Source: Gemmatimonadota bacterium (GTDB taxonomy: Bacteria > Gemmatimonadota > Gemmatimonadetes > Gemmatimonadales > GWC2-71-9). Taken from it: a DNA stretch of 42,932 bases. The position numbers and the translations under genes were made by a program. Below are positions 1 through 42,932 of the stretch, piece after piece. Numbering within the stretch: position 1 is the first letter of the stretch; each line of letters starts with the position of its first letter. The notes under the pieces were generated by a model that was given only the letters and a program-made list of their open reading frames with translations, made no database searches and was not told where the DNA came from. Location: contig JAYVJS010000551.1 in NCBI GenBank assembly GCA_043769075.1, forward strand, positions 1-42,932, written 5' to 3'.

Positions 1-968
1 CGGCGCTCGGCACTCGGCACTCGGTATATGGAGGGGATTTGTTTGGGGAGGTGGAGCGGTTTGCGGAGCTGGCGGGGGAGATTGCGGCGCGGGAGCCGCA
101 TGACGTGATCGACGCGCACGACTGGATCGGGTTTCGGGCCGGGCTTCGGGCGCGGGAGGTTTCGGGCCGGCCGTTGGTGGCCCACATCCACGCGATCGAG
201 TTTGACCGGACCGGCGGGGACGGAGACCCGGAGATCGCCCGGCGGGAACGGAGCGGGTTGATGAGCGCCGACCGGGTCGTCAGCAATAGCTACCGGCTCC
301 GAGATCTTTGTGTGGAACGCTATCAGGTTCCGGCTCACAAATTCGATGTGGTGCACTGGGGTCTGGAGGGAGACTCGGGCGGAGCGGGGGCGGAGATCGG
401 GACGAGTCCGCTCGGGCCCACGACGCCGGTCGTCTTGTTTCTTGGCCGGGTAACCAGCCAGAAGGGGCCTGACTACTTCCTCGAGATGGCCGCCAAAACC
501 GCTCGGTACGTACCCCGGGCCCACTTCATCGTCGCCGGCAACGGCGACATGCTCCCGTATCTGATCGACCGCGCGGCCGAGTTAGGGATTGCCGATCGGG
601 TTCACTTCGCGGGCGGGATCGGACGGCCGGACTTGGAGCGAGTCTACCGAATGGCCGACGTGTGCGTGATGCCCTCTCGAAGCGAACCGTTCGGCTTGGT
701 GGCCCTCGAGAGCCTGTTGAGCGGGACGCCGTGTATTGTCCCGAAGAATGCCGGGGTATCCGAAGTGATTCAAAACGCCTTCAAAATCGATTCCTGGGAT
801 GTCGACGCGATGACTGACCGGGTCGTCGCGATCCTCAAGTATCCGGGCCTCCGCGCCGAACTGAGCGAGCGGGGCCGCCACGAGGTGTCATTGCCACGGT
901 TTGGACTCGAAGAGCCGGCCCGACTGACTGCTCAATCCTATCTCCATGCGATCGCGATGAGAGCCTAA
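1..968 (+). CDS. Glycosyltransferase family 4 (GT-B, glycogen-synthase-like), 5' end cut by window edge
   Basis: Frame 3 is open from nt 3, with no stop before the listed TTG at 39, so the gene begins upstream of the window. The C-terminal GT-B donor-binding region (VMPSRSEPFGLVALESLLSGTPCIVPKNAGVSEV) was recognised by eye. The TAA stop at 966-968 lies 1 nt before the next ATG. Confidence 0.8.
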   Translation, partial: ALGTRHSVYGGDLFGEVERFAELAGEIAAREPHDVIDAHDWIGFRAGLRAREVSGRPLVAHIHAIEFDRTGGDGDPEIARRERSGLMSADRVVSNSYRLRDLCVERYQVPAHKFDVVHWGLEGDSGGAGAEIGTSPLGPTTPVVLFLGRVTSQKGPDYFLEMAAKTARYVPRAHFIVAGNGDMLPYLIDRAAELGIADRVHFAGGIGRPDLERVYRMADVCVMPSRSEPFGLVALESLLSGTPCIVPKNAGVSEVIQNAFKIDSWDVDAMTDRVVAILKYPGLRAELSERGRHEVSLPRFGLEEPARLTAQSYLHAIAMRA

Positions 969-969
969 C

Positions 970-2163
970 ATGCCCGACATTTGTCTCTACGCCCAGGTGC
1001 ACCAACCATTCCGGCTTCGGCGTTACCGGCTGTTCGACATCGGAACCGGGCTCGACTACTTCGACGAGGAGGCCAACGCCGGCATTCTCCGGCGGGTGGC
1101 AGAGAAGTGTTACCTCCCCGCCAACCGGCTCTTGGCCCAGCTGATTCGCCGCTCCGAGGGCCGCTTCAAGCTGGCCTTGAGCCTGAGCGGAACCTTGATC
1201 GAGCAGTTGACGCTCTATGCGCCCGATACGCTGGCCACTTTCCAGGATCTGGTTGATACCGGCGGGGTCGAAATCCTCGGCGAGACCTACTATCACAGCT
1301 TGGCCGGGCTCGCCGACCGAGAGGAGTTTGTCGAGCAAGTCGCCCGGCACCGGAAGTTGATCGAGCGAACCTTTGCCCGGCGGCCCTTCATCTTTCGGAA
1401 TACCGAGCTGATCTACTGGGATGACTTGGCTCCAACGGTCCTTGGGATGGGGTTCCGCGGCATGTTGGTCGAAGGAGCCGATCATGTCTTGGCCGGCCGG
1501 TCACCGAACCAGGTCTACGCCGCGGCGACGGCCCCCGCGCTCCGGCTCATGCCCCGCAACTACCAACTGAGCGACGACGTCGGCTTCCGGTTCTCCCAGC
1601 GCTCGTGGAGCGGGTGGCCACTGACCGCCCCGAAGTACGCCGACTGGCTGAGCCGGAACCAGGGGGAGTCGCTCAACCTTTTTCTCGATTACGAGACCTT
1701 CGGCGAGCATCAGTGGGCCGAGACCGGGATCTTCGACTTCTTGAGCCACTGGCCCGACGAGTGCTTCCAACGGGGCCTCCGTTTCGTGCAGCCGTCCGAG
1801 CTGGCCCGTCGCACACCCACCGGCCCACTGAGTTTCCCCCGCCCCACCTCGTGGGCCGATCAGGAGCGCGACACCTCGGCTTGGCTCGGCAACCATATCC
1901 AGGACTCGGCCCACGACCGTCTGTATCGCCTTGGCCGGGCCCTCCGCGAGCTCGGGGACGCGGCGTTGCTCGAACAGTGGCGGCGGTTGACCACCAGCGA
2001 CCATGTCTATTACATGTGCACCAAGTGGTTTGCCGACGGCGACGTCCACAAATACTTCAGCCCCTACGACTCGCCCTATGACGCCTTCGTCGCGTTCATG
2101 AACGTGCTGGAGGATCTCGAGCAGCGGGCGGCGGCCGACTCGTCTATGCTTGTCGGACGATGA
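970..2163 (+). CDS. Glycoside hydrolase family 57 protein (alpha-glucan acting)
   Basis: 397-aa ORF. The N-terminus ICLYAQVHQPFRLRRY...YFDEEANAGILRRVAEKCYLPAN and the DYETFGEH segment look like GH57. The ATG at 970 is packed against the GT4 stop, and the stop overlaps the next start (ATGA at 2160-2163). Confidence 0.85.
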   Translation: MPDICLYAQVHQPFRLRRYRLFDIGTGLDYFDEEANAGILRRVAEKCYLPANRLLAQLIRRSEGRFKLALSLSGTLIEQLTLYAPDTLATFQDLVDTGGVEILGETYYHSLAGLADREEFVEQVARHRKLIERTFARRPFIFRNTELIYWDDLAPTVLGMGFRGMLVEGADHVLAGRSPNQVYAAATAPALRLMPRNYQLSDDVGFRFSQRSWSGWPLTAPKYADWLSRNQGESLNLFLDYETFGEHQWAETGIFDFLSHWPDECFQRGLRFVQPSELARRTPTGPLSFPRPTSWADQERDTSAWLGNHIQDSAHDRLYRLGRALRELGDAALLEQWRRLTTSDHVYYMCTKWFADGDVHKYFSPYDSPYDAFVAFMNVLEDLEQRAAADSSMLVGR

Positions 2164-2723
2164 CCGCCGCAGCCGACATGTTCGAGGCGCTTTTGATGCC
2201 GTTGTTGGGGAGTGCCTACAGCACCGCCCTTCGGTTGACCCGAAATCCGGCCGACGCGGAAGACGTCGTGCAGGAGGCGGCCCTCCTGGCTTCCCGGGGC
2301 TTCCACTCGTTCCAAACCGGCACCAATTTCAAGGCATGGTTTTTCCGGATCCTCACTAACGCCTACTTCAGCAAGTATCGGCAGCAACGACGCCGGGGGC
2401 ATTCGGTGCCGTTGGAGGACACGCCAGAGCTTTATCTGTTTAGCCAAGCCGCGGCACTCGGATTGCATGGCCAATCAGCCGATCCCGCCGGCGACCTGGT
2501 CGGCAGACTCGACGCCGAGCAGGTCATCGGTGCGTTGGACAGCCTACCGGAGGAGTATCGGGTGGTGGCGACACTGTACTTCGTGAACGACCTCAGTTAC
2601 GAGGCTATCGCGAGTTCGCTCGAGATTCCGATCGGGACTGTGCGCTCTCGCCTTCACCGAGGCCGGCGGATGCTCCAGCGTGCCTTGTGGCGGCTGGCCC
2701 AAGACCACGGCATCAGCCAATGA
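2160..2723 (+). CDS. ECF-type RNA polymerase sigma-70 family factor
   Basis: 187 aa. Region 2 (DAEDVVQEAALLA...FKAWFFRILTNAYF) and region 4 HTH (LPEEYRVVATLYFVNDLSYEAIASSLEIPIGTVRSRLHRGRRML) are present, with no region 3. ATGA overlaps link it to GH57 upstream and the anti-sigma gene downstream. Confidence 0.9.
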   Translation: MTAAADMFEALLMPLLGSAYSTALRLTRNPADAEDVVQEAALLASRGFHSFQTGTNFKAWFFRILTNAYFSKYRQQRRRGHSVPLEDTPELYLFSQAAALGLHGQSADPAGDLVGRLDAEQVIGALDSLPEEYRVVATLYFVNDLSYEAIASSLEIPIGTVRSRLHRGRRMLQRALWRLAQDHGISQ

Positions 2724-2977
2724 CCGAACCGCATCGATTTACCTGCGACGACGTCTTCCGGCGACTCGACGATTATCTCGACCGGGAGCTGTCCGCGGCC
2801 GAGATGCAGTTGGTGGCCGAGCACCTCGACACCTGCGCCCAATGTGCGGCGGAGCATCGGTTCGAAGCCCGGGTCATCGACTCGATCAAGGCCAAGCTGA
2901 GCCAGATCAAGGCGCCTGACCTCCTCCTCAAGCGAGTGGCGAAGGCGCTCGAACAGGAGCGAAACAAGACCGGCTAG
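2720..2977 (+). CDS. Short cytoplasmic ZAS-type (RsrA-like) anti-sigma factor, no TM segment
   Basis: 85 aa counted from ATG 2720, which overlaps the sigma TGA at 2721-2723. H-x3-C-x2-C motif (EHLDTCAQC) plus an upstream Cys9. The C9/H35/C39/C42 spacing equals the C11/H37/C41/C44 spacing of Streptomyces RsrA as I remember it. The listed GTG at 2687 is a less likely start, because the paralog at 15211 begins MTxxHRxTC just like the ATG-2720 form. Confidence 0.8.
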   Translation: MTEPHRFTCDDVFRRLDDYLDRELSAAEMQLVAEHLDTCAQCAAEHRFEARVIDSIKAKLSQIKAPDLLLKRVAKALEQERNKTG

Positions 2978-3002
2978 GAACCGGCGGTCCCGTCCCAGCG
3001 TT
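2977..3002 (+). promoter_or_regulatory. Putative ECF-type promoter P1 (GGAAC-N17-CGTT) upstream of the GH63 gene
   Basis: GGAAC at 2977-2981, a 17-nt spacer and CGTT at 2999-3002. The motif is 40 nt upstream of GTG 3042, and its -35 overlaps the anti-sigma TAG stop. The same exact pattern recurs at 15137 and 18183. Confidence 0.5.
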
Positions 3003-3041
3003 AGCCTCCGAGCCGCAACTCAACTGGCCGGGAGCCTCACC

Positions 3042-5729
3042 GTGTCGCAAGCCCGACGTACCGCCGAATCTGATCGCCTTGCCGCCATCGAACACCACGT
3101 CCCGTGGCGCCGGTGGGGGCCGTATCTTTCGGAGCGCCAGTGGGGCACGGTCCGGGAGGACTATAGCGACAATGGCGCGGCCTGGGACTACTTCCCCCAC
3201 GATCATGCCCGCAGTCGCGTCTATCGGTGGGGCGAGGACGGCCTCGGCGGATATTCCGATCACCTCCAGCGCCTTTGCGTCGGCGTGGCTCTCTGGAATG
3301 GCCGCGACCCGATCCTAAAAGAGCGCCTGTTCGGGCTGACCAACGGCCAGGGGAATCATGGCGAAGACGTCAAGGAGTTGTACTACTACCTCGACGCCAC
3401 CCCGACCCATTCGTACCTCCGGATGCTCTACAAGTACCCCCAAGGCGAGTTTCCCTACCAGCAGTTGATCGGGGAGAACCAGCGGCGAGGCCCCAACGAC
3501 CCGGAATTCGAGCTCCTCGATACCGGACTGTTCGACCAGGACCGGTACTTCGACGTCTCAATAGAGTATGCCAAGGCCGGCCCCACCGACACCCTGCTCC
3601 GGGTGACGGTGGTCAATCGGGGCCCCGAGGCTGCCCCGATCCATGTCCTCCCCCAAGCCTGGTTTCGAAACACCTGGAGTTGGGGCCGGGAGCCCGGCCG
3701 CCCCGTCATGCGGGCCTCCTCGGCCGCCGCCGTGACGGCCGATCATCCGTCGTTAGGCACCACGCATTTGTACTTTGACGGCGGTCCTGAGCTGCTGTTT
3801 GCTGAGAACGAGACCAACACGGCGCTGCTCTACGGCACCCAGGGCCCCGGCCGCGCGGTCAAGGACGGGTTCCACGAGCGGGTGGTTCGAGGTCGGACCG
3901 ACGCAGTCAACGCCGATCGGATCGGGACAAAGGCCGCGGCCTGGTACCAGACGGTGATCGCGGCAGGCGGGACGGCGGTTTTTCAGGCCAGACTGTCCGC
4001 CGAGCCGATCGCGAAGCCGTTCGCCGGTTTCGACGGGATCTTCGAGGCCCGCCTTACCGAGGCCGACGAGTTCTATGCCGACATCCAGCGCGGGATGGAC
4101 GACCCCGATGCCCGGATGGTCCAACGGCAAGCATTCGCCGGGATGATTTGGAGCAAGCAGCTTTACTACTACGATGTCCCCGAGTGGCTCGAGGGCGATC
4201 CAGGCCAACCCACCCCGCCGACGGCCCGCCGGTCGGGCCGAAACCATGACTGGGAACACCTCAACAACGCCGACCTTCTCTCGATGCCCGACGCCTGGGA
4301 GTATCCCTGGTTTGCCGCGTGGGACCTCGCCTTCCACTGCATTCCGCTGGCGCTGATCGATCCTGAGTTTGCCAAGCACCAACTCGTCTTATTGACGCGC
4401 GAGTGGTACATGCACCCGAACGGCCAGCTCCCCGCGTATGAGTGGGCCTTTGGGGACGTCAACCCGCCGGTCCACGCGTGGGCCGCGTGGCGAGTATTCC
4501 AGCTCGACCGAAAGAAGACCGGCAAAGAGGACATCGCGTTCCTCGAGCGAGTGTTCCACAAGTTGATGCTCAACTTCACCTGGTGGGTGAATCGCAAGGA
4601 CGCCCAGGGCCGGAACGTGTTCCAAGGCGGATTCCTCGGCCTCGACAACATCGGAGTGTTCGACCGGGGCGCACCGCTGCCTGGGGGCGGGTTCTTGAAT
4701 CAGGCCGACGGCACCGCCTGGATGGCGATGTATTCGCTCAACCTGATGCGGATCGCCCTCGAATTGGCGATGCACAACCGGGTCTACGAGGACATTGCGA
4801 CCAAGTTCTTCGAGCACTTCCTCCATATCGCCGAGGCCATGACCAAGATCGGCGGCGACGCCGCGGGATTGTGGAACGAAGAAGACCAGTTCTACTACGA
4901 CGTGCTCAACACCGACGACGACCGTCAGATTCCGCTCAAGATTCGTTCGATGGTCGGGCTGATTCCGCTGTTCGCCGTCGAGACGATCGACCAGAGCATG
5001 CTCGATGCCCTCCCGGAGTTTGCCGGACGGCTCAAATGGTTCCTCGACAACCGGCCCAAACTGGCCGCTCTGGTGGCCAAGTGGGACGTACCCGGCCACG
5101 GCGAACGGCGCCTCCTATCGCTGGTGCCCGGCCGACGGATCGGCCCGATCCTCGAACGGCTCCTTGACGAAACCGAGTTCCTGTCGGACTACGGTGTCCG
5201 CGCGGTGTCCCAGTTTCACCGTGATCATCCCTATCAACTCGAGGTCGGCGGCCAGAGTCTCTCCGTTCGCTATCAGCCGGGAGAGTCCGACTCGGGGTTG
5301 TTCGGGGGAAACTCGAATTGGCGGGGCCCGATTTGGATGCCGGTGAACTACCTCTTGATCGAGTCGCTCCAGCGATTCCATTACTACTATCACGACCAGC
5401 TGATGGTGGAGTGCCCGAAGGGATCGGGCCGTCAGGTCACGATCGACCAGGCGGCCGCGGAGATCTCGCAACGGTTAACCCGGCTCTTTCTCAAAGACGG
5501 AGCCGGACGGCGCCCGGTCCTCGGGTACCATCCCAAGCTTCAGAACGATCCCCATTTCCGCGACCACGTCCTGTTCCACGAGTACTTCCATGGCGAGACC
5601 GGCCGAGGCGTCGGGGCCTCGCATCAGACCGGATGGACCGGCTTGGTCGCCAAACTGTTGATGCCCCGCCCGGTCCATCAGGCCCGGGGCACCGACGATT
5701 ACCATCACCACACCAAGGTGGCCCTATGA
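3042..5729 (+). CDS. GH63 / MGH1-like glucosidase (about 890 aa bacterial type)
   Basis: 895-aa ORF. The N-terminal WRRWGPYLSERQWGTVREDYSDNGAAWDYFPHDHARSRVYRWGEDGL and the later (alpha/alpha)6-type segments are typical of bacterial GH63 'glucosidase' proteins. GGGAG lies 7 nt upstream of GTG 3042. Confidence 0.85.
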   Translation: MSQARRTAESDRLAAIEHHVPWRRWGPYLSERQWGTVREDYSDNGAAWDYFPHDHARSRVYRWGEDGLGGYSDHLQRLCVGVALWNGRDPILKERLFGLTNGQGNHGEDVKELYYYLDATPTHSYLRMLYKYPQGEFPYQQLIGENQRRGPNDPEFELLDTGLFDQDRYFDVSIEYAKAGPTDTLLRVTVVNRGPEAAPIHVLPQAWFRNTWSWGREPGRPVMRASSAAAVTADHPSLGTTHLYFDGGPELLFAENETNTALLYGTQGPGRAVKDGFHERVVRGRTDAVNADRIGTKAAAWYQTVIAAGGTAVFQARLSAEPIAKPFAGFDGIFEARLTEADEFYADIQRGMDDPDARMVQRQAFAGMIWSKQLYYYDVPEWLEGDPGQPTPPTARRSGRNHDWEHLNNADLLSMPDAWEYPWFAAWDLAFHCIPLALIDPEFAKHQLVLLTREWYMHPNGQLPAYEWAFGDVNPPVHAWAAWRVFQLDRKKTGKEDIAFLERVFHKLMLNFTWWVNRKDAQGRNVFQGGFLGLDNIGVFDRGAPLPGGGFLNQADGTAWMAMYSLNLMRIALELAMHNRVYEDIATKFFEHFLHIAEAMTKIGGDAAGLWNEEDQFYYDVLNTDDDRQIPLKIRSMVGLIPLFAVETIDQSMLDALPEFAGRLKWFLDNRPKLAALVAKWDVPGHGERRLLSLVPGRRIGPILERLLDETEFLSDYGVRAVSQFHRDHPYQLEVGGQSLSVRYQPGESDSGLFGGNSNWRGPIWMPVNYLLIESLQRFHYYYHDQLMVECPKGSGRQVTIDQAAAEISQRLTRLFLKDGAGRRPVLGYHPKLQNDPHFRDHVLFHEYFHGETGRGVGASHQTGWTGLVAKLLMPRPVHQARGTDDYHHHTKVAL

Positions 5730-6583
5730 CCGCTGCAACCGCTCGGACGGCGAACTCACCTTTCATGGAACGACCGATGGCCAAGCTTCTTAGCGGCCAG
5801 AAGGTGCTCGTCACCGGTGCTAGTTCCGGGATCGGAAAATCGATTGCGATGGCCATGGCCTCGGCCGGAGCCGACGTCTGCGTCAACTACCCCGTGGAAG
5901 CCGAGATGGCCAAGGCTATCGAGGAAGTCGAAGACATCCGGGCCCACGGCGGCCGTGCCTGGGCCCACCAATGCGATGTGTCGAATGAAGCCGAGGTCAT
6001 CGCGATGTTCGACCGGATTCGGAAAGAGATGGGGACGGTGGACATCGTGGTGGCGAATGCCGGAATCCAGCGCGACGCCCGGTTTGAGGACATGACCCTG
6101 GACCAATGGAACCGGGTCATCGGCGTCAACTTGACCGGGCAATTTTTGTGCGCCCGCGAGGCCGTCAAGGAGTTCAAGCGGCGGGGATTTCACTCCGTGT
6201 CCCGGTCGTTGGGCAAAATCATTTGCATGAGTTCGGTTCACGAGGTCATTCCCTGGGCCGGCCACGTCAACTACGCCACGTCGAAGGGTGGCGTGATGTT
6301 GATGATGAAGAGCATTGCGCAAGAAGTGGCCCCCGCGGGGATTCGGGTCATGAGCATCGCGCCCGGGGCGATTCGGACCCCGATCAACCGCGACGCCTGG
6401 GAAACCCCGGAGGCCTATCAGAGTCTCCTCAAGCTGATTCCGGCCAAGCGGATCGGCGAGCCTGAGGATATTGCTCGGACGGCGGTGTGGCTGGCGTCGG
6501 ACGAAGCCGACTACATCACTGGAACGACGACGTTCGTGGACGGCGGGATGACGCTTTATCCCGGGTTCGAAGCCGGCGGCTGA
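5726..6583 (+). CDS. Glucose 1-dehydrogenase-like short-chain dehydrogenase (SDR)
   Basis: TGASSGIGKS Rossmann motif. MSSVHEVIPWAGHVNYATSKGG...PGAIRTPIN and the C-terminus DGGMTLYPGFEAGG closely resemble Bacillus glucose 1-dehydrogenase as I remember it. ATG 5726 overlaps the GH63 TGA (ATGA). An alternative start at 5777 (MAKLLSGQKVLVTG) fits homolog N-termini better. Confidence 0.8.
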   Translation: MTAATARTANSPFMERPMAKLLSGQKVLVTGASSGIGKSIAMAMASAGADVCVNYPVEAEMAKAIEEVEDIRAHGGRAWAHQCDVSNEAEVIAMFDRIRKEMGTVDIVVANAGIQRDARFEDMTLDQWNRVIGVNLTGQFLCAREAVKEFKRRGFHSVSRSLGKIICMSSVHEVIPWAGHVNYATSKGGVMLMMKSIAQEVAPAGIRVMSIAPGAIRTPINRDAWETPEAYQSLLKLIPAKRIGEPEDIARTAVWLASDEADYITGTTTFVDGGMTLYPGFEAGG

Positions 6584-6587
6584 CCGT

Positions 6588-7052
6588 CTAGCGCGGTTTG
6601 GTTCGTGTCGCCATCCGGTGGATTGCCTCAACTGAGCGAGCGATACGCCGCGCTCGGGTTTCCGGCGCCTTGGCCCCCTCGATCGACTCGACATGTTCAC
6701 GGCGGTGGGTGTAGCTGAGCTCTCCCCATCGCTCCCGAGCCGGCGGCATCGCCTTCAGGGCCTTGGCGAAATCGGCCGGCGGCTTGACCACCCGTTCCTC
6801 AGTATCGAGTTCGAGTCGGACCTCGATCGTTTCGCCGCCCTCTAAACCCGCCGCTTCGCGGTTGCTCTTCCGGAGGGGAACGCACGGCGGACCACCCATG
6901 GCCGCGATGGTACTCCGATAGGTGTGACCGTTCAGGGTCACTTTGACGGGAGCCCGGACCTTGCCGAACACGGCCTTGGGATCGAAGGTCAGGGGCACAA
7001 AGCACATCGAACCGTCGCGGACGATCGTGGTTCTGAAGGTTTTCGAAGCCAT
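6588..7052 (-). CDS. DUF1905 / YdeI-like protein
   Basis: 154 aa from ATG 7052 (MASKTFRTTIVRDGSMCFVPL...VKVTLNGHTYRSTIAAMGG...). It has a DUF1905 beta-barrel-like N-terminus plus a YdeI/OmpD-associated-like C-terminus. It converges on the SDR gene with a 4-nt gap. Confidence 0.7.
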   Translation of the reverse strand: MASKTFRTTIVRDGSMCFVPLTFDPKAVFGKVRAPVKVTLNGHTYRSTIAAMGGPPCVPLRKSNREAAGLEGGETIEVRLELDTEERVVKPPADFAKALKAMPPARERWGELSYTHRREHVESIEGAKAPETRARRIARSVEAIHRMATRTKPR

Positions 7053-7370
7053 CGGCGAATAGTGCCTCGGATTCGCTCTCACCGCCAGCTGTGCCGTCGC
7101 CAGCGGTGCTCGCACGAGGGTTGATCGGCTGGCTACGGCTGCTTGATCTGCTCAACAAAGAGGCCGGGTCGCCGGAAAGACTCTCCGCATAGCGAAACAG
7201 CCCGTCATGGCAACCGGCAAACAGCGCCTCGAATGCGCCGGGGTCGGACCCGGCCAGCCGGCTAACGAGGTCGGGTCCCACTTCCATGTCCGAGTAGACC
7301 CCCGTCATATATCCTCTCTACCCGTCAGGCCGGTCCAGTGACCAGTAGGGGGGAAGGGGACCAGGGAGCC

Positions 7371-7832
7371 TTACTCAAGATGACTCCGCAGCATCCAGGC
7401 GTTCTTGTCGTGTTGCTGCAGGCGGCGGGTGGCCAAGTCGGCCGAGCCGGTGTCGCCGTCCTTCTCAGCCGCCGCGATCACCGATTCGGCCGATCGCGCC
7501 AACAGCGCTTGATCCTCCACCAAGATCTGAATCATTGCCTTGGCTTTGACGGGGCCCACCGACTCGCGAACGGTCGCAATCTTGGCGAACTCGGTGAAAC
7601 TCCCCGGCACCGGGTCGTTCAAGGCGCGGACCCGCTCGGCGATTTCGTCGATCGCCAGCGCGAGATCGGTATACTGATTCTCGAATAGCGTGTGCAGCGT
7701 GGTGAACATCGGGCCCGTCACGTTCCAGTGAAAATTCTGGGTCTTCAGGTACAGGGTGTAACTGTCGGCCAACATGGCCGTGAGGGCGGTCGCCGTGGCA
7801 TGGCCGGATCGCGATTGCGTCTTGTTCGACAT
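7371..7832 (-). CDS. dps: Dps (DNA starvation/stationary phase protection, ferritin-like)
   Basis: 153 aa from ATG 7832, with GGAG upstream. LADSYTLYLKTQNFHWNVTGPMFTTLHTLFENQYTDLALAIDEIAERVRAL is a classic Dps ferroxidase-site region. The longer listed ORF (to 7916) would overlap the upstream SDR gene. Confidence 0.9.
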   Translation of the reverse strand: MSNKTQSRSGHATATALTAMLADSYTLYLKTQNFHWNVTGPMFTTLHTLFENQYTDLALAIDEIAERVRALNDPVPGSFTEFAKIATVRESVGPVKAKAMIQILVEDQALLARSAESVIAAAEKDGDTGSADLATRRLQQHDKNAWMLRSHLE

Positions 7833-7912
7833 CTGGAAACTCCAAGTTGAGGATGGGTGCGGGCGGGTGGACAGTCGACCCGACCGCGGGGCCGGCGCAA
7901 AACCGGAGAGCG

Positions 7913-8611
7913 TCATACCCGCACCGCCGACATTCCGCCGTCAACCGCCCACACTTGGCCGGTGATCCACTTGGCCTGGTCACTCAGCAAGTACAAAGCG
8001 GCCTCGGCGAGGTCTTCGGGTTGACCGATCTGCTTGAGTGGGTGCCGGTCACGAATCGCCTGAATCCGAGCCTCGGTGGTGAGCATTCGTGAACTGAGCG
8101 GGGTGTGGGTAATGGATGGGGCCAGGGCGTTGACGCGAACCGAAGGCGCCCATTCGGCGGCGAGCGACCGGGTCAGGCCCTCGACCGCGCCCTTGGCCAT
8201 GGCGACCGAGGCATGAAAGGGCATCCCCTGTTGGACGGCGACGGTACTGAACAGGACGACGCCCGGGTGGTGCCCTGCCTTCAGCGCGGTGCCGGCCGCT
8301 TGAAGCGCTCGGACCGCACCAAGCGCGGAGACCTTGAAGTCATCCAGGAAGTCGGACTCTTGGAGACTTCGAAATGGTTTGAGGTTGATGCTACCGGGAC
8401 AGTAGACCAGGCCATCCAGAGCAGCCGGGATACCGAGCGTGGCCAGATCCACCTCCAACACATCGGCGCCGATTTCCACGAGATCCGGGGACGATAAACC
8501 GGAGGCCCGCCGGGAAAGGCCGATCACCGTATGGCCCAGGGTCAGGGCAGTCTTGGCTACAGCAAACCCAATACCGCTCGAATGGCCAACGATCAGATAG
8601 GTTCGTTTCAT
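7913..8611 (-). CDS. SDR family oxidoreductase
   Basis: 232 aa. It has N-terminal IVGHSSGIGFAVAK, a catalytic-region MAKGAVEGLTRSLAAEWAP and C-terminal ITGQVWAVDGG. Confidence 0.85.
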   Translation of the reverse strand: MKRTYLIVGHSSGIGFAVAKTALTLGHTVIGLSRRASGLSSPDLVEIGADVLEVDLATLGIPAALDGLVYCPGSINLKPFRSLQESDFLDDFKVSALGAVRALQAAGTALKAGHHPGVVLFSTVAVQQGMPFHASVAMAKGAVEGLTRSLAAEWAPSVRVNALAPSITHTPLSSRMLTTEARIQAIRDRHPLKQIGQPEDLAEAALYLLSDQAKWITGQVWAVDGGMSAVRV

Positions 8612-8651
8612 CGATCATCTTCTGGTGGATGCGAGTCGTTCGGGTCGATAG

Positions 8652-8681
8652 AAAAAAGGGCGGCTCTCGCCTGAGCCGCCC
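8652..8681 (-). terminator. Rho-independent terminator of the fasciclin gene
   Basis: On the - strand it reads GGGCGGCTC-AGGCGA-GAGCCGCCC followed by TTTTTT: a perfect 9-bp GC stem, a 6-nt loop and a T6 tract. It starts 23 nt after the stop at 8704. Confidence 0.85.
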
Positions 8682-8703
8682 GTTATTCCGGTTCGAAGCT
8701 GAC

Positions 8704-9129
8704 TCAGCTCGGGAGCAGAACCGAATCAATCACGTGAATGACGCCGTTCGACGCCTTCACGTCCGCCGCCAGGACCTCGGCCCCATTGATCAAAACCTTA
8801 CCGTCGCGGGTCGCGATCTTGACCATCCCGCCCTGCACGGTCGCAGCCGAGGTCAGCTTGACCACGTCTGCGGCAAGGACGGTCCCCGGAACGACATGGT
8901 AGGTCAAGATGGCCGTCAACTTCGCCTTGTCCTTGAGTAGGGCCTCGACCGTGCCAGCCGGCAATTTGGCAAAGGCCGAGTCGGTCGGGGCGAACACCGT
9001 GAACGGGCCGGCGCTCTTGAGCGTTTCCACCAGGCCGGCGGCGGCCACTGCGGCCACCAGGGTCTTGAACGAACCGTTGGCAACGGCGATGTCAACGATG
9101 TCTTGCTGGGTAATAGCTGTAGCAGTCAT
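8704..9129 (-). CDS. Fasciclin (FAS1) domain protein, no obvious signal peptide
   Basis: 141 aa from ATG 9129, with GGAG 8 nt upstream. [45 protein letters not shown]...LTYHVVPG...[13 protein letters not shown] is the FAS1 signature. Confidence 0.85.
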
Positions 9130-9253
9130 GACGCGCACTCCAGAATGGGTGAGAACAACCTGATCCGATTGCCTACCGTTGGTTTGATTTCGCCAACAGC
9201 AACAAGCTACAGATGCGTTCAGGTTTTGTCAAGGTATAAACATGGACAGAACA

Positions 9254-9282
9254 TTGACCAGACCCCGTTGCCGCATTATGAT
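9254..9282 (+). promoter_or_regulatory. Putative sigma-70-type promoter of the MerR/CarH-like gene
   Basis: TTGACC (9254-9259), a 17-nt spacer and TATGAT (9277-9282), about 25 nt upstream of GTG 9307. It is directly preceded by two tandem 11-bp repeats (9233-9254). Confidence 0.45.
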
Positions 9283-9306
9283 CCAGCACGCTACTGAACG
9301 GATACA

Positions 9307-10236
9307 GTGCCATTCAGTGCCAAACACCCGATCCGAGTCGTCACGGCCCGCACCGGCCTCAGCCCCGACGTCCTCCGGGCCTGGGAGCGCCGACACCAAG
9401 TGGTGGAGCCGTCGCGAAGCGCGGGTCGGCAGCGGCTCTACACCGATGCCGACGTCGAGCGGCTCAAACTGCTCCATCGCGCCATCATCGCCGGCCGGAG
9501 CATCGGGGCGGTGGCCGGCTTGTCCCTGCGCGAGCTCGAAAAGCTGGTTCGTTCCGATGACTCCGCCGCAAGAGTCACCGCGCCGGCGCTGGCCGAGGCA
9601 ACCCGGCAGGCCATCGCCACGCACCTTGCCGCGGCCTTCGAAGCGATGCAGGCCCTGGATGCCGCCCGCCTGGAGCGGGTCCTCAAGACGGTCTCGCTCC
9701 AACTCAGCGTGCCGACCATGCTCGATCGTTTCATCGCCCCCCTCTTGTGGCGGATCGGCGACCGCTGGGCGTGCGGCGACCTCTCGCCGGCCCAGGAGCA
9801 TCTGGCATCGATCGAGGTCCGGCGCCTGCTGACGTGGCTGGTGGAGCGGGCGGCGGTCGAGCCCGCTGCTCCGGTGATTGTCGTGACTACGACCACCGGA
9901 CAGCTGGTGGAGCTCGGCGCCATGTTGGCCGCCGCCAGCGCCGCGACCGAGGGGTGGAGGGTTGCGTATCTCGGCACCAGCCTGCCCGCCAAGGACATCA
10001 TCACCGCCGCTCGGACCCTCGGCGCCCGGGCCGTTGCGATCAGCCTGGTCCTCGAGGCCGCCGGCCCCGAAGCAACGAAAGAGCTCGATCGCCTTGCCAA
10101 GGGGCTGCCCCGGGGCACCGCACTCATCGGCGGCGGACGAGCGGCAGCCAACCATGCTTTGCAGCTCCGGCGCCTTGGGGCCCAGGTTTTTCGCGACCTC
10201 GAGCAGTTCCGGGCCTGGCTCCGTTCGGCACGATGA
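9307..10236 (+). CDS. MerR-family regulator with C-terminal B12-binding-type module (CarH/LitR-like)
   Basis: 309 aa. MerR HTH (IRVVTARTGLSPDVLRAWERRHQVVEPSRSAGRQRLYTDADVERL). A helical-bundle segment carries W-x9-EH (RWACGDLSPAQEHL). A Rossmann-like B12 domain follows (VIVVTTTTGQLVELGAML...AISLV...LIGGG). Confidence 0.8.
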   Translation: MPFSAKHPIRVVTARTGLSPDVLRAWERRHQVVEPSRSAGRQRLYTDADVERLKLLHRAIIAGRSIGAVAGLSLRELEKLVRSDDSAARVTAPALAEATRQAIATHLAAAFEAMQALDAARLERVLKTVSLQLSVPTMLDRFIAPLLWRIGDRWACGDLSPAQEHLASIEVRRLLTWLVERAAVEPAAPVIVVTTTTGQLVELGAMLAAASAATEGWRVAYLGTSLPAKDIITAARTLGARAVAISLVLEAAGPEATKELDRLAKGLPRGTALIGGGRAAANHALQLRRLGAQVFRDLEQFRAWLRSAR

Positions 10237-10793
10237 AAACGGCGGCTTGGTTGACCTATCTGGCGATGACCATGACTGATACCGCCGACAAGATGATCTT
10301 CGACTTCCGGGCTCCGACGAAGGCCTCACCCTGGCGCATCGTCAACGATGATGTGATGGGCGGCCGATCCTCGAGTCAGTTCCAACTCCTCGCGGCCGGG
10401 GGCGCGGTGTTCTCTGGGGTGGTCTCGTTGGAGAACCGGGGCGGCTTTGCATCCGCGCGCTCAGCACCGGTGCGGGAGAACCTCGAGGGCACCGACAGCT
10501 TCGTGCTCCGGGTCCGCGGCGATGGACGGGAGTACCAGTTTACCGTCCAAACCGGGGCGGGCTTCAACGGCCCCACCTACCAACTCGCGTTCACACCGAG
10601 GCGGGGCGAGTGGGGCGAATACCAGCTGGCCTTCGAGGACTTCGTGCCGACGTTCCGCGGACGGGTGCTGGCCAACCTGCCGCCGCTGACCGCGGAGAAG
10701 ATCGTGTCGGTCGGGGTTCTCATCGGCGACCAGCGGGCCGGGCCGTTCCAGTTAGAGATCAGCTGGGTCAAAGCGGTCCCGCCTTCGGCCTGA
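10233..10793 (+). CDS. CIA30 (complex I intermediate-associated protein 30)-like domain protein
   Basis: 186 aa from ATG 10233, which overlaps the regulator's TGA (ATGA). WRIVNDDVMGGRSSS...GGFASAR...FVLRVRGDGREYQF...FEDFVPTFRG matches the CIA30 family pattern. In-frame ATGs a few codons downstream are alternative starts. Confidence 0.7.
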   Translation: MKTAAWLTYLAMTMTDTADKMIFDFRAPTKASPWRIVNDDVMGGRSSSQFQLLAAGGAVFSGVVSLENRGGFASARSAPVRENLEGTDSFVLRVRGDGREYQFTVQTGAGFNGPTYQLAFTPRRGEWGEYQLAFEDFVPTFRGRVLANLPPLTAEKIVSVGVLIGDQRAGPFQLEISWVKAVPPSA

Positions 10794-10815
10794 ACCGGTT
10801 CGGCCACAGCACTCT

Positions 10816-11766
10816 CTACTTCCGCTGCGGCCTCCGGATCTGGGTCAGGGCCGAGCGCGGCAGGCGAGCCGTCACCCCATAGTCCGGGGGTACGATGTCC
10901 GGGATGTCGTAGCGGAGCGACATCCCCATCACCAGGGCCACCTCAGTCGATGTCAAGCCATAGTCCTTCTCGAGCCAGCGAGCCATGTCGGAGGTGGCGC
11001 GGCGCATGGCCTCGTCGAGCGAGCCGCCGACGCCGATGCTCATGATGCCCTCGGCGTCCTCGGCGCGGGTGATGTTTTGGAATCCCCAGCGGATCAGGTC
11101 CACGCTGAAGGTGACATCCAAACTCGTTTCCATCGCGTCGCCGGTGAGCTCGCCGTCCCCCTGCGCGGCGTGGCCGTCGCCAATGTAGAGGTTGGCGCCC
11201 AGGGTTCGCACCGGGAGGTAGATCGTGGCACCCTCGCGAAGACGGGCGTACTCGAGATTCCCGCCGTAGGCCCCACTCTCCCGCGCGCTCGGCGTGCCGG
11301 TCCCGCCGGGCGCGACCGCCACGACGCCAAGGAACGGTGTCAGCGGAACCTCAAAGGCCTGGAGACCTGGTGGAGGTACCTCGATCCTGGCGACCCCGCG
11401 GGACCGATCGAGGATCCACTTGTCATCCTGCCGGGCCTCCCGTCGTTCGGTGGCATAGCTCGGATCGATCGCCGACTCCATCAATTGGGTACCGCTGAAG
11501 GCCCAGCCGCGGTTCAACGCAACCCGATGGAGCCGGACCACCAGGACGTCTCCCGGAACCGCTCCTTCGACGTGGAATGGTCCAGTGAGCGGGTTCCCAC
11601 CCGGTGACCGCTTGTTGGCACGGTCGCCGAACGCACCTGAACCCCAGCCGCCGGCGTCCAAGGTAGTGGTGCGGACGGTGTCGCTCGGAAAAATCCGCGC
11701 CACGGGAGGAAGGGATCCGCTGAACTCTCGGGGGAAAGTCGCCGGATTGACGACGAGGCTCCGCAC
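10816..11766 (-). CDS. Acetamidase/formamidase family domain (possibly the C-terminal part of a gene interrupted by TGA)
   Basis: 316-aa ORF. It shows PSDTVRTTTLDAGG, NPLTGPFHVEGAVPGDVLVV, GGNLEY...GATIYLPV and GDGHAAQGDGE, typical of the FmdA/AmdA family. The only candidate start is GTG 11766, which has no SD and lies inside a hairpin. The ORF is in the same frame as the upstream ORF 11791-12177. Confidence 0.7.
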   Translation of the reverse strand: MRSLVVNPATFPREFSGSLPPVARIFPSDTVRTTTLDAGGWGSGAFGDRANKRSPGGNPLTGPFHVEGAVPGDVLVVRLHRVALNRGWAFSGTQLMESAIDPSYATERREARQDDKWILDRSRGVARIEVPPPGLQAFEVPLTPFLGVVAVAPGGTGTPSARESGAYGGNLEYARLREGATIYLPVRTLGANLYIGDGHAAQGDGELTGDAMETSLDVTFSVDLIRWGFQNITRAEDAEGIMSIGVGGSLDEAMRRATSDMARWLEKDYGLTSTEVALVMGMSLRYDIPDIVPPDYGVTARLPRSALTQIRRPQRK

Positions 11767-11790
11767 CGCGGTCGGTTTGCGGACCCGAAT

Positions 11791-12156
11791 TCACTCCCAG
11801 CTGGTTGAATCGTTCCCGATCCCAAGCCAGCCGCGGATCGCATCACCAGCCACCTGCCCCCGCCACCGATAGTCGCCGACCGCGAAGGTCATTTTGTCCC
11901 CAGTGGGCGCGATGCTGAATGCCACGCCGTACACCCGTCCACGGAGGCTGTCGCGCTCGATCGCCAGGGCGACGCGCTGCGGTTGCGCGTCGCCCTCCAT
12001 CACGAAAATCCATTCGCCGATCAAGGCCGTGCTCGCGGCGGGTGTTTGGGCCCGCAGCGCCGGGCCGACCCAGAGGGTCAGGAGAGCGAGCGTCACCGCC
12101 AGGGCGGGCTTTGCGGTCGGATCCCGGGGTCGCAGCAGCATTCGTGCAATCTCCAT
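11791..12156 (-). CDS. Signal-peptide-bearing small ORF (hypothetical), in frame with the downstream acetamidase across a single TGA
   Basis: ATG 12156, or ATG 12141. MLLRPRDPTAKPALAVTLALLTLWVGPALRAQ looks like a Sec signal peptide. A beta-rich region of about 90 aa follows. It ends at TGA 11791-11793. Confidence 0.5.
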   Translation of the reverse strand: MEIARMLLRPRDPTAKPALAVTLALLTLWVGPALRAQTPAASTALIGEWIFVMEGDAQPQRVALAIERDSLRGRVYGVAFSIAPTGDKMTFAVGDYRWRGQVAGDAIRGWLGIGNDSTSWE

Positions 12157-12209
12157 CCGCCCGCCCCGCTCCCGCAACCGGCGAAGCCGGCGGCAAGTCT
12201 GGTGACTCG

Positions 12210-14345
12210 TCAGTGTGTCTCCTCGCCGGGCCGGTAGGCTCGTTCCAGGTTCCGCTTGATCTCGTCCAGGGAAAACCAGGTCGGCTTGAACTGGCCCTTG
12301 GCGAACAGCGGGGCCTGGTCGAAGAAGTGTTTCGACGCGGGGTCGCCGCTTTGGCCAAAGGGGGTGATCGAAAGCGACCGGACCTTCGGTCCGAACTCGA
12401 CCACCGCGACTTACGCGGAACCATTGACGGCATACCGCCGCTTCATGCCGGCCGGTTGCTGGGTGCCGATCGAGAAAATCGTCCCGACCAGCCCGCCATC
12501 TGTCGAAGGCAACCCGAGACTCGGCTGGTCGTCGCGGTACGATGCTCCGTCCCGCTCCCGCGGACGTTGGAGGCGCTGGTACTCGCCGATCGGCACCTCG
12601 GCTGTGCCGAAGTCATTGATCAACCCGGCCCGAACCGCCTCGAGCGCGGCTACCCGAAACCACGTCGTGGTATCGGCTCGGGCTGCGCGAGGGCCGGCCG
12701 TTCGTTGGTACAAGGCGAACCACAGCGCGGGGACCGATTCGACTCGCCCGTACCGGTCCCAACCGCCCAGTCCGGTCACCATTGAACGAACGACCTCGGC
12801 CCGGGCGGGATCGACCGCGACCAACTGCTGCCACTCATGGATGAGCAGCGGCACCTCGCGTTCGGCGGCGTAGAAGTAGGTGTCAAACGCCATGGCCGCC
12901 CACTGGTCGAAGGTGAACTTGCCGGCTTGGGTCAGCAATCGTCGAGACGCCCGAGCCCGCCAGTTGTCCGGGTGCAAGGCGAGGTAGCGCGGGTAGTCCT
13001 TCCGTTTCGGGTTGGCGTCTGCGGTCGTGGTGAGGAACGGCGTCGAGTTGGTGTTCTGCATCCATCCGGCAGGCGGGTTCAGCACCTGGGGCATCTCGGC
13101 CGGCGTGTGGTACCCCTGCCAGTCGGTTCGCGGGTTGGTGCCGTCGACCGGCTTCGACCAATCGAATGTGGTGTCTCGCTTTGGCACCGCTCCGGCGTGA
13201 CTGAAGAAGATGTTGCCGGCGGTATCGGCGTACATCACGTTGTGGTAGGTCAGGCCGTTGATGTCGAGCGCCTGCCGGAACTCGGCGAGGTTCCGGGCTT
13301 TACCCATCGCGTACCATTGCTGGAACAGGCCGCCGTGGTCGACATTGCCGAAATTGACCGCTAATTGCTTTCCGCCGCGCTCACCGAGGATCGGCCCGTG
13401 GTGGGTTTTCCGGAGGGAGACGATCCGGGTTTCGAAACCGGCCGCCGTCTTGACCCGGAGCGAGTCGCGCCATTCGACGGCCAAACGGTGCCCCTCGCCG
13501 TACCGGTACGCGAGGGGACGGGCCGGATCATCGAAGACCTCTTCCCAGATGTCAGCCATGTCCGAATTGTTGACCGTCAGAGCCCAGCCCAGATGTTCGT
13601 TGTGGCCTTTCACGGGGATAGCCGTTTGTGCATAGGCCGTCAGACCGCTCAGGTTCCACCCCTCGTCGCTGATCCAGTGGCTCTCATACACCGGCAACAG
13701 CGGTGTATGGGGATTCACAAAGAGCATCGGATACCCCGAGGCGCTCTTGGCGGCGCTGACCGCCCACATGTTCGAACCCTCACCCGCGGGTCGAGCAGCC
13801 GGCAGCACGATCTTGGCCAACGACCGCAAGTTGACGTCGACGGCCTCCGGCGAAATCGCAAAGGAGCGGTACATGGTGAATAGCATCCAGCCCTGATAGC
13901 GGATCGGTACCCTGGGGGTGATCTCCGGGTGTTTGAGCAGGAAGTAATTGGTGCCGTCGGCCCAGGCATCGGCCAGCGCCCGGATGGCTGGAGTGGCCCC
14001 GGCGTATTCCTCTTTGCCGAGTCGTTCGAACTCGAACGCTCGGAAGAACACATCCCAGCCCACTCCATCTTCACCGCTCAACTCGGCCTGGCGCCCGAGC
14101 GCCTGGAGGTAGGCGGCCTCGGTTTCCTGGAACCGGTCCTCCGACCGGGCGTACGCCATCCCGAACATCACGTCGGCGTCGGTCTTTCCTTGGACGTGCG
14201 GCACCCCGTACGTATCGCGATAGATGGTCACCATCTTCGCCCGTTGCTGCCAGCGGCCTCGCTCTGCCGAATTTGACTGCGCCCTTTGGGCCGCCAATGG
14301 CAAGGCGCACCCGAGGAAGGCGATCAACGCGAACGACGGCCTCAT
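12210..14345 (-). pseudogene. Penicillin acylase / Ntn-hydrolase S45 family gene (AHL-acylase-like) interrupted by an in-frame TAA
   Basis: ORF 12411-14345 (644 aa) carries a signal peptide, YRDTYGVPHV, and the GSNMWAV beta-subunit Ser nucleophile site. ORF 12210-12404, in the same frame, encodes the family's C-terminal [19 protein letters not shown] motif. The two are separated only by TAA (12411-13) plus two sense codons. Confidence 0.8.
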
Positions 14346-15106
14346 CAGTGACTCAACCGCGGGACGTCCGCGCCCTCCGGGATCCCGGCGGCCGAGACCT
14401 GGTCGAGGTACAGTTCACCGAGGTAACTGGGCGTTCCGACCACCAGCGACAGCTCCGGTGTCGCGACGATCGTGGTACCCCCCAGCAGGAGACCGTCCAC
14501 CAAGGCGCCGGCCAGCCCGACCGAGCGGAGAAACGCAAAGGTCAAGTCGGCGTCCCGAAGGTCCGCTCCCGACAGACCGGTTGCCGCCAATACCGCACTG
14601 GTCAAGGAAGCCCCCCGTAGATCGGCGCCCCGCAGGACGGCATGCGACAAGATAGCTTCGCGGAGGTCGGCTCCGACGAAGCGCACGCCGGGCAAGTTGA
14701 CCTGGCCGAAATGAGCGTTAGGCAGCTTGGCGTCGGCGAACGAAGGCGGTGCCCCGGCCAGATAGCTCATCCGAAAGGTGGCCCGGGTCGCATCGGCGTG
14801 GTCGAACCGGGCCCCGGTCAGGTTGGCGCCGAGAATCTTGGCCCCAACCAGATTGGCACCGCGGCAGTCCGCGTCGGTCAGGTCACAGCCGGCGAGGTCG
14901 GCTCCGGCGAGCCGAGCATCGGCCAAGGATGTGCCCCGGAGATCGGAGCCGGCCAGGTCGGCGTTGGTGAGGTCGGCCCCAGCCAAGTCCAGGCCCGCCA
15001 GCTTGCCGTACCGGAGTGGGGCGCCAGCCAGATGAGCGCCTAGCAGGGTGGCCGCCGGGACCCGAACCAGGACGGCGCCGGTTTCGCGATGGAGGATCTC
15101 AATCAT
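14345..15106 (-). CDS. Pentapeptide-repeat protein
   Basis: 253 aa from ATG 15106 (MIEILHRETGAVLV...). It has long runs of A(D/N)LxG-type pentapeptides (LAGADLTNADLAGSDLRGTSLADARLAGADLAGCDL...). Its TGA shares one nt with the acylase ATG at 14345. Confidence 0.85.
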   Translation of the reverse strand: MIEILHRETGAVLVRVPAATLLGAHLAGAPLRYGKLAGLDLAGADLTNADLAGSDLRGTSLADARLAGADLAGCDLTDADCRGANLVGAKILGANLTGARFDHADATRATFRMSYLAGAPPSFADAKLPNAHFGQVNLPGVRFVGADLREAILSHAVLRGADLRGASLTSAVLAATGLSGADLRDADLTFAFLRSVGLAGALVDGLLLGGTTIVATPELSLVVGTPSYLGELYLDQVSAAGIPEGADVPRLSH

Positions 15107-15136
15107 CCCCCAAACTAGCGCTGGACCCACCCTCCG

Positions 15137-15162
15137 GGAACTTGAGCGGGCGGTGGGGCGTT
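15137..15162 (+). promoter_or_regulatory. Putative ECF-type promoter P2 (GGAAC-N17-CGTT) upstream of the ZAS paralog / debranching enzyme / aquaporin unit
   Basis: GGAAC at 15137-15141, a 17-nt spacer and CGTT at 15159-15162. It lies 49 nt upstream of ATG 15211, in the divergent intergenic region. Confidence 0.5.
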
Positions 15163-15210
15163 GGTCCCCCTAGGTTGGAGGCAGGCCGTTTAACGGAAAC
15201 CAAGAGGAAC

Positions 15211-15480
15211 ATGACCACGGGCCACCGAGTGACCTGCGAAGACATGATTCGCGAGCTGCCCGACTTCCTCGATCGTGAATTGCCCACGATCCGGCTGGCC
15301 GAGTTGCAGGAGCACCTTGACGAATGCGCCCGTTGCCTTCGAAAGCACCAGTTCGAGGCCTCGGTCTTGGACCAGATTCGGAGCCGCCTGACCAACATCG
15401 GACTCCCCCCGTCACTCCAAACCCGGATCCTCGAGTTGCTCAGCACGGATCGAGCTGGAGGGACGCCATGGAGATACTGA
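15211..15480 (+). CDS. Second short ZAS-type (RsrA-like) anti-sigma paralog, no adjacent sigma gene
   Basis: 89 aa from ATG 15211, with AGAGGA just upstream. MTTGHRVTCEDMIRELPDFLDRELP...EHLDECARC has C9/H35/C39/C42 at the same positions as the 2720 gene. My hand alignment gives about 35 identities in the first 77 positions. Confidence 0.75.
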   Translation: MTTGHRVTCEDMIRELPDFLDRELPTIRLAELQEHLDECARCLRKHQFEASVLDQIRSRLTNIGLPPSLQTRILELLSTDRAGGTPWRY

Positions 15481-17441
15481 CGGCCGATCGCTCCGCTGAG
15501 TGGCTGGAGGCCGATGGGCTCGGGGCCTATGCCAGCGGCACCGTGGCCGGGCCCCGGTCGCGGCGTTACCACGCCTTGCTGATGACAGCCACGACACCTC
15601 CGACCGGACGGCAGGCCCTGGTGGCGGGGATCGATGCCTGGGTCGAGTCCGCAAACGATCGCGAAGACCTCACCGTCCAGCGGTATCGCCCGGACTTCGA
15701 CAGCCGGTTGCCGGACCACGTCACCCGTTTTTCCAACGACCCGTGGCCGACTTGGAACTACCGGCTCCTCGACGAAACCGAGATCGAGCACGAGATCTTT
15801 GTTCCCAAAGATCGATCCATGGTGGTGCTCCGGTGGCGATTGGTCCGGCCCGTTCCGGGAAAGCGGCTGATGGTCCGACCCCTGCTGACCGGGCGAGACA
15901 TCCATGCCCTCCATCATGAGAACAGCGAACTGCGGTTCGACGCCGAAGTCGGGGCTGACCGGGTTCGTTGGCAGGCGTATAGTGCCCTGCCAGGCGTCAT
16001 CGCCGGTCACAATGGGGCATATCACCACGGCCCGACCTGGTACCGCGGGTTCCAACTCGATGAAGAGCGGGCCCGGGGGTTCGACTATTTGGAAGACGCG
16101 GCCTCGCCCGGGGTGTTGAGCTGGGATCTTTCCGCCGGCGAGGCGGTGCTGATCCTGGCCACCGACTCGGCCGACAACGCTGATGACTTGGTGCTGCCGC
16201 CGCTCAAGGCCGCGGACCGACACCGGAAGCGGGAGCGGCTCCGACGGGGCCGGTTGACGAGTCCATTGGCCAAGGCGGCCGACAGCTACATCGTGAGGCG
16301 CGGTTCGGGCAAGACCATTATCGCAGGGTATCCCTGGTTCACCGACTGGGGACGGGACACCTTCATTGCCGTCCGCGGACTCGGGCTCGCTACCGGCCGC
16401 CTGGACGATGCCAAGGCCATCATCTTGGCCTGGGCGGATACCGTTTCCGAAGGCATGCTCCCCAATCGGTTCGTCGACCAGGGCGACGCGCCGGAATACA
16501 ACTCGGTCGATGCCTCGCTCTGGTATGTGATGGTCGTGGGTGAGTTGATCGCGGCGTTCGCCGAAACCGGGAAACGCCTAACGGCGACGGACCGGCGGCG
16601 GATGGGCGATGCGGCCCAGGCCATCCTGGAGGGGTACGCCAAAGGAACTCGCTACGGCATCCACGCCGACACCGACGGCCTCCTCGCCGCCGGGGTCCCC
16701 GGTGTTCAACTCACCTGGATGGACGCGAAGCTCGGCGACTGGGTGGTGACGCCCCGGATCGGGAAACCGGTTGAGATCCAGGCGCTCTGGCTGGCGGCGC
16801 TTGCGGCCGGCAGTGCTCGTGATGACCGGTGGCGGGCACTCTCGGATCGGGTTCGGGCCACGTTCGCCAAGCGGTTTTGGAATCCGGATCGGGCCTGTTT
16901 GTACGACGTGGTCGATTGCGACGGCGTGGCTGGGCGGGTCGACGCCTCGGTTCGGCCGAACCAGATCTTTGCCGTCGGTGGCCTGCCGCAGTCGTTGCTG
17001 AGCGGCGCGATGGCGACGGCGGTGGTCGAAACGGTCGAACGGGAGCTTCTGACGCCACTCGGCCTGAGGACCCTCGCGCCCACCGATCCGGCGTACGTTC
17101 CCCGATACCAAGGCGGCCCTCATGAGCGCGATGGCGCCTACCATCAAGGCACCGTCTGGCCCTGGCTGCTCGGACCCTTCGTCGAAGCCTGGCTCCGGGT
17201 TCGGGGCAACACCGCCACGACCCGGCGCGAAGGGCAGACCCGGTTCCTGGCGCCGCTGATGGCGCACCTGAACGAAGCGGGCCTCGGACACATGTCGGAG
17301 ATTGCCGATGCCGAGGCGCCCCACGTTCCCCGCGGGTGCCCCTTTCAAGCCTGGTCGGTCGGGGAGGCGATTCGGATCCACCACCTGCTCGCCGAGCCCG
17401 TGGCGCCGGCACCGAAGCGACGACGACTACCGGCCCCGTGA
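15468..17441 (+). CDS. Glycogen debranching enzyme (GDE N-terminal domain + amylo-alpha-1,6-glucosidase domain)
   Basis: 657 aa from ATG 15468, a 13-nt overlap with the ZAS paralog. EWLEADGLGAYASGTVAGPRSRRYHALL, GYPWFTDWGRDTFIA, NSVDASLWY, LTWMDAK, VEIQALW, YHQGTVWPWL and QAWSVGE are typical of the bacterial/archaeal GDE family. Confidence 0.85.
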   Translation: MEILTADRSAEWLEADGLGAYASGTVAGPRSRRYHALLMTATTPPTGRQALVAGIDAWVESANDREDLTVQRYRPDFDSRLPDHVTRFSNDPWPTWNYRLLDETEIEHEIFVPKDRSMVVLRWRLVRPVPGKRLMVRPLLTGRDIHALHHENSELRFDAEVGADRVRWQAYSALPGVIAGHNGAYHHGPTWYRGFQLDEERARGFDYLEDAASPGVLSWDLSAGEAVLILATDSADNADDLVLPPLKAADRHRKRERLRRGRLTSPLAKAADSYIVRRGSGKTIIAGYPWFTDWGRDTFIAVRGLGLATGRLDDAKAIILAWADTVSEGMLPNRFVDQGDAPEYNSVDASLWYVMVVGELIAAFAETGKRLTATDRRRMGDAAQAILEGYAKGTRYGIHADTDGLLAAGVPGVQLTWMDAKLGDWVVTPRIGKPVEIQALWLAALAAGSARDDRWRALSDRVRATFAKRFWNPDRACLYDVVDCDGVAGRVDASVRPNQIFAVGGLPQSLLSGAMATAVVETVERELLTPLGLRTLAPTDPAYVPRYQGGPHERDGAYHQGTVWPWLLGPFVEAWLRVRGNTATTRREGQTRFLAPLMAHLNEAGLGHMSEIADAEAPHVPRGCPFQAWSVGEAIRIHHLLAEPVAPAPKRRRLPAP

Positions 17442-18196
17442 AGCCGAATTGGGTCGAGTACGGGCTCGAGACGTTCGGGCTCGGGCTCTTCATGGTTTCG
17501 GCCTCGGCGTTCGGGGTCCTGCTGTTCCACCCGGACTCGCAGGTGGTGACGGTGCTGCCGAACCCGATGGTCCGGAGCGCTCTGATGGGCCTCGCGATGG
17601 GATCGACCGCGCTACTAAACACCTACTCGCCCTGGGGCCGCCGCTCCGGGGCCCACCTCAACCCCGCCGTCACTCTCACGTTCTACTCGTTAGGAAAGGT
17701 GTCGGCGGTGGACCTAGCCGGCTATGTCGCCGCGCAGTTCGTTGGCGGGCTGCTCGGGATGATGGTGGCCGCCGCGATGTTGTCGCCGTGGATTGGGCAT
17801 CCGGCGGTCAACTTCGTGGCCACCGTGCCGGGGCCGGCCGGCCTTGGAGCGGCCTGGCTCGGCGAGGCGGTCATCACCGTTGTGTTGATGACCGTGGTGC
17901 TTACCTGTGCCGCTAACCCCAAGACGGCACCGTTTACCGGATTCGCCGCGGCCGGCCTGGTGGCCGTCTACATCACGTTCGAGGCGCCGCTCTCGGGCAT
18001 GAGCATGAATCCGGCCCGCACGCTGGCCTCCGCCGTTCCAGCGATGTCGTGGCACGGGCTTTGGATCTACTTCACCGCCCCACCCCTCGGCATGTTGGCC
18101 GCGGCCGCGTTCCGCCGCCGTCACCACGCCCGCCACTGCGCCAAACTCCACCACGATGCTCGCTTTCGCTGCATTTTCTGCGGGAACTCGCCCTAG
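17438..18196 (+). CDS. MIP/aquaporin family channel with Cys/His-rich C-terminal tail
   Basis: 252 aa from GTG 17438, which overlaps the GDE TGA (GTGA). It has two NPA boxes (HLNPAVT, SMNPART) and six hydrophobic segments. The tail reads RRRHHARHCAKLHHDARFRCIFCGNSP. Confidence 0.9.
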   Translation: MKPNWVEYGLETFGLGLFMVSASAFGVLLFHPDSQVVTVLPNPMVRSALMGLAMGSTALLNTYSPWGRRSGAHLNPAVTLTFYSLGKVSAVDLAGYVAAQFVGGLLGMMVAAAMLSPWIGHPAVNFVATVPGPAGLGAAWLGEAVITVVLMTVVLTCAANPKTAPFTGFAAAGLVAVYITFEAPLSGMSMNPARTLASAVPAMSWHGLWIYFTAPPLGMLAAAAFRRRHHARHCAKLHHDARFRCIFCGNSP

Positions 18197-18208
18197 CACC
18201 TCTGCGTT
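18183..18208 (+). promoter_or_regulatory. Putative ECF-type promoter P3 (GGAAC-N17-CGTT) upstream of the DM13 gene
   Basis: GGAAC at 18183-18187, inside the last aquaporin codons. A 17-nt spacer leads to CGTT at 18205-18208, 86 nt upstream of ATG 18294. Confidence 0.45.
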
Positions 18209-18293
18209 GATCCGGTCATGCGAGACGGACAGGCACCCCGCTCGCGATGACGAATGCCATCAACCGGTGCACCCAACCACAGAGGAGTCGCTC

Positions 18294-18665
18294 ATGCGTA
18301 CCTGGCTCATCACGTCGTTCGCCGCCCTGGCGGTACTCGCCACCGCAGCCTTCCGGCCCGCCCCGACCACCAAGGTCAGCAAGCCGTTTGCCGGCGCCAA
18401 GGTCAACGGCGGCAACGTCACCATGAACAACGACGGCGGCAAGATCACCTTGACGCTCTCGCCCGAGGTCAAGGATCCGAAGACCCCCGACGCCCACTGG
18501 CAAGTCGTCGATGCCAAGGGCCGGGTCTATCTCCTCGACAAGATGACGATCAAGGACGACAAGGTGAATCAGTCGATCACCTTGCCCGACTACATCAAGG
18601 ACGTCCAGAAGGTCGTGATCTTCTGCGCCTGGGCCGTGGCCAACCTCGGCGAAGCCTCGTTCTAA
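18294..18665 (+). CDS. Secreted DM13-domain-like protein
   Basis: 123 aa from ATG 18294, with AGAGGAG 7 nt upstream. Signal peptide MRTWLITSFAALAVLATAAF. The body, ending VVIFCAWAVANLGEASF, resembles bacterial DM13 (electron-transfer) domain proteins. Confidence 0.6.
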   Translation: MRTWLITSFAALAVLATAAFRPAPTTKVSKPFAGAKVNGGNVTMNNDGGKITLTLSPEVKDPKTPDAHWQVVDAKGRVYLLDKMTIKDDKVNQSITLPDYIKDVQKVVIFCAWAVANLGEASF

Positions 18666-18805
18666 CGACCGACAGTCGACGGAGCTCCCCATACGGGGCT
18701 TGGCCGGCGGGTAGTCGAATCGACCTGGCGCGAACAATAGGCTGCCATCATTCGACGACCCTGCCGGCCCGACTGATTCCCCCACCGTCAGGAGACCGGA
18801 TCGTC

Positions 18806-19666
18806 ATGACCATCAGGACCATGCTGGCGAGCGCGTTGGTGATCGCCCTTCCGGCCGTCGCGCTCGAAGCTCAAGTCACCGCCAAGAAGCAACTCAACAT
18901 GGACGGCGCCAAGCAGATCGCGGACGCCGTCGTCGCGGAAGCCAAGCGCCTCAATACCACCGGCGTCGTCGCGGTCGTCGACGACGGCGGCAACCTGATG
19001 TACCTCGAACGAGTCGACGGCTCGTTCGCCGCCGGGGCCTTGATTTCCTACGGGAAGGCCCGAACCGCCGCCCTCTTCATGCGGCCGACCTCGGTGTTCG
19101 AGAATCTGATCAAGAGCGGCCGGACCCCGATGATCGCGCTCAATGACTTCACGCCGCTCCAAGGTGGCATTCCGGTCGAAGTCGATGGCCACATTGTCGG
19201 GGCTGTCGGAGTCAGCGGAGCCGCGAGCGCCGCCCAGGACGAGGAGCTCGCGATGGTCGGCGCTAAAGCGCTGGCTGACATGAAGCAGGCCCTGGCCCCG
19301 GTCAGCGTTTTCCCCAAGATGGAGGTCGACGCCGGGTTCGCGAAGGGCGGGGTCCTCATCGGCGACCTGCCTGATCGCGGCTATCAAGTTCACACCAGTC
19401 GGCGGAACGAGCCCGGGATGGTCGAAGTCCACACCCTCGACACTGACGTGTTCCAGGTGCTCTCCGGTTCGGCAACCCTGGTCACTGGCGGCACCATGGT
19501 GGGCGGCAAAGAGACCGGACCGAACGAATGGCGCGGCACCGAGATCCAGGGCGGAGAGAGCCGGAAGATCGCCAAAGGCGACGTGGTCGTCATCCCGGCC
19601 GGAACACCCCACTGGTTCAAGGCGATCGACGGACCGGTCACCTACTTCGCCGTCAAGGCCCGGTAG
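18806..19666 (+). CDS. Secreted GlcG/HbpS-like (DUF336) domain fused to a cupin domain
   Basis: 286 aa from ATG 18806, with AGGAGA upstream. Signal peptide MTIRTMLASALVIALPAVALEAQ. The DUF336 region reads LNMDGAKQIADAVVAEAKRLN...VAVVDDGGNLMYLERVDG...GGIPVEVDGHIVGAVGVSGA. The C-terminal cupin-like strands read GDVVVIPAGTPHWF. Confidence 0.75.
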   Translation: MTIRTMLASALVIALPAVALEAQVTAKKQLNMDGAKQIADAVVAEAKRLNTTGVVAVVDDGGNLMYLERVDGSFAAGALISYGKARTAALFMRPTSVFENLIKSGRTPMIALNDFTPLQGGIPVEVDGHIVGAVGVSGAASAAQDEELAMVGAKALADMKQALAPVSVFPKMEVDAGFAKGGVLIGDLPDRGYQVHTSRRNEPGMVEVHTLDTDVFQVLSGSATLVTGGTMVGGKETGPNEWRGTEIQGGESRKIAKGDVVVIPAGTPHWFKAIDGPVTYFAVKAR

Positions 19667-19670
19667 CTCG

Positions 19671-21326
19671 ATGCGGCGCCCGACCTTGATCTCACTCGTG
19701 CTCACGGCCCTCGGCGCGTCGGCCGCCTCGGCCCAGGTTACCGCCGATGCCCCAGCCGGCCGACCCCAGGCCATCGTCGACTTGATGACGACCGACGGCG
19801 TCCGCTCGGTCAACGGAGTGTGGAAATACCGTGACGCCCAAATCATCGAGGTCGACCATCGGAGCCCCGGGCCCGACCTCCGGCCTTCCGGCCCCCCCAA
19901 CCGAACCCATGACATTGTTCTGAAGGCCGGCGTCGCCGGGTTCGACGACACCGACTGGGAGACCGTTGACGGCCCCGACCTGACCAAACGGCGAACCAAC
20001 GGCCGGCTGGCTTTCGGCTGGTACCGGCTCAACCTGACGATCCCCGAGCAGGTCGGATCGTTCTCGACTCGCGGCTCGACGGTGGTCTTCGAGATCGTGG
20101 TCGATGACTATTCCGAGATCTGGGTCGACGGGAAGCTCACGCCGGTCCTCGGGCAGACCGGCGGCCAGCTGATCAAAGGCTGGAACGCGCCCAATCGCGT
20201 GGTGATCGGACGACACGTCGAACCGGGCCAGCGAATCCAGCTCGCCGTGTTCGGGATCAACGGGCCGCTCTCCGACCCGCCGATCAACTTCGTCTGGGTT
20301 CGTTCCGCCACGCTCGACTTTTATCAGGAGCCTAGCGGCGGGGTCGTGGCGACGGCCGCCACGATCGTTCGCCATGATCCCGCACTCGACCGGATCGTCC
20401 CGAGCGGAGCGGCCCTCGAGAAACTCGCCGGGGGCTTTTCATTCCTCGAAGGTCCGGTTTGGGTTCCCGAAGGCGGATTCCTGCTCTTCAGCGATCCAAA
20501 CACCAACACCATCTACCGGTGGACACCGGATGGGCAGGTCTCGGTGTGGCGGACCAAAAGCGGCTTTGCCGGCCCTAACATCGGCGACTACAAGCAACCG
20601 GGCTCCAACGGCCTCGCGCTCGACGCGATGGGACGAGTCACCATCGACCAACACGGCAACCGTCGGGTAATTCGGGTGGAACGCAACGGCGTCGTGACGG
20701 TCTTGGCGGACGGGTATCAAGGGAAGCGGCTCAACAGTCCCAACGATCTGGTCTACAAGTCGGACGGGTCGCTCTACTTCACCGACCCACCGTTCGGGTT
20801 GCCAAAGGTCTTCAGCGATCCGGCCAAGGAAACACCCTTCTCGGGTGTCTACCGGTGGAAGGACGGTGAAGTCACCCTGCTGACGACCGATTTCACCGGC
20901 CCTAACGGAATCGCGTTCTCCCCGGACGAGAAGTACCTCTACGTCGACAACTGGGACCCCGCGAAAAAGGTGATCATGCGCTACCCGGTCAAAGCCGACG
21001 GGACCCTCGAGAAGGGCACCGTATTCTTCGACATCACCACCTCGGTTCCCGGCGACGACGCCTGGGATGGCCTCAAGGTCGATACCAACGGGAACGTCTA
21101 CGCGGCCGGCCCCGAGGGCGTTTACGTCCTTGACCCCGCCGGGAAGCACCTCGGCACCATCGTGCTGCCCGAGCACGTGGCCAACTTCGCTTGGGGCGAC
21201 GATGATTTCCGGACCCTCTACCTCACCGCCTCGACCGGATTGTACCGGATTCGGCTGGCCGCCCAGGGCACCGGCGCTTTCAGCCGCCTCGCGGCCCGGG
21301 AACCCACGGCCACCTCGAGGCATTGA
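19671..21326 (+). CDS. Secreted SMP-30/gluconolactonase/LRE-family beta-propeller with an N-terminal extension of about 230 aa
   Basis: 551 aa with signal peptide MRRPTLISLVLTALGASAASAQ. The C-terminal half (FLEGPVWVPEGGFLLFSDPNTNTIYRW...NGLALD...PNDLVYKSDGSLYFTDP...PNGIAFSPDEKYLYV...GLKVDTNGNVY...NFAWGDDDFRTLYLTA) is the gluconolactonase pattern. I did not recognise the family of the N-terminal beta-rich domain. Confidence 0.8.
   Translation: MRRPTLISLVLTALGASAASAQVTADAPAGRPQAIVDLMTTDGVRSVNGVWKYRDAQIIEVDHRSPGPDLRPSGPPNRTHDIVLKAGVAGFDDTDWETVDGPDLTKRRTNGRLAFGWYRLNLTIPEQVGSFSTRGSTVVFEIVVDDYSEIWVDGKLTPVLGQTGGQLIKGWNAPNRVVIGRHVEPGQRIQLAVFGINGPLSDPPINFVWVRSATLDFYQEPSGGVVATAATIVRHDPALDRIVPSGAALEKLAGGFSFLEGPVWVPEGGFLLFSDPNTNTIYRWTPDGQVSVWRTKSGFAGPNIGDYKQPGSNGLALDAMGRVTIDQHGNRRVIRVERNGVVTVLADGYQGKRLNSPNDLVYKSDGSLYFTDPPFGLPKVFSDPAKETPFSGVYRWKDGEVTLLTTDFTGPNGIAFSPDEKYLYVDNWDPAKKVIMRYPVKADGTLEKGTVFFDITTSVPGDDAWDGLKVDTNGNVYAAGPEGVYVLDPAGKHLGTIVLPEHVANFAWGDDDFRTLYLTASTGLYRIRLAAQGTGAFSRLAAREPTATSRH
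21299..21324 (+). promoter_or_regulatory. One-mismatch copy of the ECF-type motif (GGAAC-N17-CATT), weak candidate P4
   Basis: GGAAC at 21299-21303, a 17-nt spacer and CATT at 21321-21324, overlapping the lactonase stop. It shares the cgGGAAC flank with P2 and P3, and lies 9 nt upstream of ATG 21333. Confidence 0.25.
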
Positions 21327-21332
21327 TCTGCC

Positions 21333-21530
21333 ATGCAAACCACATCTGCCGGCGAATTCATCCTGATCGGATCGGCGACCGGGGGCGGCACGGTCTTCAT
21401 CTGCGAATCGGCCCCCGATCGAACCACCTGGACCGCCTACGATGTCGGGCCGGGTGGTGCCCGGACCAACCCTCGGGTGGTGGTCGCCAATTCCTCCTCG
21501 AATTGGCGCGGTGTGCCGGAGCCGGTATGA
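21333..21530 (+). CDS. Small hypothetical ORF (65 aa) filling the lactonase-GMC gap
   Basis: ATG 21333 lies 7 nt after the lactonase stop. Its TGA overlaps the GMC ATG (ATGA at 21527-21530). Third codon positions are mostly G/C by eye, as in the neighbouring genes. I recognised no family. Confidence 0.4.
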   Translation: MQTTSAGEFILIGSATGGGTVFICESAPDRTTWTAYDVGPGGARTNPRVVVANSSSNWRGVPEPV

Positions 21531-23095
21531 GCCAGCACTACGACGTCATCATCATCGGATCGGGTGCGGGGGGCGGCACCCTGTTCCACCGCCTGGCCGC
21601 GACAGGCAAACGGATTCTGCTCCTCGAGCGCGGCGACTACGTTCCCCGCGAAAAGGATAACTGGGACCCCAAGGCCGTCAACGTGGAGGCGAAGTACAAC
21701 GCCAAGGAAGTCTGGCACGACCGGGACGGCAAGCCGCTCCATCCCCACACCAACTACTACGTCGGCGGCAACACCAAGTTCTACGGCGCCGCCCTGTTTC
21801 GGCTCCGGCGGGAAGACTTTGGCACCCTGACCCATCACGGAGGCGTCTCGCCCGCGTGGCCGGTTTCGTACGCCGAACTCGAACCGTACTACACCCGGGC
21901 CGAGCAGCTGTATGAGGTCCACGGCCAGCGGGGGTCCGACCCGACTGAACCGCCGACGTCGGCCCCGTACCCGTTTCCACGCGTCAGCCACGAGCCGGTG
22001 ATTCAAGCCCTTCACGACGACTTCACCGAGTTGGGGTTGAAGCCGTTTTCGGTCCCCCTTGGCGTCAGGCTCAACGAACGGAATCGCCGGCAGAGCGCCT
22101 GTATACGCTGCGGCACCTGCGACGGATTTCCCTGCTTGGTCGGGGCCAAATCGGACGCCCAGGCGATCTGTATCGACCCGGCGCTCGCTAAGTACCCCAA
22201 TGCCACACTGATGACCGGGGCGAAGGTGGCCCGGCTGACCACCGACGCCGGGGGACAGCGGGTGGACGGGGTCCACGTCGAGCGCGGGGGCCACACCGAG
22301 GTCTACACCGGGGACATCGTGGTCGTCTCGGCCGGGGCCATCAACTCGGCGGCGCTCCTGCTTCGGTCGGCCAACGACAAGCACCGCAATGGTCTCGGCA
22401 ACGGATCCGATATGGTCGGACGCCACTACATGGGCCATCTCAACTCGGTCCTGATGGCGATCTCCAAATGCCCGAACCCGACGGTGTTCCAAAAGACCCT
22501 CGGGGTAAACGACTTCTACCTGGGGTCGCCGGAATGGCAGTTCCCGATGGGGCACATTTCGTTCGTCGGCAAGCTCGACGGCATTACGCTCGGTGCCGGA
22601 GCCCCAGCGATCGCGCCCGGATTCACCCTCGACCTGATGGCCAAGCATTCACTCGACTTCTGGCTCACCTCCGAGGACCTGCCCGATCCCGACAACCGGG
22701 TCACCCTCGACCAGAACGGCGGCATCGTACTCTCGTACCGGCCGAACAATGAGGAGGGCCACAAGCGGCTGATCAAGAAGCTTGAGAGCTTGATGCAACA
22801 ACGGACCCGGTGCGCCATTCACGGCGCGGGTTGCCACGTGGGTCTGTTCGGACGAAGCCTGTTTGTCGGGCAGCGAATCCCGTTGGCGGGCGTGGCGCAC
22901 CAGAACGGAACCATCCGGTTCGGCACCGATCCGAAGACGTCGGTCCTCGATCGGAACTGCAAGGCCCACGAGGTCGACAATCTGTACGTCGTCGACGGAA
23001 GTTTCTTTCCGTCAAGCGGTGCCGTCAATCCGGCACTGACCATCATCGCCAATGCCCTTCGAGTGGGCGACCACTTGGCCGAGCGGCTGGCGTGA
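21527..23095 (+). CDS. GMC-family FAD oxidoreductase
   Basis: 522 aa from ATG 21527. It has the MSQHYDVIIIGSGAGGGTL FAD fold, YYVGGNTKFYGAA, VVVSAGAINSAALLLRS, and C-terminal NLYVVDGSFFPSSGAVNPALTIIANALR. Confidence 0.9.
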   Translation: MSQHYDVIIIGSGAGGGTLFHRLAATGKRILLLERGDYVPREKDNWDPKAVNVEAKYNAKEVWHDRDGKPLHPHTNYYVGGNTKFYGAALFRLRREDFGTLTHHGGVSPAWPVSYAELEPYYTRAEQLYEVHGQRGSDPTEPPTSAPYPFPRVSHEPVIQALHDDFTELGLKPFSVPLGVRLNERNRRQSACIRCGTCDGFPCLVGAKSDAQAICIDPALAKYPNATLMTGAKVARLTTDAGGQRVDGVHVERGGHTEVYTGDIVVVSAGAINSAALLLRSANDKHRNGLGNGSDMVGRHYMGHLNSVLMAISKCPNPTVFQKTLGVNDFYLGSPEWQFPMGHISFVGKLDGITLGAGAPAIAPGFTLDLMAKHSLDFWLTSEDLPDPDNRVTLDQNGGIVLSYRPNNEEGHKRLIKKLESLMQQRTRCAIHGAGCHVGLFGRSLFVGQRIPLAGVAHQNGTIRFGTDPKTSVLDRNCKAHEVDNLYVVDGSFFPSSGAVNPALTIIANALRVGDHLAERLA

Positions 23096-24123
23096 GAGCG
23101 CGGACCTGGCTCCGGTGGTCGGCCGTCGCGACGCTGTGCCTCGCGGGATCCGGGATCGCGAAGGCGCAGAGCCGGGGCAACCAGGCAGTCGAGGCGGAAG
23201 CGGTCACCTCGATCGGGATCACGGTCGGCGACCTCGATCGATCGGTGGAGTTCTTCACCCAGGTCCTCAGCTTCGAGAAGCTGGGCGAGACCGAAGTGGA
23301 CGGCACCGCCTATGAACACCTGACCGGGGTCTTCGGAGTCCGAATCCGGATTGCCCGGCTCCGACTCGGTGAGGAGCAGATCGAGCTGACCCAATACTTG
23401 GCCCCTGAAGGACGACCGATCCCGGCCGACTCGCGGAGCAACGATCGCTGGTTCCAGCACGTCGCCATCGTGGTGCGGGACATGGACCAGGCATACCGGG
23501 TGCTTCGCCAGCACAAGATTCGGTACGGGTCGACCGGACCCCAACTGCTCCCAAACGCCAATCCGAATGCGGGCGGGATCCGGGCCTTCTATTTCAAAGA
23601 CCCCGACGGGCACAACCTCGAAGTGATTTGGTTTCCCAAGGGCAAGGGCGACCCTCGATGGCAACGGCCCACCGAGCGGCTGTTTCTCGGCATTGATCAC
23701 ACCGCCATCGTCGTCCGGGACACCGAGGCGAGCCTCAGATTTTACCGGGATCTGTTGGGCTTCCGCGTCGCCGGCAACAGTCGCAACTACGGCACCGAAC
23801 AGGAGCACCTCAACAATGTCGAGGGTGCCAGTCTCCTGATCACGGGCCTCAGAGCCCGCACCGGCCCCGGCGTCGAGTTCCTCCAGTACCTGACGCCCGG
23901 CGACGGCCGCCCCTACCCCGCCGACGCCAAACCAAACGATCTCCTCCATTGGCAGACCCAGGTCCGAGTCGCCGCCGGCGAGGCCGTGAACCTTCTGGCC
24001 ACCTCGGGCGTTACCACCGTGTCACGCGGCGTCGTGGTACTGCCCGACAGCTTGCTCGGATACCGCCGAGGCGTGATGGTGCGTGATCCCGATGGTCACG
24101 CCGTGCTAATCACCGAACCCTAG
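23092..24123 (+). CDS. Secreted tandem VOC (glyoxalase/bleomycin-resistance/dioxygenase) domain protein
   Basis: 343 aa from GTG 23092, which overlaps the GMC TGA (GTGA). Signal-like RARTWLRWSAVATLCLAGSGIAKAQ. It has two VOC modules (IGITVGDLDRSVEFFTQVLSF...FKDPDGHNLEV and IDHTAIVVRDTEASLRFYRDLLGF...VRDPDGHAVLI). Confidence 0.8.
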   Translation: MRARTWLRWSAVATLCLAGSGIAKAQSRGNQAVEAEAVTSIGITVGDLDRSVEFFTQVLSFEKLGETEVDGTAYEHLTGVFGVRIRIARLRLGEEQIELTQYLAPEGRPIPADSRSNDRWFQHVAIVVRDMDQAYRVLRQHKIRYGSTGPQLLPNANPNAGGIRAFYFKDPDGHNLEVIWFPKGKGDPRWQRPTERLFLGIDHTAIVVRDTEASLRFYRDLLGFRVAGNSRNYGTEQEHLNNVEGASLLITGLRARTGPGVEFLQYLTPGDGRPYPADAKPNDLLHWQTQVRVAAGEAVNLLATSGVTTVSRGVVVLPDSLLGYRRGVMVRDPDGHAVLITEP

Positions 24124-24137
24124 CAAGGGAGACTCCG

Positions 24138-24470
24138 ATGGCCACGACTTTCCGAGTAGGAACCCCGGCGGAACTGGGCAGCCTCGACCCGACTCAATTT
24201 CTGACCTGGGTCATCGAACGGGCGGGGCGGGCGGTTGGACATCTGGTCTTGACCTACGGGAGCAAGTCCGAGCGAGCCAAGGCGGCCTACGTCACCGGAC
24301 TCTACGTGGAGCCGGAAGCGCGGGGGCAAGGCATTGGCGCCAAGGCGCTGCAGTTCGCCGGTGACGTCGGCCGAACCTTCGGATTGCGGATCTATTCCAA
24401 GGGAGCCGTCGGCGAAGACAAGCGGCTGGTGACGGCGGCCATCCAGACATCCGATTGCTTCACCAATTGA
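24138..24470 (+). CDS. Short GNAT-like acetyltransferase (minimal or truncated)
   Basis: 110 aa with GGGAG 7 nt upstream of ATG 24138. It carries acetyl-CoA motif A (LYVEPEARGQGIGAKAL). The last 79 nt overlap the convergent kinase gene, so the C-terminus may be degenerate. Confidence 0.5.
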   Translation: MATTFRVGTPAELGSLDPTQFLTWVIERAGRAVGHLVLTYGSKSERAKAAYVTGLYVEPEARGQGIGAKALQFAGDVGRTFGLRIYSKGAVGEDKRLVTAAIQTSDCFTN

Positions 24471-27016
24471 TTGACGACGATGGTGCGGCCGTCGGCCGTA
24501 ACATCCTCCACCGCCACCTCGGGACCGAACGTGGCAACGACCCGGGGCGTCCCGCCGCCAATCGGGATCGCGATCAGCCGATTGAACTGGTCGCCCCCGA
24601 CGTCGGCCGCGTAGAGAACCGTCCCGTCCCGGCCCCACTGGATCGGCCGCCCCTGTCCTTCACGAAGGAGCGACCAATCCGGCGCCCCACTCCGGAGCAG
24701 CTTGCTCCAGATCCCCGCCGCCCCCGGCAGTCGATTCGCCATGAAGGCGACCCGATCGGCGGCCGGCCCGACCTTCGGTTGAAAGAAGAGCGTGGCGCTA
24801 TCCCCCGAGAGGAATGGCGCCACGCTATCGGTCGCCGGGTCGAGTAAGACGAGACTCCGGTTTCCGGGGCCTTGGACCACCAACTTGGCGCCGAGCCAAT
24901 CCACGGCTCCGCCGATCCGGCGGGCCCCGATCCGACGAAGTCGACCGGACTCGATGTCGACCACGGCGGCCATCAGGCCTCCCTTCGGCCACGACGCGGT
25001 AAAGGCCAGGCTCTTGCCGTCAGCCGCCCAAGCGATGTCGACCGGCTCCGCGACCGTAGCCACTTCCTCAAACGTGCCGCCCTCGACGCCGGTAATGCCG
25101 AGCACCGCCCCCTGCGGCATCACCTTGAATACGGCCAGCCGCCGCCCGTCGGGCGAAAGGGCCGGTGCCTGATAATGCGCCGTGCCCATCGTTAGGGCCG
25201 TAAGGGTCCTTGGCCCCCGATCGGACTGGGCCGAGGAGCGCGCCAGGTTGGATGAGACCTGGGTTCGGACAAAGACCAGCGCGCCGGTCCGCGACACCGA
25301 CAGGGTAGCTAAGGCCGGGGACCGGAATGGATCGGAGACAATGGCGAGGCCCGGGAGCACCAGTTCCGGCTCTCCAACCGGCCCGCCATCGGGCTTGACG
25401 CCGATCCGCATTACGTCTCCGTCGAGACCCGAACGGCTCCGGAGATAGTAAATCTCGGTGCCGCTCGGTCCCCAGGCCGGGGCGACGATGCCCATCGAAT
25501 CCCGCACCAAGATTCGTTCGGTACCATCCGGCTGAATGATGCTGAGACCGGTTCGTCCCGTCTCGGGGGAACTCAGCGCCAGAAGCAGCCGGTCGGAGCC
25601 GGGCGCCCACGCCGCGCCGGCAATCCACTGGAAGCCGTCAGTCCGGGATACCGACACGGTGACCAACTTTGCCAGCGCCACGAACGACAGGGTCGGCCCC
25701 GATGGTTGGATTTGGACAACGCGAGCCCCGTCCGGAGACAACAGGCCGGACCCCCGAAACATCACCCGCGGCGCCCCCCCAAACCGCGGCACACTCCGAA
25801 CCGACCAGGCATCGCCGTCCAGTTGTCGGTAGCTGACTTCGGTGCCGCCGGCCGACCAACCGATGTCCAGAATCCGCTGAGCCTCCCCCAAGGGCAGCAC
25901 CGCCGAACCAGTCAGATCGCGGACAAAAAGGCGCTGGGTCGAGCCACGCGTCACGTAGGCGAGGAATTGGCCGTCCGGCGAAATCGCCGCTTCGATCGGC
26001 GTGCCGAGATAGGTCAGCTGTTCAGGCCGAATCGGCGGGTCAGGCATCGGCGGCCGACGGGTGATCCCGCGGAGCAGTGCCGCTCCGCCGGCGAGCACCA
26101 GCGCCGTGGCCGTGGCCCGGGGAAGCCACCGTCGCCACCGACTCACCGTCGGCGGCAGAGCCGGCGCCATGCCGCCCGTCGTTCCTAGCGGATCGAGCTG
26201 TTCGACGATCGCTTCGGCGCTTTGCCACCGTTCGGCCGGATCCTTGGCGAGACACCGCATGATCAGGTCAGCCAAGGGCGCCGGAACATCGGGACAGTCG
26301 GTGGTTACCGGTTCCGGCGTGAGGACGACGTGGGCCCGGAGCACGTCTTGAAGCGCCCCCCGAAACGGAGGACGACCGGTCAACAGCTCATACCCAAGGA
26401 CTCCGAGGGCATAGAGATCAACCCGATGGTCGAGACTCGGGTCCGCCATGGCCTGCTCCGGCGCCATGTAGGCTGGCGTCCCAACCGCCACATCAACCGT
26501 TAGGCGGGAGTCGTGAGTCGCGGCCGCATTGAGGGCCTTGGCGACCCCGAAATCCATGACGACGGCGTGGCGGCCTGACACCATGATGTTGTCGGGCTTG
26601 ATGTCTCGGTGAATCACTCCGTGGGCGTGGGCATAGACCAACGCGTCGGCCACATCGGCGAGTAGCCGCGTGGCCTCGGAAACCCCGAGCCGTCCCATCC
26701 GGGTCAACCGGGCCCGGAGCGTCTCGCCGGCGGCGACCGGCATCACGAAGTAGAGGGAACCCGCGGCCTCACCGGAATCAAGCAGGGGAACGATGTGAGG
26801 GTGCTGGAGTCGGGCCGCGATGGCGATTTCCCGAAGGAACCGTTCGCCGGCCAGAGAGGCGGTCAGATCAGGTCGGAGGACCTTGATCGCGACTTCGCGC
26901 TCATGGTCGAGATCAGTGGCCAGGTAGACCGTCGCTGTCGCCCCGCTCCCCAGTTCGCGGATGATCCGGTAGCGACCAGCGAGAACCTCTCCGGCCCTCA
27001 TCCCGAGATTGCTCAT
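24392..27016 (-). CDS. Hanks-type Ser/Thr protein kinase with TM segment and C-terminal TolB-like (PD40/WD40-like) beta-propeller
   Basis: 874 aa. Kinase motifs present: GSGATATVY, VAIKVL, HRDIKPDNIM, DFGVAK, TPAYMAPE. A TM-like segment (ATATALVLAGGAALL) is followed by repeated SPDG...(V/I)(A/Y)F-type propeller blades. Confidence 0.9.
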   Translation of the reverse strand: MSNLGMRAGEVLAGRYRIIRELGSGATATVYLATDLDHEREVAIKVLRPDLTASLAGERFLREIAIAARLQHPHIVPLLDSGEAAGSLYFVMPVAAGETLRARLTRMGRLGVSEATRLLADVADALVYAHAHGVIHRDIKPDNIMVSGRHAVVMDFGVAKALNAAATHDSRLTVDVAVGTPAYMAPEQAMADPSLDHRVDLYALGVLGYELLTGRPPFRGALQDVLRAHVVLTPEPVTTDCPDVPAPLADLIMRCLAKDPAERWQSAEAIVEQLDPLGTTGGMAPALPPTVSRWRRWLPRATATALVLAGGAALLRGITRRPPMPDPPIRPEQLTYLGTPIEAAISPDGQFLAYVTRGSTQRLFVRDLTGSAVLPLGEAQRILDIGWSAGGTEVSYRQLDGDAWSVRSVPRFGGAPRVMFRGSGLLSPDGARVVQIQPSGPTLSFVALAKLVTVSVSRTDGFQWIAGAAWAPGSDRLLLALSSPETGRTGLSIIQPDGTERILVRDSMGIVAPAWGPSGTEIYYLRSRSGLDGDVMRIGVKPDGGPVGEPELVLPGLAIVSDPFRSPALATLSVSRTGALVFVRTQVSSNLARSSAQSDRGPRTLTALTMGTAHYQAPALSPDGRRLAVFKVMPQGAVLGITGVEGGTFEEVATVAEPVDIAWAADGKSLAFTASWPKGGLMAAVVDIESGRLRRIGARRIGGAVDWLGAKLVVQGPGNRSLVLLDPATDSVAPFLSGDSATLFFQPKVGPAADRVAFMANRLPGAAGIWSKLLRSGAPDWSLLREGQGRPIQWGRDGTVLYAADVGGDQFNRLIAIPIGGGTPRVVATFGPEVAVEDVTADGRTIVVNQLVKQSDVWMAAVTSRLSSPTAPLE

Positions 27017-27052
27017 GAATGACGATCCACCCCGGGGGCGATCCTCACGGGA

Positions 27053-27997
27053 CTAACCAACTGGAAGATCACTGATCACCAGGCGGGCGATCCGCCAGGC
27101 CCCGTCCGCTTCCCGGCGCCAATCGGTGGCGATCCGGCCTCGTTCATGAACCGGCGCGCCACCGTGGAGTACTTTGGTTTCTTCGAACCAAGCAAACTCG
27201 ACGGCTCGGTCCCCGATCACGATCAGGTCGTCGCGGTGCACGGCGTGGAAAGTCACCGCACGCACCAGGTCGCCGCGCGCCAAGAATCCGGCAATCGCGG
27301 CGCGACCGACCACATCCGCCACCCCCGACTCGCCGAGAACGGCGTCCGCCGTAAAGAGCGCGGCGGCCACCTCGGGCTTCTGCTCGACCAAAGCCCGGTC
27401 AAGGATTCGGTTCGCCGCGGCGATCGCCAGTCCGGCTTGGTCGGCATCAGACGGGATCGTCAGTCCGTTCGGGGATCCGAGTTGCTTGTAAAAAACCACC
27501 GTGTCGCAGAACGATCCGTCAGGATTCAGGGCATAGCCAGGTATCGGGCCGACCGGCTGCCAGCCGGCCCGCCGATAGAGCGCCTCAGCCGGGTCCCCGC
27601 GCTTGGTGTCGAGGGTCAGCAACGTCACCCCGGCCGATTGGGCTCGCAACTCGGCGGTCCGGACCAGCCCGGTAGCCAATCCCCGCCGCCGAGCCCGCCG
27701 ATGGACTAACATTTTCGCGAGATCGGCCCGGTGGGACTGGTTCGGCATCCGCGCGGGCAGAATCTGGACCGTCCCAACAATTCCGGTTTCATCCCGGGCC
27801 ACCAAGAACATCGCCGGGGGTCCGGCCGACGTCAGGGTATCTCGCCACCACTCCCGCGCCTGCTCCAAAGAGAGCGGCGCAAGAAACCCGACCGACGCTC
27901 CCGATTCGACCGCATCGACGAGCAACGCGGCCAGCTCATTGAGGTCCGATTCGGCCGGGGGTCGGGACAATTCCTCGATCATTACCGGCTCTACCAT
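27053..27997 (-). CDS. GNAT acetyltransferase fused to an NTF2-like (SnoaL/DUF4440-type) domain
   Basis: 314 aa from ATG 27997 (alternative ATG 27982). The GNAT core is LVHRRARRRGLATGLV...LLTLDTKRGDPAEALYRRAGW. The C-terminal part of about 130 aa (FTADAVLGESG...GRIATDWRREADGAWRIARLV) is NTF2-like. The long listed ORF upstream of 27997 overlaps the DUF456 gene and is not credible. Confidence 0.7.
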   Translation of the reverse strand: MVEPVMIEELSRPPAESDLNELAALLVDAVESGASVGFLAPLSLEQAREWWRDTLTSAGPPAMFLVARDETGIVGTVQILPARMPNQSHRADLAKMLVHRRARRRGLATGLVRTAELRAQSAGVTLLTLDTKRGDPAEALYRRAGWQPVGPIPGYALNPDGSFCDTVVFYKQLGSPNGLTIPSDADQAGLAIAAANRILDRALVEQKPEVAAALFTADAVLGESGVADVVGRAAIAGFLARGDLVRAVTFHAVHRDDLIVIGDRAVEFAWFEETKVLHGGAPVHERGRIATDWRREADGAWRIARLVISDLPVG

Positions 27998-28479
27998 GCC
28001 CGGACCACGAGAATAACAGCCATCGCCAGCCCGAGCCCGGTCTTTGCCACGGTGGCGGCGGTCTTTCCAATCAACGATCCCCACGCGGCCCGACTCGCCT
28101 GGCCATGATTCCGCTCGACCGAGTACTCGGCCAATAACGCGCCGAGGAACGAGCCACCGAAGGCACCGATCACCGATCCAAGGATCGGAATCGGCACACC
28201 CATAACCGCGCCGGCCAATCCGCCGAGCAGCGCACCCCAGCCGGCCCGCTTTGAACCACCGTACTTTTTGGTGTACCGGGCCGTCAAGGTGAACTCGAGG
28301 ACCTCCGCCACCGCCGCCAGGCCGCCGACCAAACCGATCGTACCCCACCCGATCGGTGGCGGAACAACCAGAAGCTGGTGGACAACGCCGGCCCCGAGCA
28401 TCAGCCACAGCCCCGGAAGGCCGAGCGGGATCATCAAGAGCCCGGCCAACTGCGCCACGATCAGGAGGGCTAACGCCAT
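27991..28479 (-). CDS. DUF456-like small membrane protein
   Basis: 162 aa from ATG 28479. It has four glycine-rich hydrophobic segments (MALALLIVAQLAGLLMIPLGLPGLWLMLGAG...). It overlaps the thioesterase stop by 10 nt and the GNAT start by 7 nt. Confidence 0.7.
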   Translation of the reverse strand: MALALLIVAQLAGLLMIPLGLPGLWLMLGAGVVHQLLVVPPPIGWGTIGLVGGLAAVAEVLEFTLTARYTKKYGGSKRAGWGALLGGLAGAVMGVPIPILGSVIGAFGGSFLGALLAEYSVERNHGQASRAAWGSLIGKTAATVAKTGLGLAMAVILVVRAW

Positions 28480-28907
28480 TGCTCGAACAGGGCCCGAAAC
28501 GCCGGTGGCCAGGGCATGGGTTTCCTCGACTCGGCGTCGACCAGCACTTCGACAAACTCCGCGATGGCGACACACCGGCCGCTCGCGAAGACGGCTTGGC
28601 CGATCACGACCGATGTCGTCCCGATCCGCTGCACCCGGGTCCCGATCTTGATCTCGTCGCCGAGCCGGGTTTCGTCGAGATACTGGATATGAGAGTCGAC
28701 CAAGACGATGACCGGACCCCGATAGTCGGCGGTCAACGGCTGGATCGGCAGTTCAAGCGCTACCCGGCCATCCTCGAGCCAACCCGCCAGGTTCACGTTG
28801 TTGACGTGACCCAGCAAGTCGAGATCGCGAAATCGGATCAGGACCGGGGTCCAATGCCGAAAGGACCCCGGATCTTTGAGGCTCGTATCGATGCCCTGTT
28901 CCGCCAT
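28470..28907 (-). CDS. Hotdog-fold acyl-CoA thioesterase (4HBT/YbgC-like)
   Basis: 145 aa. IRFRDLDLLGHVNNVNLAGWLEDGR... is the typical 4HBT N-terminal active-site region (D..GHV.N). Confidence 0.8.
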   Translation of the reverse strand: MAEQGIDTSLKDPGSFRHWTPVLIRFRDLDLLGHVNNVNLAGWLEDGRVALELPIQPLTADYRGPVIVLVDSHIQYLDETRLGDEIKIGTRVQRIGTTSVVIGQAVFASGRCVAIAEFVEVLVDAESRKPMPWPPAFRALFEQWR

Positions 28908-29033
28908 GTTGGGGGACCTGGTAAGAGTGGACGACCGCTCAATTTATCCCGGTTGGCCTGCCCGCCGTAGTCCGGTTCCAACGCCTGACCGGCGGGCGTG
29001 GTCTAACGCCTTGAACCCCTCTTGGATAGCTCA

Positions 29034-30350
29034 ATGCGAACCATTCTGTTAGCGGCGGCGTTGCTCGCCCCCGACCCCCAGCTTCGCGACTCGGCCTCGG
29101 TCGCTCGGTTGCTCGCCTCGCTTCGGACCGCCGACGCCGCGGTGTGCGATTTGGCCGGCAGGGCCCTGACGAATTTCGGCGGGTGGTGGGGTGGATCGGA
29201 TGACAACCTTCCGATGCCGATGCCGATGCCCATGCCGATCCCCATCCCGATGCCCTTCGCCGGCGGGGGCCTGGAAATCCACGGTCCGGACGTCGGCCCC
29301 AAGTGGGGCGCCGGGGTCGATCCCAGGGCTCTCGCGGCCTTCCGGGTTGCCCTCACCGACTCGAGCGGTTGCGTCCGGCGGATCGCGGCCCGGATGGTGG
29401 GACGGTCTCGGCCCGCCTGGGCCTACCTGACGTTCACCACGATGCTCAAGGACAACGACCCTGGCCTGCGGGAAACCGGCCTCCTCGGCCTAGGCGAGAT
29501 CGAGGATCGCCGTGCGGTGGGGGTGACAACGGCGGCGTTAGGCGACAAGGATCCCGCGGTCCGCGCCATGGCCGCCTGGGCGCTGGGAGAGTTCAGCCGG
29601 CCCGAAGCGATCCCGGCCCTCAGCCGAGCGATCGGCGATGAGTCCGCGGCGGTCCGGCGCAAGGCCGCTTGGGCGCTCGGGCAAATCGAGAAAGAAGAAG
29701 CCCTCCCCGCCCTCGAGCGGAGCCTCCGCGACAAAGATGCCGGGGTCCGCCGGATGGCCGCCTGGGCCATCGGGGAAATCGAGTCGCCCAAGGGGGTGTC
29801 CGCACTCCGGACCGCGTTGGCGGATTCCGACCCGGACGTTAGGCAGACCGCGGTCTGGGCCTTGGCTGAAATCGAAGATCCGAGCGCCATCGAACCACTG
29901 GCGCCGCTGGTCCGCGACCCCGACCCGACCGTCCGCCGGATGGCGGCCTGGGCCCTGGGCCAAATCGAAAGCGCCAAAAGCGTCCTAGTGTTGACGCCCT
30001 TGGTGAGAGACTCGGATAAGGATGTCCGGATGACGGCGCTCTGGGCCTTCGGCCAGATCGAATCCGACCAGTCCGTCGAGGCGGTCGGGACCGGTCTTAA
30101 GGATCGCGACCCCGAGGTCCGGAGTATGGCGGCGTGGGCGCTGGGGCAGATCGAAGCGACGTCGTCGGTCCGGCTGTTGACGCCGGTCCTGACCGACTCG
30201 GACGACGACGTCAGGATCATGGCCGCCTGGGCCTTGGGACAGATTGAGAGCGCCACGGCACTGACCGCTCTCGAAGCCGTCAAGGACGACCGCTCGCCCT
30301 CGGTCCGCCGGGCGGTCCGGTGGGCCATCGGCCAGATCGACGGCCGCTGA
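29034..30350 (+). CDS. Secreted HEAT / PBS-lyase-type repeat protein
   Basis: ATG 29034 (MRTILLAAALLAP...). The listed TTG at 29022 is an alternative start. It contains 11 consecutive units of 31 aa of the type L.D.D..VR..AAWALGQIE. Confidence 0.85.
   Translation: MRTILLAAALLAPDPQLRDSASVARLLASLRTADAAVCDLAGRALTNFGGWWGGSDDNLPMPMPMPMPIPIPMPFAGGGLEIHGPDVGPKWGAGVDPRALAAFRVALTDSSGCVRRIAARMVGRSRPAWAYLTFTTMLKDNDPGLRETGLLGLGEIEDRRAVGVTTAALGDKDPAVRAMAAWALGEFSRPEAIPALSRAIGDESAAVRRKAAWALGQIEKEEALPALERSLRDKDAGVRRMAAWAIGEIESPKGVSALRTALADSDPDVRQTAVWALAEIEDPSAIEPLAPLVRDPDPTVRRMAAWALGQIESAKSVLVLTPLVRDSDKDVRMTALWAFGQIESDQSVEAVGTGLKDRDPEVRSMAAWALGQIEATSSVRLLTPVLTDSDDDVRIMAAWALGQIESATALTALEAVKDDRSPSVRRAVRWAIGQIDGR
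29211..29252 (+). repeat. Imperfect hexanucleotide tandem repeat (CCGATG)n inside the HEAT gene
   Basis: Seven units: ccgatg ccgatg ccgatg cccatg ccgatc cccatc ccgatg. They encode PMPMPMPMPIPIPM. Confidence 0.9.
29352..30347 (+). repeat. 93-bp (31-codon) periodic coding repeat array (HEAT units)
   Basis: The units start at LTDSSGCVRR (29352) and run without gaps to the stop. There are ten full units plus a final 22-codon unit. Confidence 0.85.
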
Positions 30351-30460
30351 CCCCGGGCGGGTTTCGGCACTTGCCTCCCGCTCACCGCCAGGCGTACCCT
30401 ATTGGCACGCCAAATCCAGCCTTTCGGGATCGCTTGGCGGCTTAGCCAAAGGAGTCACTG

Positions 30461-31888
30461 GTGCTCGACCCGAATTTCCTCAGTCGGATCGGGGCCGCCG
30501 CGACCGCGGCGGCTTCATCTTTCAACGTCACCTCGCCGATCGACGGACGGATTGTGGCACCGGTTCCCGATTGCGGCGTCGCTGAGGCCCGCCAGGCACT
30601 CGATCGCTCGGCGGCGGCATTCGATCGGTGGAAGCGAACCACGGCCTACGAGCGAGCCGCCGTGATGAAGAAGTGGCACGCCCTGATCCTCGCGAACGAA
30701 CCGGCCCTCGCCGAGCTGATGACGCTGGAAATGGGCAAACCGGTCACCGAATCTGTCGGCGAGGTCCGCTACGGCGCGAGTTTCGTCGAGTGGTACGCCG
30801 AAGAAGCCAAACGGATCGCCGGTGAAACGATCGAGAGCCAGTTCTCCCACAAGCGGCTCCACGCGATCAAGCAGCCGTCCGGCATCGTCTACGCGATTAC
30901 GCCCTGGAACTTCCCGATTGCCACCGTGACGCGGAAGATTGCCCCGGCCCTCGCGGCTGGGTGTGTGGTGATCGTGAAGCCGGCTGAGCAAACGCCCTTG
31001 TCGGCGCTGGCACTCGCGACCCTGTGGCGGGAGGCGGGCGGACCGGCCGACGCGTTCATCGTCATCACCGCGCTCGATCCGAAACCGGTGTCGGGCGTGT
31101 TCCTCGACGATCTTCGGATCAGGGTCCTCACGTTTACGGGGTCGACGCCGGTCGGCGTCCATCTCTACGAACGATCCGCCCGAACCATGAAGCGCCTGGC
31201 CCTCGAGCTCGGCGGACACGCGCCGTTCCTGGTCTTCGAGGATGCTCCGCTCGATGCCGCGGTGCGCGAGGTGATGGCCTGCAAGTTCCGCAACGGCGGG
31301 CAAACCTGCGTTTGCACCAATCGGATCTACGTTCAGGAGTCGATCGCTCCCGCGTTCACCGAACGGCTGACGGCAGCGGTGGCCGCACTCAAGGTCGGCG
31401 ACCCGCTCGACCCGGCGACCCAAATCGGGCCAATGGTGGATCAAGCCGGCCTCGCGAAGGTCGTTGAGCATCTCGAGGACGCGGTGGCCCTCGGGGGCAA
31501 GGTGTTGACCGGTGGCCGGGCGATGTCGGGCCTGTACTATCAGCCGACGGTCCTCACCGGGATTCGCCCCGCGATGAAGATGATGACCGAGGAAACCTTC
31601 GGCCCGGTAGCGCCGGTGCTCACCTTCACAACCCAGGACGAGGCGATCAAGCTCGCCAATGGGTCGCCGTTTGGGCTGGCTGCCTATCTCTGGACTGCCG
31701 ACCTTCGGCGGGCCTATCAGGTCTCGGAGGCGCTCGAGTTCGGGATCGTCGGCGTCAACGACGGCATCCCCTCGACGGCCCAGGCCCCGTTCGGCGGCGT
31801 CAAGATGTCGGGGATTGGCCGGGAGGGCGGCCACTGGGGCATCGACGAGTTCCTCGACATCAAATACGTTTCGATCGGTCTCGGCTGA
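30461..31888 (+). CDS. gabD: NAD(P)-dependent succinate-semialdehyde dehydrogenase (aldehyde dehydrogenase family)
   Basis: 475 aa from GTG 30461, with AAAGGAG 6 nt upstream. It shows ITPWNFP, KPAEQTPLSAL, LELGGHAPFLVF, FRNGGQTCVCTNRIYV and EETFGPVAP. Confidence 0.8.
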   Translation: MLDPNFLSRIGAAATAAASSFNVTSPIDGRIVAPVPDCGVAEARQALDRSAAAFDRWKRTTAYERAAVMKKWHALILANEPALAELMTLEMGKPVTESVGEVRYGASFVEWYAEEAKRIAGETIESQFSHKRLHAIKQPSGIVYAITPWNFPIATVTRKIAPALAAGCVVIVKPAEQTPLSALALATLWREAGGPADAFIVITALDPKPVSGVFLDDLRIRVLTFTGSTPVGVHLYERSARTMKRLALELGGHAPFLVFEDAPLDAAVREVMACKFRNGGQTCVCTNRIYVQESIAPAFTERLTAAVAALKVGDPLDPATQIGPMVDQAGLAKVVEHLEDAVALGGKVLTGGRAMSGLYYQPTVLTGIRPAMKMMTEETFGPVAPVLTFTTQDEAIKLANGSPFGLAAYLWTADLRRAYQVSEALEFGIVGVNDGIPSTAQAPFGGVKMSGIGREGGHWGIDEFLDIKYVSIGLG

Positions 31889-33866
31889 CGGCCAGATCCG
31901 CCCCGAGCCGAACAAACGGGTCGAGCCCGCCCGGGTTGGCCATCGAATCGCGGCTCGCGGCCCGATCAGGTGGCATGCCGAGGAGGATCCGCTTGACCGG
32001 CACCTCCATCTTCTTGCCGGTCAAGGTATAGGGCACCGCCGGCACCGGCACGATCCGGTCGGGCACATGTCGCGGGGAACAGTCGACCCGAATCTTCTCC
32101 CGCAACTGGTCCTCGAACTCCTGGTTGAACACGACACCCTCCCCCAACACCACGAAGACGATGATCTCGCTCTGCCCGCCGGGCCAGTCGACGTTGACCA
32201 CCAAGCTATCGCGGAGGCCCGGCGTCGACTCGACCACCCGGTAGTAGTCGCTGGTGCCGAGCCGGACGCCGTGGCGGTTGAGGGTGGAGTCGGAGCGGCC
32301 ATAGATGTAGCTCCCGCCGCTCGGGGTCAACTTGAAGAGATCGCCGTGCCGCCAGACCGCGGGCCATGGCTCGAAGTAGGCTTCCCGATACCGGATCTTG
32401 TCAGGGTCGTTCCAAAACCGGAGCGGCATCGAGGGCATCGGTTGGGCAATGACGAGTTCGCCGACTTGGTCGATGACCGGCTTGCCGGCATCATCCCACG
32501 CCTGGGCATCGACCCCAAGGCAACGGCACTGCATCTCCCCGGCCCGGACCGGGAGGTAGGGTGACGCGCCCACGAATCCGGTGGCAACCTCGGTCCCGCC
32601 GCTCGTCGAGGTGACCCAAAGGTCGGCCTTCACGTTGCGATAGAACCACTCGAAGATATCGGGTGTCATCGGGGCGCCGGTGCAGACGGTATTGCGGAGC
32701 GCGGAGAGATCGAACCGTTCCCGCGGCACCACCCCCGCCTTGACGAGCGCGCCGACGAACGATGGACTGGCCCCGAAGCCGGTGGCTTTGGCGTCCTGGG
32801 CGAGTTTCCAGAGGACATCGATCCCTGGGTAGGCCGGGTGACCGTCGTACAGCACCACGGTGGCGCCGCTCAAGAGGTTGGCGATCAGGCCGTTAAAGAC
32901 GATCCAGCCGGTTGTGGTATAGAAGAACACCGTGTCGGTCGGCCGGACATCGTTGTGCAACAGCTGGGTCTTCAGATTCTCGATCGCCACCCCGCCATGG
33001 CCGTGGACGATTCCCTTGGGCAGACCCGTGGTACCAGACGTAAAGAGAACCCAGAGCGGGTGGTCGAATGGAACCGCCTCGAACCGGAACCCCGAGCTGC
33101 CGCCGTCGTCTTTTCGGAGCCGGTCGAGATCGTGGGCGCCGGCGAGGAACGGCGGCTGGCCGGGGAACTGATACGACCAGGTGATTCGATGCTCGAGCGT
33201 CGGGAGCCCGTCGGCGATGGTCCGAACGTCGGCCCGCCGGTCGTAGTCCTTGCCCGCATAACGATACCCGTCGACCGCGATGATGGCCTTCGGTTCGAGC
33301 TGTTGGAACCGGTCGAGCACCGCCCGAACGCCGAACTCCGGGGGGCAGCAAGCCCAGATCGCCCCGATCGCCGTGGTGGCCGCGAGCGCCACGACCGCCT
33401 CCGGCGCCGACGGGAGATAGCCCACGACCCGATCACCCGGTCTGATGCCTAAGTTTCTCAGACTGGTCGCCAGCGCGGTGACCTGGGCGTAGAGCTGGTT
33501 CCAGGTCAGGGTGTCGAGGGGACGGAGCTCGGAGCAATAGCGGATTGCCGGTTCGCTACCGCGGGACCGGCGGAACAGTTGCTCCGCGTAGTTGATCCGG
33601 GCCCCGCTGAACCAGGTCGCCCCCGGCATGGCCTGCGGGCCCAACACCGAGGAGTATGGGGTCGGCGACTTGAACCCAACGAAGTCCCAGATCGACGCCC
33701 AGAATCCGCTCAGATCACGAACCGACCAGTCATAGAGGCTCGGATAGTCGGTGAACCGGTGGCCTCGATTCCCCTCCAGCCAGTGGAGATAGGTGGTAAG
33801 GACCGACTCCGCCTTGAACCGGTCGGATGGGGTCCACAGGACGTCACCTTCACGAACCGGGCTCAT
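31860..33866 (-). CDS. Acetoacetyl-CoA synthetase (acetoacetate-CoA ligase, AMP-forming)
   Basis: 668 aa from ATG 33866 (MSPVREGDVLWTPS...; alternative ATG 33884). It shows FWASIWDF, WFSGARINYAE, FTSGTTGLPKGIVHGHGG and SGGTE. It overlaps gabD convergently by 29 nt. Confidence 0.85.
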   Translation of the reverse strand: MSPVREGDVLWTPSDRFKAESVLTTYLHWLEGNRGHRFTDYPSLYDWSVRDLSGFWASIWDFVGFKSPTPYSSVLGPQAMPGATWFSGARINYAEQLFRRSRGSEPAIRYCSELRPLDTLTWNQLYAQVTALATSLRNLGIRPGDRVVGYLPSAPEAVVALAATTAIGAIWACCPPEFGVRAVLDRFQQLEPKAIIAVDGYRYAGKDYDRRADVRTIADGLPTLEHRITWSYQFPGQPPFLAGAHDLDRLRKDDGGSSGFRFEAVPFDHPLWVLFTSGTTGLPKGIVHGHGGVAIENLKTQLLHNDVRPTDTVFFYTTTGWIVFNGLIANLLSGATVVLYDGHPAYPGIDVLWKLAQDAKATGFGASPSFVGALVKAGVVPRERFDLSALRNTVCTGAPMTPDIFEWFYRNVKADLWVTSTSGGTEVATGFVGASPYLPVRAGEMQCRCLGVDAQAWDDAGKPVIDQVGELVIAQPMPSMPLRFWNDPDKIRYREAYFEPWPAVWRHGDLFKLTPSGGSYIYGRSDSTLNRHGVRLGTSDYYRVVESTPGLRDSLVVNVDWPGGQSEIIVFVVLGEGVVFNQEFEDQLREKIRVDCSPRHVPDRIVPVPAVPYTLTGKKMEVPVKRILLGMPPDRAASRDSMANPGGLDPFVRLGADLAVSRDRSKRI

Positions 33867-33997
33867 GGGACCCAATGTTATCATGGTGGGAGCAATCTGG
33901 GGACCACATGATGATTTCCGGGGCGGTGCTCGCCGGGAAGATCCAACCCTTCCTGGCGGATGCCGCTCGGACCGATCACGATCGGTCACCAACCGGC

Positions 33998-35437
33998 TTA
34001 CGGCGGCGGTTCCCCGAGGGGAGCCCGCACCGGACGGCCGGGAAACCGCCCCGCTTGCAGCGCACTGTTGCGGACCACGACGACACCGTTCACCAGCACA
34101 TCGCGAATGCCCTCAGGCGGCAGCGTCGGCTCGCGGTAGGTGGCCCGATCGATAATCCGGGCCGGATCGAAGATCACGATGTCGGCATCGGCTCCGACCT
34201 GAAGCCGGCCTTTCCGTGTCATCGACGGGACCCGCCGCTCCAGTCGCTCCGCCGGCCCGATCGTCATCTTCCGGAGCGCCTCCATCAGGGTCAGCGCCCC
34301 CACCTCACGAACATAGTGGCCGAGGACCCGGGCAAACGTCCCCGCCACCCGGGGGTGCCCAACACCGTCGTGGAGGACCCCGTCGCTCGCAATCAGCGGG
34401 AGCGGGTCCGCCACCGCCGCCGCGACCACTTCTTCGGGATTGGTGTCTTGGATCACGTAGCCACCCAACTTCCGGTATCGGCCGAATGACTCTCGAGTCA
34501 GGCGTTCGCCGGTGGCCGGCCACTCGAACCGGGCAAACTTGCGATCGGGCCATGATTCCCAGTCGTCGTGATACGCTGCTTCGATCGCCGCGATGCTGGC
34601 GGTATAGGGGTACACCTCGGCGGTGACGTCGAGTCCGCGACTCCGGGCGCCCCGAATCAAGTCGAGCATCCGGGGAGTATCCTCACCGCCCGAGCTCTGG
34701 ATGTGGACGATGTGGGCGGCTGCCCCGGATGCCGCGGCCGCGCCGAGGATCTCCTCGGTCTCGAGGAAGTAGAACGGCTCGGCCATGCCCCGGACATGGA
34801 CATGGACGGCGGCGCGGTACCGCGCCGCCACCCGGAACATCTCGAAGACCTCCCACGGGCGAGCGGCCGGCGTCTCTTCAATCAGGAGGCCGACAGCGAC
34901 GGCGCCCTGCTTCAGTCCGTCGTCGATTCGTTGGATGATGGCCGCGAGTTCAGGCTCGGTCGCGGCGCGCGATGCCGCCGGTCCGACCGGGGTCCCCCGG
35001 CCGGTGTCACCCATGACTCGCATCCGGGCCGATTCATGGCCCGCGCTGACGCCGTAGTTGATCAGGGTGGTTCCGGCGCGGTCGGCGTACCATCGATTGA
35101 CGTCGCCGGTCCCTTCCTCGAGCTCCAAGGCGGTGGTCGTGCCGTCCAGCACTTCGACCCGATACCCCGCGGCGTCTTGGGCGTGCTGGTGCAGATCGAT
35201 GAACCCTGGAGCCACAACGAGACCCTGGCCGTCGAGCGTGTCGCGGCCTCGAAGTGGGTGCCGGCTGACCGACCGAATCACTCCGCCGCTGATCCCGATG
35301 GCGCGGACGGCATCGAGACCGGAGGCCGGATCCATGACTCGCCCCCCAATGATGACGAGGTCGTAGATGGGGCCTCGTTGAGCAACACCCAGAGCCGGCG
35401 TCGTGAAAAACAGGATTGCTACGACTGAGGTTCGCAT
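33998..35437 (-). CDS. Secreted D-aminoacylase (N-acyl-D-amino-acid deacylase family amidohydrolase)
   Basis: 479 aa from ATG 35437. Signal peptide MRTSVVAILFFTTPALGVAQ. It shows YDLVIIGGRVMDPASG, PGFIDLHQH and a C-terminal DIVIFDP...ATYREP...GIRDVLVNGVVV. Confidence 0.8.
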   Translation of the reverse strand: MRTSVVAILFFTTPALGVAQRGPIYDLVIIGGRVMDPASGLDAVRAIGISGGVIRSVSRHPLRGRDTLDGQGLVVAPGFIDLHQHAQDAAGYRVEVLDGTTTALELEEGTGDVNRWYADRAGTTLINYGVSAGHESARMRVMGDTGRGTPVGPAASRAATEPELAAIIQRIDDGLKQGAVAVGLLIEETPAARPWEVFEMFRVAARYRAAVHVHVRGMAEPFYFLETEEILGAAAASGAAAHIVHIQSSGGEDTPRMLDLIRGARSRGLDVTAEVYPYTASIAAIEAAYHDDWESWPDRKFARFEWPATGERLTRESFGRYRKLGGYVIQDTNPEEVVAAAVADPLPLIASDGVLHDGVGHPRVAGTFARVLGHYVREVGALTLMEALRKMTIGPAERLERRVPSMTRKGRLQVGADADIVIFDPARIIDRATYREPTLPPEGIRDVLVNGVVVVRNSALQAGRFPGRPVRAPLGEPPP

Positions 35438-35547
35438 GGCTGACGAATCTGAGGGGAGTCGCGGTGTTTTCCAACCAGTCGCGGGGCAAGTCCCGGATCT
35501 GCTATCATTCCCCGTCCACCTCGCTCCCATTCACCTGGCGAAACCCG

Positions 35548-35934
35548 ATGCCCCACCAACCGATCCACGCCCCCAACCTTCCCAAGTCGGCCGGCCCCTA
35601 TTCCCCGGGCGTGGTCTTCGAGCGCCTGATCTTCGTCTCCGGCCAAGGCGCCAACGACCCGGCCACCGGCGAGCAAGTCGGCCCGGACACGGCCTCGCAG
35701 ACCGAGCAATGCCTTCGGAACCTCCAAGCGATCTTGAGGGCCGGCGGATCCGATCTGCAATACGTGTTGCGTTGCGGGGTCTTTCTGCTCGACATGAAAG
35801 ACTTTGCCGCCATGAATGGGGTGTATGCGCGGGTGTTCGGCGAACATCGTCCGGCTCGGACCACGATTCAGGCCGCGGCGCTGCCCGCGGTCGGGTTGCG
35901 GGTCGAGATCGACTGCGTCGCCTACGTGCCGTAA
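35548..35934 (+). CDS. ridA: RidA family reactive enamine/imine deaminase
   Basis: 128 aa from ATG 35548. APNLPKSAGPYSPGVVFERLIFVSGQG...QTEQCLRNLQAIL...ARTTIQAAALPAVGLRVEIDCVA is the YjgF/RidA pattern. Confidence 0.9.
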   Translation: MPHQPIHAPNLPKSAGPYSPGVVFERLIFVSGQGANDPATGEQVGPDTASQTEQCLRNLQAILRAGGSDLQYVLRCGVFLLDMKDFAAMNGVYARVFGEHRPARTTIQAAALPAVGLRVEIDCVAYVP

Positions 35935-35995
35935 AGCCGGAGGGCACCCCGCAGCTCACCTAGCGCTGGGAGCCGCCCCCACCTAGCCGGGTGTG

Positions 35996-36787
35996 TCATC
36001 CCGACCGCCGCGGCCGCTGCTTCTTCGAAATGGATTTGATGATCAGGGTGCCCTTGCCGCGCTTGGGCAGCGGCACTCGGGCCTGACCAATCGCGGCCTC
36101 GAGTAGCGCCCGCACCTCGGGCCGCCCGAGCGTCGCGGCGCTCTCGACTCGCACGAACCGCCCTTGGTTCCCGGCACCGAGCAAGATACCGTCGGGGTCC
36201 GGCAGCCTGGTGCCCCAAGTGAAATAGAGCACGACACCGCGGGACGTGGCCGCGACCGAGACAATGACGTCCGAGGTGCGGCCGCTGCCGGTCCAGCCGA
36301 TGGCGAGCGCATTGTAGTTGTCGTACACCAGTTCGGTGGCGGTGGCAAAGTACTCCCTGCGCAGGGCCCTACCCGTGGCGCGAATCAGCCTGGCAACCGC
36401 TGGATCAATTCTGGCGATGAACCCAGCCAGTTGCTTGGCCGGCGACGCCGGCGGCCGCTTCAGCGCGGCCGGTTGCTTGCCGGCCCGGCGCTCCCAGGCG
36501 GCAGTCAGCGCGGCCCGGACCGCGGCCTTTGCCGCGGAACGGAGGATGACCGATGTGGCCCCCGACTTGCCCCAGCCACCCTTCACCGGGGTGAAGGTTG
36601 TTGGAAAGGCCCCGACGAAGAACTGCTGCTCTTCAGCCGTGAGCGACACCATGCCATGCCCGCTATTCGGATAGCCCAGCGTGGCGAAGACCTTGCCGCC
36701 GACCCGAAAATCGGGGTGCCCCATGTGTTCGGACTCGACGACGTCCGGGAAGCCCTTCGCGATGCGGCGGAATTCGGCCGGGGTCAC
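35996..36787 (-). CDS. Hypothetical fusion: MmcQ/YjbR-like N-terminal domain + DUF1801-like C-terminal domain
   Basis: 263 aa from GTG 36787. The N-terminus (FPDVVESEHMGHPDFRVGGKVFATL) is YjbR-like. The C-terminal half (YDNYNALAIGW...VVLYFTWG) is DUF1801/YdhG-like. Confidence 0.6.
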   Translation of the reverse strand: MTPAEFRRIAKGFPDVVESEHMGHPDFRVGGKVFATLGYPNSGHGMVSLTAEEQQFFVGAFPTTFTPVKGGWGKSGATSVILRSAAKAAVRAALTAAWERRAGKQPAALKRPPASPAKQLAGFIARIDPAVARLIRATGRALRREYFATATELVYDNYNALAIGWTGSGRTSDVIVSVAATSRGVVLYFTWGTRLPDPDGILLGAGNQGRFVRVESAATLGRPEVRALLEAAIGQARVPLPKRGKGTLIIKSISKKQRPRRSG

Positions 36788-36793
36788 CAGACG

Positions 36794-38119
36794 TTAGGGC
36801 CGGCGATTGACCGGCAGGTCCAGGGCCCCGCGGTCAACGATGGCACCGCCCTTGATGACCATCTCGATCCGCTCGGCGTTCCGAATATCGACGAGCGGGT
36901 CGGCCGACAATAGGACCAGGTCGGCCAATTTCCCTTCCTCAACCGATCCCAGGTCGCGCTCCTTCCCCAAGAAGATCGCCGCATTGAGAGTCGCGATCCG
37001 GATGGCCGCGACGGCGGGGATGCCGCCGTTTACCATCAGCTCCAGTTCTCGATGCGACGCTGGGCCGCTCGATTGATCTGAGCCTAACGCGATGACGCCG
37101 CCCGCCGCATCGATCAATCGGAGATTTTCCTGCGCCACCGGGGTCATCACCTTCATCCAAGTCGTCCAGGTCCGCTTCGAATACTCATCCCGGACCGTGG
37201 TCTTGAGCCGCTCGATGGCGGCCGGTTCATAGACCGCTCGGTAGAGCGGCTGGTCGAGAAATTCGGGGTGGTCGACCAGCCGGCTGTACCCTTCCCCGAT
37301 GGTCAGCGTCGACGCCATCGGGGTCTTGGTACTCGCCATCAACTGCACGAAGCCGGTACTGACCGGCCCCTGAATGATCGGGTGGGCCAGGGTATTGAGC
37401 CCCGCGGCAATCGCTTGCCGAGCCCGATACTCGTGCGAGGCATGAACTGTCGTCCTGATCCCGTGTTCGTTGAAGTACCGGGCGGCCTTTGCCATCACCT
37501 CCGCGTCGAGCAACGGAATCAGCGGCCGAGTGCCCCAGCCGTGTTCGTCGAAGGTGAACTTCGCCATGTCCGGCTGCCGCGCGATGTGCCGGTCGAGTTC
37601 GGCGATCGCCTCGGGCCACGAGTCGATCAGCGCGGCACCCGAACCGCCCCCGTGGCCGCCCGGCGCGGTAACAACCCCGCCGGTCGCGTAAATCCGGGGG
37701 CTGACAATCGCCCCGGCTCGCTCTTGGGTCCGGAGCCCGAAGATGTAGTCCGGATCGTTGCCGGCATCGAACACCGCCGTGAAACCACTATACAAGAAGC
37801 CGTGAAGCGACCGGACCCCGGCCGCCGGGCCGGCATCGCGCCCATCGAGATGAATATGGACATCGATCAGCCCGGGGATCAAGAACTTCCCTTTGCCGTC
37901 GATCGTACGAACGTTAGGTGGCGCCTCGAGCCGGCCCCGGGCCACCCGGACGATCCGGGCACCCTCCACCACGACGGACACCCCAGCCACCGCGGGCCTC
38001 CCGGTGCCATCGATCAAGGTGACATCGCGAATCAAGAGTCCGCCACCTTGCTGAGCCGCGGCCGACACCGACCACATCATCCACGGCAATGCCAGCCCGA
38101 TCCGCTTCAGCGATCTCAT
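36794..38119 (-). CDS. Secreted amidohydrolase family protein (metal-dependent hydrolase, imidazolonepropionase/prolidase-like)
   Basis: 441 aa. Signal peptide MRSLKRIGLALPWMMWSVSAAAQ. It shows LIDGTG, PGLIDVHIH and a C-terminal GSVEEGKLADLVLLSADPL. ATGA overlap with the upstream peptidase stop. Confidence 0.8.
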   Translation of the reverse strand: MRSLKRIGLALPWMMWSVSAAAQQGGGLLIRDVTLIDGTGRPAVAGVSVVVEGARIVRVARGRLEAPPNVRTIDGKGKFLIPGLIDVHIHLDGRDAGPAAGVRSLHGFLYSGFTAVFDAGNDPDYIFGLRTQERAGAIVSPRIYATGGVVTAPGGHGGGSGAALIDSWPEAIAELDRHIARQPDMAKFTFDEHGWGTRPLIPLLDAEVMAKAARYFNEHGIRTTVHASHEYRARQAIAAGLNTLAHPIIQGPVSTGFVQLMASTKTPMASTLTIGEGYSRLVDHPEFLDQPLYRAVYEPAAIERLKTTVRDEYSKRTWTTWMKVMTPVAQENLRLIDAAGGVIALGSDQSSGPASHRELELMVNGGIPAVAAIRIATLNAAIFLGKERDLGSVEEGKLADLVLLSADPLVDIRNAERIEMVIKGGAIVDRGALDLPVNRRP

Positions 38120-40461
38120 GGCTGGGTCCCGCTAATGCCGGGGTACTCAGTTGGGGTTTTGATTTGGTAGTTCTCGGGCGGCAGTACCCCGACCAAGTGC
38201 TCGACAAAGTAGTCCCACCGCCGGCGGCGGAAGTACATATTGGCCATCATCGCGTGCGACCCGTTCGGCACGATCATCAGATCGTAACTCTTGTTGGCCT
38301 TCGTCAGCGCATCGATCACTTGGAGCGTAAGCGCCGGCGGCACGTTGTCGTCCATGTCGCCGAACACCAGGAGCAACTTGCCCTTGAGGTTCTTGGCGAT
38401 CGACGGGTTGGCCTGGGCCGCATAGTTGTCGCCCTGAGGCATGCCTTGATAGGTCTCGCCCCAGAGCGAGAGGTAGCCCCGCTGGTCATGATTCCCCGCC
38501 GAGGACACCGCCACTTTGTAGAAATCCGGATAGAGAAACATGGCCCGCGCCGAGGCAAACCCGCCGCCCGAGTGACCGAAAATCCCGACTCGATTCAAAT
38601 CGAGATACGGCCGGCCGGCGGCGATCTGGCGGAACGCGGCGAGGTGGTCCTCGAGTGCACCGCCGTTCTCCAGGCGCCCGTACGAGTAGTCGTGGAATGC
38701 CTTGGACCGAAACGGCGTCCCCCGCCCGTCGACTTGGACCCCGACCATGCCGAGCTCAGCCAAGGCCCGGAGGTCGCCGCCGGCCTCGAAGCGCTTGAGA
38801 ACCTGATTGGCCTGCGGCCCGGGATAGATCTCCTCGACCACCGGATATCTCCGGGACGAATCAAAATCAGCCGGCGTGAAGATGATGCCATACACATCGG
38901 TAACACCGTCCGCCGCCTTCGCGGTGAACCGCTCCGGCCACTGCCAACCGGTGGCCAGCAAACGCGACAGATCGGCCCGTTCGAGCGGCAGCACCGTCTT
39001 CCCATCGAGCGACCGGGCTACGGTGACCGGGGCCAGGTCGGGACGGCTGATCCGATCTACCACCCAGTCGCCACGGGGCCCGAGAGTGATTTGGTGTTGG
39101 CCATCCTCCGGCGACAGCAATGTGAGGCCGGTGCCGTCGAACCCGATCGAGTAGAGATGCAAGAGATACGGGTCTCGACCGGGCTCGCGGCCCCCGGCCA
39201 GGAACCAAAGCTTCCGAGCTGATTCATCGACCCGCACCAGATCGCGCACCACCCACTCGCCCTGGGTAATCTGGTTCTTAACCCGGCCGGTGGCCGCATC
39301 CAGCAAGTAGAGATGGGCCCAACCGTCTCGCTCGGAATACCAGATCACTTCCTTCCGGTCCGCGGTAACCCGCACCAAGGGCTTGGCGCCTAACTGAGGC
39401 GCCGCCTCGGTCAGGGTCGGCCCCCGCTCTTCGGCAATCGTCCGGGTCTTCCCCGTCGCGGCATCAATGGACTTGAGCCACCAAGCCCTGACCCCCCGCT
39501 CGTGTTCGATGTAATAGACGGTCGTTCCCGCGGAATCCGACCACCAGGCCTCCTGAAACCCAATCGTCGGCTGAAACGCGGTCTCCATCGGCGGCGCGTC
39601 AGCCGCGGTCGCCCGACCCGAGGCCGCCTCGAAGATCCACCAGCTGCCGTGCGCGACCGAGTCGCCGGGCATCGGGAAGGCGAACGACCAGAGCTTGGGC
39701 CGGACTCCGCCATCGGGAACCGATTGGAGCAGGTACAATTCCGGGACTCGCCGCTGGTCGATCCTCTGAACCAGAATCCGTTTCGAGTCGGCCGACCAGA
39801 GGGCCACCGGCGGGGTCGGCAATCCGGACCGAACCGCGGTGACCCAGGCCGTGTTCGACTCGGTATCGCCGGCGTATTCGTTCCGCGCGGCGCCGTCAGT
39901 GGTCAAGGGCCGGCGCTCACCGCCGAGGGTGTTCCGAATCCACAGATCGTGGTCCTTGAGGTAGAGGGCCCATTTCCCGTCCGGCGAGGGAAGCTCGTTG
40001 GGATCGACCTTGGTCGTTGCAACCGAATCACATCGATAAAGCCCAAGATCGCAGCGCCACGACTTTCCCCGGAGCCCGACTTCAATCCGAGTCGCCCTCC
40101 CGTCCTCCTGCCACTGCAACGTCTGGAACGGGAGCGAGTCGGCGACGAACGCGGTGTCGGCCGCTTGGGCCAGTGCTCTGGCAAGCCGAGGATGATCGAA
40201 AGCCGGCCGACGGACCTTCTTGCCCGGATCGACGTAGATGAACTCGCTCCCCCGCTCGGTCGAGACCCGGTACCAAAAACGGTCCGACCCGGCGATCCAT
40301 TGAGGAGTAATCTTGTCCCGGAGCACTAGAAGGTCGGCATTGCGGGCCAGCATTCGCTCCGCTTTGGCATAGGCAGCCGCCGGCATCCGGGGTTGGGCCG
40401 GCGCCACGCTCGCCGCGAAGACCGAAAGCGCCCCCGCTACCCCCACGATTCGAATCGACAT
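38116..40461 (-). CDS. Secreted S9-family peptidase, dipeptidyl-peptidase IV-like (DPP-IV N-terminal propeller + prolyl-oligopeptidase catalytic domain)
   Basis: 781 aa. Signal peptide MSIRIVGVAGALSVFAASVAPAQ. It carries the catalytic GxSxGG (IFGHSGGGF) and a late GDMDDNV...GSHAM Asp/His region. Confidence 0.9.
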   Translation of the reverse strand: MSIRIVGVAGALSVFAASVAPAQPRMPAAAYAKAERMLARNADLLVLRDKITPQWIAGSDRFWYRVSTERGSEFIYVDPGKKVRRPAFDHPRLARALAQAADTAFVADSLPFQTLQWQEDGRATRIEVGLRGKSWRCDLGLYRCDSVATTKVDPNELPSPDGKWALYLKDHDLWIRNTLGGERRPLTTDGAARNEYAGDTESNTAWVTAVRSGLPTPPVALWSADSKRILVQRIDQRRVPELYLLQSVPDGGVRPKLWSFAFPMPGDSVAHGSWWIFEAASGRATAADAPPMETAFQPTIGFQEAWWSDSAGTTVYYIEHERGVRAWWLKSIDAATGKTRTIAEERGPTLTEAAPQLGAKPLVRVTADRKEVIWYSERDGWAHLYLLDAATGRVKNQITQGEWVVRDLVRVDESARKLWFLAGGREPGRDPYLLHLYSIGFDGTGLTLLSPEDGQHQITLGPRGDWVVDRISRPDLAPVTVARSLDGKTVLPLERADLSRLLATGWQWPERFTAKAADGVTDVYGIIFTPADFDSSRRYPVVEEIYPGPQANQVLKRFEAGGDLRALAELGMVGVQVDGRGTPFRSKAFHDYSYGRLENGGALEDHLAAFRQIAAGRPYLDLNRVGIFGHSGGGFASARAMFLYPDFYKVAVSSAGNHDQRGYLSLWGETYQGMPQGDNYAAQANPSIAKNLKGKLLLVFGDMDDNVPPALTLQVIDALTKANKSYDLMIVPNGSHAMMANMYFRRRRWDYFVEHLVGVLPPENYQIKTPTEYPGISGTQP

Positions 40462-40479
40462 TGCGTTCCTGGTTAGCGA

Positions 40480-41619
40480 CTAGATCCAGATCTGAGCAAG
40501 CACCCGCTTGAAGTTGCCTCCCAGCACGCCGATGATTTGATCGTCCGAATACTTCCGCCGGATCAACCCCTCGGTAAGGTCGTACATCCGCTTGGGATGA
40601 GCGATGTCGTCGATATCGATCTTGTCACGGAACCCGTAGCTCCCCTTGTAACTGGCCCGCAACCGTTTGTTGTCCTCAGCCGGCATGTCGTCGTAACCGT
40701 CGAGATCGATGTCGCTCCCGACCCCGACATGCTCGATGCCGATCATCTTCGCCACATAGTCGAAGTGATTGAGCGCATCCTCAACCGTCGTGGGCTCGCT
40801 GCCTTTGACGAACATCCGGACCCCGGTAATCCCCATGACGCTGCCCGCCTGGCCCACCTTCCGGATGACCTCGTCCGGCTTGCAGCGCGGGTGCCCCTGC
40901 GTCAGCGCCCGGACGTTCGAATGGGTGATCAAGACCGGCTTCTTGGAAACCTCGAAAGCATCCAGGGATGTTCTATCGCCGCAGTGCGAAACATCAACCG
41001 CCATCCCAACGGCATTCATCTTCTCGACAATCGACACTCCGAAATCACTGAGCCCTTCATCACGCCGTTCGGTCGACCCGTTGCCGATCATATTGCGGGT
41101 ATTGTACGTCAGCTGGGATACCCGCTGCCCGGCGGCATAGAACAGCTCGACGTCCTTCGGGGTCCGGAAGTGCTCGGAGTTCTGGACCCCGATCATGATC
41201 CCGACTTTGCCCGAGGTCTTGACCCGGTCCAGATCGGCCACGGAATCGATTCGCATGAAGTATTGATCGCTGCCGGCGAGAAAGCTGTTCCAGCCCGACA
41301 CGAAGTCATAGGTGCCTCGCCAGGCATCCGGGCCGCCGGTGCCGACGGCAATATGAAAGACATGGATCCCACTCGACCGGTACTTCTCGAAGTCGGTGGC
41401 CGTGAACAGCTCCGGCGTCGCTTGCCACTTGGCCATCAGCGGAAAGTTGAGGGTGATCGGGCTCAGCATATCGATCACCACGGAGCGTTTCATCAGATCG
41501 ATGGCGCGGGCCGAGTACTCGGTGGTGGTCCGGGCAAAGAGCGGAAACCGGCCCCGGAGAAACGCCGGGGCGCTGATCGCGGTCGCGGTGGCGGTAACAA
41601 ACTGGCGGCGTGAGGTCAT
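40480..41619 (-). CDS. Membrane dipeptidase (peptidase family M19, renal-dipeptidase type) with Tat-type signal
   Basis: 379 aa. Twin-arginine N-terminus MTSRRQFVTATATAISAPAF. It shows DVSHCGDRT, ITHSN and GVGSDIDLDG, typical of M19. Confidence 0.9.
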   Translation of the reverse strand: MTSRRQFVTATATAISAPAFLRGRFPLFARTTTEYSARAIDLMKRSVVIDMLSPITLNFPLMAKWQATPELFTATDFEKYRSSGIHVFHIAVGTGGPDAWRGTYDFVSGWNSFLAGSDQYFMRIDSVADLDRVKTSGKVGIMIGVQNSEHFRTPKDVELFYAAGQRVSQLTYNTRNMIGNGSTERRDEGLSDFGVSIVEKMNAVGMAVDVSHCGDRTSLDAFEVSKKPVLITHSNVRALTQGHPRCKPDEVIRKVGQAGSVMGITGVRMFVKGSEPTTVEDALNHFDYVAKMIGIEHVGVGSDIDLDGYDDMPAEDNKRLRASYKGSYGFRDKIDIDDIAHPKRMYDLTEGLIRRKYSDDQIIGVLGGNFKRVLAQIWI

Positions 41620-41627
41620 GAGGTTGT

Positions 41628-42932
41628 CTATCTCTTGATGTCCGCGCCCGCCTTGGGGGCCTGCCCCGGCGGCGGCAACGGAACGTGACGAGGGTACACC
41701 AGTTGGCCGCCTTGGACCTGGACCCGGCCGTCCCGGATAACCAGATCCACGTTGGCGATGTCGTCGAGCGTCTGGTCCGGGTTGCCGTTCACGACCAGCA
41801 CATCGGCGAGCTTACCGACTTCGATGGTACCGAGTTTATCACCCATGTCGAGCAGTTGGGCGTTGACCCGGGTGGCAATCCCAAGGACCTCGGGCACCGT
41901 GTAGCCGAGCTTGACGAAATTGCGCATCTCTTCATGGTAGGGCCAGGGCAGGTATTGAAACCAATCGACCACGAGATCGGTCCCGATACCGAGTGTCACG
42001 CCGGCGGCCTTCATCTTCTTGACCAGGGCCATGTTGGCGGAGTCTGAGAAGGTAAAGCGACGGCTGGTGGACCCGTAATACCCGCCGCTCAACTTGAAAA
42101 TGATCTGGTAGGGAATCAAGGTCGGGTCGGATTCGACCTTCTTTTCCGCCATCAACCGGATCGTCTCGTCGGACCGGGGGAGTGGATGCTCAATCATGTC
42201 GACCCCGGCCCTGACCGCCCGCTCGATGTAGAACGTCTCGGCGTCCGCCGTGATCTTGAGCCCAAGGTCGTGCGCTTCGGCCACCGCGGCCTGGATTTCT
42301 TCCTCCGAAAAGTGGCTCGTCACTTTGATGAAGTCGGCACCCCGGGCCACCTGCTCCCGGACCGCGTCGCGCCAATCAGCCGGTCCGGAGGCCTCCCGAA
42401 CGCCCGAGAGATACTGGCCTCCGGCAATGTCGGGCTCGGCCCCATGTCCCCCTCGGCCGGAAATGACCACGCCGGCGGCAAAGATCCTGGGGCCGACCAG
42501 ACGCCCTTGATTGATCCATTCCTTGAGGAGAAACGGGGTCTCGCCGTCCGAGCCGGTGTCCCGCAGCGAGGTAATCCCGCTCTCGATGTAGTACCGGAGC
42601 CGTTCGGCGCCCCGAAGCGCACCGTCGGCTCGACTCCGGGCCCGGGCATCGGAGTTCCCGGGTTGACGGTAGTCGATGTGGGTATGGAGATCGATCAGGC
42701 CGGGCATCACGGTCTTGCCGGCGACGTCGATGACCCGGGCATCCTTCGGCCATTCGGAGCTGTTGGGCGGAAGGATCGCGGTGATATGGTTTCGGGTCAG
42801 GACAACCGTCGCGACCCGAGCCACGGCACCGGTGCCGTCCCACAGGCGGCCGCCTTTGAGGACGATGGTGCCATTCGGAGCCGAGTAACCTGCCGGCATT
42901 GGGATCCGACGGGGGTCGTCCGTGGTGTTGGT
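41628..42932 (-). CDS. Amidohydrolase family protein, probably 5' partial (paralog of 36794-38119)
   Basis: It shows LWDGTG, PGLIDLHTHIDY and GTIEVGKLADVLVVNGNP. The first in-window ATG is at 42899, but the frame stays open to the window end. All neighbouring enzymes carry signal peptides, so the true start is probably upstream of the window. Confidence 0.75.
   Translation of the reverse strand, partial: TNTTDDPRRIPMPAGYSAPNGTIVLKGGRLWDGTGAVARVATVVLTRNHITAILPPNSSEWPKDARVIDVAGKTVMPGLIDLHTHIDYRQPGNSDARARSRADGALRGAERLRYYIESGITSLRDTGSDGETPFLLKEWINQGRLVGPRIFAAGVVISGRGGHGAEPDIAGGQYLSGVREASGPADWRDAVREQVARGADFIKVTSHFSEEEIQAAVAEAHDLGLKITADAETFYIERAVRAGVDMIEHPLPRSDETIRLMAEKKVESDPTLIPYQIIFKLSGGYYGSTSRRFTFSDSANMALVKKMKAAGVTLGIGTDLVVDWFQYLPWPYHEEMRNFVKLGYTVPEVLGIATRVNAQLLDMGDKLGTIEVGKLADVLVVNGNPDQTLDDIANVDLVIRDGRVQVQGGQLVYPRHVPLPPPGQAPKAGADIKR

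Follow-up and report, generated by a model that had tools for sequence, protein, structure and literature searches.

Four conserved promoter-like sites (P1 to P4) in DNA from an uncultured soil Gemmatimonadales bacterium are probably promoters read by the SigH-type ECF sigma factor encoded at 2160..2723, possibly together with a paralog of 50% identity. In the window, the whole analysed stretch of 42,932 nucleotides, the genes for this stress sigma factor and a zinc-finger anti-sigma factor adjoin at least four such predicted promoters, and sequence comparison lends good support to the reading as an ECF sigma regulon.

All genes described here lie on the + strand. The first gene of the sigma operon encodes a GT4/GlgA-like glycosyltransferase (1..968; Pfam Glycos_transf_1 and Glyco_transf_4), the 5' end of which is cut by the window edge; its full-length orthologs of 405 aa also match Glyco_transf_5. 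It is followed by genes for a GH57 glycoside hydrolase (970..2163; Pfam PF03065, 233.7 bits), the sigma factor (187 aa, with Sigma70_r2 and r4_2 only) and ZAS1, a soluble, RsrA-like zinc-binding anti-sigma factor of 85 aa (2720..2977; zf-HC2). Next come a GH63/MGH1-like glycoside hydrolase of 895 aa (3042..5729; Pfam MGH1-like_GH, 80 bits, and a GH63 C-terminal domain), for which a profile search found yeast glucosidase I as the sole PDB relative (4j5t, E 1e-5), and an SDR oxidoreductase (5726..6583) assigned to the NCBIfam NF005559 'glucose 1-dehydrogenase' subfamily with 225 bits against a cut-off of 215. A second group starts with ZAS2, an orphan RsrA-like anti-sigma paralog of 89 aa (15211..15480; zf-HC2), and continues with a protein of the glycogen debranching enzyme type (GDE; 15468..17441; Pfam GDE_N and GDE_C, 368.9 and 173.5 bits) and an aquaporin-like MIP-family channel of 252 aa (17438..18196; Pfam MIP), which has a Cys/His-rich tail at its C terminus and scores 118 bits, under the cut-off, with TIGR00861.

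The third group consists of a secreted 123-aa protein without an assigned family (18294..18665), an HbpS/GlcG-like protein with a cupin domain and a signal peptide (18806..19666; Pfam HbpS-like, 100 bits, and cupin), and an SMP-30/gluconolactonase/LRE-like protein with a signal peptide (19671..21326; Pfam SGL, 141 bits). The latter has an N-terminal domain of 250 aa without a known family, and its homologs carry the JGI name gluconolactonase. A protein identical to the 123-aa one was independently called in public data. The fourth group comprises a small ORF of 65 aa (21333..21530), the catalytic subunit of a GMC-family FAD sugar dehydrogenase (21527..23095; Pfam GMC_oxred_N and GMC_oxred_C), and a tandem VOC/glyoxalase-fold protein with a signal peptide (23092..24123; Pfam Glyoxalase in two stretches). 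A small GNAT acetyltransferase (24138..24470; Pfam Acetyltransf_1) is a possible final member, and its ortholog comes after the VOC gene in relative L091. The small ORF had no match in a Pfam search; it is conserved in L088, L089 and L091, where it was called as a gene, and an identical protein is found in public gene calls. The gene identities proposed in the first-pass annotation hold, except for the assignment of the 123-aa protein to DM13. A Pfam search of this protein gave no match, DM13 included, and two of its orthologs match DM13 at E values of about 0.07-0.09, under the cut-off. Start/stop coupling was also found, with ATGA or GTGA overlaps at GH57/sigma, sigma/ZAS1, GH63/SDR (ATGA), GDE/MIP (GTGA), sORF/GMC (ATGA) and GMC/VOC (GTGA). 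At the first of these the stop codon of GH57 shares bases with the sigma ATG; the overlap between ZAS2 and GDE measures 13 nt.

The pattern GGAAC-N17-CGTT had been reported three times on the + strand, with well under one match predicted by chance. The count was borne out: exact matches occur at 2977-3002, 15137-15162 and 18183-18208, against 0.54 expected, and none was found on the - strand of the window. Their ends lie 39, 48 and 85 nt before a start codon, in agreement with the range given earlier. Spacings of N15, N16 and N19 gave no matches in the window, and N18 a single one, on the - strand within the GH63 coding sequence. A matrix was trained only on sites of other genomes, none from the window. 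It gave six matches of at least 17 bits in the window, where shuffled sequence leads one to expect 0.08 (never more than 1 match in 300 shuffles); six alternative spacings gave no match. Across 290 kb of Gemmatimonadota loci, 27 matches were found at N17 compared with 0-5 at each of 14 other spacings, and 127 kb of held-out cluster-carrying loci yielded 14 at N17 and 0 at six alternative spacings. Sequence from other phyla, 1.1 Mb in total, showed no surplus of N17 matches. Positions outside the search pattern are conserved as well, with C after GGAAC in 20/22 sites and G before CGTT in 21/22. A chance or composition effect in G+C-rich DNA as the source of the three exact matches is effectively refuted. 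Dinucleotide shuffles of the window did reach three exact matches in 1/100 cases, and a high-scoring matrix match at 29037 is probably of such origin, because it lies within coding sequence; yet only one spacing shows the excess, the held-out test of the matrix is positive and the site positions recur over many genomes.

P1 to P5 are all on the + strand. P1 (aGGAACC-N14-aGCGTTa, 2977..3002, 21.8 bits) precedes GH63-SDR and has a predicted transcription start at about 3011. P2 (gGGAACT-N14-gGCGTTg, 15137..15162, 20.0 bits) precedes ZAS2-GDE-MIP, with a predicted start at about 15171. P3 (gGGAACT-N14-tGCGTTg, 18183..18208, 17.6 bits) overlaps the final codons of the MIP gene and precedes the 123-aa gene, with a predicted start at about 18217. 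P4 (gGGAACC-N14-gGCATTg, 21299..21324, 17.1 bits), before the small ORF, is the one-mismatch copy GGAAC-N17-CATT noted earlier; it was recovered by the matrix, and its GCATTG box, together with the distance of 8-9 nt to the ATG, is conserved in three other genomes (L088, L090 and L091). The small-ORF ATG begins 9 nt after the last T of P4, and the predicted start falls exactly on it; therefore a leaderless transcript is predicted. The small ORF has no Shine-Dalgarno sequence at P4, and the leaderless geometry is conserved in 4 genomes. Counting against P4 is the A that it carries where Mycobacterium tuberculosis SigH strictly needs G-11 (PMC6411747). P5 (gTGAACC-N14-gGCGTTa, 23987..24012, 17.4 bits), within the VOC 3' end and 125 nt before GNAT, is a doubtful, weak promoter candidate. 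It also occurs in L088 and L091, but the coding sequence around it is itself conserved. Its -35 box deviates at a base essential in M. tuberculosis SigH (PMC6411747).

The strongest evidence for the predicted promoters comes from comparing the window with some 15 related Gemmatimonadales loci. A two-box element, gGGAACC-N14-gGCGTTg or GCATTg, is present at equivalent junctions before GH63, ZAS2/GDE, the 123-aa gene, and the small ORF with GMC, each of these four junctions having a site in 4-9 genomes. The P1 junction has a site in L081, L083, L086, L091, L001, L002 and L092, with unrelated spacers, the P2 junction in L081, L086, L091, L002 and L092, and the P3 junction in L088, L090, L091, L092, L001, L002, L003 and L010. 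Box identity is 0.7-0.9, a figure inflated by construction because the relatives' sites were picked by score, compared with 0.3-0.4 for spacer and flank; the positional and spacing tests are unaffected by this choice. A mobile repeat is not the source of the sites, since neither their flanks nor their spacers are related. A short conserved intergenic two-box element could in principle be an operator, but sites of a conventional DNA-binding regulator, or a repeated intergenic element, are a very improbable explanation. The two boxes form neither a palindrome nor a direct repeat and equal the SigH/SigE consensus (PMC10012870), every site is oriented toward the downstream gene with start codons 8-125 nt away, and the one rigid spacing is typical of ECF promoters (PMC6411747).

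The sigma factor is SigH-like. Its best NCBIfam model is SigH_actino (151 bits, under the cut-off of 251.55), with the SigE model lower at 92 bits, and among PDB entries it matches M. tuberculosis SigH best (5zx2, E 1.3e-38). In the alignment it keeps the DNA-contact residues of that protein except for M181, which is replaced by Arg. M. tuberculosis SigH recognises GGAAYA-N17-GTT, for which a 17-bp spacing is the rigid optimum (PMC6411747), and in Corynebacterium glutamicum, SigH/SigE promoters are GGAACN-N16-CGTT (PMC10012870); the sites match both in geometry. C. glutamicum SigE, which has Arg at the position matching SigH M181, accepts only GGAAC (PMC10012870).

The element is also found upstream of the sigma gene in L001, L002, L005 and L012, and upstream of GT4 in the GT4-GH57-sigma-ZAS operon of L083, L084 and L086. 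The operon of L081, with an 88%-identical sigma, has no upstream motif, and L025, with an 81%-identical sigma, has no site within 18 kb. In L091 the element precedes GT4-GH57, which runs directly into GH63, the sigma gene being absent there. Further genes preceded by the motif in relatives encode DoxX_2 (3 genomes), DinB_2, a pyridine-nucleotide disulfide oxidoreductase and an FMN reductase; these are typical companions of thiol/oxidative stress regulons. Relatives also encode a second SigH-like sigma of 203 aa and 50% identity, behind DoxX/LtrA and under the same motif. This leads to a less likely, though appreciable, alternative in which the sites are true ECF promoters with another reader, either this paralog or another GGAAC/CGTT-specific ECF, the sigma at 2160 would be a target or co-reader, and ZAS2 would be the partner of the orphan sigma. 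The paralog has identical residues at the SigH DNA-contact positions and sits under a divergent motif copy in L083, L086 and L091; in L091, ZAS2, the paralog and every site are present with no sigma-ZAS1 between GH57 and GH63, and GGAAC-N16/17-CGTT is the EcfG consensus too (PMC6599016). Against this, L001 and L002, with no paralog within 20 kb, keep the motif directly before the ZAS-linked sigma, GH63, GDE and the 123-aa gene. Down to a sigma identity of 53%, moreover, the sigma-ZAS pair stays beside GH63, SDR, GDE, MIP, GlcG/cupin, SGL, GMC and VOC, as it also does in one Vulcanimicrobiota MAG. We infer that the resident sigma rather than the paralog reads the sites, an assignment that rests on linkage and autoregulation because GGAAC/CGTT is common to several ECF groups, and that is not unique because the relatives' paralog shares motif and contact residues.

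ZAS1 and ZAS2 score 47.9 and 49.7 bits with the RsrA model TIGR03988, both under the equivalog cut-off of 62.5. The four zinc/redox ligands of RsrA are invariant in both, with ZAS1 C9, H35, C39 and C42 aligning with RsrA C11, H37, C41 and C44. HLDECARCLRK of ZAS2 fits the published signature of redox sensitivity, whereas ZAS1 is without the acidic and Leu residues that make RsrA redox-sensitive (PMC3177212). Thiol oxidation may be the signal. Of the single thiol-gated regulon that had been proposed, the four ECF-type sites tied to sigma and ZAS stand, whereas thiol gating is something we infer, the signature being in ZAS2 only.

At rest, the sigma would be held by ZAS1, ZAS2 or both, and it would be freed once the conserved Cys ligands are oxidised or alkylated, as in RsrA/RshA. 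Comparative evidence suggests that the freed sigma would start transcription about 9 nt downstream of GTT/ATT in gGGAACC-N14-gGC(G/A)TTg, driving GH63-SDR, ZAS2-GDE-MIP, orf123-GlcG/cupin-SGL and the leaderless sORF-GMC-VOC unit, perhaps with GNAT. Positive feedback would act through the promoter before GT4, which in relatives is predicted to drive the sigma's own GT4-GH57-sigma-ZAS1 operon and here would lie past the left window edge; ZAS2 as a target would provide negative feedback.

The closest family by sequence for the sigma and both ZAS proteins is the actinobacterial SigH/SigR-RshA/RsrA group (ECF12, thiol-oxidative stress). Shared features are a soluble, co-transcribed anti-sigma with a C-H-C-C ligand set, the promoter GGAA(C/T)N-N17-GTT with rigid spacing (PMC6411747), autoregulation (here in relatives) and an anti-sigma gene among the targets. 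ECF12 is, however, reported to be 89% Actinobacteria, the rest mostly Bacteroidetes and Proteobacteria (PMC7406223), whereas this host belongs to the Gemmatimonadota. Further differences are the scores under equivalog cut-offs, Arg in place of M181, the additional orphan ZAS here and sigma paralog in relatives, and ZAS1 lacking the redox-determinant residues of RsrA (PMC3177212). SigH/SigR targets are thioredoxin, mycothiol and Clp genes, whereas those beside the sigma here are glucan, glycoside, channel and sugar-oxidation genes, with no thioredoxin-type genes within the window. The SigE proteins (ECF14) of Corynebacterium and Mycobacterium, in the SigH/SigE class with GGAAC-N16-cGTT, use an identical promoter string, e.g. 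cg1277 GGAACC-N16-CGTT, and in C. glutamicum SigE, as here, Arg at the -31/-30-reading position goes with strict GGAAC (PMC10012870). SigE and SigH, two related sigmas sharing promoters, are a precedent for the paralog question, but the SigE anti-sigmas are CseE/RseA and the signal is cell-surface stress. Alphaproteobacterial EcfG (ECF15, general stress response) has the same GGAAC-N16/17-CGTT motif and a regulon with glucan and trehalose genes, the GlgX cluster of Sphingomonas melonis being EcfG-dependent (PMC6599016), a precedent for control of carbohydrate-reserve genes by an ECF sigma under stress. EcfG belongs to an unrelated sigma clade and uses NepR/PhyR partner switching instead of ZAS; no NepR/PhyR-type genes were found here.

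The top PDB matches of the GMC protein are the Burkholderia cepacia FAD glucose dehydrogenase alpha subunit (6a2u, 1.4e-35) and the fructose dehydrogenase large subunit. As in the B. cepacia enzyme and Gluconobacter fructose dehydrogenase, which pair a GMC-type catalytic with a small 'hitchhiker' subunit, a coupled small ORF lies directly upstream, making it a candidate small subunit, and the Cys cluster CIRCGTCDGFPC, which we take to be an Fe-S site, is present. Unlike in those enzymes, the small ORF has only 65 aa and no family match, and there is no adjacent cytochrome c subunit. The cyanobacterial group-2 sigma SigE activates glycogen catabolism and the oxidative pentose phosphate pathway, and likewise groups sugar-reserve catabolism genes into one regulon under an alternative sigma; it is not an ECF, has no ZAS anti-sigma and uses another promoter type.

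GT4 and GH57 resemble synthesis/branching genes, which sits poorly with mobilising glucan and then oxidising glucose. The regulon would couple glucan mobilisation to glucose oxidation, and its physiological role may, speculatively, be a stress-triggered turnover of alpha-glucan or glucoside with partly periplasmic sugar oxidation. The regulatory device is a familiar one, and its predicted target set of glucan processing, a water channel and sugar oxidation would be unusual and so far undescribed.

The 187-aa ECF sigma factor encoded at 2160-2723 on the + strand is preceded by a GT4 gene, which is cut by the window edge, and a GH57 gene, and is followed by a gene for the zf-HC2 anti-sigma protein ZAS1 (2720-2977), as the first-pass annotation had proposed. 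The same annotation was borne out for the GH63 unit (a GH63/MGH1-like hydrolase and an SDR that scores above the NCBIfam cut-off for the glucose 1-dehydrogenase subfamily), for the unit of a second zf-HC2 protein (ZAS2, 15211-15480), a GDE-type debranching enzyme and an MIP channel, and for the unit of a 65-aa ORF, a GMC flavoprotein, a tandem VOC protein and a GNAT. In the remaining unit the HbpS/GlcG + cupin and gluconolactonase-family SGL genes were recognized, but the DM13 label of the 123-aa secreted protein was the only one to fail: the protein has no match to PF10517, and its orthologs in the relative loci L091 and L092 reach about 14 bits (E 0.07-0.09) against a cut-off of 25. The genes within each unit are coupled through start/stop overlaps, several gene products bear signal peptides, and five gene models, among them those of the 65-aa and 123-aa ORFs, are identical to independent public calls.

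The proposed regulon depends on a spaced pattern, GGAAC-N17-CGTT. A pattern count returned the three exact copies described earlier, at 2977, 15137 and 18183 (P1 to P3), all on the + strand and with no further exact copy; the one-mismatch copy at 21299 (P4) is also present. Dinucleotide shuffles of the window gave a mean of 0.54 exact copies, and three or more were reached in 1 of 100. At spacings of N15, N16 and N19 the window contains no GGAAC/CGTT match, and at N18 a single one, on the - strand within the GH63 gene. The related DNA consisted of 80 genome loci around sigma relatives and 14 extra loci with close homologs of the sigma, of ZAS1 and of the SGL protein; the sigma homologs carry Gemmatimonadales names in public records. 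The strict pattern was counted 27 times at N17 in 290 kb of Gemmatimonadota DNA, compared with 0-5 times per spacing at 14 others (N10-N24), and 1.1 Mb from other phyla showed no N17 excess. Positions that the pattern does not require are also kept: GGAAC is followed by C in 20 of 22 sites, and CGTT is preceded by G in 21 of 22.

A weight matrix of the two-box element, trained only on sites outside the window, yielded six sites of at least 17 bits in the window, all on the + strand and all at N17; 0.08 were expected from shuffling (maximum 1 in 300 shuffles), and six neighbouring spacings gave none. Held-out loci with the cluster, 127 kb in all, gave 14 matrix matches at N17 and none at the six other spacings. 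The resulting element, gGGAACC-N14-gGC(G/A)TTg, is equal to a hexamer-N17-GTT arrangement and conforms to the target promoters of the SigH/SigR family (GGAA(C/T)N-N17-GTT, rigid spacing). We are close to certain that these promoter-like elements are genuine and conserved. Two further matrix matches in the window did not convince. The match at 29037 (17.1 bits) is not taken for a promoter, as its start is 3 nt past an ATG (29034), inside a HEAT-repeat coding sequence at its signal-peptide-like, hydrophobic N-terminal region (29034-29064), and is probably due to chance. The match at 23987, before the GNAT gene, is kept in the relative loci L088 and L091, but lies within conserved VOC coding sequence; it has a deviant -35 box (GTGAAC in place of GGGAAC), and its role as a promoter is doubtful. 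Neither sigma-70-type promoters nor intrinsic terminators exceeded chance at the junctions, and an Rfam scan of the whole window gave no match.

The sites recur at the same gene junctions across genomes: before GH63 in eight, before ZAS2 or GDE in six, before the 123-aa gene in nine and before the 65-aa ORF and GMC pair in four. Identity across genomes is 0.7-0.9 in the boxes versus 0.3-0.4 in the spacer and flanks, where the value for the boxes is inflated because sites were picked by score; position and spacing are unaffected by this. The one-mismatch site P4 is borne out by its recurrence: L088, L090 and L091 have its GCATTG box at this junction too, and more distant lineages usually carry GCATT as their -10 box, also upstream of their sigma genes. 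The last T of P4 stands 9 nt before the A of the 65-aa ORF start codon in three of the four genomes and 10 nt before it in the other; no Shine-Dalgarno sequence was found for this ORF. Taken with the geometry of SigH promoters (T-9; PMC6411747), the distance predicts a leaderless transcript.

Two features were observed around P3. Its -35 box doubles as Gly-Asn codons in the Cys/His-rich tail of the MIP channel (...HHARHCAKLHHDARFRCIFCGNSP, 18110-18196), a tail that could bind metal or sense the redox state. The predicted 5'UTR of the 123-aa gene (18217-18293) contains two hairpins, GCGAG...CTCGC and GATGAC...GTCATC, both kept in L088, L090 and L091, with almost no covariation and no Rfam match.

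The sigma factor has only the Pfam domains Sigma70_r2 (residues 16-79) and Sigma70_r4_2 (residues 120-172), which together with its size agrees with the ECF (group 4) class (sigma-2 and sigma-4 only, about 170-220 aa), and it scores 85.5 bits with the sigma70-ECF model TIGR02937 (cut-off 42.9). The best curated model is TIGR02947 (SigH_actino), with 151 bits under a cut-off of 251.55 and thus outside SigH/SigR sequence membership, and the best PDB match is SigH of Mycobacterium tuberculosis (1.3e-38). Because the best model is SigH_actino and the score nevertheless stays below its cut-off, the protein is placed in a sister clade of SigH and is not regarded as an equivalog.

M. tuberculosis SigH recognizes GGAAYA and GTT with an optimal, rigid 17-bp spacer (PMC6411747), and the SigH/SigE promoters of Corynebacterium glutamicum are listed as GGAACN-N16-CGTT (PMC10012870); the GGAACC-N16-CGTT found here is equal to these in geometry. 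In an alignment with M. tuberculosis SigH, for which the numbering offset was inferred, the equivalents of the -35 contacts Y166, T179, S182, R183, H185, R186 and R188 and of the -10 contacts F72, T76, N77 and W81 are identical, and three positions are changed (K167 to E, R73 to Q and M181 to R). An Arg at the M181-equivalent position accompanies strict GGAAC recognition in C. glutamicum SigE (PMC10012870), which fits the invariant GGAACC here. We infer that the sigma factor itself recognizes the sites, and it is likely that its family reads them as one regulon. The GGAAC/CGTT motif is common to several ECF groups, for example EcfG (PMC6599016).

In relatives the element immediately precedes the sigma gene (L001, L002, L005 and L012) or stands before GT4 in a GT4-GH57-sigma-ZAS operon (L083, L084 and L086), which supports putative autoregulation. 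In L091 it precedes GT4-GH57, followed directly by GH63 with no sigma gene between, and the sigma operon of L081 has no element upstream. In the present contig such an autoregulatory promoter would lie about 0.4 kb past the left edge; no other assembly reaches that point, and L093 goes just 142 nt further than the window.

A second SigH-like sigma factor of 203 aa, 50% identical and with the same contact residues, occurs in relatives without an adjacent anti-sigma gene. It is accompanied by DoxX_2 and/or LtrA (L083:5437-7463, L086:5654-6885 and L091:15850-18374), and this region lies behind a divergently oriented copy of the motif, which stands back-to-back with that of the GT4 promoter; its equivalent in this organism would be located left of the window. 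The paralog may share or own some of the sites, and ZAS2 may be its partner. A division of labour in which GCGTT and GCATT boxes are read separately by the two paralogs was rejected, because GCATT also occurs where no second sigma was found within some 20 kb, even upstream of the ZAS-linked sigma itself. L081 and L086 both belong to one MAG (GCA_031400975.1), in which sigma-ZAS1 occurs at two loci (sigma 88% and 82% identical to that of the window) and ZAS2-GDE likewise at two, either by true duplication or as two co-binned strains.

Neither ZAS1 (85 aa) nor ZAS2 (89 aa) has a membrane or C-terminal domain, and both have the features of RsrA-type proteins, namely an HxxxCxxC motif, an N-terminal Cys, solubility and a length of about 80-105 aa. 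The residues C9, H35, C39 and C42 are invariant in four ZAS1 proteins, the single ZAS of locus L092, four ZAS2 proteins and RsrA (C11, H37, C41 and C44); the RsrA sequence used agrees with the 5frf alignment. The best models and the best PDB match of both proteins are RsrA, at 47.9 bits for ZAS1 and 49.7 bits for ZAS2, below the TIGR03988 (RsrA) cut-off of 62.5. According to a rule derived from actinomycete proteins only, redox sensitivity is indicated where the first Cys of CxxC is preceded by two acidic residues and the second is followed by Leu and a charged residue (PMC3177212). By this actinomycete-derived rule the determinants are present in ZAS2 (HLDECARCLRK) and absent from ZAS1 (HLDTCAQCAAE). 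With the four ligands invariant and the signature in ZAS2 but not in ZAS1, redox gating of the sigma/ZAS module appears plausible from the sequences, and is better founded for ZAS2.

No thiol-redox homeostasis genes were found in the window, and no thioredoxin genes were seen in the DNA examined. Other genes preceded by the motif in relatives encode DoxX_2 (three genomes), DinB_2, a Pyr_redox_2 pyridine-nucleotide disulfide oxidoreductase and an FMN reductase (FMN_red). We take these four to be tied to thiol stress through SigR/SigH regulons, and their position under the motif lends indirect support to redox gating. Thiol or redox stress is a serious candidate for the signal of the regulon, falling a little short of probable.

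The gene order in the relative locus L001 is GT4, GH57, sigma, ZAS, a divergent pentapeptide-repeat gene, GH63, SDR, GDE, MIP, GlcG/cupin and SGL, and similar orders that also include GMC and VOC are met again at sigma identities as low as 53%, as well as in one Vulcanimicrobiota MAG. The window departs from it by unrelated - strand genes inserted between the SDR and pentapeptide genes. Compared with L086, the insert (6588-14345) encodes DUF1905/OmdA, ferritin/Dps-like, SDR and fasciclin proteins, a MerR and B12-binding (CarH-like) regulator with CIA30, a formamidase-like protein and a penicillin amidase, and none of these genes has the motif. The pentapeptide-repeat gene (14345-15130, - strand), likewise with no motif of its own, adjoins sigma-ZAS in L001-L005, L007, L010 and L013, on the opposite strand everywhere except in L013. 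A Ser/Thr kinase with PD40/Tricorn-like beta-propeller repeats (24392-27016, - strand) is a conserved neighbour of the cluster, located after VOC in L088 and near LtrA/sigma in L083; such kinases control some ECF sigma factors. The conserved string GGAATCATATTGG... of L025 and L083 is absent from the window.

The operon of the sigma factor begins with a GlgA/Rv3032-like transferase and a GH57 enzyme, types that make or branch alpha-glucan besides degrading it. For the GH63-like enzyme, a PDB search with the single sequence gave no match and a profile search gave just a short match to yeast glucosidase I, so that no close characterised relative was found by either search. The nearest relatives of the GMC protein are the catalytic subunits of FAD-dependent glucose and fructose dehydrogenases, enzymes with a small subunit, and by analogy the coupled 65-aa ORF may encode such a subunit. 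The GMC protein contains a Cys cluster (CIRCGTCDGFPC, residues about 200-215, window 22100-22140), and the 65-aa ORF in relatives has a degenerate Tat-like N-terminus (SRSDFILIG); the two are reminiscent of the alpha and gamma subunits of FAD glucose dehydrogenase. A fair summary of the output would be stress-induced turnover of glucan or glucosides and sugar oxidation, partly extracytoplasmic; a route that turns glycogen into glucose and then gluconate to gain reducing power is just one of several possible readings. We regard the specific metabolic logic proposed for the regulon as rather unlikely.

Among known systems, SigH/SigR-RsrA is mechanistically like the present module, with ECF12 as the nearest family, but the module scores below the curated equivalog cut-offs and comes from a group that is not among the taxa reported for ECF12 (PMC7406223). 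In function, the EcfG-dependent trehalose/GlgX genes (PMC6599016) offer the nearest precedent. The first-pass annotation knew of no described ECF/ZAS regulon of similar composition, and a literature search likewise found no description of one with the gene content of the window. We rate the regulatory principle as ordinary; what we consider new is the wiring, along with the duplication of the sigma/anti-sigma pair and the leaderless unit. Tentatively, an RsrA-like thiol switch might directly gate reserve turnover (GlgA-like/GH57, GDE and GH63-like enzymes), NAD(P)-linked and periplasmic FAD-linked sugar oxidation and the MIP channel, with a duplicated sigma/anti-sigma pair in which the inducible, redox-signature ZAS2 would provide feedback, and with the leaderless P4 unit as a distinct output; this is possible, though improbable as a whole.

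Gemmatimonadota are abundant in soil, very few strains have been cultured and, to our knowledge, there is almost no experimentally defined regulation in the phylum. The consensus gGGAACC-N14-gGC(G/A)TTg can be used at once for regulon annotation in Gemmatimonadales MAGs. The locus reveals no new regulatory principle; it exemplifies a SigH/RsrA-type module re-wired outside Actinobacteria and offers a concrete, testable case for glucan or sugar-oxidation metabolism being tied to a stress-sensing sigma/anti-sigma module. If the thiol-switch reading were true, Gemmatimonadales would possess a thiol-gated stress-to-metabolism regulon without a described counterpart.

Follow-up and report, generated by a model that had tools for sequence, protein, structure and literature searches.

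The gene at the head of a glycogen debranching enzyme (GDE) operon in a Gemmatimonadota bacterium encodes a diverged paralogue of a sigma-linked zinc-binding anti-sigma factor (ZAS), and the window in which it lies, that is, the whole stretch of 42,932 nucleotides analyzed here, contains both copies (Table 1). The explanation that we regard as probable is that this paralogue, ZAS2, functions as a soluble ZAS of class I (RsrA type), encoded by the first gene of an ECF-dependent ZAS2-GDE-MIP operon and feeding back on one or more SigH-like sigma factors. ZAS2 would very probably be a regulon-encoded anti-sigma factor, since the promoter motif in front of its operon also precedes the operon of the sigma factor sigma1 and its linked anti-sigma ZAS1. 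The comparisons below establish the paralogy, the ligand set, the conservation of gene order, overlap, and promoter motif, and the purifying selection; from the sequence, we infer sigma binding, zinc binding, and a redox response of ZAS2, the identity of the sigma factor it binds, and transcription from the promoter motif P2. Literature searches returned no account that links an ECF/ZAS system to glycogen genes in Gemmatimonadota. New here are a diverged, sigma-unlinked ZAS paralogue coupled to GDE, a glycogen regulon in place of thiol repair, the combination of two sigma factors with two ZAS, and the Gemmatimonadota host.

Table 1. Genes and promoter motifs of the glycogen cluster in the window.
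Feature	Position	Strand	Remarks
GT4/GT5 glycosyltransferase (GT; glycogen-synthase-like), C-terminal part	3..968	+	N-terminus and promoter motif at the end of contig C546; synteny in L031, L023, L061
GH57 glycoside hydrolase	970..2163	+	Pfam E 3.7e-69; stop overlaps sigma1 start
Sigma1, SigH/SigR-like ECF sigma factor	2160..2723	+	Pfam and NCBIfam matches
ZAS1, sigma-linked zinc-binding anti-sigma, 85 aa	2720..2977	+	directly 3' of sigma1
P1 promoter motif	2977..3002	+	between ZAS1 and GH63; kept in L022-L027 and L031
GH63 / MGH1-like glycoside hydrolase	3042..5729	+	
Short-chain dehydrogenase (SDR)	5726..6583	+	start overlaps GH63 stop here and in L061/L062; follows GH63 in L061-L066
Pentapeptide-repeat protein	14345..15130	-	Pfam E 5e-37; divergent from ZAS2; same neighbor in most relatives of the genus
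P2 promoter motif GGGAAC-N17-CGTT	15136..15162	+	upstream of ZAS2
ZAS2, RsrA-like zinc-binding anti-sigma paralogue	15211..15480	+	89 aa; C9/H35/C39/C42; predicted to be cytoplasmic
Glycogen debranching enzyme (GDE_N and GDE_C)	15468..17441	+	Pfam E 2.6e-110 and 5e-51
MIP-family channel (aquaporin/glycerol facilitator)	17336..18196	+	Pfam MIP E 7e-25; follows GDE in relatives; start uncertain because the longest open reading frame runs into the end of GDE
P3 promoter motif	18182..18208	+	before small secreted gene; kept in L024, L026, L028, L029, L030, L043, L044
Small secreted protein, 123 aa	18294..18665	+	signal-peptide-like N-terminus; no Pfam match at E <= 1e-3; follows MIP in most relatives examined (tblastn)

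ZAS2 (MTTGHRVTCEDM...TPWRY) contains no hydrophobic stretch of sufficient length for a transmembrane segment over its whole 89-aa sequence, and a ribosome-binding site (AAGAGGAA) is located at 15202-15209, 5' of its ATG. The initial annotation had described it as a ZAS of this length without a transmembrane segment, with C9, H35, C39, and C42 placed as in ZAS1, which both the open reading frame and the alignment bear out; the hand count of about 35 identities in 77 residues given there comes close to the 36 of 81 (44 %) obtained by BLASTP (ungapped, E 8e-26). Each of the two proteins possesses exactly three cysteines (C9, C39, and C42) in addition to H35, and the ligand spacing common to both (C-x25-H-x3-C-x2-C) is that of C11, H37, C41, and C44 in RsrA. 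ZAS2 C9 aligns with RsrA C11, the partner of C44 in the trigger disulfide, and the gap of 25 residues to the histidine is likewise equal. Across 26 aligned ZAS1 and ZAS2 sequences, H35, C39, and C42 are invariant, with the full C9/H35/C39/C42 set present in all full-length ones. Profile searches placed ZAS2 above the gathering cutoff of zf-HC2 (Pfam PF13490; 34.6 vs 22.2 bits), and its 49.7 bits against TIGR03988 (RsrA, NCBIfam) lie under the equivalog cutoff of 62.5, as do the 47.9 bits of ZAS1; that ZAS2 falls below this cutoff counts against the main reading. Its closest match in the PDB is RsrA of Streptomyces coelicolor (5FRF, E 4e-7, spanning residues 5-84). Of the residues by which RsrA contacts its sigma factor (L50, A53, V54, L57, V75, and L79; PMC4960319), four (L50, V54, V75, and L79) correspond to hydrophobic residues of ZAS2 (F48, V52, I73, and L77, respectively), A53 corresponds to S51, and L57 to the polar Q55 with the hydrophobic I56 adjoining. 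An AF2 monomer model computed from the 26-sequence alignment comprises three helices at moderate confidence (pLDDT 69, pTM 0.43), and a Foldseek search with it against the PDB yielded nothing better than E 8. This moderate confidence and the absence of fold matches count against the main reading, although such an uninformative outcome might perhaps be expected for an anti-sigma domain modelled without its partner. ZAS1 and ZAS2 are the only ZAS of the RsrA type in the assembly. Longer versions of ZAS2 that start at GTG 15016 or TTG 15175 were rejected, as the orthologues align from ATG 15211 and the promoter would come to lie inside the longer frame.

The ZAS2 stop codon (TGA, 15478-15480) lies past the GDE start (ATG, 15468), which gives precisely the 13-nt overlap that had been noted initially, and GGAGGG is found at 15457-15462, 5 nt before the GDE ATG. 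A survey of related genomes for ZAS genes upstream of GDE, as had been proposed along with the initial annotation, revealed a ZAS gene directly upstream and on the same strand of 12 of 14 GDE orthologues (those at >=59 % identity from 41 related genomes); the exceptions are G008:C4, without a ZAS, and G020:C677, in which GH63 directly precedes GDE. The same ZAS2-GDE order is repeated in five further metagenome contigs (numbered within L061-L066). Of the 12 loci examined, at least 11 have overlapping stop and start codons, in the form of ATGA or GTGA or over 8-13 nt, and an overlap is also present in the metagenome contigs L061-L065. A maximum-likelihood tree groups the genus's 11 ZAS2 sequences into one clade (93/98) and its 12 sigma-linked ZAS1 sequences into another (94/87), and gives no firm placement of these two relative to the single ZAS of other genera. 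The clades also differ in their signatures in the 26-sequence alignment, namely RELPxFLDRE...C(A/E)RCLRK for ZAS2 and RRLDDYLDRELS...CxQCAxE for ZAS1. The ZAS2 clade occurs directly before GDE, with overlap, only in the genus of the window and one further genus (G023), and a word-indexed protein search of a large database retrieved only 9 close relatives; the clade is therefore rare. The completeness of the metagenome-assembled genomes (MAGs) ranges from 73 to 98 %, which weakens calls of absence accordingly.

Purifying selection acts on ZAS2, in a more relaxed form than on ZAS1. The dN/dS ratios of the four closest ZAS2 pairs are 0.49, 0.21, 0.31, and 0.28 (0.2-0.5 in unsaturated pairs), as compared to 0.13, 0.10, 0.075, and 0.30 for the matching ZAS1 pairs (0.02-0.13 for ZAS1 apart from the last value). 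The evolutionary rate of ZAS2 is about three times that of ZAS1, and this faster pace counts against the main reading. Together with an orthologue identity that drops to 38-40 %, the elevated ratios are what would be anticipated if ZAS2 were a decaying or neutral duplicate without function, carried along as a passenger before GDE. This explanation is nonetheless largely refuted and highly improbable: no interruption of the reading frame occurs in any of the 12+ loci, every full-length sequence keeps the zinc ligands, dN/dS stays <0.5 where dS is unsaturated, and the clade is genus-wide with promoter and overlap conserved. The initial annotation had stated that its proposal would fall if the linkage to GDE were unique to this genome and the sequence evolved neutrally; the linkage is conserved and the selection purifying. 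The conservation of paralogy, ligand set, gene order, overlap, and motif in relatives is more than chance.

The translational coupling of ZAS2 and GDE (kept in at least 11 of 12 loci) could also be read differently, as such coupling often marks proteins that interact. ZAS2 might have ceased to be an anti-sigma factor and instead serve GDE as a zinc/redox partner, for example, a redox-regulatory subunit, chaperone, or tether, or act as a decoy by titrating an activating signal in place of a sigma factor. Its faster evolution relative to ZAS1, the change of clade signature (RELPxFLDRE vs RRLDDYLDRE), and the absence of an adjoining sigma gene would all be compatible with such a role, which we nevertheless deem unlikely: four of the six sigma-contact positions remain hydrophobic and the alignment to RsrA over the length of its anti-sigma domain is retained, ZAS2 is in two relatives (G003 and G023) the sole ZAS for a sigma factor whose promoters are all kept, and other genera possess GDE without ZAS2. 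We know of no ZAS with a demonstrated enzyme partner. Conceivably, both roles could be united in an enzyme-coupled anti-sigma factor, which would be made at a fixed ratio to GDE and bind it; the state of GDE, for instance, whether it has bound substrate or sits on the glycogen granule, would then set the amount of ZAS2 free for SigH-like sigma factors. Although quite improbable, this scenario would wire the size or branching of the glycogen store, along with cytoplasmic thiol redox state, directly into sigma availability; to our knowledge, glycogen-state input of that sort is not known for any ZAS/ECF system.

The wider cluster was reconstructed for the genus by mapping related loci with tblastn and by calling genes on additional metagenome contigs, with all related contigs originating from soil Gemmatimonadota MAGs. 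Its canonical order comprises a leftward unit of a sigma-54 activator, a second sigma factor (sigma2), and an LtrA-like membrane protein, a rightward unit of GT, GH57, sigma1, and ZAS1, another rightward unit of GH63 and SDR, the leftward pentapeptide-repeat gene, and, again rightward, ZAS2, GDE, and MIP, followed by the gene for the small secreted protein. In the window, the interval from GH63-SDR to the pentapeptide-repeat gene contains an insertion of ~6.7 kb plus a penicillin-amidase-family gene. Sigma1 is found 12.5 kb upstream of ZAS2 here; in six related loci, sigma1-ZAS1 is encoded on the strand of ZAS2 at a distance of 4-5 kb upstream. The initial statement that no sigma gene adjoins ZAS2 thus holds: there is none within 12 kb, and its immediate neighbors are the divergent pentapeptide-repeat gene and GDE. 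This lack of an adjoining sigma gene is a departure from the usual sigma/anti-sigma pairing and counts against the main reading. Another early remark, that a ZAS gene in a carbohydrate operon is unusual, does not stand for this family, as the sigma-ZAS pair sits within the glycogen cluster in many genera.

Sigma1 finds its closest solved structure in SigH of Mycobacterium tuberculosis (5ZX2, E 1.3e-38), with region 2 of SigR also being close. Sigma2 is a paralogous ECF sigma factor of 201 aa with 52 % identity to sigma1 and is encoded on contig C546 (positions 13122-13727), which is judged to abut the start of the window because of synteny in G012:C92 and G013:C4. It is flanked by the LtrA-family membrane protein and the sigma-54 activator, with no anti-sigma gene adjoining. 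All sigma2 sequences, including the G023 copy, form one clade on a long stem (support 100/98) that is nested among the cluster sigma factors. Regions 2 and 4 of sigma1 and sigma2 are very similar, and both should therefore read the same type of promoter motif.

Upstream of ZAS2, the hallmarks of SigH/SigR (ECF12-type) promoters are present, that is, GGAA(C/T) as -35 and (C/G)GTT as -10 element at fixed spacing. The ECF-type motif P2 indicated by the initial annotation was recovered as an exact match that is footprinted in relatives; it lies ~50 nt from the ZAS2 ATG, with a predicted transcription start at ~15169-15172. Among 11 aligned ZAS2 upstream regions, CGGGAAC-N17-CGTT(G) is the only conserved element (10 of 11), and a direct scan of the eleventh (G003) located a copy with N=17 ~130 nt upstream of ZAS2. 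The cluster consensus, cGGGAACC-N15-gGCGTT, matches the published SigR/SigH promoter consensus and spacing (PMC3489674). Across related loci, a scan found the motif at five fixed positions, in each case with a spacing of N=17. One copy precedes GT and hence the operon with sigma1-ZAS1, another precedes the LtrA-like gene located ahead of sigma2, a third lies in the interval from ZAS1 to GH63, and the remaining two are found upstream of ZAS2 and of the small secreted gene. Within 327 kb of cluster loci, this spacing occurs 54 times, as compared to 1-4 occurrences of any alternative spacing in the range 12-22. Neither a sigma70-like promoter nor an intrinsic terminator was found from P2 to the end of MIP. 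A scan of the whole assembly gave 36 matches to GGAAC-N17-CGTT, and N=17 was not enriched relative to other spacings; this absence of spacing enrichment outside the cluster counts against the main reading, and a regulon signal emerges only within the cluster and through cross-genome comparison. Genes behind the motif include those of the glycogen cluster, isocitrate lyase, and two epimerase-like genes, and no thioredoxin-type gene was seen among them in this 84 %-complete assembly.

The recurrence of one stress-sigma-type promoter across the cluster suggests a built-in feedback on the driving sigma factor(s). In the proposed mechanism, a small regulon would cover the glycogen/alpha-glucan cluster, with a SigH/SigR-type promoter before each unit. 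Once freed, a SigH-like sigma factor (sigma1 and/or sigma2) would transcribe the glycogen genes together with fresh ZAS2, whose ratio to GDE is probably fixed via translational coupling. Reduced, zinc-loaded ZAS2 would then re-capture the sigma factor and shut off the response. As the anti-sigma factor would be coupled translationally to an output enzyme, the net effect would be a negative feedback proportional to output. A sigma-induced second anti-sigma factor had already been proposed initially and remains the natural reading, given that the P2 motif is also found ahead of the sigma1-ZAS1 operon; the arrangement is, however, not simply that of sigma1 with two anti-sigma factors, because sigma2, missed at that stage, is the only cluster sigma factor in some relatives with ZAS2-GDE.

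Which sigma factor ZAS2 would serve can be approached through natural variation in the cluster components. All ZAS2-bearing genomes encode at least one sigma factor of the sigma1/sigma2 clade, with neither paralogue being universal: sigma1 co-occurs with ZAS2 in 8 of 10 genomes and sigma2 in 7 of 10, figures that do not discriminate the partner. The full set of sigma1, ZAS1, sigma2, and ZAS2 is present in G000, G012, G004, and G016. In G003 (C226 and C15), G023, and the G007 cluster (C16), the order is GT-GH57-P-GH63-P-ZAS2-GDE-MIP-P-secreted (P, promoter motif) without sigma1-ZAS1. Sigma2 stands beside GT in G003 and G007 and near the sigma-54 activator on a separate contig in G023; G003 and G023 possess sigma2 only, and G007 carries sigma1-ZAS1 at a separate locus with no motif nearby. 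Conversely, G013, G015, and G018 (96 % complete) contain sigma1-ZAS1 and ZAS2-GDE without sigma2. Since some relatives thus retain sigma2 and ZAS2 only and others sigma1-ZAS1 and ZAS2 only, the simplest reading is that ZAS2 can probably act on either sigma paralogue.

A less likely, though serious, alternative is that ZAS2 is the dedicated anti-sigma factor of the orphan sigma2, with sigma1 held by ZAS1 alone and no split feedback on sigma1. A sigma-ZAS module would in this case have been duplicated, with sigma2 ending up in the left flank and ZAS2 in the first position of the GDE operon. This would account for a sigma2 without adjoining anti-sigma and a ZAS2 without adjoining sigma, for the two being derived clades on long stems, and for the clusters of G003, G023, and G007, in which sigma2 and ZAS2 are the only such components and all promoter motifs are retained. 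However, G013, G015, and G018 preserve an intact, selected ZAS2-GDE without sigma2, and in G013:C4 the flank past the LtrA-like gene, where sigma2 would be expected, is occupied by other genes. Cross-binding is moreover plausible in view of the similarity between the two sigma factors. G017 (97 % complete), for its part, encodes sigma2 and the sigma-54 activator with neither an RsrA-like ZAS nor the cluster, and sigma2 is therefore not dependent on ZAS2. The occurrence of sigma2 without ZAS in this genome also counts against the main reading, namely the regulon-encoded ZAS2 that feeds back on SigH-like sigma factors.

The two anti-sigma factors may differ in what they respond to. In RsrA, E39, E40, L45, and E46 set the sensitivity to diamide, with L45A being 7.7-fold and E40A 4.8-fold less sensitive, and an acidic pair before C41 together with L plus R/E after C44 was proposed as the mark of a sensitive ZAS (Jung et al. 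2011, PMC3177212). ZAS2, with H-L-D-E-C-A-R-C-L-R-K (D37-E38-C39...C42-L43-R44), fits the sensitive pattern, which is absent from ZAS1 (H-L-D-T-C-A-Q-C-A-A-E). The residue after the second cysteine is A in all ZAS1 of the genus and A or S in the ZAS of three outgroup genera, and it is L in 9 of 12 ZAS2 orthologues. The full redox pattern is found in only 7 of 12 ZAS2 orthologues, an observation that counts against the main reading. Because ZAS2 carries the residues of RsrA-type thiol-oxidation sensitivity and ZAS1 does not, the signal or threshold for sigma release is probably not the same for the two proteins. The second redox threshold considered in the initial annotation hence receives indirect support from the residue pattern, as a prediction at the level of sequence.

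ZAS2 resembles RsrA of the RsrA-SigR pair (S. coelicolor) and RshA of RshA-SigH (Mycobacterium, Corynebacterium), the ECF12-type thiol-stress module, in being a small soluble ZAS with C-x25-H-x3-C-x2-C and D-E...L-R flanks, and the cluster promoter GGGAAC(C)-16 nt-CGTT(G) likewise resembles that of SigR/SigH. The rshA gene of C. glutamicum has its own SigH-dependent promoter and was proposed to shut the response down (PMC3489674); ZAS2, judging from its upstream region, similarly lies behind a promoter of the sigma type it would inhibit. In contrast to these actinobacterial systems, the host belongs to the Gemmatimonadota, ZAS2 scores under the TIGR03988 cutoff, its gene is located away from any sigma gene and translationally coupled to GDE, two ZAS and two sigma paralogues are present, and the regulon, as far as visible, is a glycogen cluster in place of one for thiol-oxidative stress (thioredoxin and mycothiol genes). 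A pair of one linked and one unlinked paralogous anti-sigma factor is also known from the EcfG-type general stress sigma factor RpoE2 of Sinorhizobium meliloti, with the sigma-linked RsiA1 and the unlinked orphan RsiA2 (PMC6180224). Unlike ZAS2, these are of the NepR type and under PhyR-like anti-anti-sigma factors (partner switching), and the orphan is not enzyme-coupled.

A redox module of the SigH/RsrA type, for which Actinobacteria are the best-known source, would exist in uncultured soil Gemmatimonadota, seemingly for storage-glucan metabolism and not for thiol repair, which hints that glycogen turnover in these drought-exposed soil bacteria may be under redox or stress control. Comprising two sigma and two anti-sigma factors, five promoters of one type, and the natural absence of one or another component in relatives, this compact network is well suited for studying insulation vs cross-talk between paralogous sigma/anti-sigma pairs. 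Other genera of the same Gemmatimonadota family (L045-L050) likewise have an ECF sigma/ZAS pair within the glycogen cluster, in the order GT-GH57-sigma-ZAS-(PRP)-P-GH63-GDE-MIP, and the same motif GGAAC-N17-CGTT. Unlike the window, most other genera have a single ZAS beside sigma and GH63 directly before GDE. Two ZAS matches are nevertheless found on the GDE-bearing contigs of G137 and G155, and in G181, from another genus, an extra orphan ZAS lies directly before P-GH63-GDE-MIP.

Additional copies of the zinc-binding anti-sigma (ZAS) gene, in or near the glycogen/alpha-glucan cluster, are carried independently by other genera of the family. The orphan copy of genome G181 (Table) lies directly before a SigH/SigR-type promoter motif followed by GH63, glycogen debranching enzyme (GDE) and MIP genes. 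Two ZAS matches are found close together on contig C128 of G137, downstream of a sigma gene and 3 kb upstream of the GDE gene. Two further matches, about 1 kb apart, occur on contig C60 of G155, which also bears a GDE gene.

At three loci in related genomes where the ECF sigma factor gene sigma1 and its linked anti-sigma gene ZAS1 are located outside any glycogen cluster (L058, G007:C24; L059, G009:C439; L060, G002:C218), no motif with the 17-nt spacer (GGAAC-N17-CGTT) was found within ~5 kb of the pair; hence, it may be only the copies embedded in a cluster that are autoregulated via this motif. In the window's own genome, the motif recurs outside the cluster on contigs C8 (-11131), C67 (-6517) and C283 (-2862), where the genes behind it encode isocitrate lyase and two paralogous Tat-signal NAD-epimerase-like proteins. 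These three genes may also belong to the regulon, while none of the genes seen downstream of the motif was of the thioredoxin type.

A second SigH-like sigma gene, sigma2, is present on contig C546, which adjoins the window start. It has no neighbouring anti-sigma gene on this contig and is flanked by genes for an LtrA-family membrane protein on one side and a sigma-54-dependent activator on the other, the latter pairing being also present in eight relatives; in G004 and G016, an ECF motif lies upstream of the activator gene, too. The first window ORF represents the C-terminal two-thirds of a glycogen-synthase-like glycosyltransferase (GT), whose N-terminal part at the end of C546 is adjoined by two divergent GGAAC-N17-CGTT motifs, and ~100 bp seem to be absent between the two contigs.

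The HbpS-like::cupin and SMP-30/gluconolactonase-like genes, together with the SDR gene after GH63, hint that a branch for glucose oxidation is appended to the glucan cluster. Relative to related genomes, the interval separating GH63-SDR from the pentapeptide-repeat gene contains an insertion of ~6.7 kb of unrelated genes plus a gene of the penicillin amidase family; the ORF of the latter may be truncated, since it encodes 644 aa as compared to 714 aa in G013.

Table. Coordinates of features in the window, on contig C546 and in genome G181.
Feature	Location	Strand	Remarks
sigma2	C546:13122-13727	-	SigH-like ECF sigma, 201 aa, 52% identical to sigma1
GT, N-terminus	C546:15134-15411		
GT, C-terminal two-thirds	window 1-968		
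Region with the insertion	window 5730-14345		
HbpS-like (DUF336)::cupin fusion	window 18800-19666		downstream of small secreted protein gene driven by P3 (motif copy at 18182..18208)
SMP-30/gluconolactonase-like protein	window 19671-21326		downstream of the same P3-driven gene
Orphan ZAS	L045 (G181:C102) 16257-16502	-	directly before P-GH63-GDE-MIP
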